A stretch of DNA of 63,851 nt, the filler included, from Platydemus manokwari (lineage: Eukaryota), in the NCBI GenBank assembly GCA_037951405.1. It is 6 parts of 6 records of this genome, joined end to end, with 100 filler letters (N's around TTAATTAATTAA, not from the genome) between each part and the next. Parts side by side here need not be neighbours in the genome. Positions count along the whole stretch, not along the records: positions 21,952 to 31,917 come from JBBMOY011183989.1; positions 32,018 to 41,873 come from JBBMOY011196432.1; positions 41,974 to 54,912 come from JBBMOY011895831.1; 3 more parts are not named here. One strand, written 5' to 3'. Position numbers and translations under genes: made by a program. Below are positions 1 to 63,851 of the stretch, piece after piece. The notes under the pieces were generated by a model. The model was not told the DNA's origin. It saw nothing but the letters and a program-made list of their open reading frames with translations, and did not search any database. Positions within the stretch are counted from its first letter, which is position 1; each line of letters begins with the position of its first letter.

Positions 1-1369
1 CCACCTGGCAATCCGTTGTTTTAACTTGTAGCGGGAGGTTGGGAATTGGATTGATTTAGAGTTCAATTCTCTGCCGCTAAGTTTTTGTCTTTCACTTTTA
101 AATAGAAATTAAAATAGACATTCTTAAAATAGAAATTCATTTGACACCGAGACGATCACAATGAGACTACTTAAAAATTTGAAAATTTACAACTAAATCA
201 AACAACAAAACTATATTGCTTTCAACAATTCTAGTTTATTGTATTATATTTTAAATGAGCCTGGATTAAAACGATTATGAGTGGATAATATTATTCATTA
301 TCTTAATAATATTTCCAAGCCATCAATAAAGATTTTTGCAAAACACTAGTTTTCAGCCCGAAATATGTATGATTACTTCGTCACTGAGAACATGACACAA
401 TTAAGAATACTTTAAATAAACATCTGATTTTGGTTTCTTATGATTACGTACTTACTGAAGAGTATGTCGGAAATAATTCAAAAATCATTATCGAAAATCT
501 TGAAATGTGATCTACAAGAGTAGCCGATCATGCGCCTTCAAATTATCAGTAGTTGACTGTGATTCATTTTTCAAATGACCCAAGCTTACAGAAAATTACA
601 AACATCATATTGCGCTAATGGCATAAAAGGCTGAAAGAAATCTCCAAATCAAATACCCGTCCAAGATTTTGAATTCTTCTAGCAAATAAGAGATGAATTT
701 TTAAGCATAATCTATAAAAAGAGTCGACTTTCATGAATAACTACCAGTTTTTTTGCTAGCTAACTTTGTCTTTATTCTTAGTGATCACTTATTTTGTGAT
801 TTTTTCTGAGTCTGTGCTTGGTGTCTAATTTGAGTTTTATGAAAGTGTATGTCCAATCGTACATACTATTTTTTTACCTTGTCAACTCTAACACAAAATC
901 AGTCGATTATATTTAAAGAGATCATAAAATAAATATCAATTAATAAAATGCTATGTCTAAGTTCTGATTTATGAAATATTATTAACACAATAACTTTGTT
1001 GAATTCATTATTTTATTTTAAATCCTTAAATAATTAAAAATATTTCTCTTCATCAATAAAACATCATATCGTTTTCACTTTCTTAAAGCACATCACAAAG
1101 TTTAAATTCTATATTTATTCTATCTATTAAAAGCCATGCACAGCCAGAATCGAATAGTGTTCATATCAACTTCACAACCATCAAACCAACATTCATAATA
1201 ATATATCAATAACTTACTTGATTCTTGTACTTTGAGTACCACAAATATCAGCAATTTTTTTCAAAGATCCTTTTAAAAAGATAAAATAATATTTTCAAAC
1301 CATAATCGATTTAGAAATATAAAATATTCGATTTTAATTAATAAATATTCATTTCAAAAAAATGCTCAA

Positions 1370-4300
1370 ATGACTAGTATTTACACTACTGACAAATCTG
1401 AATTTGATTATACAACATTGGAGACCAAAAATACGATGTTGGATTCAATAGTGGAAGCTTATAAATTAATGGATTTTAATTCTCGACTGAAAGAATCGTA
1501 TTATTTGGAAGTTTCTATTAGACATGCAAAAAAGAATCTGAAAAGTTGTTTGAAGATCTTCATTCTATTTTGGTATGGATCGCTTACTTTTAATATGATG
1601 TTTTCACCAACTGACATTGCTTCATTCGCATCGGAATTGATAAGCTCAATGTTATTATTGTGTTTCTATCTTGGAACGTTATACATTGAATCAATCGATC
1701 AGATCATTGCGCTGACTATTTCCGTATTTTTAGCTCTGATAACCAATAACATTTTCAATTTCTATAATTCTTTTAGCTTACCCGAAATCAATTTCACTCC
1801 GACTTTACAAATCTGCCTGTTAATGTTTACGAATTTCCTATTAAAATTTCATATGTCTCTCATGTTTTGGTTCATTTCCTATGGATTATTATTGATGAGT
1901 GTAATCTATAATGTTAAATATAAGGCTCAAATCTCTAATACCACAGCCTTTATATCATATACTTCAGCCGTTACCTTATCCAAGTTACCTATGTTTGATA
2001 AGAGGGTCAATTTGGAGAGATATTTTTGTGGTTTGGTTGTATTAGGATTTGGTATTACGATGTTGTCGATGTATCTCTATTTTGTTAATAACATTCGCCG
2101 ACGGGCAGCTTTTCTCAGATTGGGCAATAACGTGCAGATCAAACACCAAATCAGAACTGCAATGAGAAATCAAATACGTTGGATTGATGCTATTATGCCT
2201 AAAGAAGTTAAAGATGAGTATATTGAACATAATGAAGAAATAAAATTAGATAAATGGGTGTATGTCAAAAATTTCGATAACGTCAGCATTCTATTTGCAG
2301 ATATTGTTGGATTCACGAAATTATGTTCCAAAAAAACTGCCTCGGAAGTCGTTACTCTTCTTAATGATCTCTTTAATCGATTCGATGAATTATGCGATTT
2401 AACAAGATGTGAAAAACTCGGAACTCTTGGTGATTGTTATTATTGCGTTGCCGGATGTCCAATTTCAAGACCTGACCACGCTGTATCATGCATCGAAATG
2501 GGTTTAGGAATGTGTCGAATTATCAAACAATTCAATCACGATTACAAAGAAGACGTCAATATGCGAGTTGGAATCCATACCGGCAGAGTTAATGCCGCTG
2601 TGATTGGGAAAAATCGCTTCCGATTTGATGTCTATTCTAATGATGTCATTATTGCCAATTCAATGGAGTCCAGTGGTAAACCAGGTATGGTGCATATTTC
2701 CCAACCGGTTTACGTGCACGTACGATTGCTTTATAAAGTCGAAAACGGAGACGATTTAGAAATAAAAATGGAAAAGGAACAAGGAATTGCTGGAACGATA
2801 CTGCAGTCGACATTTATGAAAACTTATTTTATCGATCCGAAGTCACCACATATGCAGCACGGTGAAAGGCTTTTCGAAAGACGGGATAATTTGAAAGTTT
2901 TTATGCAACAAAAAAGTTCTGAATCACACGAATCAATGAAAGATGACACCGTTAAAACGGAATCATTCGAACACGATGCATTTTTAATGAGAAAAGCTAA
3001 AGTATTGGAAGATACGAAATTTATCGAAAGCTTGAAATTCGATCCTGATCGACATCTACGATTCTTCATTTATCCACCATTAAATATCTTCAGTCTAATG
3101 TTCATAGATAAAGAAATCGAATGGAATTTCAATACTGATATGGGAAATGAATGCAGCCAAATTACTTTCGACTCTGTCAAAATGACAGCTTTGTTGGATT
3201 GTTTGACTTGTCTTTTATATGGAATGGTTGTATATGCTGCTCTCTATATTACTTTTCCTGATATCAGTTGGAAAGGAATGACAATCATAATACTCAACAT
3301 ATTTATCTCAATCATGATTACGATCATCAATTTTTGGCAATCATATAATTCCACCCATCATTTGACTTTTACGTTGAATAAGATTGCTCATTCGATAATC
3401 ACGAATCCTTTCATCCGAACGTTGATCTGTTTTTATTTTCTTTCCAGTCCGTTGATAATTATTGTTTTTATTCTCAATGATTGTTCCAAAATCTACATCG
3501 ACTACACCTTTACAACTCGTTACTTTACTCTGATAATCTTCTCGCTTTTCATTTTACCACTGTTCTTATCAGCACATTATCTGATAAAAACCCTTGTGTG
3601 TTGTATCAATGTCACCTTAGCTCTGATTGTGATTTGTTGGAGACCCTGCGATAAAGTGAATTTCTCTTATACATTTGATCAGTATTCATGCATGGGTCAA
3701 TTGAATGTGACGGATATAACTTTTTTTAAAAAGGTCGAATACAACTTTATTTTTCAAATTGTCATGACGTTTATACTAATAATTGTCATGATACGGGAAT
3801 TGGAAATGAATATTCGACTGTTGTTTTACGTGACCCGAGAAGCTGGTATACGAAAAGAAGAAGCTACGGAAGCTATGAAAAATGCCGAAATATTGTTGTA
3901 CAATATCATACCGAAATACGTTTTCAATCAATTAATATCAAAGACGGATGATATGTTAGAAATTAATAATCTCAATTATGCCATGTCAATTCCTAAAGCC
4001 GGTGTTGTTTTTGCCTGTATAAGTAATTTCTTTTCAAAATATTATCGGGAGGATTATAAAGGCGGAGAAAATGCTTTGAAATTATTACATAAAATTATTT
4101 GTTTTTTCGATGATATTCTGAAAAAAGAAAAATACAAAGATGTCGAAAAAATCAAAACTATTAATGACTGCTATATGGTGGCATCAGGATTGAATTTTAA
4201 GAGGTTAAACCGAAATTTCAAAAATTCTCATTTATTTGCTCTGATGAATTATGCTTTTGAAATGAAATTGGCATTAGAGTACTTCAATGATAATTTCATA

Positions 4301-4819
4301 ATAGGAACCGATAAATTCCAAATAAAAATTGGTTACAATTTCGGTCCAGTAACTGCCGGTATTATCGGAGCAACAAAGCCGATGTATGATATTTGGGGTG
4401 ATACGGTGAATGTGTCAAGTAGAATGTACTCAACCGGATCGCCAGGATTGATTCAAGTTCCTGAACATGTCCTTGAAGAATTGGATTCGGATTTCATTTT
4501 TAAATATCGTGGTCAGATCTTTATCAAAGGGAAAGGAGACATGAATACTTATATCTGTGTTGAACAGAAATCACAGGAAGCAAAAAATCAACCAGCATTT
4601 AAACCAGTTATTTCTAAACAGACAGCGAGTTCACAATTGAGTTTTGATCCGAAATTGTATGAAGAAGTAGTGACATTGTCAAAAGATCAAGCCAGAGAAG
4701 AAATACCAATTAGCAAGGAAAATCCAATAATGCAATTTAGGACAACTAAAACAACATCAAGTGAGATCAGTCAATATAAACTATTTATGAAGAAACCGCG
4801 AAAACCGGTTTTAAGATAG
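1370..4819 (+). CDS. ADCY9: Transmembrane adenylyl cyclase, type 9 (ADCY9)-like, 1149 aa, intronless
   Basis: M1-C1-M2-C2 layout. C1 has VSILFADIVGFT, CEKLGTLGDCYYCVAGCP (AC9-type EKxxTLGDCYYCVAG), NMRVGIHTG and FDVYSNDV. C2 has GVVFACISNF, EKIKTI, GPVTAGIIG, YDIWGDTVNVSSRM and KGKGDMNTY. Two hydrophobic multi-helix blocks. Confidence 0.93.
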   Translation: MTSIYTTDKSEFDYTTLETKNTMLDSIVEAYKLMDFNSRLKESYYLEVSIRHAKKNLKSCLKIFILFWYGSLTFNMMFSPTDIASFASELISSMLLLCFYLGTLYIESIDQIIALTISVFLALITNNIFNFYNSFSLPEINFTPTLQICLLMFTNFLLKFHMSLMFWFISYGLLLMSVIYNVKYKAQISNTTAFISYTSAVTLSKLPMFDKRVNLERYFCGLVVLGFGITMLSMYLYFVNNIRRRAAFLRLGNNVQIKHQIRTAMRNQIRWIDAIMPKEVKDEYIEHNEEIKLDKWVYVKNFDNVSILFADIVGFTKLCSKKTASEVVTLLNDLFNRFDELCDLTRCEKLGTLGDCYYCVAGCPISRPDHAVSCIEMGLGMCRIIKQFNHDYKEDVNMRVGIHTGRVNAAVIGKNRFRFDVYSNDVIIANSMESSGKPGMVHISQPVYVHVRLLYKVENGDDLEIKMEKEQGIAGTILQSTFMKTYFIDPKSPHMQHGERLFERRDNLKVFMQQKSSESHESMKDDTVKTESFEHDAFLMRKAKVLEDTKFIESLKFDPDRHLRFFIYPPLNIFSLMFIDKEIEWNFNTDMGNECSQITFDSVKMTALLDCLTCLLYGMVVYAALYITFPDISWKGMTIIILNIFISIMITIINFWQSYNSTHHLTFTLNKIAHSIITNPFIRTLICFYFLSSPLIIIVFILNDCSKIYIDYTFTTRYFTLIIFSLFILPLFLSAHYLIKTLVCCINVTLALIVICWRPCDKVNFSYTFDQYSCMGQLNVTDITFFKKVEYNFIFQIVMTFILIIVMIRELEMNIRLLFYVTREAGIRKEEATEAMKNAEILLYNIIPKYVFNQLISKTDDMLEINNLNYAMSIPKAGVVFACISNFFSKYYREDYKGGENALKLLHKIICFFDDILKKEKYKDVEKIKTINDCYMVASGLNFKRLNRNFKNSHLFALMNYAFEMKLALEYFNDNFIIGTDKFQIKIGYNFGPVTAGIIGATKPMYDIWGDTVNVSSRMYSTGSPGLIQVPEHVLEELDSDFIFKYRGQIFIKGKGDMNTYICVEQKSQEAKNQPAFKPVISKQTASSQLSFDPKLYEEVVTLSKDQAREEIPISKENPIMQFRTTKTTSSEISQYKLFMKKPRKPVLR

Positions 4820-6129
4820 AACTAATCTGAACTTTTGTTGAGCCTTTCTTGTAATCGTTTATTATTATTGTGTTAGCATATAATTTTCCATAAAATATAA
4901 ATCTCTAAAATGATAACTATTTCTGTTCTATTAATTAATATCTCTGTTATTTTCATATTGAGCTAATTTCAAACCAACAAATGAATTCTGTCATCCTTTA
5001 ATCTTATCAACTCTATAAGAAAATCACTTGGATAATTTAAATAACTACGTTCAATAGAAAGGGTCTATGTATTAGAATTTAGAAATAATTTATTATCAAT
5101 AAATAGAATAAGACCTGATTAGAGAACAATTGACCTTTTCAAAATTTTATTAATTAGTATTGCGTTAAAAGCATTTATGGGTACTTATTATATGTTGGGG
5201 TCTTTGATCTTTTTTAATAAGTACAGTTTTTTTAATTGCTGTTGTATCAAGCATATGGTCAAGCTCACTATCTACGTTTACTGAGTTCTTTTTGATCCTC
5301 AGATAGTTTTTAAACCTTAATCAATTGATCTTCCTTCGTCTCGACGATCAACAATCTATATGGGATTCAACCCATATAACTACTTATGAAATAACTATCA
5401 AACTTTGAACAGAAAAAAGAGAAATATATTAGAGAAAGGGAAAAATGTAGAAAGAAGAAAGATGAAATAATAGAACTATCAAAAACAAAAATAGGAATAT
5501 TAGTCAAAGGAAGAGTTGATTATCAGCAAAAAATATCAAATAAGAGAAAAGGCCATAACAGTAATGTTAACGATCATAGGATCAATAGCGGAAATAATAG
5601 TAACGGGAATAATAATATATTACTCATTATATAATATGTCATTCACTATGGAATATAAAGGAAAGAAGAAAAGCATTGATATCAAGATTAGCAGTAATAG
5701 CAACTGCCATATTAGCCCTGGTACTAGTTAGCAAGCAAGGATATCGCCAAACGCAGATTTACAATTTGGTGGATGAAGAGAAAGTTGTGAAATTTGCCAT
5801 ACAAGCTTACCCAGGATTTATTTCAATAAAAATCGAAATAAACCGAAATTAAACTTCAAAATTAAAGTACTTCAACACTCAAGTGTAGCCGGAGATAGAT
5901 GTTGGAAAAGCATATGGCGAGGAATAGTAAAGCACAAAATATGAAAAATAAAGATAATGGGCATAGGATAGTGATACGGAAAATAAAAGCTAATGAAATA
6001 TATAAAATAGGAATAATATTAGAAAAATTAATTAGAAAAATTGTTATAAATAATCAGGCATGCAAGGAAGGATATTTATAAGAAAAGAAGTTCAAGAAGT
6101 AACAATTATGTGAACCAGAATGAGGTTTT

Positions 6130-7180
6130 CGTTTTGATCATTTTGTTGTTCTTCTCTTGTCTTTTAATAATTCATACTTGGATATTTGACCATTATTCTC
6201 TAAAAGCTCCATGGTTTTAATTAACTGTCGATACGTATTTTCTTCATAATTTTTTCTGTTTTTAATCAAGTGTTTTGACCTTGGGTGGGCATAGAGACCA
6301 TAGCTTGCGACTTCTTTTGGTGATAGCTGTAGTGTCCAACTCTTGATCATCCAACAAATCTAAATTTTGAGTGGCCTTTTTAATAATTTCCTTTATCTTT
6401 CTCAGTTTCTCTGCTCTCCGTTACATTGCTTTTCGATTAATGACTTGATTTCATGATCGATGTTTACTCACCTGACTGATTTATTTAAAAAAATAAATAA
6501 CATAGACTAATGGTTAAATTAGGCTGAGGTTCGCTTGTGCCTGGAAATATTTTACTGATCAAAAGAGATCCTTTTAGATCTCAGACTCTTATTAATTTCG
6601 ATATCAAAATATCTAAAGATTGAAGTTCAATTTTCAAATCCAACCCCACCATGATTTTTCCGTGGATATAGTTGATAATTTTCCCTTTTGTCTATTTGGC
6701 ATCAAAACAGTGTTTCAAATTGCCATCGTTTAAACAGCTTTTGTCCACATTATAATGTTTAGTTTCCGGCTTCAACTACAACAGTTTCAATCCTCAATAG
6801 TTTCTCAAACTTATCCACATTGAGTGATTTTTTTTTCTTATAATCAATCGCTGTTTATACTTGGATACGACTTATATATAGGAATTTTCTGCAATGGTTT
6901 CATATGAATGATATTTTTAACAAATGGTTTGGGGATTCTAAATGCTTAGAGTTCATAGCTGTTGAAATTGATTGATGCCAACATAAGTACGAGTAGCAAA
7001 TCTTATCTGCTCAAAACTGGTTCTGGATTTTTGAGTTCCAATGAACAGACATCAACAATTAACTATTCCTCTGTATTTTGATTGGAATTCTTATAAAAAA
7101 ATTGGAGTTCTTGTAAAATCGCTCTTTCATCGGAAATTGCTTCCCTCAGCATAATTCGACCTTTAGTAGCAGTAAAAAAT
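6130..7180 (-). mobile_element. Possible highly decayed non-LTR retrotransposon fragment
   Basis: The minus strand near 6640-6690 reads QLYPRKNHGGVG, resembling the LYxPRxxGGxG motif downstream of non-LTR RT domains. The surrounding frames are broken. Confidence 0.3.
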
Positions 7181-7910
7181 TTTAATTTATAAATTTAATT
7201 GTTAATTTTTAATGCTTTTTCTGGTTTTTAATGGAATTAGATTCTATTCATGACAATTTTTAAATCTATCTTTAGCTATTTAAATTTTTATTCAACACTG
7301 TGGTCTATTTTTATCGATATGAATTTTGTAATTTTATATCTTTTACATTGACCCTTGCTCATTTTACACCCGCATGGCTAAGCCCAACAATACCGACTTT
7401 CAATTAATCAATATAGATCACAAATTAATCATTATTATTTATATGTTGATTAGTACCAACTTAAGTTATAATGGCATATAATAGACATTTAATCGATTGC
7501 TAGGACAAATATTCGAACAACTAAATCCAAAAAACTAATAAATTCAAAAGAATAATAATAATTAATAATCGATGGCTGATTAAAGTCGAATAATTTTTCA
7601 TCCATCGCAACAATGAAACTGGGAATACAAAATTCAAATTTCATTTGTACACTGTTTCCAATATTTAAAATATTATCTTATAAACCTGCCTGGAAAAGTT
7701 GCACTAAAATTTCCACAAATGTTTATCTACAATATTGATTGATCAAAAAGGATAAAAATATCGACCTGACACTAGTTTGGACAAGTCAATTTTTCATCGA
7801 AGAAATTTTCATTGTTAATTTGCCATAATAAAAACAAGAATAATATTTTCCAATATCCACTGAAAACGGTACAAAAATTTATTTGTGAAAACAAAATAGA
7901 ACCCGCATTT

Positions 7911-10900
7911 CTACAACTCGGACTTTTTGGGAGAATCTGAAAAATAAAAATGATTATGATAAATTGATTCTGCAATATTATTTCGATGTTAATATAAAAA
8001 TTAAATCAAAAATATTTTATATTTGCTAGCAATTTAATTGGTTAAATATTATATAATCTATAATTCATTGCCATCTCCCACAACAATTGATTTTTATTTT
8101 GATGAATTTTTCTAACAATTAACTAGAAGTGTGATATCGGTGTCGATCCAACGAAATTTTCTGAAATCGCATTCATTTCATTACAAAATTCACAGACATG
8201 GTTTTTGTTTCGATTTATATTGTATATCTCTACACAGACACCTTATCAAATTAAGTCTTAAATTTTCAAAAATATTTAACGATTTGTTAAATTTTTATAA
8301 ACAATACCAGAGACCAATCAAAAGATCGTTACAATCCAGATAATAATATTGTTCACTAAATAACCGTATTGATTATCTGATTTAGTTTTTTGTTTATTAA
8401 ATAAATAAAATTAAAAAACGCACCTAAAATATAAAAAATAAGAAAACTTACGAATCATTCCATAACAATATTAATATTTATCCAAAAAGGCATTATATTA
8501 AATTATATATCGAATTAAGCCAGTAAATATCAATGTTAAACATGAAGAAAAATTGTATTTATTTGAACGATACCATAAGAAATAAATGATTTCCGAAATC
8601 TAATTATAAACTCATAAATGATAATCAAATCAGTTTCGCGTAAAGTTAAAATATTTTATTTTTTTTATAACTCTTAAATAGATTGATTCCATCAGCCAAT
8701 CAAAATGGTTTAGAATTGCTAATTTCTAGAGATTAGATCTTAGATTTTTAAAATCTAGATGAATGATTTTTTGTAAACCATTCAGGTGATATGATTTTCT
8801 ATGTTTGATTTTTATCGATTTTTGGGGAAAATGCAAATTTTCGATGTCACTGATTTTATAAGATTATTTTTAATTTTGATTTTACCCTTTTTCAAAGCAA
8901 AAAAAATAGAAAATAAATTCTGAATGGAAAATATTGCATCATTTGACATTGAAAGATATTTCGAAAACATGAGTAGAATACAGGAAATTCGAAATTAAAC
9001 AATTACTTAGTCTGTATAACTACTGGTTGAGGGAAGTGATCACAAAATGTCATTTAACAAATCCAAATGATTAAATTATTTCTTCTACATATTTTGCACA
9101 CAATTATTTCATTTCAATTCAATTGGTACTTTAATCGATAATCTATTTATTATTGATCAGCAAATATTTCAAATTTCTTTTCTTAAATTTTTAATATCAC
9201 TTTGGCAAATGTGGTTGAATTTGATTGGTTGAATTTATTTTCATGTAAATCTGCTCACAATTTGAAAAAAACAGCTTCAGATAAATTGAAAGTTCAAGTT
9301 TTTAAATGATAACAAAACACACTGCCATTTTAAAAATGAATCCACAATGTACAGTTCCTTACGCATATTTTTCAATTTGTGATTTTAACAGAATTTTACT
9401 GTATTTAATAAATTGTAATCAATGAATAAAAATCGATAATTAAAATTCATGAATAAATAATCATTACGAGGGTTATGGTGATAAGGAGCCAAAGTGCAAT
9501 TACAACAGGTGATCAAGGTCAAAAATTAATCGATAGTGGATTTGAGGGAGACTCTTCGAATGAGAGCATTAATAAAAAATCGAGGTCTTATCTAATACTG
9601 ATGAGTAAGAAGGACAACAAAAGCGGTCTATTTACTGGAATCCTCAACCTCCCAAGCATCAAACCCTCACAACTGTAACAATCACTATTAAATAAAATGA
9701 TTATCCCCTCACAAATAATAACTATTCTCAATAAAAAAAATACTGATAATAACCTGATTTTTTTGCTTCTGGAGTATAAGTTTCATTGAGGCATTCTAAA
9801 AATAATTTCCATTAATTTCACACACACACACACACAATATCGAATGATTTGCAGATAAATCAATAAAAATAATGAAGGGAAATGTGCCAGTAGTTGAGCT
9901 GTTATTGATTAATTGGCTTCTTGAAATTGGGAAAAAAGAAAAACAAATGGAAATCTACTTCCTATTGGATTCAAAAACAGATTTCCCAATCGATAAAATC
10001 ATGAATAACTACCTACTTTTGATTCTTTTCAAACTAGAATCAGGTTTTTCAGGTTTTCGTCAAAACTAAGCAGCTACAGAAACATCCTATTTAAATCAAT
10101 AATTTGCCTTTCTCCCCACAATTTTCTGAACCAGAAACGTTTGTTCCAAGATTAAAAGTTGAAGAATGCTGAGGAGAAAGAAAGAAAAAACCGAAGGAGA
10201 TGACCACGTATTCAATCTTATAATGTTTGAGTTAACAAAGCCAGGTGAATGCCGGCAGGCTCGAATACGTTGGCCGAGAGATTATTTAAGTAAATGAATG
10301 AGATAATGTTTTCGATGGATATGAAAGACTCTAAAATCGTCTAACAATCAACAAAGTCCTGTCAACGCAAATTAATTTGTGTTTACAACCCGAATCAAGA
10401 GACGTCATTCACGATAGCCAATAGAAAATCATAAACAATAAAGGAATACAAAAGATAGAAAATAAAGAAGAAACAAAAAAAGAAAAGAAAACAAAGAGAA
10501 AATCAATGAAATCTCTCACCATGATTATCGTTTTTCAAAACATTTTCCAAGCAAAGGAAATCCATCAGATCTTTATCCTGGTGGTTGAAATACCAATCTT
10601 CAATGACGTCTTCATACTGGGATACCATCGGTCCGCACTATAGATGAAACACAGTAACAATTATCAACAATAATTCCAAAAAACAACACTACATAATTGT
10701 TGTAATTAATCCAATTTCAGCCCGAAAATTCATAAATACATTTTATAAAAATTTCAAACTTAATTAATTAAATTTAATAATTTTTATTAATTAAATATAA
10801 TTAATCAATTAATAATTAAATAATTTGAAATTATTTAAAATGGACAAAATTTAAATCTTAAAATTTGAGAGTAATCACGAAGAAAGACCTGTTTATACAA

Positions 10901-11482
10901 AGAAGATGTTTCAGCGGTCGGCTGGTCCCATAATGATTCTGGTACATCCATTTTGATTTCTACACCTCTTGCACTTAACTTCTTGAGAGTTTCAAATGTC
11001 TGTGGTGGTTCTTTGGCAAATCTGGTACTATCTTTTCTTTCTTTATGTAATTGATATTGCCACATACGCTCGCAAATATGCGGATCTTCAATGACTTCTG
11101 TCAATCTCAACTCTCTGAAGACAATGTATAACTATCAATAGATGTCGTACTTGTAAAAATATTTCGAATTTAAGCTAAAAGGAGTAAAAAATTTACGATT
11201 TATCATAATTGATTCGATTCTTATCTTCGAGCTTATAACCAGTTTCAAAAACTTCTCTTTTGTCTGTTTCTTTAAATCTAGTTTTCAACTCAATAGCTAA
11301 TATTTTACACACTAAAATTTTACAAATTAGATAGTTTTATAAAAAACGGAACAAATACCTTCACATTTAGATGGAAGTTTAACACCATGCCTATCTTCAG
11401 TAACTATATTATTTGAACATTCGATGAAATTATCAAAAATTGATAATACTGAAACAATGAAAATAATGTTGAATATATGCAT
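7911..11482 (-). CDS. Canopy family ER protein (CNPY3/CNPY4-like, saposin-like DUF3456), 216 aa; exons 11482-11359, 11311-11197, 11114-10889, 10637-10520, 9795-9754, 7936-7911
   Basis: Spliced translation: signal-peptide-like MHIFNIIFIVSVL..., [105 protein letters not shown]..ECL..., ending SPKKSEL-stop (KDEL-like). All introns are GT-AG and phases sum to 651 nt. The last two exons and the start codon are less certain. Confidence 0.88.
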
Positions 11483-11609
11483 GGATGAACACCCGAGTAA
11501 AATTAACAATAACAAAATATGATCTTCTAAAATATACAAAGCTTAATTGAATTTTACGTAATATATTTTTTATTATTTGATGACATAAAACAAAATAAAT
11601 AAATTCAAT

Positions 11610-11709
11610 NNNNNNNNNNNNNNNNNNNNNNNNNNNNNNNNNNNNNNNNNNNNTTAATTAATTAANNNNNNNNNNNNNNNNNNNNNNNNNNNNNNNNNNN
11701 NNNNNNNNN
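11610..11709. other. Artificial contig spacer N44-TTAATTAATTAA-N44
   Basis: 100-bp gap with a six-frame stop linker, identical to the four others. Confidence 0.98.
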
Positions 11710-11736
11710 ATTGTTTGGAGGTAAATTTGTATAATT

Positions 11737-13890
11737 GTGATTAATAGATTATTTATAATTGTTTGCCATTTTTATATTCAACATATTGAAAACCAGTCCG
11801 ATAGAATTATTGGAACGATTTTACACATTAATAGTTTATTAGTATCAAATAACATCATCACACCAGAACACAATAAGCAAAATTTGAATCAAAAAATCTA
11901 TAAAAATGCTGTCACTCTTCTTATGGATAATAACAGCAAACAGGGCTCCTTTGACCTAGTTGATAATCTTGCCAAGCACAGCACTACTGATTCAGGACTA
12001 ATAAAAACAGTTGAAATCATAAAAAGTAATCAGAAGAAGATGTTGCTTAATGAAATTGTTAATACTACCTTTCAACTCAACAATTTATATATCAATATAT
12101 ATATATATCAAGGTACAATAAATTTATCAACAGAAAAGAACGAATCGTTCCACTTACTAAAAATCGCGATTAGATAATCAGTAAGATCAGCCATGGATAA
12201 CACGGTGATGTCTACTTACAGATAAATGCTCCTCTAACAATCGACTCTCGAATTGAACAAGAAATTGACGAAATCCTTCTGATAATAGAATGAAATAAAA
12301 AAGTAGAAGAAGCTTTTTCAATCAATAGAAAGAGAGAGAAATGATAACAGCCATCAACCAGTGACTTCATTAAGGAACCTACGATCCCGCTGTCAAAATG
12401 CACCTAATATTCATAATCAATGAGGGGATGTGCCTGAACAGGTTCCGAACACCTACGTAGATCTTACTGGAGAAGACAGCACATTAAATCCTTTACCCAA
12501 TCAACATCATGAATTAAGATTTTGATCCCAAAATATGGTTTAGTGACTTGGATATTGCCCACACAATGAATGCTTTGCTGAAACCACCATCATATGACTT
12601 CATCCATCCATTATTGGTTGCAGAAATCGCGAATGGTTCAACCATAATGCGCAGTATCAATTTCAATCATCAAAACAAAAATCATATTTGCACCAATCAA
12701 AATTTCCCCAGTGTCACTGGGTTATGTTTGTTTTCAATCGCAAGAATAAAAGGAACTGTTGGTTAGACCGAATAAAGGTGTTTTCAGACTAGAAGAATCT
12801 ATGAGAAGATCCCAAAATATGCACCTATATCTAAACTTTGATCCATAAGCAGCCCACCGATTTATTCCAGCAAAGCAATGATCGTGGTTCGATTATATGG
12901 TACTATTCTCTTCAAATATCAAAAGGCCGAAGCATTCCAAACAATCAAATTCCAATACTAAATATCTGCAAACTGGCTCATTACCTTGCTAACGAAAGAT
13001 CAGATTCCGAATTGGAGAAAACTAAAAAAATTATTCGGTTATATGGAGGTGGTAGCAATTATAAGGAAACTAAGATCAATCAACTTAACCGATTTATTAA
13101 ATTTATGCTAGAAAAGTACGAAAGAATAAAAGAAGTAAAGAAAAGAGTCTATTAGGGAATATATTAAATGAGAACCGAGAATTTATCATGAAGAATATTA
13201 TTTCATCAACATTGACTACATTTGCAACATCATAGGGATTGAAGAGGTACCATACATCTTTATCTTTGTCAGATCAGACAAAACTAACTCTCTGTATAAC
13301 ATAAACACAGGATACAATAACATGGAGTTCTAAAAAATTCTGGGAATTTTAAATAAATATATGAGTTGCTTTTTCTTACAAAGCTCATGTTAAAGAAATC
13401 TTAAATTGGAATAATATAGAGGAAGATCAAATGGTCCTAGCTGCAAGAATTATTCAAATCTGCTATTGTTATCTAAACACATTGGATACAGAAATCATTC
13501 GATTCAGCCAAACAATATACCAAACATTTATTAATAACAATCAGAAACTTATCCGTAACTTCATAAACACCATCAATCGGAAAATGACATTCAAAGATAT
13601 CACTTACTTCTTCGATACTTTGGAGTTGGGAACAACAAAGATTATCATTGATCCAATCACAATAACTGCTCTGATAGACTATAACCACAACTATCTAATG
13701 CCTTATCCCGAAAATGACAAGCCAAAAAGTGCAAATACAATCTACTTCTTTATAAATACTTCAAACTATCACTTCTTTGACACATCAAACAATTTTCCAA
13801 ATGACGACCTATCAATTCAACCCAAAGATGTCGTACAGAAAGTTGTCAACCTTCTCTTCATTAAAGTTGAAAATATGGCTTTTTGAAACT
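11737..13890 (+). pseudogene. Decayed polyprotein with Ulp1/C48 cysteine-protease-like domains (probable NeSL-clade non-LTR retrotransposon 5' part)
   Basis: Across frameshifts: PKIWFSDLDIAHTM..FIHP.. / KIIFAPI / HWVMFVFNR..WLD / QQSNDRGSIIWYY (CGT where the catalytic TGT is expected). A similar unit follows at 13580-13790 (MTFKDITYFF..IIDP..IYFFINTSNYH). Confidence 0.6.
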
Positions 13891-15769
13891 GTCCATACCT
13901 CTCCAAAACCCGTAACATCAGGTGTATACACACGAGAAGCTTATAAAATGAGTTGGATTTCACTAGAAACTGCCAGTTTTTTGGGCCGGTGACCTTCATT
14001 ATGTTCAGTGATTTTTCTGATAACAAGTCTTAGTTGTTCTCTGTTCCGTATTCGACTCTCTTGAGTGATTAACTGTTGATGTTGTGGTGTGATTTTTAAT
14101 TGTAATAGCTAACAAATTGAATCTGTGATTCTTAATAAATCAAATTATAATTTTCAGCTTTTAATGGTAGTTATTAATCTATCATAACGATGACGATGTG
14201 TTTGCAAATCGTCTCAAAAGTAATCATATTAACATTATGTGAGGTTATATTGGCAAGTTGTAATTCAAAAAAAGCTACTGCACCATTATTAATCGACACC
14301 CAAGTAAAACAAACATACCTACAGACACGTACCATAACGATTTATTTATCCGTATATGAATTCATCATATAGTCACAAAATAATCTCAATCGAAATCATC
14401 ATCATAGCTTTAGTAACGCATTTATTAAAAATCAATTAATTTTTTTTAATTTCTCTTAACAAAAAATTGAAAAAAATAATGAAGAAATGTTTTATCAAAA
14501 ATTATTTGTATCGAAGTCGTCGATTAAATGACAAGATGTCAAAAACAAAGCAATAACTCTAATATGATCATACGATAATTTGAAAAAATTTATTTTACCA
14601 CAATCCATTAAATATTGAAATGATATTTTGGCGCCACCGATTGCCATCTCAGGGATAATAGTTATTGATTTTTCCATTCACTATGCGATAAGGAGAATAT
14701 TTATGATTTCATTATGAAAAGTTATGTTCTTAATTAGGCAGTCTCCTAAGCTCAATTGGAAATTATGAATCCAATGAAATAATCAAATTACGCGTTTTAT
14801 AATCGCATCATTTTATTTGTTGATGGATTACACCATATACGACTTTCCCCTTTCATTTTTATTGTCAGATAAATCATTTAGATATGATCTGACAATATAT
14901 TTTCATATTCGGAAATATGAAACCAATTGAGTGTGGTACACAGATACACGAGGATAAATATTTACAGAAAAATAATCACTTGACAACGTATTCTTAACTG
15001 AGACCAGAACAATAAACGATTACATCATACTGCGCTATAAAACGTCTGAAATAATTTTCTTTTTCCATTATTTTTAAATCTAGTTACACCCAACATTAAT
15101 TTTTTCAGATTTACAGTTTCCTACAACAATAATACGATTAAACAATCTTTTTTATATTATTGACCTAATTAGAAGGATAACATTTTTTTATAAGTGACCT
15201 AGGAACAGTTATCTTTACACTGTCTACATGACCTTCTATAGACATTTCTACAAAATGTAAGTTAAACACATTCACTGATGAATACGCTGACATAATCACA
15301 GAAATAATTACATGCTATGCTATGATTTTATTCATTTTTGTTTATTATTGACAGACTTTACTAGATATAAAAAATGTTAACGCCGCGAGTGTTTGAATTA
15401 ATGAGATGATTCGATATTCCGTTTACAGACTTAACAAATATTAAATGAATTTCTACGCATACTAGTTATGCACGAACTACTTTTTGGAATAACTAAGCAG
15501 AGCATGGAAACTATAAATTTACTCGTTATAAATATTATGCTCATAAAACAAGTCTGTTGTAACACGGTTTCATTGATTTCTCAAAAACCAAAACAACAAA
15601 AGCAATGAATATAATTTTATTGATTTTTTAAATGACAGTGCAATCGCTATCTTGTAAATTGTCTAACATCAAAAATAGTTTTTATATGTGCAGCAGGCAT
15701 TGATTGGTAAACATAAAATTTGGACTTTTAAAAAGTGAGCTCTGTTAGTTACCAAATTTCTTCGTTGTA

Positions 15770-15885
15770 AAAATTCAAACCAAAAGTCATATTTGCACAT
15801 AACAAAAACCTATTTTTCAATACATCAATTATCAAACAAAATTTAAAATATTAAATTTAAATTTATTTCCAACTGATTTGTCTTT
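15770..15885 (+). repeat. Dispersed repeat shared with 63735-63851
   Basis: attcaaaccaaaagtcat...caatacatcaatt...aaatttaaatttatttccaactgatttgtctt aligns by eye with the end of the window. Confidence 0.75.
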
Positions 15886-18800
15886 ATTTTTTTATTCCAA
15901 TAAAATGCCCACATTTTTATATTACGACTTTATTTTTTATTTAAAACATTTAAATCTTACTTTTAGTAATTTTAATAATTTTAAAATTGAGAGGTTAACA
16001 GCAATTTTTTAAAGCAAGATCATTTTATAAATATTAATATGATATATTTATTTCTAATATAATTTTTTAAAAATTTCTTTTAACTCAAATTTTTATAATT
16101 GTAATCTTATGTAAATCTTAATTATTTATCGTATTTTTAAATAAACCTCAAAGTCTTGATAGATATTTCAAGTCTTTTAAGAACCGTCACCTTATTTTTC
16201 CCTCATGGGCTGAGTCAATTTGTGATCTTGATTTTGTTTGTTGGTTATTTTGAGATAGTGTCTTATAATTTTCAGTGAGATATACATTTAAAAATTGCTC
16301 CACAGATCTTTTTGAATATATACTTTGATGTAATTGTAGAATTATTTTCTGTTTATGAAATAATATGCAATTTGATGTCCAGTTACTCTGATAATTACAG
16401 CAAGGCATGCTAAACACAATGAAAAAGCCTGAGGAAAATTCACATTTTCCTGGGTGTGCTGGATACATAGTTTGTAAAATACTGTTCATGGAAGTTAAAT
16501 TTAGCTTGCATTTCGTTTATTGTTAATTTTTCGAAAATTAATCATGAATCTCATGAGATAAGTAACAATAAAATAATTAATAAATAAAACAAGGGCAAGA
16601 AACAGTACACCTTCAATCAATCAAGCTACAATAATTTGAGAGTCAACCAAGATCATGAAGAAAGTATCAAGTACTCTAAAAAGGCAAAATAGATTATGAA
16701 ACATTTGATAATTTTCACTTCTATCTACTTTCAAAAACCCTTCATCATTTAATTCATTATGAAAAACCACAGCATAAAAAATAATCCACATGTTCAATGA
16801 ATCACATTCAAATAGCGGATTAATTTTGTTACGAAGCCGGATCAACTCAATCTTCAATAATATTGTCTCAACAGTCATCGATATATATATGCATATTGGG
16901 TTAGATAATTGAAACTTTGTGAAATAAATAAGATCTTAATATAATTATAAAAAAATATCATAATGGCACTATGATTCCTATAAACATGACACGATTAAAT
17001 GTTACATGGATTATAGAAATCTCAATGTTATTTTAAAGAAAATATATACCACAAAATATCGATGATAAAATAGGAAACTGTGAAATGTGTTTGATCTTTG
17101 ATCTGAGAATTTTCTTGAAATATTCTGTTGATCAGAGCTTCTTTATGTATATGAACCAAAGCGTAAGTTACATTGGTGATTATATTATTTCTGAAAGGAT
17201 ACTTGTGGAGAAATCCTGTACTAATTGTCGAAAATAAAGATTTTTCAGTACCAAAAAATCTGATGAAATTAAATAATTTCTCTGACTTCCTAATTATTTA
17301 AAATTATACAAAACATCTCATAAATTTAATAGATAAAAAATTTTCGTTGTTCGTTCTATTGTTATATTTACTTTTATAATTTGTTTAGTCAGTATTGGGA
17401 CTTCAGTATATAAAACATATTAATAAAACATTAATTATTTGTGGTTGTCTTCTATTTTGCCGTTTAATTTACGGGTGCTGATTCACACTTTGGGTTGGGT
17501 ATCCATTGTTGATCTATCGTGATTGCGTTTAGTAACAAATACGGGTAGTGTTATATTTCGGTCTCCCACAAGCCACATCAGTGTCTCAGACCAGAGACAT
17601 ATAGGACTAAAAAATTTAGAAAATAGATATCCGTTTATATGCTAATTTAGAGACCAACTCATAAAAAAATTCAAAACCCAGGAGTACTATGTTGTTCCTA
17701 AAATTCCACGCAGAATCTAACAGGATTTTAGAGCGCTGACAGGTAATAAATTTTGACACATTTTTGCTATCAAGATAAATCCTGTTGTAGTATGATAACT
17801 TGTAGAAATCCAATTCATAATGAATTACAGATTGAGCTACAAGTATTGTTATACGATCGTGGCTCAATCAAATAATTAATTAAAAATAATATTTATTTTA
17901 TAATTAATGATAATTAATTATAATTATTATATAAACTACAAATTATTAAATAGTATAAATAGTTGGAAAATATATAAAATTACAGAAAATTTTCTTTAAA
18001 TTCACTATATTGCAAGTATGTTGGTTATATTTTATTTTACATTATATTGTCATTTTTTAGGGTGCTTAAAAGGGAGAAGAATCAATGAGAAATCCACATA
18101 GTTTGAAACTACGGAAAATGTTTTGTTTTCTGAAAAAATACGAGCTATTTTTATTTTCAATTTTAGATTTATTAATATTTTAAAATCTGAGTTTGTCTAA
18201 AATTTATGAAATTAAAATGAAAGGTAAAAGATTTAATTTTTGAAATTCATTGCTAAATATTTTTCTGATTTGCCAATTATATCATAACGAAACCGATCTA
18301 GCGAAAATGAATTTTTGTCAAACAAAATAACTTTCTTGAAAATTATTTATTTTTCAATCATAAAAAGAAAACCACAAATTAAATTCATAAATTATCAAAT
18401 CATTTGACATTTATTGAATCTAAATTAAAAAATCACATTTCACTTATTTGGGATTAGTTGTCAGATTAATCTGTGGATTTCATGATTTTAAATCGGAATA
18501 AATTCATATTGTTTTGAGATAATAATTTTTTCTTCTTGTTTTCCCACCCATAATAAGAAACAAATAAATTGATCCGCCTGTCACATGGAAAATTTGGAAG
18601 TTGCAGGGACTGTTTTGTGTGTAGCAATCATTGTTCTTTTTTCAGTTGGGGTTCATAATATGGCTGTTATTTATCCAACCAAAAGCTTAAGTTAAAAATA
18701 GGATCTAAAAATAAAATTTTAAATTTGTTGAATGCATTGCAGAAATTTATATAGTTTATTTAATTATATTCTTTAAAAATATTTTGGATTTTTTATTTAA

Positions 18801-20508
18801 GTACTTATCAAGAATTTTAGTTGTTTGATGTAAAATATTAAATATACTGGAGCCTGGAAATCTAATAAAATTTGATTATTTTAAAACGGTTTCAAACTAG
18901 GTCGAATTGCAACTTATTGAAAGCTAGTAAGGACCACTTTTTTAACATTAGAAGTAAATTGAGAGATATTCTCAATTTTTAGGATTATTTTATAAAAATA
19001 ACCAATGATATTATTAAACATGTCTGTAAATAACGAACTCGATTTATAATTAAAAAAAAATTAAATTTAAAAAATCAGACAGAAGAGCTGTAGTTAGAAC
19101 AGGAATTTGGTTTACAATCTTAATTAGTTTCTGTTCGACATCATAAAAATGTGAGATATCAACATATAAATATATTTTTACAAAATAATTAAAAAAATCA
19201 AAAACAAAACTGTATGCATTTTATGTAAAAATTGGTAATTCCTTGATGTCTTCTCTTTTCTATTTCAATGTCGAAATATGAAAATGCTATAGGAAAGAAT
19301 TGTAAGATAAATATTAAAACTAAAGTATTACTTTACTTTTAAAACCTTGAATCGACATCAAATTGTGGTTGTATTTCTCTGATCGAATTTCTGTTTTTAT
19401 GGTTTTTAATCTAAAATTGAATTTTAAAACAAAAATGTCATTTCATAAATAAAGTTTGAAGTTACTTAAAACACGAAAAATCATTACATTAAAATTAATT
19501 ATAGCTGAATAATTTATTATAGAATGCAACTTTGAAAGGCGAAATGGTGCTTAACACCTTTACTGAGTCTATGTAAAGAGTGATTATTTGAATTCAACCA
19601 CCAGGACCAAATATTAATTATTGTAACTTGAAAATTTACTCTGGTTTGAAAGATCGACAAAACTCCAACTTTTGCATTTACAATGTGTCCTTATATCTGA
19701 CTGAGTTATTGTGATTTCGATTAAATAATTCAATTTAAAAATTCTTTTCCAACAATAACAAGATCTTTCGTACAAAACGATAACGCACTGAGATGTCAAG
19801 ATAATGCAAAATATAATTTTTCTTTGAAAAACAATTGAAAAGAAAGACCGACAGTAGAACATCAAAATTAAATGCAGTGAGTGTTTTCAATTCGAAATTA
19901 TGATATTAAAATTTTGATTAAGAAATTTATTTGTTTTGAAATATGATTTTAATTATGACGATGAGTATCTCAATCTTGAATTAACTCGGATGGATTGTTC
20001 GTTGAAGATTAATATGCAACCAATGGTGATACTGTACAACGGCATACTTTTATGTTATTTCGACATGATTTCGATTTGTCTGATGAACATAAACTTACTG
20101 GAGCAGCAATCATTATCATTCAATAAATAAATTCTTATGAAAAGAGATAGATATATTGAATAGAGAAGAATATTGAATATAAGAGCCTTTTATTTGAATT
20201 CTTGTTTTTATTATTTATTTAGACATATACACATACAATTACAACAGGTCTAAACCAATTTCCGTTGTCTTGGATGTTGCTGCTTCATTTAATACGGATT
20301 TAAAAACTAATTTAAGATATTCAAATCACAGAGTATATTTAATCCAAATATTTAAGCTAATGAAATCGATAATTTATAGTTTTTAATATCAATATATTTT
20401 CTATTTAAAACGATCATTTAAATATTGATTGAGTTTAAAATCATCTGTAGCAGCAAATAAACCATCTAATTAAAATCACATTTGTGATATCATCAAATGC
20501 ATGTGATA

Positions 20509-20510
<2 letters not shown>

Positions 20511-20546
<36 letters not shown>
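20511..20546 (+). repeat. (TAT)12 microsatellite
   Basis: Seen directly. Confidence 0.95.
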
Positions 20547-21851
20547 GAAAACTACATCACAAAGAACTTCAATTATAAAACATTCTTGAATTTACCGATC
20601 TACATCCTTGAGTTCCTTATATGGAATTATTATGCATTAAAATATAAATATATCAACATGTATGTGTATAAGAAAAATAATAATATAAACAATTGTCAAA
20701 AATAGTGTTGACAATTAATCGAAATCCAACTGTGCCATTCCACACAATTCATAAAAAAATAGCGTGCGAAAGATTAATAATTCTTGACATGCACCGTGAA
20801 ATAATTTCTTATCTGAAGTGTCAACGGTTGAATTGAAATCGTTTATGAGTTAACGGATGGCGCCAATTTGCTATGCTCTTCTTGTGCACATGAATCATAT
20901 TATCTTATCAATCAAAACACAAGTCTCACAATATTCCAATCGTTTCTTCTCTTCACATTTTATTCTCTCATGATATTGCAACTGTCGAAAATTGATATTT
21001 CTCATACTTCATATTTTCTGGACGGGTTTTGACTGGTCTCTTGAAACCATTGAATCGTTTGAAGACATTTTCACACAACCGATTTATATATACATCGAAA
21101 TACGCTTGTGAGCTTTCGTTGAATTTTTTATTATCTGTCAATATTATGAAAACACAATTATGAAAAACACCAAACGAGTTTTTACATTTTTTTCCCTAAT
21201 ATAGAATTACATTTCCTCGGTGAATTGAGTTTTAAAAAAGAGGTATCGTGTGTGACAAATTAATATAGATTTATCAATGTATTAAAATGTGAGATGATTG
21301 ATGTAAATATTTTGTTATAATTTTTCATTCGTTTTTTAATTGTTGTATTTGTTTTTTTTACTTTTAAAAAACGACAGAAGAAGTTGAAATAAAATCGATT
21401 ATGAGGCTATTTCTTAATGTTTTTATGGGATAAAAATTCCGTTTTTGATGAATCAAGAAACAGTAAGAGAAATGGGTTTATGGAATTGGATTTTGTTATC
21501 AATGATTGTTTACATTTAACCATAACAATGATCAAAGGTTAGAAATTGATCAGTAAGTATCAATTTGAAAGGAATATTAATAATAATTATTATTAAGTTC
21601 AATTCAACAGGTTGTCATTTACAATAATCAGTGAGGGCATCATAAAACTGGAATGAATTGATGTTATTTAATTAAAATTTTAAATCAGAAATTAATGTTT
21701 TGTTTAAATTATTATTATTATTAACGAAAAACTATTTAAAATTATATAATATGATAATATATTTGTTAATAATTAATAATAATAGTTTAGATAATAATAA
21801 TAAATTGATATTAAATATTTTTAAATGTTGATAATATTAATATTATTATCA

Positions 21852-21951
21852 NNNNNNNNNNNNNNNNNNNNNNNNNNNNNNNNNNNNNNNNNNNNTTAAT
21901 TAATTAANNNNNNNNNNNNNNNNNNNNNNNNNNNNNNNNNNNNNNNNNNNN
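21852..21951. other. Artificial contig spacer
   Basis: N44-TTAATTAATTAA-N44. Confidence 0.98.
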
Positions 21952-22094
21952 GCATCCACAAATTGCCCGAAAGATGGGGAAATGTTGTAACTTCCGATGG
22001 ACATTACTTTGGATAACAGAATTGTACACGATTTTCTTTAATAAACACTCAATTGTTCTAAAAAAATTCCGGTTTTTAAGTTATAGACCCAATA
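21952..22094 (+). mobile_element. 3' end of a mariner transposon (transposase C-terminus, right TIR, TA)
   Basis: 21954-22016 translates to IHKLPERWGNVVTSDGHYFG-stop, close to the Mos1-type GIHKLPERWEKCVASDGKYFE. It is followed by ccggtttttaagttatagacccaa-TA, a mariner-like TIR. Confidence 0.88.
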
Positions 22095-22164
22095 TTTACT
22101 TGAAAAACTACACTACTACTCCAATCAATTATTTAAACACTACGTGTTTCTTTATTTAATCACG

Positions 22165-22340
22165 TTGCTAGATAATTTCAAGATAAAGTGGATCGGAAGC
22201 TATTTCAGATCATAAAGAGTTATTTGAAGATTTTATTCGATAATTCCAAGATAAAATGAATTGGTATTTTATTTAAAATTTTCAAAGACTATCAAAATCT
22301 TTTATTAGAGAATTTCAAAGATAAAATAGATTGTTGTTAA
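22165..22340 (+). pseudogene. Tryptophan-repeat gene remnant (23-aa FIREFQDKVDW-type repeats), part of Polinton copy 1
   Basis: Reads R*FQDKVDR / ISDHKELFEDFIR*FQDKMNWYFI*NFQRLSKSFIREFQ-DKID, with a period of about 69 bp. Confidence 0.7.
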
Positions 22341-22379
22341 AAATAATTTGTCTTACGCAATTTTTAAATCCAAATAGCT

Positions 22380-23090
22380 TTTGTTAGGAAACGAAATAAA
22401 AAAATATTTAGTAATCATTTAAATATTCCTTCATCCTTTAGTGTGTTAATTGTTAGAAGTTTTAAAAATGTTATTAACCCCAGGATTTTTAGATTAAGAT
22501 AATTTAATAATATATTTAGAAATTGTTTATTAAGAAGAATATCAAATTTTATATCACGGATTTACAAATGGTTTATCAAAAGAAAGTATTATAAAAATAT
22601 TTGAAGATCAGGGTGGAATTCATAAAGATTTAACTACTAAAGAAATTTGTGAACTCTATGCCGAAATGTTTTCACCTCTAGAAAAGAGTAATATATCAAT
22701 AATCATGACTTTTAAATTTAATGAAATTATGAACCCATCGGATTTAAATAAAACTAAAATGAACTTAATAATTTTTGATGATTGCGTTACAGAGAAAAGC
22801 CAGGAAATAATGTCCGCTTATTATACAAGAGGAAGACATAATAGTTGTCATAGTGTTGACCTATCTCAAAGTTGTTTTGATTTACCTAAAAAGACAATAA
22901 TAAATAATTCAAATTTTATTATTTTATTTAAATTAAGTTAAAGTGATTAAGATTTAATGCATTGTGATTTTTTTTCCAAAACTATAGAAAAAGAAGAATT
23001 TATTTTTTTGTAAATAAGCAAAGGAATGAGAAATATAAATATATAGCTTTCGATAAAGATAAAGATATAATAATTGAAGATGTGTTTACA
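22380..23090 (+). pseudogene. Polinton/Maverick A32/FtsK-like packaging ATPase, decayed
   Basis: ORF 22666-22941 has Walker B LIIFDD, YYTRGRHN and LSQS.FDLPK..I.NNSNFIILFK. The Walker A region is degenerate (SFSVLIV...). Confidence 0.85.
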
Positions 23091-25395
23091 ATTTATGAAA
23101 ACCCCTGCTAAAGCAAATTGAAATAGTCACCGCGTTTGCGAATGTGTTTAGAATCTTTGAAGAAGAATACAAGACTTAAATTTATAAATTAAAAATGGGA
23201 AGTTTTGATATAAAAAATAATGAAATAATTAGAAAAATTCATTTCCTTGAAAAATATAATAAATACTGAAGCTGAAGAAATATCAAGAAAAACAACAATT
23301 AGCAATTGAAGCTGGAAATAAAAATTTAAAAGTTATTGACAATAAACAAGACATTGAATTAATGAAAAATATAATAGAAAATGACCCAAAACCCGGGTAT
23401 TTTGAACCAGAAATATTTAACCCAAATCATAAAGAATTAACCGCAAAATCAATTTTACTAACATTAGAAATTTAAAAAATTAATAACAAGGATTTTCAAA
23501 CTTTAAATATTTAGTCTGCAGCATTCTTGATTACAAAATCAGGTGATAAAAATTATTTAACATATACTAGAGATGAGACTAAATTTGAGATTACAGATAA
23601 TTTATTAAACATTATTTTGGGGAATAAAAATGCAAATGAAAGTGAAGAAGACATTCAAAGTTATTTTGGAATCTTGGAGAAAGCAAATGTAACAAAGATA
23701 TCTATTTATAAGAAGTTTTCATATATCAATTATGTAAAAGAAAAAACTTTATCAATTCAAAATAACCCTGATACATCAAGAATGATTAAAAATAAGCATA
23801 GCACATCAGGAACAGGATTATATAATAACCAGCAAAAATTGTCATCTTTGAATCCAATAGAATTATTTAAAAATTAAGGAAATTATTAGTTGCTAAACAA
23901 GGAGGACATAATAATGTTTTTAATTCAATAAATAGTATTTTAACAAATTTATATAAATTAGGATATATAGTATGTTAAATTTTAAATTATTAAATCAATC
24001 TAATTAAAGAATTGGTCAATTAAATTCATGGATTCCTGATAAAACTAATGAAGATCCAGATAAAGAAAATAAATAATTCAGAAGAAGAAAACCCTTTTAT
24101 AATTTAAAAACAAGTTCATAAGGTGATTTGCATTTAAACTCCTATTTGGAATTTTAGAGAGGTATAATGAGTCATTACTTAACATGAAGATTAAATTAAT
24201 CTTAAACAGAAATATAAATGATAAGAAAATATTTTATGGATAAAAAGGAGATGGACAATTAACCGTTAATTCATTAGAGTTTTGTATGCATGAATTAACT
24301 TTAACTTTAATTAATGAATATAAATGATTGTAAAGTATACAAACCGATAAACCAATTTATGTTCATTTTTAAATAGACTTTCAAATCAAATTAATTTTCC
24401 AGGGTCTTAAACTTTTTCATGGTCAGTAGCTTTATTAAACAATGGTTTCTAAGATCCTGAAATTGGCTTTACAAAAAATAATTAAAAATTCATTCAAAAT
24501 ATTGAGAATGATAAATATATGAGATCATTACAAGGTATAATAAATGGTAATAGCTACTACCCAATCAATAAAATTCAATTTGATATCACAACAAATAATC
24601 AGGATGCATGTTCAATGTTCAATATCAGATGGAAGTTATGTATCTAAAAAAGCATGAACGGAGAATATGATTCGATAAAATCGAATATTATTTATAGTTT
24701 TCCACCTATCAGTGTTCCTCTAAGGTATTTATGTATTAAATAAGTAAATCAAGTAATCTATTTTCGAATATGTTAGTGAAATCACCTTTAAAATAACAGA
24801 TCAAAATGAGTATTTAATAGACTTTAGTGAAAAAGAAATATCATTATGATTGCAACTCAAACAAGTTTAAGGTGAAATATTTTTCCCATCTTAAACAAGT
24901 ATTGATGGAAACTTGTTTGGTGATTAGTTAATAGTGAATCAACGATTTTTCAACCGATAATTTACTATGTAATTAAGTAAGATGCTATGAGTTAGAGATT
25001 GATGTTTCCACCAATGTCTGAAACTTCACAGATTAATAGGTTGCGTGTGAATGAGTTATATAAATATTAATAATAACAACAATAATATAATAACAAAATA
25101 CTTTATTATAATAAATATTATTAAATGTGTTATGCTGTAAGTTAGAAGGAGTAAGCTGTTGTGCCATGAAGATTTATCAGTAAATAACAACCACCGGAGG
25201 AAAATAAGTGGCGCCCCACTGCGACATATAAACTAAAGAAATAGGATTTTAGACTCAAACTCTGTTACGATTTTGTGAGGTTTAATGTTCACTGACAACA
25301 AATCTCTTTTCGAAGAATGATATCAGATATATGTGAGAACAGTTTAAATTTACCATATTGATTGAATCCAAGATATGTGAATTAATTGAATATCA

Positions 25396-25470
25396 GAAAT
25401 TAGCGTTGAAGCTGGAAATTGAGAATAGCGTTTGAGCTAAAAATTGAGAATAGCGCCTGAGCTGAAATTA
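25396..25470 (+). repeat. Three tandem 25-bp units (gagaatagcgtttgagctaaaaatt-like)
   Basis: Units start at 25396, 25421 and 25446. Confidence 0.85.
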
Positions 25471-28389
25471 ATCTCCATCGATTATCTGAGTGTAGCTAAT
25501 TACGTTTTCTCGAATTTGCTTCGTCGTTTTTGAGGCGAAAATACTGAATTTTACTTAAGTATTTATTTGGATTTGGAATGTGGGCGAATTATTAATTTTA
25601 TTTCTGATTTATGGATTCCCTTAGTAATATCCATTGTTGTCATGGCAATTTGCATTTAAATTTGAATTTCTATGACTATATTTCGGATTGCCATGGCAAC
25701 GTGGATTAATAATTTGTCGAAAAAATTTTATATATATTATTAATATCATTCCGCCCGCACGCCTACATTTTAATTAATGTGGGTTTTCGGTTTTATTTAT
25801 TATTATTATTATGTATTATCTATGATTATGTAATTTATAGTATTTTATAGGCTTGCAGCCTGCATGGGTATTATCCCGATAGTACATTATTTTTTTGAAT
25901 AAGATATCTGAGCAAAATATTTGAGTTTATACACTTAAATAACTCTGGTTATGAATGAATTTTGTGTCGAATTGAAATTCTCAATTTGTTGTTCATTCCG
26001 AATAAATGCTGCCTTTTTTTTGCTCCACACAACTTACTTGTTTATTTGGGGAGGCATTTGTGCAATGAAATCATTGGGGTAATGAGTAGAAATTCTTGCA
26101 AGATTTCTTAGTTTCATCTTTAGTATCCTTTAGATTAAAATTTGGTTTAGATATACAATAAAGGCACCAATTTAAAATTTTTTTAAAAACAAGAGTTTAT
26201 ATGGTTTAATGAATTTTTAACAATTAATTTTCGTCATAAAATTTCTCGAAGTTTTTATGCATTGATCACATTTGCAATTCAAAAGAGAGTGGAGTGCGCT
26301 GAATGTTCGGTTCTAGTTTGTTTCTTGGTACATTTTGACTGCTGGGCATCAATTTTATCTAGAGAAAAGTGTGATTTGGGTGTCTCTGCATATTGCTGGT
26401 ACTCAGGGCAAAGATAATAGAGCATCCAAACAGTTGATGAGTAATTAGAAGTTGCTGAGGTTGCATAATATCAGGGGTAGAGAGTGTTAGAATTTTTAAT
26501 TGAATTAAATTTTTTAAGATATAATTTTATCTGAAATTCGATTTTAAATAATATTATATTAATTTGTTTATATGATTGTATTTAAATGTATAATATGATG
26601 TTGTGACGGCATCAGATAAAGAATTTAAAGCTATGACAGGGTTAAAAAAAATCTAAATAAAATTGGCGATAAAAAGTTAGATAAAGGGCTTAGTAGCAAT
26701 TTAAAATGTTTGCGGTTTGTTTGGAACCAAAGTACACACACATATATATGTGGTTTCAGGGTCCATGCTGCAGTCTTTATAATATGAACATATTAAGTAA
26801 ATAAACGCGGAAAACCATTGAGAGAAGAAATACATTTGGCCCATATATAGGACTACATGAGCACTATATATATATTAATGCCAAAATTTATTATATCAGC
26901 GAAATAGATTCTCTACGATAAAATTTATTCTCTGCGCCAAATTTGGTATGAATATTTTAGGCATGACTATTTTAATGACTGATATTTTTCACAACAATAA
27001 TAAGTATTATGTTTAGACATAAAATCTGTCTAAGACTTTTATACATCAATACATTATAGATCTTCTAGATTATTGTATTTAATAAACATTTTAAAATTTT
27101 TTATAATTATCGAACCCCAACATTTGTATGTAGTATGCAGAAATAATGTTAAAAATAAAGAGACTATATTAATATTTATAAAAGAAAAGGATTTGGCTAA
27201 ACAATACTGTCAAACTCTCACTATGAAAATTATTAAAATAAAATTGCAATTTTTGTTAAAAAAATATAATATAAAAATGTGGGAATAAATATCACTGCAT
27301 ATATATTGATAAATGAAACTGCAAATCGATTATTAACAATAAAAAGTAGCAACCCTACGTGCTTGTATGAGATCTTATATTATTCAATTTCTCAGTGAAT
27401 TCTACAAATAAATACCGTAATGATTTGTTGAATCGATGCAGAAACATTCCGATTTAACCTGCAATGTTTCTACTACTATGTAAAATTCACTGCAGCTCTC
27501 TTTTTTGCGTTTTTTATAACCTTTTATTTTGATTTTTTTTAACAAACTAGGTAATATTTATTCAGTTTATATTTTCCTTTGTCTTCTCAAATTACTTGTT
27601 CTTCGTTTCTCTCTATTATTATTAATAATATTATTAATATTACTATTATTATTATCATCATCATTATTGCTATTGTTGTTCAATTTTCCATTATTTTTTA
27701 AGATATTTGAACTCATGAATTGTTATTGAACACCAAAATAAAGTAATAAACAGAACAACAAGAATTAAATTATTAAATTATTACCAAAATAATATTGTAA
27801 TTTAAATGTTTGTTTAAACGTTGACACTGATTGGGCTAGAATTCAAAAGATTTTGATTTTTGGATGTTTGAATTTTAAGAGAAAAAATTGTATTATCCAG
27901 GAACCTGTTGTTGCATTTTTGATAATTGGATATTGAGGCTGAATTGGTATTCCCTCAACAATTTATTGTGCGCTTTAATGATTACAGTCACCGCCCTATA
28001 TAGGCAGAGGTGAGTCATTCACAGATATTCTCTGTGAATTTAATTTAATGCTGTGCATATATGTTTAATGCACTATGATTTATCGTGGCAGTGAGAAATT
28101 CTCTGAAATTAATTCCACTAAGGCAGAGAGAATTTCTCTGCGAATTTAATGCACGGTAATTTATTTTTATATTATATATTACTATATATAATATTCCCGT
28201 CAGTCACAAAATTTACCCTGAATTTTCATAAAAATGTTTTTTCATGCAATAATAAAAAATTATATATTAATTCCATGCAATTAACGTTAAAAAATTGTCA
28301 TAAGCCCCAAAACCCAACCATTTTATTAATGGCGGCGTTTTGTGTGACAATTTATCAAGTTGTTCGGTACATCACAAATCAACCAAAAG

Positions 28390-28806
28390 GGTTACAGGAA
28401 CCCAGAAAATAACCCTAAAATGGTCGATCCAATAAGCGGATGTGCCGTCCGTCAACCAATCAGATTCGTTTTAATATTGTTCCATACTTGGGAGTTAAGA
28501 TTAGATAGGTACATACCTAAAAATGGTAGCAAACTCAAATATCTGTCAATAAAATAAGATATACGAGGAAAATTTCAAGCAGACCAATCCGTGAACTAAT
28601 TCAGCAAATGAAAAACGAAGCTTCGTGAGATCAAGCAGATAAACTCAATAGATTTTTCAAAGAAGTTGAATTCTATGAGTAACTGCCAATCTTGTTTATT
28701 TCGTAAGCTGCTTACCAATCTTAACTTTGTGTGATTTTCAGTCTTTTTGATTATTTTCTATTCTGTCTTTGACTTTCTGGAGTTGATCCCATCTTGTGTG
28801 ATAAAC
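28390..28806 (+). repeat. LTR-like dispersed repeat (about 410 bp); inverted homolog at 42452-42864
   Basis: Shared blocks acaggaacc..aaataacc.taaaatggt, ccaatcagattc, aattcagcaaatgaaaa, gttgaattc.atgagtaactg and gtgattttcag occur in the same order. Confidence 0.8.
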
Positions 28807-31800
28807 AATCGTTAATTATAAAGATATTTAATTGTTGAGATTGTAACATTTTGAGAAATATAATTTTCAAATTTAATTGTTGATTAATACCTAACAAAAC
28901 AACAATAATTTTCTGAATAATTTAAGTTTTGCGCGAATTCACTTAATTATCATAAAAATCAAAAGAATTGTTTAATAAACACAATATCTCTTAACAAACC
29001 TTAACTTAAATGTAGAATTTAAACAGTTCACAGAAATAGTAGAAATTTACATTGTTTTAGGGTTTATAGAAGAAGAATTAAGTTGAAAACTTTGTCAGAG
29101 CATCAGCTATGTGATTCTGATTTATTTCTCTGTTTTATTTTCTCATTATCCATTTAAAATAGTAGATTGCAACTTTCAACTTGGTTTACATGACTATTAT
29201 AATTTGATATCTTATTTAGATTTACCCTACAAAAATGTTTACCTTGAAAGAAATAAAGCTCAGGGATTAGTTCGAAGCGACTAAGAGATCTGAATTAACA
29301 AAATAAAATAACAAAAATATTTGATAAATTATAAGTGCCTTTACTTTGACTTAACTCAAATAATTTTATCAAAAATTTGAACTCTTAATAAATATTCTAA
29401 AATCTGAATCAATTGTTTTAATGACAAGATTTGAAAAAGTAACAAATTCCTCAAATATTTATTTCTTGATAAGATATGATTAAATTATTCAAAAGTTTTC
29501 ATTCGAATATAAAACTTGAATATTGAGGTAAAAACAATTTAAAATTTCTGGTTTCTGCAAAGCATAGAAAAATAGAAAAATTATCCATTATATGCATACA
29601 TAAAGCAATATGATTTCTATTTTATCAGATAACATTTTTCTAGAATGCAAATATGAAATATATAATATAAAAAGCCAAATAAATTTTTCACTATGCTATT
29701 TCTCCCATGAATTGAAAACCATTAGCGTTTCTATCTGTCTCAAATTGTCACTTTAAATTTATTCTAGTAACAATTAACATCTAGTGTTTAATTAGAATAT
29801 TGCATATTCAAAGTTAATATTGCCCGGAATTTCAGAAGTAAACCTTATAAAATGATCATTTACTAAATAATGCTTTGTAGTTATGTTATTTTAAATCTTC
29901 TTACAGATTATATATACATAAAAACAAAATTCATTCATCACATTATATTGTTTGCCCAGTTAGAAATCCTTTTCCTTGAAATCTGTCAAAAGCAACGATA
30001 AAATAAATAGATATAAAATGATGATACTATATGAATAAATGTCAACAACTCATCTAACGGTTTGAGTTTATTGCTCTCAAAGGAAGTATTATAACTGAGC
30101 ACGGGAAATGGAATGTTTTGTTGCAATCAGCTAAATACGATATGTTTATATACGATGACCCGAGGAAAATATTTTCTGTATTTGATCGCATATATTTATT
30201 TTAGCAATGAATCTTACTAGTGATAATAGGTTTAATTGCATAGGTGAAGAGGGTTATAAAAAGATTTTAGATGTCTAACTTTAAGGAAGTGAAAAATATT
30301 TTAACACGCTCAAAACTCTGTATCAATTAATTTAATATAAAATTTAAATATAGTAGCTTTAATTAGCGAAAAGTGTATATTCGAATGGTTTAATTTTGGA
30401 AATTTAAACTAGCTGAAACTTTTTCTAAAAATGCACCTGAATTATCGTCAATTATTTTAAATAACTCAGAAAATTAAGTTTTTTTTCTTTTTTGAAAATA
30501 AAGAACCAATAAATTTGATTGATTCTGTTATATTTCTAAAAATTATCGAAGAAAAATTATTTCTGATAATTAAACAGTGTAAATATTTTTGATTTTATAT
30601 TTTTAATGTTTTATTGTATTTACACCTACAGGTTTTGTTTGATACACATTCAACATAAAATTTAAGTATTCTTTGATCATGGAATTTTGATCTTCACTAG
30701 AAAAGAGAGAATCAGGGATTGGATAACAAAATTATATCGGTCAATATTGTATTGATTTATTAAATTATACAGCAATAAATTTCCTGGAAAACAGAAAAGC
30801 TGTGTGAATTTGTTATCAGTATAAAAGTTTTAATTTATTTGATAACTTACAATTAATGTACGAAAGTTTCGAAAGTGAAAAGGTCTGATGCGTTTCCAGA
30901 TATCATAGGAATATTATAACAAAGCAAGAAATTACTCCAACAGAAATATAAAAAATTGATCAAGTTTTGAGGATTTTAAGAATTTTGACTTCTTAATAAA
31001 ATTAAATTTAAAAAATGAGTACGTTATTTATGTGACAGAACAATAAAAGTGGATATTATTTTGTTTTGGAGTCCATCTCAATATACTGAAATTTTATGAC
31101 GTTAGAGCTCATAAATAACCCAATTTAAGATCCTATGTCGGGGTACTTCCTTGATAGATTTAATTAAAGGCATTCTATGATTATGTTGAATTATGAACAC
31201 ATTTGATAACAATTGTTTATTGATCAAAATTACAATTACTATTCAGCACCTTTACAATACAAATATCAATAAATAATACTTTCATGACATTGAGCCATAA
31301 CATCATCATCTTTGCAGGTTCTCAACTCTCATTTAATGATTTGATTTTCAAAGTTCCAGGGTGGAGCTGGATTTTTTTTATGTGAAATTTCTCATCCTTC
31401 CTAAGATTTTGTCTTTCTTGTTTGAGTTAGTGTCCTTTCTAGTTACTATAAATCAACATCACATCAAAGTTACATTACAACAATATCACATTACCATTCA
31501 ATGGTCATGAATCACATATAAGTAAATGATAACAGAAAATCAATAATAAATGTGTACTTGACATTGTTATCGTGATACGATAAACTAGAATGACCGAAAA
31601 AGAAAGTTTAAAATGTAAGATATGAAATCAGAAATGTATAATAAATGAGGCATCAACATAATTGTCACTATCCATAATTGTTCGTCAATTGCATTAGTTA
31701 CTTAGACTAATTCTCTTTCATAGAATACATCGAAAATGTAATATTAGATTTTTGTATGGTGGATTTGATGTGAGTGGTGAAATTTGGTAATTATTGGTTG

Positions 31801-31917
31801 TATTTTACCTTTTTGATTTATGGCTATGCTTGTGATTTCTAATCGGACTCCAAACGATTGGTTGACAACTATTAGGTTGTGAGTGATTAGGTTGCGTTCG
31901 TATTGAAGTATAGATAT

Positions 31918-32017
31918 NNNNNNNNNNNNNNNNNNNNNNNNNNNNNNNNNNNNNNNNNNNNTTAATTAATTAANNNNNNNNNNNNNNNNNNNNNNNNNNN
32001 NNNNNNNNNNNNNNNNN
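31918..32017. other. Artificial contig spacer
   Basis: N44-TTAATTAATTAA-N44. Confidence 0.98.
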
Positions 32018-35000
32018 AGTAAAACAATGGAATGCGTTAATAGCTCACAACACTTAATACTCAGATACAGAATTAACCTACGTTTGAGTGCAATATTCAT
32101 AGTAAATGAGCAGATATTTGTTTGTTTCCTCTAATGTAAGTTTTATCTAGTGTTCCTAATTCAGGAAATTTTCTACTCTTGTGTTTATAACAATTTTATT
32201 TTGTTAGTAAAATAATCGTACCAATTTATTTTTTCTTATTATAAAAATTTGACTTTTCCTTGTTTTTTGATAACTGATTTGTTTGTAAAAATCTTTTCTT
32301 TATTATTTATTATTTATTATTTATTTTATCATATTATTCTGTTGAGGATAATCCATAACCTGTTGTCTTGCCTTGAAGCCAATTTTCAATCTTGATATTC
32401 TTAGTCCCAGTTTAGTTCTGATTAATATTTTGCCGTTGTATTCCTGTAAGGTTATTTTCGATCATTTGAAAATGTTTCTGATTATTTCGATTTTTAGTAA
32501 TTTAACGAGTATTCAATTTGATTAGTGTAGTATTTTAGTTTGATGACCATTGATTATACACAAACAAACAACGAATCAAGACATAAATGGTTAGAATTTG
32601 ATAATATAGTTTGAATTCATTCTCTGTTATGCAGAATATGATAAATAAAGTTGAACGAATAAATTTTAAATCAATCTAGGACATTAAAATAATAAATTAA
32701 AGCACAAAACATGTTACATCATAAATAGCTGTAAAATTCAAAATTCGCACGTTTGAAACCTTGTTCTTGTACTTATAAATATATTTTCCACTTGACGGTA
32801 AATATCATTTGATAGATTTAAACCCATTAAATTAAAGATTAAATTTAATCATTATCAGTGATAAAACCCATCGTTATATTGGTAATTTGTGTCACCCAAT
32901 CAGAGCAAATGAAATGACCAAATTTCACTCCGAGGAAAATGTGAGAATGAACACCAAGAGGTTTTGGTAAAATGCCAATTTGTTGAAGACAATTTCCTAA
33001 AGAAATGTTTGCGTGTATCTTTCGAATACCTTTACCGCTGCAACAATAATAGTGGAAGAATTTGTGAATAAAATGATCAACTAAATTTCTTTATTGTTTT
33101 TAATAAATCTTTAAAATATCTTTTTTATCTTAATTTGAAAAGCTCGATAAATTTCAATGAATCGAAATATAAAGAAGATAATAATGATAACGAAGAAATG
33201 CAAATTTATCATCCAATCAATGGTCCATAAATGCAATTTTCTAATAATTACCTATAAAAAAGCTGTTTTACTCGAATATCATTAGAGGATATTCAGTAAT
33301 TGGTTGTTGTTTATGTGGGCTATTTTGTGATTGATATCGTGTAACTTTAATTTAATTTCTTATTTTCAAACCGTTCGATAAAGCCGAATCATTTTTATCG
33401 CCTCTATAATAAATATTATCGATAATTAAGATAGTTTTGTAAATAGTGTAAAGCTGTGGTTCTAGAACTCAAAGCTTCTGTAAATGCATTCTGTAAATGC
33501 TTTCTAGTTAGATATGAAAACTACTTAAATTAGCAAAGAAACAGGCCAAGAAATTTATTAAGGATTATTGGGCAATCAAAACAACGAAATTTTGACCATC
33601 ACAAGACTGACAGTTTTTTCAAACACATATGGTAAGCCTTCAAAAAAACCTGACTCACAAATACCCCCTGTACTATCCCATTGAAGGTTTATTGGACCGG
33701 CATTTTTTGTCATCCAAATCAACAAGATATAGCAACAAAATTTGAACAGCTCTACAATCTTGTTTCCAAAATTTCACTATTCACCAATCAAATAATTTAA
33801 ATTTATGACAATCATCGCAACCATAATTTTCATCATCATGAAATTAAACATAATTTTTTTATTCTTTTATCTTATTTTTATCTTATTCTGTATTATTTAA
33901 GCTATAATTCTACACTTATAACAGTTACTCCGAGATAGTAGAGTACGATGAACAACGAAGCAGTATCTTTTGGTTCATATATGTAGCCACAAATCCTTCG
34001 TTGGTAATTGGCGTTTTGTTTGTATTTCGATGTAAGATCGCATTTTATAAAGCAGAAATTACACAAAGCTGCCCAAAGCCGAATGATAAATGATTGTGAA
34101 GTCGATTGATTTGATAGTGAATTTGATTCGACGTTAAGAAAACCATTAAAGGCTGTATTTAAGAATAAATAATTAGAGAAACTTGTAAAGTGTAAAATAA
34201 TTTTTCGATATTCATAACTTAGAAAATACTGAACGATAATTTCATCACAATTTTTCTTAAAAACTTTTGATTCTACTTTAAATATGTTCATGAGATAATA
34301 TTGATTCATTTAGGTTTCTTGAAAATTGACTTCGAAGAATAATTAATCAGATATTTGTCAGGATAAAATATATTGATACATTAAAACCTTCAAACCAATT
34401 GATACATTCAAAATGTAACCAAAATTATATCATATTATATAATATTTTGTAAGAAAAATACATTGATACTTATATATCGATACATAGTATTTGCGTATAC
34501 ATAATATTACATTGTCATCGGTGTTTTAGTTCACTCAAATATTCAAATCCCCAATATTCGTATGATATACTTTAATTTGATGTCCAATTTTTACAAATCC
34601 AATTGGGTCAATCAATTTTTCATGTAAGTGATTGGCTAATAAATGTCTACGTGCTCTTGGGATGTCATATTCTTTGTCGAAATGAAATCTTTAATATATG
34701 TCGGCTTTTTTTGGTTATCATCACTGTATGGCTATAAAGACATGAATGTGAGTAAAGTATCAAACCATGAATTTAAAAGTGCTAAAATCGTAAATTGGTA
34801 TGCTATGCACACACTCTCACAACAATAAACTAATTCTATATTATTGGTTGGGAAGAACAGTTTCAGTCTGACTGCTAATGAAATTTGGATTAAGATGTGA
34901 GTATTATGTTCTTATGAAGCTAAAACCCAGTTATAATAATGGCAAGCAGATAAATTATCATAGCTTCGAATCCACTAATAAGAGTATGTTAATCAATAAT

Positions 35001-38000
35001 GATATGTAGGAGGAACATAGAGCCATCCCATCATTGGCTACCTATTAGAGTTTGCATATTCCTTAAACGAAAAGCCCTGAAGAAAATTATTATAATGTTA
35101 ATATGACGTTTTTTTTAATTTATTACCATTTTCGTCCATTTCTAAGAGAAAATGTACAGCAAATAGAATATTTTGTAAAGAATGGAAACAATGTTAAAAA
35201 ATTAGTCGAAATAGCTATGAAGAGTATCGGAATTGATAATGACATTTCAATGAAAAAGTTTATAAAAATGGTTCCACTATAATGACAAGCAATCACAAAT
35301 TTGTTTTTGTTAGAAATTATAATGTAATTTAAGATATTTTATATAAATTTTATAAATAGGCTCACATTTGATTTATTTGAGGGTATTTGATTAAAAGTAA
35401 AAATAAGTATTTATTTAACTGTCAAGACGTATTAAAGGCAATTTTTAATAATAATTTTAAAGATGTTCAGTTTTGAACATTTTCTTATGTTCATTAAATG
35501 CCTCTGTGGCAGAAAGAATTGATGAAGACTAAAAGGGAATTTCGAAAAGCAGATTGGGGAACTAAACAGTGAGAAAATCAAATAAGTAGTCTAAAATCAT
35601 AGAAAATGAAACATATGATTTAAATCGACCAAGGTAAACAAAACGTTAATATAACTCCCTTAAAAATTATTTAAATTCAGGATTTCAGATAAAACTGGAA
35701 AAAATAAAAAAAAATTTCCAGTTCCGACATTCAGGACAGTGGTTTTGCCAAAGATATGTTATGATAAAGCATATAGGATCAAGTCAAAGTCTTGAAAAAT
35801 AACATTTTAAAAACGGCTTCCAACACTACGACGGGATAGTTTTGATTTATCAGACTTTGATATAAAATGAACCTAAACTACAACATTTTTATTTGGGATT
35901 ACGTAGTAAAAAGAAAAAAGATTTATAGAGAAGTTTGTGAATCGATTAAACGTGGTATCGATAAATTATATTTATTCCAAGTAAAAGCTTTGGTGGATAA
36001 TATATTAACTGATGAAGACATTTTTAAGCTAAAGATATTATTAAAAATTAACGTGAAGAAATTTTGAAGATTAAAGAAAATAATATAAACGATTATATAT
36101 AAAATTCACAAAAGAATGTGTATTCTAATCATTTTCTTTTCTTAATATAGAAATTTCTTCGATCAATAATTTTCTTTCTAGATTATTAGATGAATTTGAC
36201 AACATGTTATTGCCTCTGTTCATTGTGATGGCTTATGAACAATTCAAAATTCAAATTGACAAAAAAGATGACAAATCAGATGGAAATAAATTTTTAATAT
36301 TTTAAAATTTGTTTGAAAATGGATGTATTGGAAATATATTATTTTGTTCTGGAGAAAAGATGACTTTTGGTTTTAAAATTAAAGACGAAGAAATTTTGGC
36401 ATCCAGCACTTCTTAATTTCTGTATTTTTCGTTGTCTTTTTTTATAATCTCTTTATCTTTTTACTTATATTTTAATAATATTTATGCTTGTAATAGTAAT
36501 CATAATCTACTTTTAGATGAAATTATTTATTTTCCATTTTAGGATTTTATTTAAGCAATTTTTGTTGATTCTAAGAACTGGTTTGGTGCTCAATAATATC
36601 TTAAATACTCCTTCTGGATTTTAGTTTTTTGTATGATTTACTTGGACATTTCATCGATTTTCCTTAGATATTTATTTAGAATATCATTATATTGTCCATG
36701 TAAAGATCGTCTTAGTCTCGCATTTGTTAATGACTTATCTTAAAAATCAAGAATAAAACTAAATCACATTTCAATTGCAGTCTCATTTAGCTCAACATAG
36801 ACTTCTTTTCTTAACTTATAAAGATTCTCTATTGAAATTCCAAGAAAATCTCATGGAATAAAATAAAAGTTTCGTATTGAGATCTAATTTATTCGGCCGA
36901 CAAATAGTGAGATTTAACTTCAGACATCAAAAGAAAATAAATAATGTTTCTTAAAACCAATTTATTGTTTATATTAACTGTTGCTGTTAAAGGAAATATC
37001 AATGGCAGCGTAAATAGATAAAATAAATAAATTGAAATAAATTGTCGTTTTGGTAAAGGGTTATTATATTTACTGGTCATATAGAGGGCTTCAATAGCTA
37101 GTATGAGGACGAAACTATTAGAAAATTAAACTGAATAAAGGTCAAAAATGGTAAGCCTGTAATATATGACCAACTGTGGCAACAAGGACTTATGATATCC
37201 CGTTGTCACCAGAATAACCTATGAGTTGAAATGACATTAACACGCTTGTAACTAAAATGATAACACGTTAAATTAAATAATTTATTTGAGAAGAACGAAA
37301 ATAAGTAACAATAAAAAAGAACAAAACAAATTTTGCTAAACTGTGTAGTACATTAAGCGAGCAGATAACTACTTGATTATTTGATTGATGACGATTGAAT
37401 AATCGGATTGTTTGAATAATTGTGGGAATAATTAGATTGGGTTAATGAATTCGATTACTGTGCGGATCATTTGACTCGGATTTGGGATGCATAACTGTTT
37501 TCTGGGGTTTAGCTGATTGTTGTTGTATATATTCGATTTTCACTGTCATTGAGATTTGAATATGTTGTTGTTGAACATATTTGGTTTTGAGGGTTTGTTC
37601 AATGATGATTTTGAGGATGATGTAGATGGTGCATCCTCAACAATTTTCCTTAAAGATTTATTTAAAATATCATTAGATATTTTATGTAACTATCGCGTTA
37701 GTATCGGAACAAAATCTAGTTTCCATTGTAGTCTCATTTAACTCAACGTGAACTTCTTTTTCTTAACTTACTTTCTATTAAATTTCCATGAAACAGTCAT
37801 TGAATATAATAAAAGTTAAAAGAAAAAACCAATAGCAGCATGGTTAATAAATTTAATTTCAGAGATATAAAATTGTATAATTAAATATTGAACCGATAAA
37901 ATAATAGGAGAAATATTGAATAAATTTAGATGATAATTATTAAGTAAAACAAATAAAAATAAAAAATAAATGATAAACATAAAAATATATGCATTTAAAA

Positions 38001-38852
38001 ATAACAAGATTTGTTTAAATGAATTAAACTTGCAATTATATTCAATTATTAAAATGAATTTAAATACAATACGTTCTCTTTTATTAAGGTGTTTAATGTT
38101 CTGCATATGTTGCAGAAACACCGATGATATTAATATTTGCTGCCATCCGATTTATTCTGTGCCCATTCCAGAAAGTCGTGAGGATGTCGTGGGGCAAAAT
38201 AGACAGGTTGGATCACATCTGCGAATATCGCGGATGTTAGATAATTAGTTAGATAAATAGGTTGCATGTGTAAATAATTGCATTTTAGTGTAGATCTTAG
38301 TACTCGTATATTATATAAATTTAAAAATTATAAAAATTATATTGTATCAAATATTTTATTAATCACATATCTTGTATCTCCATATTTATCGTATTCGTAA
38401 ATGTACATCTTAAAAATTATAAAAATTATAAAAATTATAAAATATTAAAATTCCAAAAATATGAAATAAGTTTAATAATAATTTATCTTAAAATGTCATA
38501 TTTATGGTTTCCATTAAAATTCAATTTGCTTAAATTAATTTTAGATTTGAAAATTATAAATTATAAAAATATATAAAATTAGACATATTATTAAACAAGT
38601 TTAATATTCATCTATCATCGGTAAAACTGTCCCAAAAAATAATATTAATATCTGAAATCTGAGGAAGAAGCTGATGATGTAAGTGTTTTAAGATATTGTG
38701 ATTATAATGATAACTGATGATGTTTAGTGTGGTATGGATTTGACAACTGGTATCACATGTTGCTGAACACAAGGATATCCAATGAACATCAATTCCACTT
38801 TAAATGAATCAATGAATTGAATGGACCACCACTAGCAAGTGACACAGAAGTA

Positions 38853-38893
<41 letters not shown>
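38853..38893 (+). repeat. (ATT)n microsatellite
   Basis: Seen directly. Confidence 0.9.
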
Positions 38894-38896
<3 letters not shown>

Positions 38897-38990
38897 ATAT
38901 TGATTTTTGGACAATTCAGTTGTATGTACTCAAATATTTTGTTCTACAAATTTTCTCTTTATTAGGCTAATAATGGTTTGATGCTTGTAA

Positions 38991-39629
38991 TTATGTCATT
39001 GGGATTCATATTTTGAAATTAAATTTCTAACACAGGCTATGAAAAATATTTGCAATAGCTAATAGACAGAAATAGAAATGACGTTAATCGATATTTAGAA
39101 GAAATAAAAATTTCTTCTCACTTTTTCATTCTGTTTTGTTAGAAATTATCAATTCTTCATTATCTTAGAATGTAAGTGGATTTCTGAATGGAACGATTGC
39201 ATTAACGAATAAATTAATAACAATGACGAAATTGTTGGTCATCTAAATAGTGACGAACAAATATATAAAAGATACCGTTCCATTGCTGGTAAATATTGAT
39301 GGTTATTATGTCATCGGGATGCACCTTTTGAAATTAAATTTCTAACATAAACTATCAATAATATTTGTAAGAGCTAATAGATAGATATAAATAGAAATGA
39401 CGTTAATCTGTATTTAGAAGAAAGAAATATTTCTACTCATTTTTTAACTCTGTTTTGTTAAAAATTATCAATGCTTCACAATGTTTTGATATTAGAATGC
39501 AATGGGATTTCTGAATGGAACGATTGCAATAACGAATGAATTAATAACAATGGCGAAACTGTTGGTCAGCTGAATAGTGATGAAAAAATATATAAAAGAT
39601 ACCGTTCCATTGCTGGTAAATATTGATTG
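38991..39629 (+). repeat. Tandem duplication of about 315 bp (38991-39300 and 39306-39629)
   Basis: Both units run ttatgtcat.gggat..ttttgaaattaaatttctaaca...ggatttctgaatggaacgattgca...gataccgttccattgctggtaaatattgat. Confidence 0.92.
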
Positions 39630-39954
39630 AATGCAGATAATGGTTGGTTATCAATATATGATATTTTATTCAGATTATTTCATAATAAATGGATTGGATT
39701 GAACTAGGAAGATCAATCATAACCGAAAAAAACAACAAAAGGAAATCTGGAAACCTACTATAGACGAGCAATAAAATGTGTCAAAATTTATTTTCGTGCT
39801 GCACATTTCATAGTAAAATTATCGAACATATTATCGATTAAATCAAAATTGTTCTCAAATATTGTTGACAAATTTCAGCGCATAACAATCAATGGTCATG
39901 GATTTTTGCTTTATGAATTTAATGAAAATATGTGTTTAGAAATATGAAACTATT

Positions 39955-41030
39955 ATTTTATTGACAGATGATTTATTTTTTTAATACTTGGAAATAAAGA
40001 TGTAAATAAAATAGAACTCGAAGATGTTGAAAATAATTTTCAAATATTAACTAAATCAGGGCTTACTGAAATCGGATTTAATGTTTTAAGACACCTAGTA
40101 AAATTGAGATAAATACTAGAAAAGAAGGATTACAATCTAATCAAATAATTATAATAATCACAATCACAGGTGAACTCCACGGAATTATTTTATTAGCAGT
40201 CAAGAAAGAAGAACATAACAATGTTTATAACTCAATAAATGACATTTTATGATTTTAGGGAAACTATATAGGTTAGGATATATAAAGAAAGAAAAGAAAA
40301 AATGAAATCCTCAAATAATATTTTTCTTTAAATTTTTAGCTAACATTTTGAACAAAATGATCGAAACAATTAAAACTTAATATATGCACTTGCAAAAAAA
40401 GGTTTGTATATTATTAATCAATTAGCAACAACAGCATCTAATTTAAATAAATCCAATCATATTGCTTTTGAATCTCAACAAACTTCAAATCCTGTAGATA
40501 TTTGTGATAATTTCTTAATATATGAAATTGAAATTGAATTAAAGAAAGTAAATAATGTCGATCACGATAAAACTTTAGAAAATAACTTGTTCTAATTTTA
40601 TTTAACTCTATAAGATTAACATTGGAAACTCATGAAAATGAAAATATTGAAAGTATTGATGAAGTATCTAGATCATTAAACTTGATATTATTAGATAATA
40701 CAGAAATATTTTCACTAAAACAATTATTTGTATTTTATTGAAAATCATAAAGATTGTTATATCTAATGACGTTCGAAATAAAAAATAAATCAGAAAATAT
40801 TTTAGTGAAAAAAAGATAAATGAAAATTAACTATTAAATCTTTAGAATTTTGTATATTAGAATTAATTTTGAATCCAAAGAATTAATTAAGTTCATTGGA
40901 CCCATTAGGTACTGATAAACCTACTCTGGTAAATCATTTAACTTGATATTTTATAATTTATTAGGATTACAAAATAATCAATACATAACTGTCATTTTAT
41001 TGGGATTCAAAGATAAAAATAAATGCACAA
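39955..41030 (+). mobile_element. Polinton/Maverick remnant, copy 2: gene X C-terminal half and putative capsid N-terminus
   Basis: LTDDLFFLILGNKD..LEDVENNFQIL and LLAVKKEEHNNVYNSIN match gene X. From ATG 40357, LYIINQLATTASNLN..FESQQTSNPVDICDNFLIYEIEIELKK..LENNLF matches 54393 onward. The 3' boundary is approximate. Confidence 0.78.
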
Positions 41031-41034
41031 AATG

Positions 41035-41790
41035 TAACTCAAGGAAAGGAAGAAAATTGTAATCAATTCTTCGAAAAAATCGAGAAACCAATAGACAATA
41101 TTCTCCGGCATAAATTAACCCAGCAGTTTTTAATGATGTTTTTGGCTCAACACTTAATTGAGGACGTGGAAATAAAAAAAAGAGATGAAAAAGCTAGACA
41201 TAAAAACAGTCCATCAGGCAAAAGACATCATTCATAAGATGGATGACATCCAAAAAGAAATCGAGGGAAAAGAATTACCTTCTGTAATTCATGTGAAAGT
41301 GTCATATGCAGATATAACAAAGAATGCTAAGCAATGGAATGCTCCAATTGGAAGAAGCCAACATTCAAGTCGTCAGCATGAAACGAAAAGGCAGTCGCAA
41401 AATTGACGACGTCGTAATTCGTGGAAAGAAGCTCGACGAAGTTGGGCATGCGGTCAACTCAGACACATCAGAGCTCCATGGAACAATGTGAAGTGCCTTG
41501 ACTGCGGTAGAAATGGCCATTTTCAGTATCAATGCAGATTATACAAACAAGCCAGTACTAAATACTCCAGAGGAAATGATAACATTGCACCCCCACGACG
41601 ATACTTTGAGAACTTTCAGAACCGAGACAGACGGGATTCACAATCGAAATGATCGTTTTATTCAAATTCAGGAGAGCAGAGGCAGTTCATTGCCATGAAT
41701 GACTATGATAAAGCGATAGAAAGGGACATAGAAAATCGATCAGACGAAACTGCGTTAAAAGACGAGGCTCTTGCGTATAGGGAGACGTAA
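41035..41790 (+). mobile_element. Ty3/Gypsy-type gag remnant with two CCHC zinc knuckles
   Basis: One frame with internal stops: QGKEENCNQFFEKIEK...MKKLDIKTV..VSYADI..*..SWACGQLRHIRAPW-NNVK-CLDCGRNGHFQYQC. The second knuckle is an intact CX2CX4HX4C. Confidence 0.78.
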
Positions 41791-41873
41791 AGAGCTCATA
41801 AATTTGGTTTAAGTAGGTATTTAACTGACAATGAATGTATGAATGAGAATGTATGTGAAATGAATGTATGTGT

Positions 41874-41973
41874 NNNNNNNNNNNNNNNNNNNNNNNNNNN
41901 NNNNNNNNNNNNNNNNNTTAATTAATTAANNNNNNNNNNNNNNNNNNNNNNNNNNNNNNNNNNNNNNNNNNNN
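41874..41973. other. Artificial contig spacer
   Basis: N44-TTAATTAATTAA-N44. Confidence 0.98.
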
Positions 41974-42451
41974 TGCAGTTTTGAAGTGAATAAAATATTA
42001 AAAGAATGTTACTCCACTCATTTGTTACAAAAAAATCCTCAGAAATAAATGTTTACCTTCAACAGTTTACTTCAAATCAAATGATAAATTCAAAATATAT
42101 ATATTCTCTGAAATATATATTGGTCAGCAATTTCAATTATGTCGTCCGCGGGATAATTATCGATTCCAAGTTTTTCTCGAAATGTATTTGTGTGATTATC
42201 GGACTGTGCACTTTCGAGTTGATATTATAGTATTGTAGTGATTTTGTGGCGAATGGTTGACTGTAAAATTGCAAATTCTGATCGATTATTTATACTCAAT
42301 CATTTTGTTGGTGGCCGTCTCAATTAGTGCTTGTACTTAATACTTTCATATCTTTATTAATCATGTTTGGTAACAATTTGAAATAAAACCTGAAAATCAT
42401 ATTAAAACTTCAATACCACAAGCTCAGTTATGAACAGATATAATTAAATTC

Positions 42452-42864
42452 TTATCCGCACCCGAAAATCAGACAAAGAATATAAAACAACCAAGAAGAT
42501 TGTTTGCTGAAAATCACGTAAAAGTCAAGAACAAAAGACAGGTTAACGACCAAACAAGACTGACAGTTACTCATGGAATTCAACCTGTTTTATAGAGATA
42601 TTGATTGTGTCTACTCGATGTCACGGATCTAAGCTTTTCATTTGCTGAATTCGTTTGTACATAGATATGCTACTAATTTTTCTTGCATCTCTTGTGGTAT
42701 TGGCAAATATATGAGTTTTCTGCCATCTGTTGATACGTGCCTGCTAATTTTTAACTTCTAAATACGGATTAATATTATAAAGAATCTGATTGGCTGTTGA
42801 TATGTGCGTTTATCGAATCTGTGTGTCAACCATTTTAAGGTTATTTCCCTGGTTCCTGTGAACA
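42452..42864 (-). repeat. LTR-like dispersed repeat, homolog of 28390-28806
   Basis: The reverse complement begins TGTTCACAGGAACC and aligns along the whole length. Confidence 0.8.
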
Positions 42865-44868
42865 CAAATATCTTTATTAATTATTTGGTTTTACAATTAC
42901 ATATTTTTATAAATTTATTTTATTTATCTTTTGTCAACGTTTGTCTTCTCTCTCTTCATTTACATTACTTCAAATAACAATTAAATAATATTAATAATCA
43001 TAAAAATTTATATCAGATATCAATTCAATAAATAAATGAAATAAGTAATCATAATCAATTAAATCAGATTTCAATTCAATAACCTCAATATTTAAATAAT
43101 TAATAATATTAAATCAAATACCATTTCACAATAAAGATATTAAATATTTTTGTGGTTTGGGGTTTTTTGTTAGCGCTCGTTAGTTATATTAGCTGATTAC
43201 GCCTTAACTCTTCACTGACTCTAAGGGACTTCAATAACGAATATTAAGACCACGCTATTGGAATAGTTGCTTAATGAATCTAAAGGTCTCGTTAAGGCAA
43301 TTAATACCCTAACCAAATTTAAATTAAGTATAGTGAAGAAATTGAGTCTGACTCTGACTATAGATGTCGTTGAGGCCTAAAGTTAAATCAATTATTATTT
43401 AGACTATGACTTGTGCTATATAGCTCAATGGTTAATTAGATTATGATATCAACTTAGTTATTACCAAAGCTCAATGCTCTATATTCCAATAAAAAAATCG
43501 AGACAAAATAATTATTATAAAATAATATATTTAGAAGCAAAATGTAACAATAGTTGAACTGAATAACAAAAAAAATTAGTTCAATAGTTAGTGTGTTGCC
43601 TAAGAAAGTAGCCCAAACGGACGGAGACTCGGGTAATGAATAGGAAAGTGATTTTGGCAGATTAAAATAATAATGTTACGATGATGTTGAGTGTGGTTTC
43701 AATTAAATAATACTAGGGATGATTGCGTTGAGCACAATTGTTAAATATGAATAATTTTGATATATGAATTGTAAATATAAATGGTGTCAACGGATGGTTA
43801 AACTTTTAAATAGTTAAAATGAAAATGACAATTACTTCGCTCAAAGTGATTCAAAAAATATCCACAGCTCCTTTTATTTCTGCTTCCTAACGAATAGTAC
43901 TCCAAATGTAGTTATTTTGAATCAATGGTTTGTTCCGTTCTCTAGTGAAGTAATGGTTTCCCGTTGATTTTCGCCTGTGATGATTTTTCTATGCAGTATT
44001 CCTGATTCGCATTTTTTACTGATCGCAGTGTTACCGTTATCGTTATTTATGTAGTGGGTGCCTTGGCTTGATTATAGTTTGGTATTTGTACCTTACAGCT
44101 CAAACTACTTTTAGCTGTTACGCGGCCCCTAATTATTTATTTTTTAACCATTTCGCGGCCTCAACGTTTTGGCCTTTTTAATCTTATATATTTTATTATA
44201 TTGTATTATTATTTTAGCTTATTAATTTATTATTCTATAATTTTGTTTTACCATATTATTATTTTATTAAGTTATATTATTATTTTTTTTATCTTATCTT
44301 TATATCTGCCAAAATTCTTATCCATCCGCTTTTTACATAAAAATATAAAAATATAAAAATATAAAAATATAAAAACAACACAGATATGATTACTATAAAA
44401 ATTGTCTTCAGACATTAATATAAAAATGGAAACCTATCACAACAATTGTCATGAAATAAAATTATTTCATATAATAAATTGTCTTTAGAACACATAACTA
44501 TTTCATATAAATTGTCAATTGTCTTATAAACACATAACGCATTGTTTATTGTTAACACAGTAATCATATTGTTTTTTGCATGAGCCGTTCTTTTGAATCT
44601 GCTGAATTTGCTTTCATCCATAGCCAAGAGTATGCGATGCATGGATATTACAGTAAAAGAGCACATGTGTGTTATTTATCGACATTTCATATAAACTGGA
44701 ATGGTAAGGCCAAGATGATAAACTGGGTGAGTACTGGTAAGGGTTGGGTGGGTGTTTCCAATAAGAATGCTACTTGGTAGTTAAAATCAATAAAATCAAT
44801 ATTGCTTCATTATAGTCAAGGCACTAGAATATTGTTGAGTGAGATGATATTCTGTACTTTAAACATTT

Positions 44869-44995
44869 CCATGCCTACACAGCCATACAGGCATAGCAAC
44901 CAACCAATCACAATGTCAATTAGAAAAAGGGACATACACACCTATAAGAATTGACCAATCCAACTCGTGCAAAAACTAAAAAGATAAGAACATGG
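44869..44995 (+). repeat. Dispersed repeat shared with 51616-51775
   Basis: catacaggcatag..c.ccaatca....caatt.gaaaaa.ggacata..acac..attga.caatcc.act occurs in both places. Confidence 0.7.
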
Positions 44996-47900
44996 AAAAG
45001 CAAAAATTGAATCAAAATGTGATACAAACATGACACAAAAATTACCTGCAGATCTCGAATATAAATATCGATGTAAAGGTGGCCAACTACAAGTTGAAAG
45101 TCAGGTTTTGTTTATATTTTAGAGAAGTATGTTTAGTGTATTTGTATTTTATAAATCGTACAGAGTTATACGCAATCAAAGCCTTCTAGTTTTTGGAGTC
45201 AGGGATTAGTCAATTGTTCAGAAGTATCCCAAATATATTAATTCTAAGGTTAAAGATGTGTAGCTTGTATGTAATAACTGAATGCGTAGCTTACGAGGCG
45301 TGCAATTTGGACTTCAAATTCTTGAAATTCGTGAATACCTTGGAAGACTTAAAAGAATGATTACTCAAATCGATATAGAAGTGAAAAGACCCCAGTGCCT
45401 CATGACCACATCACCAAAAAGCCTCCGGTGGACTCCTCGGATTTTCGAGTGGAAGATACACCAACGAACTCTTTCCAAAAACTGGATCTCAGGCAAAGTC
45501 ATATTAGTATCTCTGGTCAAATATTTGTCTCAGATTCACCCACGGAACAGTGGAGTCACCTGGTTGAACACAATAAATAGCAGAAACATTGGTTTACAGG
45601 CCAATAATCAGCAAGGTGGTAACAGAATAAGCCAATCTTATCGTCAAAAGCCAACTAACAACACAGTCAATAATCCTGTCAACAACTATCCGCATCTGCA
45701 GAATTTTATCGATAACGTCCTGTCGCATTCAATTTATAACAAGACCCCCAGAAATTCGAGCACTTTTTCCTGCAATAAATTACGTCAATATCATCCCACT
45801 AAGAACAACTTATCACAAGATTCCCGAAAGTGTGGCCAATAACTATCTCAAGCTTAAGCCAGGAAATAACGTCACAGGCCCCAGAATGTGTTCAAATCAT
45901 TTAACAACATGTCCAGTAAAAAACCACAAAATCACGATTGTTTGAACCTTTTCTCCGATACCACAGCAAACAAACACAGCCTTGCCTCCAGCAAGAGGCT
46001 TCTACCAGAACTACCATCTGGACAATGAACTCTATCCCAATAAACTAAAGAAAATCAAAAAGCAAATTCTCATGCCAGGAAAGCATAAGTAGAGATCAAT
46101 GCCATCGGAGCAAATGAAAGAAATTTTACAAACTTCTGGCACACCGAATTTTTCAAAGAAATTCAAACTGAAATTAATTTTTATGACGTTATACTGACTC
46201 AATCGTCTCACGGGGCCAACATCTCGCCCTACAATCTTTCGGACTCAGCAGAGGAAACTTTAGCGAATGTTACTACTCAAACACCAAGCCAAATTTGAAA
46301 ATGCATCCATGCCAACTTGATACCACAAACCCAATTCTTATGGAAACCACTACATAGGCTTACGTGTCTATAATCGACGATAGGAACACACAATGTAATA
46401 TGTGTCCAAAAAATTACCGATTTCCATTCAACAATAGTACAATTGTCTCAAAGCTTTTCAATCAGACACACGAAATCAATCTATAATCAGAATTCGCCTT
46501 CCAATGCTCCTGTGGTTACGATTGTGCAGTCATCTCCTTTAGGCTACACCCGACAAACATAAAACATAAGTCATTCAGCCAAACCAAAGCTCTAATATCG
46601 ATCTCCTGTCTCTGACCAAGGACGACATTACATCTCAATGACTATCTGATCCACCCATAGAATCATACCCCAGCAACAAAATCACCAACAGCAACTAGGA
46701 CATTTTTATCAAGCCTCAACGAGCAATCGCAATTTTCAACAACGACTTCGAAACGTTTTACCTATCCTTCCCATTTCTAAAACTCGCCACGGAGAGAATC
46801 ACCTTTTGGCTTATCAGCTGGTAAAACAACCATTGGAATTTGTATATCGCAGACCGAACGAAACATTTATCGAACGGTCAAAAATGCTTATGGATCAAGC
46901 CGGATGCCTTCATACAAAATCTACAAGTTGTCAAAGAAACCATCACTCTTGTGCAATGTACACTGGTTGACCATTTCCAGCAACTCAATTTCTCTTACTA
47001 TGGTTTTTGTAATCCAGCACTATGTCAAAAGTCGCCGGTATTTCGTACTTACATAAGCATGCAACATTTAATCAACGATGAATATATAACTAATTAAGGA
47101 ATTATTCTTTGAAATTGATGAAATTTATTTTAATTTGTGATTTCATGCCAGATACTTGTTTCCATAATGAGCTACAATTAGATCCACATGAAGGTTATAT
47201 AAATGAATTTACCGATTTTAAAACAGATTTCTATATGTTGTCATCTACAAGTAGATGATCCGAAAAGATAAGTATTCGGAAATTACCACTGTGTTTGTAA
47301 AATTATTCGTGATTGGAAAGATATTGATGATTTAAGCAGAACAATTCGAAAGAAAATTATCGCAGATCTTAAGGAGCTAATATGAGAATTCTGATTTAAA
47401 TTATATTGGTTGGCTGATAAGGGTTTTTCAGAAACTCACTAAGCACTTAAACGATTAAAAGCGCTTTAATGAATCAATTTTTGGAAAGAATTCAAATTTA
47501 TATACGAAGAGGATTGCTCATTGTTGATTTTAAAAGTTATGATAATTAGCTTAAAAGGGACGCAAAAATTGAATGGAATGTCAAATAATGTGTGTTATCT
47601 TTAAAGAAATTCGATTCAACAAATGAAAAATCAATTTGACGTTGAGCCAACGTATATAATAAACAAACAGAGAATTATAAATTTTACTGTTTCAAGCTAT
47701 TAAATGACAATGGGATAGAGTACAATCTTAAAATGGCTTCTGTCAAATAAAAGTGATATTAATAATGAGTAAAGGTAAAAAATGTGATGAATCGCTAGAG
47801 TATGAAATTTTATTGAGCTTTTTGAATCATCATTTAGTGAATTGCAATTTTCCATTCTTCGATTCATCACGAATCGGAACATTTTGTCCTTTCGTGTGAC

Positions 47901-49939
47901 CATCTATTTTCATGTTCTCTTTGGCATCTTTGATTAACCTTGACCTTTATTTATGGTATCTTGAGACCGCATTCTCATCACTGTCAATGCCCAGGCGATG
48001 ATTTATTGCAATTAATTAAGTTCCTCAATTTACCTTTCCTCTTATCTATTAAATATTTATTATATCCTTTTTATGTTGTGAGGTTTTTATTTATCAGAAA
48101 CATTTTATTAAAGTTAAAATTAAAGTGATTCTATCAAAGTACCTCAGTGATTTGAAAGGTGAAAAATTGATGGATAATTAAGTCTGAAAGAAAAGGTGTA
48201 ATAGCAATGAATTTATCGTAGAGCAGCAAGTGTTGAATGAATAGACAGAACAACAATGCGTTTCATTATTACTGAGCTCAAACTATGGCAATAGTAAATA
48301 ACCAACAATCCTAATGATACCAAGTTGCACTTAAGAATCAAAACTATCAAAACATCAGAATATGTAGCTGGTATAGAAAAAGAAGTTCGAAGAAGATTAA
48401 TTATATGTTTGTATCTACTGAACTTCAACTGGATTCCTGTTCTTATATCCGATTTCTTTCTTATCATGGCTAGTCCTGAGAATAACTCACACTTTTGATA
48501 GTAATTATTTTAGATTTGTGTTTTTGCGCAAGGTTATTAGTAATATTTAGCTATTTTCCATTAAATTTTGATTCCAATTTTCCATGCTTCGATTCATTCA
48601 GAGAGCATAGGTGGATGCTTTTATAATCAAAGAATCAATTCAGTTTAATAGTTGATTTCAACCGAATTTTAAATTCTGGAAATTTATTGTTTATGGTTCG
48701 ACTGTCTCTGCATTTCGGTTTATTTTTGTCTAGCTGGTCGAAGCCTAATTCCAAAGTTAAGCTTATTTAGTAATCGTTACTGGATTTCTGGATACAGACG
48801 CTTGTCCATTTAGCTGATGATACATTCCAGATCATTTATTTATTCACAATATTGGTACCAAAGTTCATTTCTGATTACGTAAAAGTCGAATTACTAACTC
48901 GATAGTCTTAATTCAAGTTTAATTCCAAATAATATTTCACAGCGACATTGTGCTTTTGATCATTTGAAAGTACTCTCAAGCGATATAGATTTGATCAAAA
49001 TAATTCTAAATTTGCGAAAAATTCAAAACTACTAGTAAAATATTTGAATTTTATTTCGGAATCGTAATTGAAAATTATCATTGAGTATATCGATTATAGG
49101 TATTTAATTGCAGTCTTAATAATTATATTTCTGATATCTATAAACTCGGTGGGGCATAATGAACCAGTGATAATAAAATTGAAAACCACCCACATGATTT
49201 GAAAAACGTACATCCTTAATTTTTATTGCATTGTAAATTTATTATTGGCATGCACTTATTGTATTTGTTAATTAAGCTTTCGATTTTTCAGTGTTTATTA
49301 TTTATTTGTCATGTCCAAATCTATATTTAACTAATGACATAAAATCTACTTTTTAAGACTTTTCCGATTCATCCTGGATTTCGCAATTGAACGCAAGTAA
49401 AAATAAATTTGATATTTTATTATCCATAAAAAATATGTAATCTTAAATCGCCAAACAACAACATTTAATCCAATAAATTCTGCACTTTTATAATTTCCTG
49501 AGATAGAGTTTATGCTAAATCATTTATTTATAACAAGTAAAGAGTATTTGAAAAAATTACTTTATATTAGTTTTTCATTTTTAAGAGATATATAAATTTT
49601 GTCATAAGCTTCAAGTATTTTGTAAACTTATTCGTAAAATTATACACCAATATTTTCTTGTGGCTTTCGATGAGAAAATGTTTATAATAAATAATAGACA
49701 AGGTAAAATTTTTATTATTTTTCAATTTTTAACATTTTAATTTAAAATCGTAATCATTTTAAATAATTTTCAATCATGTAATTACTATTGAGATGTGATC
49801 AACCATTTCAATTTCGTAATTTAAAAAGACTAAGCTCATTGAAACATTTATTATTTATGTTCAAAATACATTTTAATAGGACAGAATTAACTAATACTTT
49901 TAACAAATATCGCAAATTAAGCTGTATTGATATAATTCA

Positions 49940-50254
49940 TTAGCCTGATTTGAACAGAAGAATTGCCACTTGTCCCAAATAAAAATAAATAAAATGTTTG
50001 GTTTCGTGAGTGACATAACTAAATCATAAAATCAAAATCATTATACAAATTCATAGAAATTACCTTCCGAAATTTCTGCCTACAATACAATGCCAAGTAG
50101 GGTTGAATGTTTTATCAAATTCTTTTTTAACATACGCAGCAATATCTTTTTCGATGTTAAATTTCTCCATGGCTTGCGTTGCATAGTTGATGGCGGCTTC
50201 TTGCATTTCATCATTCATATCTGCATTCTTGATAACTGCTTGACGTTCCGACAT
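49940..50254 (-). CDS. DYNLL: Dynein light chain LC8-type, 89 aa; exons 50254-50064 and 50018-49940
   Basis: [13 protein letters not shown]...[29 protein letters not shown]|[25 protein letters not shown]-stop, with a 45-bp GT-AG intron. Confidence 0.97.
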
Positions 50255-51918
50255 TGATGATTACTGACTACTTGTACCAATGTTAATCCTTTTATTGAAA
50301 GAATTCCAAATAGTTTAGTAGAATAGTTACAAAAATATCGATTCGTTTTGACCAGCGTCATTTGTAATTTAATATCTAATGTGCTTAGCTTAACTAAAAC
50401 TATTCTACTAAACATTTACATTTTATTTCATGGTTTACAGCGAATCTCAACAATGAATGTGACTACATTTATCGAAACAAAACACTACGCGATGTTAGAT
50501 AGCTATCTTTATACAACTTAATATTTGAACTTTGAAATAATCTTTTGATAACATTAAGAAAGTATGAGTTGTTTTTCGTAGAAACTAAAAAGCAAGGTGC
50601 AATTATTTTCAATTTGAAAAAATTAATATCTCAATTATAAAATTTTAATTAAAAATTTGAAGGACAACTCATACCTTGATCTGTATAACATATTATAATT
50701 TTAATAAAATTGAATGAACATAGTTTAACATGCGCTTATTTTGTAAGCATTTAATGATTAATTTTATTTTTTAGTTTATTTAATTTTTAAATATTTAGTT
50801 TTGTAAAATATACTACTTGATCTTTAGACAAATTTCGAAATTTTTTGAGAAAAATTATGTCTACAATTTGAGTAAAAACATTAATGTGAAATAAAAATTC
50901 ATAAAAATTATTATTTAATTTCAAAATGTTATTTTACTTGAAAAGAATATTATTTGAATAAATAATTCAAAAACACAAGCAAAATAAAATCTTGTGTGCA
51001 GAAAGTTAAATAATTAAACTAAATTGCATTTTATCAAATTAATTCAGAGACTTATCGTTTGTTGAATAAAGGAAAACTTTTTACACAACTCTTACTTCAA
51101 TGAGAATCCTTCTGATTGCTTTATATCTAATTTCATCATTAATCGGTTTCCAATGAGCCTTCAGGTATCTTCAATCGGAACTATGATGAAGGTTTCAGAA
51201 TCGTACACTATATTAATATCCTTATTACACGTTATCCAATGTCATTTCCATCCATTTGCATTCTGAAACACATTCGAACTATCTGATAACTTTCTTTATC
51301 AATTCACATCAACATCACTTTTATATTTATTATTTACCTTGATTAAAAATATCGGACGTCATTTAATAATTTTAGTAAAAAGATAACTCGTTTGCATCAA
51401 TATTTTATTCTAATTCAAAATTCAAAATTACACTCTTTATTTTTTTTAATATTTAAACAAATCTTATTTTTTATCTAACCATTTTTATTTCAAAATGATA
51501 TTTGTTGAAAATTACTAAATTTTCAAGTGCATAAACGTGTTGGGTGAGATGAAATTCTGCAAAAAGAAAAACGAAATTGCACCTTGGAACCCTTGTTTTG
51601 GCACTTCAAACATTTGCATACCTGCACATTCATACAGGCATAGAAATCACCCAATCATAGTGAAGTTAGATGGTGAACTACAATTGGAAAAACGGACATA
51701 GCTACACAACAACACACACATGGGGATTGATCAATCCCACTGATGTAAAAGCCTAAAAACCCAATAGGAACACAGCTTCAGATTTGATCTTTAGTTATTA
51801 CATATAGATTTCGTTTCTTTTCAATTGCCCAAATTTTAATAATAAATTTTATAATGATAATAATAATTTTATTTATAGCACCAAAGTCATGTTAAAAACA
51901 ACAAATATTTATATAATT

Positions 51919-52820
51919 CTAAAAACTTGATTTAATCAACTCATTACTATAAAATCTTCCCAATATTTTTTCTCCTTTTAAATCTATCAACCTTTAAGTA
52001 ACGGGTTTGGTTTTACAAACCTCTTTAATAATAAATATTTCTTTTGAATATTTTGTGAATATCCTTTCTCAAATTTAATTTTATATTTGAAAATTCTCAC
52101 TCTCTAAAACTTATAATTATGGTTTAGCATTTAAATTATTATTAAAATTGTTCCATTCCCAATTTTTTCTTTAATTATTTCAGGGCTTTTACTTGCTTCA
52201 ATAATACTCACTCCAATATTTGAATGAATTCTATTAATATATTTATTAACAACATTTTTCAATAAATTATTATTTCATTTTTGATTTCCCTATGCCGTAA
52301 AATGTTTCCACGTAATATATTTCAGAGTTCTAATAAATTTTTCTGCAAAAACAGCTTTACCCTCATTTTCAGTATGATATACAATGATTTTATTTTCAGC
52401 ACAAAAATTAAAAAAAAATTACTTCTAATTCCAAATTCTTTATCAAACCATATATATATATAGAAATTATTTTGCCTTTTTCAAAGTAACTTTCAAAGTT
52501 TCTTGTTTTTTATCCCTCAAGAGAATACACCAACCATATCTCGTGTATAAATCAATAACGACCAAAATATATATAAACCCTTCAGTAGATTTTTTGGGAA
52601 TCACAACTAAATATGCACTATGAGTATTGTCTTTAGAAAATATTTTAACTTTTAAAAATTTCTTAACTTTTTTATGTTCATGATGTAATTCTTGAACTAA
52701 TGGATCTTCATCTCGTAAATGAAAATCAACTTTAGTTTTATCAATGTAATCTGGATTTTCATGTATTTTCTTAATTGCTAAATCTTTGGCTGAACGAGGA
52801 CGTAGATCGGCCCTGTCCAA
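51919..52820 (-). pseudogene. Polinton-type retroviral-like (rve) integrase, decayed
   Basis: LVQELHHEHKK.., GFIYILVVIDLYTRYGW..LRDKK, IWFDKEFG, VYHTENEGKAVFAEKFIRTLK, YINRIHSNIG, RIFKYKIKFEKGY..YSKEIFII and IDLKGEKILGRFYSNEL; frameshifted. Confidence 0.9.
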
Positions 52821-53070
52821 GCATAATTTTCCCTTTCATAATAATTTTAATTAAAAATCTTTCTAATTTTTCTCTGAATGTTGGATTAGGAACATTATCC
52901 ATTTGATGTATCATTCTAACATCAGCAATATGTATATTTTGTAAATCTTTTGATTTTTTTTGGAGTTGGTAGTATACCTAATTTTCCTCTTTCATTATAA
53001 TTATTAATAATCTCATTATAATTTTCTAAATGTTCTTAAAGATTTATTTCTGACAAATTAAAATATATTA
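52810..53070 (-). pseudogene. PLA2X-like (adintovirus phospholipase-A2-domain) gene remnant upstream of the integrase
   Basis: SKDLQNIHIADVRMIHQMDNVPNPTFREKLERFLIKIIMKGKIMLGQG resembles the C-terminal helices of Maverick PLA2X proteins. The HD catalytic segment appears deleted. Confidence 0.55.
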
Positions 53071-53502
53071 CACTATATCTTAAGCAATCATTAGAGGTAA
53101 ATTAACTCTTCATGCCCACCAACGTTTAGTCTCTGAACAATCTCCATATTCCTATCATAACGAACGTAGGAAACTTGCTGCGGGTTGGCAATGTATTCTT
53201 CAGTATTTTTACTTGAAATCAGTCATTACCTGAGATCTTTCAAAAGACTTCTCAATTGAAGTAGTAGATGAAGACTTTAGGAGTACGCCGCAATTTAAAG
53301 GTGTTGCATTGTTGAATGAAGTTCAACAAAGGTTTGGCGTTGCTCAACAATACTAGCATCGATTTTGAATCAACACTCTATTGAAATTCGTTCAATGAAA
53401 TTATGGAAGGGAAGGAACTTTCTTCAGCTTCGTTCAAATTTAAATTTAAGATTGAAACTATGAGACAGAAGAGAAGGGATGGGGAGGCAAGGAACCTCGT
53501 TC

Positions 53503-54350
53503 AACTTCGTTCGAAGGATTTCATCAACTTCGTTCAAATTTATAAATTAAAAATTGATGGTTATAACAAAAATAAAAGAATAGAAGAATTCAAAAAGATT
53601 GTTTCCTATAAAACTAAATTAAATACTGAAGCTGAATAAAAACTACATTCTAAAATTTTGTTGCCCAATTTTATAAACCACTATTAGCACCAGTTGTACA
53701 AAATCAAGAAAAACAACACTTAGCAATGGAGAAGCTGTAAAAATCATTAAAAATAATTTAGAAAACATTAGAAATAATAGAAATGAATAACAAGGATTTT
53801 AAAATTTTAAAAATTAATTCTACAAAATTCTTGATTACAAAATTCGATGGTAAACCTTATATTACTTATACTGGAGATGGAAGCGATTTTGAGATCACTG
53901 ATGGTTTATTAAACATTATTTTGGGGGATAAAGATGCAAATAAAACTATAAAAGACATTCAATCCAATTTTAATATTTTGGAAAAAACAAATATTACAAA
54001 GGTAGCCAAATTTAAGAAATTTGTATATATCAAATATTTAAACAAAATTCTATCAATGCCACAGGCTGGAAAGGAATTCCCAATGTCGCCGCAGATTGAA
54101 AATAAAAAGGAGGGGATGGGATTAAATCCAATAGTATTATTTTATGAATTAAGAATATTATTAGCAGCTAAAAAAGGAGGAAATAATAATGTTTCTAATT
54201 CAATAAATAGTATTTTAATAAAATTATATAAACTAGGGTATTTAACTAAAGATAGAAAAGACAAAATAATTAAAAAGTATTTTCATTGAAGTATTTTCAA
54301 TCAAATTTAAGGAAGTTGAACGAAGTTGATGAAATCCTTCGAACGAAGTT
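53503..54350. repeat. Perfect 35-bp inverted repeat pair (53503-53537 and 54316-54350)
   Basis: aacttcgttcgaaggatttcatcaacttcgttcaa and its exact reverse complement. Confidence 0.95.
53783..54289 (+). pseudogene. Polinton conserved hypothetical gene X (open 168-aa C-terminal part)
   Basis: FEITDGLLNIILG...NPIVLFYELRILLAAKKGGNNNVSNSINSILIKLYKLGYL; three homologous copies in the window. The LxxLLAxKxxGN tail is typical of a conserved Maverick ORF. Confidence 0.7.
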
Positions 54351-54392
54351 CCCCTCCTTTCCTTCCCTTCCGTTAAAATTTAGGCTGAAAAA

Positions 54393-54912
54393 ATGGTCGC
54401 AAAATTAGATGCAAATTATTATAAATTTAAACATGAAACTAAAAAAGAAGATTTATATATTATTAACTCATCATCATCTACAGCAACGAATTTAGTTCAA
54501 GCCTCTGATACTAATTTCGAATCTAAACAAAACTTCAAATCCTCTAGATATTTGCAATAGTTTCTTAATATATGAATTTGGGATTGAATTAAAAAAGATA
54601 AAACATACTGCTGGTGTAGAAGAAAATAATTTCTTTTCTAATTTATTTAATTCTGAGATTAACATTAGAACACATTAATTTGAAAATATTGAAAGTGTTG
54701 GAGAAATTTTTAGTATGTTAAATTTTAAATTATTAAATCAACCTGATGAAAGAACTGGAGAGTTGACAACATGGATTCTAGATAAAACTAAATAAGATCC
54801 AGATAAAAATAATAAGGGATTGAAAAGAAGCATAGCCTTTTATAATTTAAAAAGCAAGTATACACGACGATTTTCATTAAAATAAATATTTGGATTTTTA
54901 GAAAACTATAAT
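54393..54912 (+). pseudogene. Putative Polinton major capsid (double jelly-roll) N-terminal part, truncated by the gap
   Basis: ENNFFSNLF..FENIESVGEIFSML..W..D..NKG..R..FSLK*IFGFLENY, a motif pattern seen in Maverick capsid proteins. Confidence 0.62.
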
Positions 54913-55012
54913 NNNNNNNNNNNNNNNNNNNNNNNNNNNNNNNNNNNNNNNNNNNNTTAATTAATTAANNNNNNNNNNNNNNNNNNNNNNNNNNNNNNNN
55001 NNNNNNNNNNNN
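54913..55012. other. Artificial contig spacer
   Basis: N44-TTAATTAATTAA-N44. Confidence 0.98.
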
Positions 55013-55123
55013 TTATATATTGAAATATATCATTTAATTGCGTAATATACTCATACTTATTATGTATAAGGATGTAGAAACACACACACACTAATATATA
55101 TATATATATATATGACAACTAAC

Positions 55124-58100
55124 CATGATCGGGGAACTTTTTCCTACAAGCTGATATATAATCCATTTCCGGTTTTGGAAAACCTCTGTTAGGACGTTTG
55201 TGACGAGATCTCATAACAATGAGATTTGGGGTGAATCCATCTTGAGCGCACTGAAAAAATGCCAACCGATCTGAGTGGCACCTTGTCCAATAATGTCTAA
55301 TAACAACCGGTACTGCCCAATGACTGCAGCTGTAAGTAGCCAAATGACGCTTGTAGGCTGAGTAAAGAAGATTGCTTTCGGTAATGGTTTTATGAAGTTG
55401 TCCTCGAAGATCTAATAATCGAAATAATAATTATTATAATAACAATAAAAATATTTAGAATAATTAAAAAAAGAGAACTCACCAACATATTTAGCTCTTA
55501 TTTCACCAGAGCTTTCTTCATCTTCACCGTCATTGTAACATGAGTAAGGTTTATTTTCGAATCTTTTGTCATCGTCGGTGTCACCGGCACTGGCATGACT
55601 ATGAGTGGAAAAACCAGTGGACTGGCTAGAAGCGCATGACAAAAGACTTTTCAACGAAAACTTTCTTCGTAATCTGTTATGGCAATTATCATCAATTGGA
55701 AGCTGGACTTCATTTTCAATCAACTGAGCTTCACTTAATGTCTGACTATGATCTAAAATCGGTTCCTCATCTTCCATGAGACCGATTGTCATTCTGTCAC
55801 TTGAATTGGAAATGCAAGTAGAAGAGTTCTATTAAAGTATAATTCAATAAATCATTTTAGCACACAACTCTCACATGTAATTGAATTATTTCATCTCTCT
55901 CACTTTTTTGTCTCAACAATACCCACCCAGTCGCAATTTCTGAGCAATTTTCATGACGTTCAAATATCCATTTACCTTTTTCAAATAAGCTTTCTCCAAA
56001 TGTTAAGAGCCTCGTTGTTCCTAATCTAAAATTGTTCCAAATAAGATATTTATTCCGGTTTTATCGAAACAGTTTTATCAAATGTAGGATTTGGTTTATA
56101 AAATTCTTCGTTAAACGAAGAAATATAAAATCATTTATTAAAATCATCACCATGGAGACAAAACAGAATGTAAGCACACACGCACATAAATTAACACAAA
56201 AAACCCAACTGAAAAATGATAAATGCTATCAGCTGAACATAGTGAAAGTAATTCATTCAAAGATATAATGCAATTAATTTTTTTCTTGGCTAGTACACTA
56301 CATTTATCCATACACGATATGAATGCACTTCATAGAAAAATGTGTACTTTTACCGTGAGAACAGTGTGATTGGAACAGTTCTATTTTTAACCAAAGTCAA
56401 CAATAAATCAACTGATAGTAAATGGATAAAAATAAACTGGAGATATGAATTGAAATAAAAACCCAAGTGAATGGAAAATTGGTATTGATATTATTAGAAA
56501 TGGAATACGAAAATTCATTGGCATTAATGGAATTTAATTTATGTTCAAGAGAAAGAAAAAAACAATTTTCGAAATTCAATATTTTCTAATCTAATTTACA
56601 AGCAAGATCAAACGAATTCAGTTGACTTGAACTCATTAAAGAATGAGCTTGAGTAATTACTTTCAACAAAAGACGTCATAAAGTCATTTGTAAAAGCAAT
56701 GAGTTCGAGGTGATTTTTGTTTCTAAGATTTCACTAACAAAAAAGCATTGGTTGTTTACATAATAAATCAATAACATGGCAACAATAAATACATCGGATA
56801 GTTGAGAACTCGGCTAATATTACCGTTAATCGAAAATCAATTTACTATATATTACAGATCAATAATGATTTATTTCGTTTCAATTAATCGATATTTATTA
56901 AACATTACTCGAAATTTTCGATATTTTGTTTATAATATTATTTTAACAAATGTGGCTGATGTTATAGAATAAAAATTACACAAAACCTGATTCCATTTTA
57001 CTTAAACACAACTAAAGATGGATCGACAGTTCTGGTCTGACTAATTGTAACTTATTTAATAAAACCACTTTTGACATCTAGTTGAATATGACATGTCTTA
57101 TTCCTTGTAATTTAATTAATTGATTTAAATCAATATTTTTCCTGGAACGATGAGATGATATTAATTCAGTTCGATTGTATATACCAGTGTTTTTCAAACA
57201 GGGTTCCACCAGTACACCCCATGGATCTCAAAATTTATAAATTGCTAAATTAGAACAACGAACAAATAAGCAACATGTTAAATTCAATTTCGAAAATCTT
57301 TTATTAATATTATTATTTTATTATTTATTGATTAAATATACTAAATTTAACATAATTAAATTTGCTAAATTTGAAAGATCACTTTGTCCTACCGCTATTG
57401 GGTTTGCTTTTATATATTTTGGTTGCTGGTTGAAAAGGAATATCCTGCAATTACCCAGAAAGCGCTACGACTTCTTGCGCAATTTTCAACCTCATATTTG
57501 GATTTTCAGCTTTGACAACCATCAAACACAAGAACCAAGGACAATTGCTGACTGTGGAAAATGAACTTAGTGTGTGTCTGTCAAAAACAAGACCGAATCT
57601 TAAAGAGTTGCGCAAGAAACACTAGGCTCAAATTTCCCACTGAGTTTTTAATTAGAATTTAGTCTATTCAAACATGTACAATACTCTGAACATAATTACT
57701 TTTATTTTATTTTTAAAAATAAATGCTATTTTCTGCACAAAGCAATTAAATTATTGCACAGTGGTTCCCCGAGCCAGAGGAATGTTTCCGTGGGATTCCT
57801 CTCCAGTAAAAAGATTGAAAATTACTGGTATATACTAAAATATATCGAGATTCTTGATGGGAATTTCGCTTTAACGCTTCCAGTTAAGAATTGATTAATG
57901 TCTAGTACTGTATAGATAAATAAAGACATACAAATTTTCCATAAAAATTGCTTTTAGATTGTATTTTTCTAAATTCGAGATGAAATATAAAATGTATCTG
58001 ACTAAAAAAAAATCAAAAATTCAAAGTCATCCAGAGAATCAAAGCAGTCGCATGGTTGCAAAACATATTTAACAGAGAATACATAACGAATCTCAAACAC

Positions 58101-60061
58101 TAACCCATAGCAAAAATTATTGAATAGTTTAAAAAACAAGAAGTTTTACAAAACAAGTAAGATGTGATGGAAGACGTAGGCACAACAACTGCGATAATTT
58201 CAGCTCTTATACGAAGCCACTACTGTAAGAAAATACAATATTACAGACAAATTGCAAGTTGAATGTAGACAACCATAACGAACGAATGCAATTTAAATTG
58301 AATGCTAATCAAGATATTCTTTATTCATAAAGGAAATTTTTACGTCCACGGAGAGATTAACTTTTGACTTTGAGAGCATATGAAGATTATTATATGTCAG
58401 GAAAAGATAAAAGTCAAAAATCATCGCAAGCAACATTTATATCTGATACCATTTCAAGGACTTCAATGTGAAATAATTGATTGAAATTAATATTTCAGCT
58501 ATAACATATCAAATATAAAGGTCATTACATTACATTGTTAACTACTAATGACGTGTAAGTGAGAAAGACATATAAGAATGTTTTTGAGAGAAAAAACAAA
58601 TCTAAAAAATGAGCTCGCAATGTACAAAGATATGAAGTTATATATCACTTCAATATTATTATAAAATGTTCTTGGTTTCTTGAGGAAAAGTATTTCAAAA
58701 ATCGTTTGAGCCTTAAGAAGAGATTGAAATTTTTCTCGCTGAAAATAATTCTGGACAGGCCAATTTGATTATGAATGATTTTACTGGATATAGGGGTTGG
58801 AATTATGGATAATTTAGTGTTTCGAATAAATCGATGCAAGTATCAAAACTGAAATTAAACCATTCATAAAATATGGAAACTAGCGAAAATAAAATGCACA
58901 AAAAATATGCTCCATATGTGCCCAATTTGAAATAGTATATGTTATAGAGTTATTATATTACAAGCCAAATAAGCACTGTTTCTACATTATTACGAGTTGC
59001 CAAAATTACCATAATGGGGAATTAACCCTGGTTCAAGTTTGGTTGGCTAAAAGCGAAGAAAATAATATTTCAATGAAAGTATTGATATCACAAATGACAT
59101 CATATTTATGAGAAATTCGACTCTCTGTTTTAGCAGATAAGGAAACCAAATATCAAAACTTATGTGTAGCGCACCTCTCTTATCAAAAACACCCAGATTT
59201 GATAAACCAAAGATTAGTAAACAGGGACACCGATCTCATTATTTTTTTATTTGTTAAATTAAATGAGGTGGAAAACTGGCCTAATAACTATTTATGCAAA
59301 TTGTATCAGATTTTGCGTACTACTTAACGTAACGAGTAATTCTTCCGAATCTCATCTTTGCTCACAGCACACATCATGATCAAGATCAGACACAATCACT
59401 TTAAATTAAATTAACAAAGCCCTTACTTTTCTCGAGCTACGAATGCAGCCGCCTTTTTGTTTGTGTTATCGGCAGATTTTTCATTTGATCTCGAATATTT
59501 ATTGTTCAGAAAGTTTTCACCGAAGAATGCAGTGCCCCCAACACATCCACAAAATACTGACATATTCTGTTCATTTTCATCTAAATCATTCCATAGGAAC
59601 CAGAGACGTTTGGTTTTATTGTCATGGTATTTCAAAAAATTGTCTTGCCAAACTCTATAGTCAACCATTGGAAGAGCTATTCCTGCATTGAGAACCACAT
59701 TTCCAAGAGATAGGGAGCCTGTCTCAAGCCAAGTATCAGCACCAATTTCATCAACTATTACACAAAATATATACATTTCTCAAAAATCAAAGAAAAACAA
59801 CAGAATCTAACTGATTGGTTTGATATATTGTTTCACTGAGAATTCGGGTAAAATCGCTGAAATTCCTTCCTTTGTAGTGGGACCATGCAAATTGCAATTG
59901 ACCAAATGTACTGGGCCTATCACTTTCAATTCCAGACATGTACTATCTTCAACAATATTGATATGCAATCCATCGAATAAAACTCTTAATAATTTATATT
60001 TCACATCCGACTCAGTTGGACAGAGACAGCGATGTTTGTATTGCCATTCGGGACATTCTGA
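55124..60061 (-). CDS. BLTP1: Internal exons of bridge-like lipid transfer protein BLTP1/KIAA1109/Tweek (partial): 60061-59812, 59754-59427, 55828-55483, 55411-55124; possible small exon 59046-59010
   Basis: CPTESDVKYKLLR..VNCNLHG..EGISA..FSVKQYI; WLETG..QDNFLKYHDNKTKRLWFLW..CGCVGGTAFFG (recalled KIAA1109 RLWFLW..CGCLGGCRFFG); VDLRGQLHKTITES.LL.S.Y..HL..CSHW. Junctions are GT-AG with matching phases within each exon pair. Intervening exons were not resolved. Confidence 0.82.
57185..57827 (+). mobile_element. Internally deleted hAT (Buster/Charlie-type) transposon in a BLTP1 intron
   Basis: TIRs CAGTGTTTTTCAA...TTGAAAATTACTG; perfect 8-bp TSD GTATATAC (57177-57184 and 57828-57835); transposase tail FWLLVEKEYPAITQKALRLLAQFSTSYL / GFSALTTIK..VENELSVCLS..RP..AQISH-stop. 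Confidence 0.93.
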
Positions 60062-60760
60062 CTTTAAAGGAAAACACAATCAATATTGTTTACAATAAAT
60101 TTTAATTAAAATTAAGTAGAATTTTGTGGGGAAATATTTTTATCCAAGAATTCACCACTCAATATTAATGAAGTCCTCAATGGAGATTACATTCATTTAA
60201 CCAGCTATAATCGGAGAAATATGATAAGTGATAATCAGATTTACAATATGAGCCCAATCGCTTTTATCGAATCTTATAAAATCCACAATTATCAGCACTG
60301 GCATAATTGTATTTGAAAATTTAATATTATATTTAATGATAATCGATTAATTAATTTGATCTAATAATAATTAAATCCATTATTTAGAAAGAACAGATAT
60401 TATTTTATAAAACGGAAAAATTTATTATACAATTCACTTTGTTTTGTTTTTAATCATCTAGGTTATTTATTTAACAATTTTTATGTCAATTCATATTATT
60501 ATTGGGAAATAAGAAGCTGGATGAAAATAGGATTTGTTCCAACACAGAAATTCTTATCAATAAACAGTTCCAATTCCAACATTATGACATGATAAAATTC
60601 ATCAATCATTTTAGTTCAGTTTTTTTAATGCTGATTTTAGCGATAATTTCTTAAAATCGATTTTTTGAAATTGCGTGTTTGATTCGAAGCTAATGTTTAT
60701 TTTAAAAAGGATTGATTTAAATGCTATTCCAAGTTTAGTTGTTGAACAAGTTTGTAAATA

Positions 60761-60986
60761 CATAATGTCCAAAAAATTTCGCCTCATTTTATAAGACAAA
60801 CGAATGTAAGTTTTCAATGGATTTTACGGTATGGCGAATGAGAACCACGAGCACAACGATAACCATGAATGAACCAAATATCCAACAATGATCAATACGA
60901 AAGAAACAAGAATAATACAATAAAATTCATTGAAAACTTACATTCGTTTATCTTATAAAATCAGGTGAAACTTTTTGGACACCCTG
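60761..60986. mobile_element. Tc1/mariner-type MITE (226 bp, about 70-bp imperfect TIRs, TA flanks)
   Basis: Right end ...ctttttggacaccctg-TA; left end TA-cataatgtccaaaaaatttc...ttttataagacaaacgaatgtaagttttcaatg is its reverse complement with a few mismatches. Confidence 0.88.
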
Positions 60987-62059
60987 TATATTTAGATCTT
61001 CATCCTCATTAAAAATGTATAATAATAATTATTATTACTTTCATTATAAATAGCTTTATAATTAGATTACAAATTTAATAACTTATTATCTCATGATGAA
61101 ATCAATAACTTAAAAAATTATTAAAAATAAAAAATATCAATATGAAGGTCGAAATCGTTACAAAATGTCAATCTTTTACGATTTCAGCTCTCCAGCATTG
61201 ATTGTGAATCGTTGTTGGAATTGATGATTGAAAAATTGACATTTTACAACATGTGCTCTATCTCGACAGATTGGTTTCATAGTCCATTCTACTCGTCTGT
61301 ATCGAATAAAATCTCGAATCTATCACTTAATAATTCGCCCATCGATGAATTATCGAACCCAGTACCCTCTCATAATCATGTACACTTTCACTTATTGGAT
61401 TTTAGTTTCATGACAGAGATATTTCAAAAATATACAATCATTATTATCCTTAAAAATATGCACCAATATTTCTGAGGGACGACTTCAGTAAAATTAAAAA
61501 ATCTACGATAAATATTATCAAATAATTATAATGCAATCTCGACACATGTGGATACAAATTTATAAAAATATCTGAAAGTAAAAATGGAAATATGTATATG
61601 CCGAGCTCAATATCAAATTCATTAATAGTATAAATTCCTTAAAACTTCAATATTTAAATAATAAAATATCGTTTCTGATGAGAAATGACATTTTTTTCCC
61701 CAATCTCTTCCATGCCCAACGGAGATATTTATGCATAGTTTAATTTGCTTTTGGGTTACTTGAGATGGTTGGCAGAAATTTAAATAATATCCCATAACAA
61801 ATGCTCGTTCACATAAGCTTGAATTAATTGAAATTCTGTTTAAAGAAGTGGAATGATGTTAAATAGAAAAGATTTTTGCTGTATTGTCTCCGTACTGCAT
61901 AATGATGAAAAGGCAATTTGACTAACAATATTTCACATTTATCAATGTTAACAGATGCTTTGAAAAGTTTTATTCTGAATTTACTCTGAAACGATCTCAT
62001 TAGAATTTGAAAAAAAAACAAAAAATAAGAAAAAAAATAAGTTTGAATTTTGGAAATCA

Positions 62060-62315
62060 ATATAAGCTCAACTTTGATTATAATAACCTTGTTTTTAATA
62101 GAATTTGTTATAGAAAATTATTTATTAATTATTGATTTATTATATTATAATTATTATTAATAATAAATTATTATTAATAATAATAGTACAAAAAAATAGG
62201 AAAAATAATAAAAAATTGACTTTTGAAAATTCATATAAGCTTGATCTTGATTATAGTAGATTTGTTTTTAAAAGAATTTGTTTGAGAAAAGTATTTAATA
62301 ATTATTGATTGATTT
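62060..62315 (+). repeat. Diverged direct repeat of about 80 bp, period about 175 bp
   Basis: atataagct...ttgattata.ta...ttgtttttaa.agaatttgtt..agaaaa.tattta.taattattgatt occurs at 62060 and 62234. Confidence 0.75.
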
Positions 62316-63851
62316 TATAATCAAATAATAACTATAATTAATAATAATAAACTATAATTAATAATAATATATTTTCTCAGGCACTTATGGTGGGAATTTA
62401 AATAATATAAAATTGGAACTGACTAATATTCCAGACATACATATTTATTATCAATATAAAATAAAAATAACAAAAAAATAATAAAAAAGTACTAAAAAAT
62501 AAAAAAATTCAACTAAATTGATTTTTTAGAAATAATAATCGGCTTGCTTAGAATATTTCAATGATTTCCACACTCGGAGTATGATTATTCCGGGAGAAAG
62601 AAAATTTATTTCGATAACATAATAAATATTGACAATATATTCTAACATCAATATTTGGTTATGTCGATTATTTTTTTGTTCGGTTATGTATCACTTAAAA
62701 TTGATTTCAAATTTCTTCATTTTCTCAAACATAAAACACCGGATCGACTAAACTGAATTGAAAATTTCATTCAATCCATCCAATAATAAATTTAACAAAA
62801 CCAACAAGATAATAAGTGTCACCAGAAGCATAATTTGAAAAATTGAATTCGATAACCAATTAATTCTATTAGTTAGATATTAAAATCAATAAATTGGAAT
62901 AATTTTTACAAACTTATTAAAAGGAATAAATCACTCATAGAAAATCAAACATTTTAATCGATAAATCACAAATAAAGAAAATCAACCCAAAATTTTCAAC
63001 GAGAAATAATAAAGCTCTTAAGATTTTATTTACATTGGCTCAATAGATTCTTTTTAAACGGTATTTAATTAATGTGGAAATATCAGATTGTATAAACCAT
63101 TTCTTGTACTATTATTCACTATAAAGTCTATGCCAAAAACGCGGGGAACTCGCTCCCTCAATTACCTTAGATTACGTCATAAGCTATTTAATTGAAACCA
63201 TTCACGGTGAGCGATGACTCACAATAGAATAACTACCAATCATAGCGGTCAAAAAATTCGAAAATTCTATGCAATTCTCCTTAAACAACGTGAAGGCTTA
63301 ACCAAGATAAATATCAACTATATAAAGATATCTTTGACTAATTTCAATCAAACATATCCAATCCTTTACCTCAACTATTCTTCATCACCAAAATTCGGTT
63401 TTAAACATAATATTTGTCAGTCGCTTCTATTTTAAATGGCCACATATTAAAAACGGACTGAAAAGACACTAATTATGTTCAAATGCAATTATATAAACAA
63501 ATTAAATCAAATTTTATACAAACTTAAATTTTCAAAACTTAATTCAATTTCAATATATATAGTGGCACAGATATGCATTTACCGGCGTACAAATAGAAAA
63601 CTGGTGTCATGTTTTGGAAACAATTCTTTCGGTTGACTTTTGTTTTCCACCTATTACACGACTTGCAGGGTAAGTACGCACATATATTGTTAAATTTCGA
63701 ACTTCATTTGTTCCTACTGTCCGCCAATGTGTTAATATTCAAATCAAAAGTCATGTTTACAACGTAAACCAAAGAATCTATTCGTCAATACATCAATTTT
63801 TAAACAAAATTTAAACAATAAATTTAAATTTATTTCCATCTGATTTGTCTT

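Follow-up and report, generated by a model that had tools for sequence, protein, structure and literature searches.

The window (the whole stretch of DNA analysed: 63,851 nt, six contigs joined by N-linkers) contains three homologous blocks that are, in all probability, dead and internally deleted fragments of one Maverick/Polinton (Polintoviricetes) family, highly repetitive within a flatworm genome, with an integrase likely produced as the tail end of a PLA2 virion protein. They are located in contigs 3, 4 and 5 (copies 1, 2 and 3, respectively) and align with each other at 75.0% identity over 765 nt (copy 1 vs copy 3), 75.3% over 780 nt (copy 2 vs copy 3), and 73.5% over 351 nt and 68.9% over 360 nt (copy 1 vs copy 2), with local scores of 141-547 as compared to a control maximum of 64 (30 pairs of unrelated window segments). 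With dead fragments this similar and scores far beyond the controls, the proposal of the initial annotation that a single family recurs in three of the six contigs is borne out, as are the independent decay of the copies and (by virtue of the rve integrase, the A32 ATPase and the double jelly-roll capsid) their Polinton/Maverick identity. We regard the gene identities, the decay, the deletions, the abundance and the flatworm host as established, and an old age of the family as plausible. The following features were recognised (L and P numbers denote relatives):

22165..22345, plus strand: copy 1, short Trp/Phe helical-repeat gene piece, interrupted by stop codons and changes of frame; phrog_3532 (unknown function), E 3e-10 for 22166-22351
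22374..23099, plus strand: copy 1, A32/FtsK-type packaging ATPase, dead; 72% to P0001, E 6e-78
23195..23969, plus strand: copy 1, gene X (an orphan gene conserved in Polintons), broken, final codons deleted; profile E 1e-6
23970..24602, plus strand: copy 1, double jelly-roll major capsid, middle part, both ends deleted; PF21738, E 1.2e-4 for 24103-24450
24654..24867, plus strand: copy 1, putative penton (minor capsid) C-terminal piece, joined by deletion to the capsid piece; L059 penton match, E 5e-6
39916..40330, plus strand: copy 2, gene X, C-terminal part, heavily decayed; from copy alignment and relatives
40374..40997, plus strand: copy 2, major capsid, N-terminal ~60% with an internal gap; L059 capsid residues 27-131 and 190-290
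51922..52835, minus strand: copy 3, rve integrase, dead; PF00665, E 5e-4; relatives' profile, E 4e-35
52774..52977, minus strand: copy 3, parvovirus-type PLA2 domain, C-terminal half; profile positions 49-98 of 103, E 9e-11
53000..53400, no strand: copy 3, unassigned repetitive stretch at the place expected for the ATPase and the N-half of PLA2; summed depth high in run X1
53419..53542, plus strand: copy 3, repeat module (short and dispersed) ahead of gene X, with three copies of 15-24 nt; forms the left arm of an inverted repeat
53550..54289, plus strand: copy 3, gene X, 175 codons open (53762-54289); 36% to L055 over 172 columns
54313..54382, minus strand: copy 3, the same repeat module in inverted orientation, lying between gene X and the capsid; from repeat comparison
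54390..54912, plus strand: copy 3, major capsid, N-terminal ~45%, truncated by the contig end; 21 relatives at E<=0.001

The ATPase, the capsid, the integrase and the 'Trp-repeat' piece (22165..22345) lie where they had been placed before, and the earlier block limits are generally right, save that copy 1 extends to the penton piece ending at 24867 and that the capsid of copy 2 ends at ~40940-40997 instead of 40680. As the ATPase and the integrase occur in different copies, it is only through gene X and the capsid that they are linked within the window. The whole gene set recurs together in intact relatives (e.g. L059). The stretch at 53000..53400 had no match to relatives, Pfam or PHROGs.

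Within the virion module, the A32 ATPase of copy 1 is confirmed by its similarity to P0001 (itself PF04665), of which residues 1-29 and 38-251 are covered and 30-37 are not, so that the Walker A stretch is missing; its main frame carries 4 stops, and the nearest metagenomic ATPases share 59-72% identity with it. Viral-contig scans with the window ATPase and with the capsid alignment returned no match. The double jelly-roll capsid is likewise supported, since PF21738 was found on the copy 1 piece (which also matches P0134 over residues 176-353 out of 448 at E 5e-21) and on 6/6 full-length capsid relatives scanned, and the modelled relative P0128 (pLDDT 76) matches the iridovirus, mavirus, PBCV-1 and Sputnik capsids (E 1e-14 to 1e-11). 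The end of copy 1, overlooked in the initial annotation, consists of two pieces (residues 182-214 and 226-257 of 257 of an L059 gene) and is probably, judging by sequence similarity, a penton C-terminus; we take the L059 gene to be the penton from its motif and position, and a Pfam search with it gave no hit. Gene X, singled out earlier as a gene of this family, does form homologous blocks in all three copies; it is conserved across Polintons and hence not private to the family. Neither a word search (107 candidates) nor Pfam or the PDB sequences yielded a hit for it, and the ESM Atlas gave only unnamed clusters; the model of its relative L055 (pLDDT 64, pTM 0.36) had no Foldseek match at E<=0.001, its best Z (7.3) being to common helical arrangements. 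Gene X may correspond to PZ or GasderminX.

The rve integrase of copy 3 holds up on PF00665 (a hit below the curated cut-off) together with the relatives' profile; it has 7 stops in 231 codons and has lost the first two catalytic Asp. The end of its frame coincides with the ends of the chromodomain-less L054/L059 proteins, which indicates an integrase without a C-terminal chromodomain, and for this reason we file the elements as Polintons: of the earlier adintovirus label the Polinton genes stand, and the label itself does not under a definition that requires the chromodomain (PMC11071296). The 'PLA2X-like gene and integrase' described before are both present, with the PLA2 reduced to its C-terminal half; an intact catalytic half was sought in copy 3 by profile and not found, and profiles of pX-bearing genes had no match in the window, where only this half remains. 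The view of the two as separate genes is weakened, as a Met-less integrase frame overlaps the PLA2, as in the polyprotein relatives. The overlap spans ~65 nt in another frame (+1 register, without an A-run), and there is no Met in the 122 open codons (52467-52835) that overlap the PLA2 end. Against a fusion, the linker between PLA2 and integrase measures ~40 codons as compared to 12-16 in fused relatives, and the PLA2 half scores 40-44 bits against the fused relatives and up to 49 bits against others. In the integrase tree the window copy groups with the fused L054/L055/L059 (support 98/95), on a long branch (2.25) for which long-branch joining is a risk.

Among the relatives, L054, L055 and L059 encode a zinc finger, PLA2 and integrase in one reading frame, and two others have the integrase fused to a protease. 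The sister clade has an integrase without AUG ahead of the first catalytic Asp, downstream of an A7-A10 run, with junctions that in 13 otherwise intact loci are -1 (9/13), in frame (2/13) or +1 (2/13); L001/L089/L137 were left out of the recoded count, having been rejected as a -1 case (their junction is in frame and the break lies further on). No stimulatory RNA structure was detected 3' of the slip sites (7 tested, z -1.1 to +0.7). PLA2 genes unjoined to the integrase occur in L106 and L136. On balance we lean towards the view that in the window family PLA2 and integrase formed one polyprotein, which would have carried the integrase into the particle, and from which the element's Gly-Gly protease would have freed it. 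More tentatively, and with somewhat less than even confidence, we propose that in a wide branch of animal Polintons, to which this flatworm family would belong, the integrase may lack a gene of its own and be produced as a virion-protein tail, by in-frame fusion with either PLA2 or the maturation protease or by A-run slippage from PLA2. These sequences suggest a Gag-Pol-like packaging of integrase, of which our literature searches found no report.

The polyprotein has to be weighed against two other ways of expressing the same genes. That PLA2X and integrase were separate genes, as in insect adintoviruses, and that the integrase start codon simply decayed, is a doubtful reading that deserves consideration: copy 3 is heavily mutated, its PLA2 frame stops ~22 codons after the last conserved helix, and in L136 the two genes are separate and the integrase has a Met of its own. 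Against this stand the fusion to PLA2 in the three nearest integrases and the integrase frame itself, which is open over ~43 codons ahead of the conserved start region and overlaps the end of PLA2. That the window family was recoded, with A-run slippage linking PLA2 and integrase across different frames as predicted for the sister clade, appears decidedly unlikely; the Met-less overlap of both frames and the 11/13 relatives' junctions out of frame at the A-run would fit, whereas the window overlap has no A-run and is in the +1 register, and its integrase falls outside the slippage clade.

The make-up of the family raises two further alternatives. The differing neighbours upstream of gene X had been taken to imply rearrangement, deletion or subfamilies; deletion explains them, and subfamilies are not needed. 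As PLA2-integrase commonly lies head to head with the ATPase in relatives (L001, L069, L074, L086), the arrangement in copy 3 can be read as one deletion, and in L059 gene X comes after the ATPase, which is also the arrangement of copy 1. The presence of two or more subfamilies that differ in gene order, or of a non-autonomous derivative that spread already deleted, is unlikely, even if the copies are only 69-75% alike, gene order varies among L054, L059 and L062, and many joints occur across the copy 3 stretch in run X1; copies 2 and 3 have the same gene X-capsid junction (absent from copy 1), and no deletion shared between copies was seen. Least probable of all is a polinton-like virus without pPolB, or contaminant contigs in place of host insertions. 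That no pPolB, protease or terminal inverted repeats are visible, as reported earlier, is confirmed: neither the pPolB nor the Ulp1/adenain-type cysteine protease profile (the protease being present in more distant relatives) matched any frame of the window, whose copies are fragments, and a search with published terminal motifs (PMC8097293) for inverted repeats with AG/AGT ends and a 6-bp target-site duplication found no pair of termini in the window (one ACTACT at 22112). The inverted repeat around copy 3 gene X (59 nt, 83%) was rejected as a terminal repeat, being internal and built of the short dispersed module. Group 2 Polintons, as outlined in 10.64898/2026.06.19.733378, often replace pPolB with helicases, and the closest relatives are metagenomic fragments on short contigs without a polymerase. 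On the other hand, polymerase-like ORFs occur in more distant relatives (L001, L069, L134 and L138), and the copies show stop codons, broken frames and flanks of host type, among them a dynein light chain gene with an intron on the contig of copy 3, whose flank is matched by a run X1 contig with zero differences over 897 nt.

The high abundance claimed before is supported by the same run, of which 9,601 contig records map to 50500-54912, with a summed depth of 10-89 in 5 flank bins vs 1,089-71,628 in the remaining 25; this depth is added up across contigs and does not give a copy number, and the run may be the window's own sample. An adenylate cyclase on contig 1, which holds no copy, has flatworms as its best named matches (57-66%) and two unnamed proteins at 89% and 77%; the host flatworm is probably a planarian.

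Returning to the favoured polyprotein, the parent element (its order read from relatives) would have had integrase-PLA2 arranged head to head with an opposite-strand series of ATPase, gene X, capsid and penton, and would, going by established Polinton biology, have been copied via a protein-primed polymerase, packaged by the A32 ATPase into the jelly-roll capsid and inserted by the rve integrase. After insertion the copies would have decayed separately, copy 3 losing the PLA2 N-half and the ATPase in a single event, and copy 1 two internal blocks. If the proposal is true, integrase would be loaded and rationed in the particle in a Gag-Pol-like manner; integrase-virion protein fusions in several separate branches, together with a slip site amenable to reporter assays, would make testable how an incoming Polinton particle brings integrase to its DNA, and annotation would change, since a first-AUG start loses a catalytic residue.

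The suggestion of a possibly uncharacterised lineage is weakened, as Polintons are known in planarians (Schmidtea, PMC8532177) and a Maverick expansion is reported for Dugesia (10.64898/2025.12.11.693146); these elements share phylum, AT-rich genome and high abundance with the window family, and in both papers we found them treated as a repeat class, with no gene-level description. The copies themselves add little, decayed planarian Polintons being expected; what they do show is that an abundant flatworm repeat class carries the full capsid module. Vertebrate Polintons, too, are mostly decayed (96% of copies eroded; PMC8097293). The virion module of group 2/Alpha-type animal Mavericks/Polintons, as outlined in PMC8502044 and 10.64898/2026.06.19.733378, has the rve integrase, A32 ATPase, double jelly-roll capsid, penton and parvovirus-type PLA2 in common with the window family, which differs in its chromodomain-less integrase and in a PLA2 that abuts the integrase (fused in the nearest relatives). 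In contrast to the described PLA2X, with a pX-like segment at the PLA2 C-terminus, the nearest relatives encode this segment as a gene of its own (L054 and L059 gave Adeno_PX hits). The metagenomic L054, L055, L059 and P0001-P0005 provide the nearest ATPases, gene X, capsid and integrase; L054, L055 and L059 have intact frames and a gene order unlike that of the window, and no contig reaches the polymerase, so that neither the window nor these nearest contigs show a pPolB or the OTU-PolB that marks the Alpha class of adintoviruses. In retroviral/LTR Gag-Pol, integrase is the tail of a structural protein, attached in frame or via a slip and released by the protease. Polintons differ in being dsDNA jelly-roll viruses, in the partner (PLA2 or protease, not capsid) and in slip sites at which no stimulatory RNA structure was detected, and the likeness, which we offer as an analogy only, lies in the proposed expression of integrase as a tail.

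Self-comparison of the window (six contigs with N-linkers between them; ~27% G+C) recovered the shared blocks claimed by the initial annotation in contigs 3, 4 and 5 (copies 1, 2 and 3, respectively), which are pairwise 69-75% identical (scores 141-547 vs a maximum of 64 in 30 control pairs), and profiles built from relatives matched the window only at these three sites, bar two faint matches (E 0.02-0.04) whose source clusters are likely non-coding frames. Of 115 candidates, 88 proved related to the copy 1 ATPase, from which the Walker A stretch is absent (the closest, 72% identical, is a Pox_A32 protein), and the Trp-repeat gene of the same copy matches phrog_3532. The double jelly-roll fold of the capsid, whose absence would have counted against the initial annotation, is upheld by PF21738 (in 6 of 6 full-length capsid relatives scanned, and directly in the copy 1 piece at E 1.2e-4, under the cut-off) and by the structure model of a relative capsid (P0128), which matches the iridovirus, mavirus, PBCV-1 and Sputnik capsids; the copy 3 piece retrieved 21 relatives. 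Gene X is conserved among relatives and recurs in L136, an element of insect type (hhalign probability 99; direct BLASTP 26%); it yielded no family match and no fold match (PDB sequences; Foldseek comparison of a relative's structure model). A packaging ATPase ORF of 528 codons in one relative (L062:1560-3143), twice the usual length, seems to have acquired by fusion a tail resembling gene X. Taken together, the three copies are a real feature, correctly identified at the outset and ordinary as an element.

In copy 1 the end of gene X runs straight into mid-capsid sequence (~470 nt found in copy 3 are missing), and the capsid piece directly into the penton end, in which the copy terminates; these are two internal deletions. 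Given that PLA2-integrase and the ATPase are arranged head to head in the relatives L001, L069, L074 and L086, and that in L059 the ATPase precedes gene X, a single loss spanning the N-terminal half of PLA2 and the ATPase would account for the copy 3 layout. Some 400 nt of this copy, between the PLA2 piece and gene X, matched neither relatives nor Pfam nor PHROGs. A short dispersed repeat (53419-53542 and 54313-54382) forms a 59-nt inverted repeat bracketing its gene X; as in copy 3, L059 (880, 4458, 5793) and L061 (197, 844, 2516) carry G+C-richer short dispersed repeats of their own, in L059 in frame within three genes.

The PLA2X-like gene first annotated in copy 3 is present, reduced to positions 49-98 of the 103 of the profile. 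It overlaps by ~65 nt the frame of the integrase (PF00665; 7 stops in 231 codons; first two catalytic Asp lost in alignments), which has 122 open codons without a Met. Among the 145 loci compared, ten ORFs carry both domains (Pfam-confirmed in L054, L055, L059 and L134). In the integrase tree (27 rows; loci with <130 aligned residues left out) they occupy three or more branches, and the window integrase groups with L054/L055/L059 at 98/95; its branch is long, and the tree carries a warning of long-branch joins. The loci concerned, with those discussed below, are:

ORFs with PLA2 and rve: L054, L055, L059, L072, L080, L110-L112 (one element), L114, L134
Otherwise unbroken junctions at -1: L069, L070, L074, L079, L084, L085, L086, L096, L109

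The integrase is instead fused in frame to a maturation protease, with the chromodomain present, in L082 (197-1624) and L139 (7485-8957; the only one with Pfam Peptidase_C5 support), and has its own Met in L002, L135, L136 and L141-L143. The long Polinton contigs L138 and L139 are filed in a bacterial metagenome-assembled genome and are probably misbinned eukaryotic or viral DNA.

An integrase made as a fusion, shown in the relatives, is for the window copy only likely: we lean towards an in-frame PLA2-integrase fusion there, consider two separate genes a less probable arrangement, and regard recoding as improbable, since the overlap is in the +1 register and lacks an A-run (in a copy full of breaks).

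Recoding fares better in the sister clade. The 27 PLA2-integrase junctions classified (three being one element) comprise 14 at -1, 8 at +1 and 5 in frame; where both ORFs are otherwise unbroken (n=12, four loci running off the contig), 9 are at -1, 2 in frame and 1 at +1 (L076, a locus with Ns that shares 99.6% identity with L074). A strict -1 rule is at odds with L138 (from a different collection, added later), which is intact and at +1 with an A7 run, giving 9 at -1, 2 in frame (L072, L080) and 2 at +1 among 13. The nine -1 loci (65-92% identical; junctions 23-32 nt) have an in-register slip heptamer inside an A7-A10 run, and no AUG upstream of the integrase's first catalytic Asp. Random decay is an unlikely source of these frames, and recoding at the A-run (candidate programmed slippage) is the best reading of the sequences, because slip heptamers occur in 63 of 1,398 control windows, truly split genes are few (2 of 91 gene matches across 12 junction loci, L076 left out; 4 more are second matches beside a full-length ORF), the other coding DNA of these loci (59.7 kb) has eight runs of 7 and none longer, and L072 and L080 have a junction peptide of this kind encoded in frame. 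Several points weigh against recoding: homopolymer assembly errors are a possible source of the offsets, as the absence of other long runs leaves no control; many junction loci may derive from few related samples; splicing or non-AUG starts may offer another route to the integrase; and no stimulatory RNA structure was found downstream of the 7 slip sites tested. The PLA2 domain of these proteins is bordered by Gly-Gly or Gly-x-Gly motifs, which would fit a putative release by protease.

The only sequencing run listed, X1 (23% of words), possibly stems from the same sample as the window; one of its contigs is identical to the copy 3 flank across 897 nt. Over 50500-54912, to which 9,601 X1 records align, 5 flank bins have summed depths of 10-89 vs 1,089-71,628 for the other 25, which shows a highly repetitive family and is no copy number. 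Depth starts to rise ~600 nt ahead of the integrase end, in a repeat that recurs at 44856-44910. Other sequences in the window are:

1370-4819 (contig 1): intronless host adenylate cyclase, type 9-like, 1,149 aa; best named matches trematodes and cestodes (57-66%), two further proteins at 89% and 77%; this makes the host a flatworm, probably a planarian judging by the A+T content and how far it stands from those parasites
15754-15891, 36261-36396, 63730-63851: dispersed repeat family across contigs
28394-28780, 42461-42859: another such family
38990-39627: 327-nt tandem duplication
41000-41800: decayed Gag-like stretch directly after copy 2 (weak zinc-knuckle match, E 0.002), likely an LTR element piece
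50030-50260, minus strand: dynein light chain gene of the host, 1.7 kb away from copy 3 on the same contig and interrupted by what seems a short intron
51538-51772, 44833-44910: separate high-copy repeat adjoining the integrase end; its boundary at 51538 is common to at least 128 X1 contigs, and it may represent either the end of a Polinton or a different element

Our literature search, with most subscription papers and Repbase outside its scope, found no PLA2-integrase fusion or frameshift, which is weak evidence of absence; the accessible parts of PMC3671162, PMC4642659, PMC5803895, PMC11161782, PMC11131425, PMC6431247 and PMC12567637 mention none. In Schmidtea, Polintons are targeted by piRNAs (PMC8532177), a Maverick expansion is reported in Dugesia (10.64898/2025.12.11.693146), flatworm insertions are recorded (10.1101/2025.04.19.649669), vertebrate copies are mostly eroded (PMC8097293) and group 2 Polintons commonly carry a phospholipase (10.64898/2026.06.19.733378). 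Within the portions consulted, PLA2X is described as a separate gene, with no flatworm named (Starrett 2021, PMC8502044), and -1 shifts are predicted for penton and hexon-protease rather than for integrase (Buck 2024, PMC11071296).
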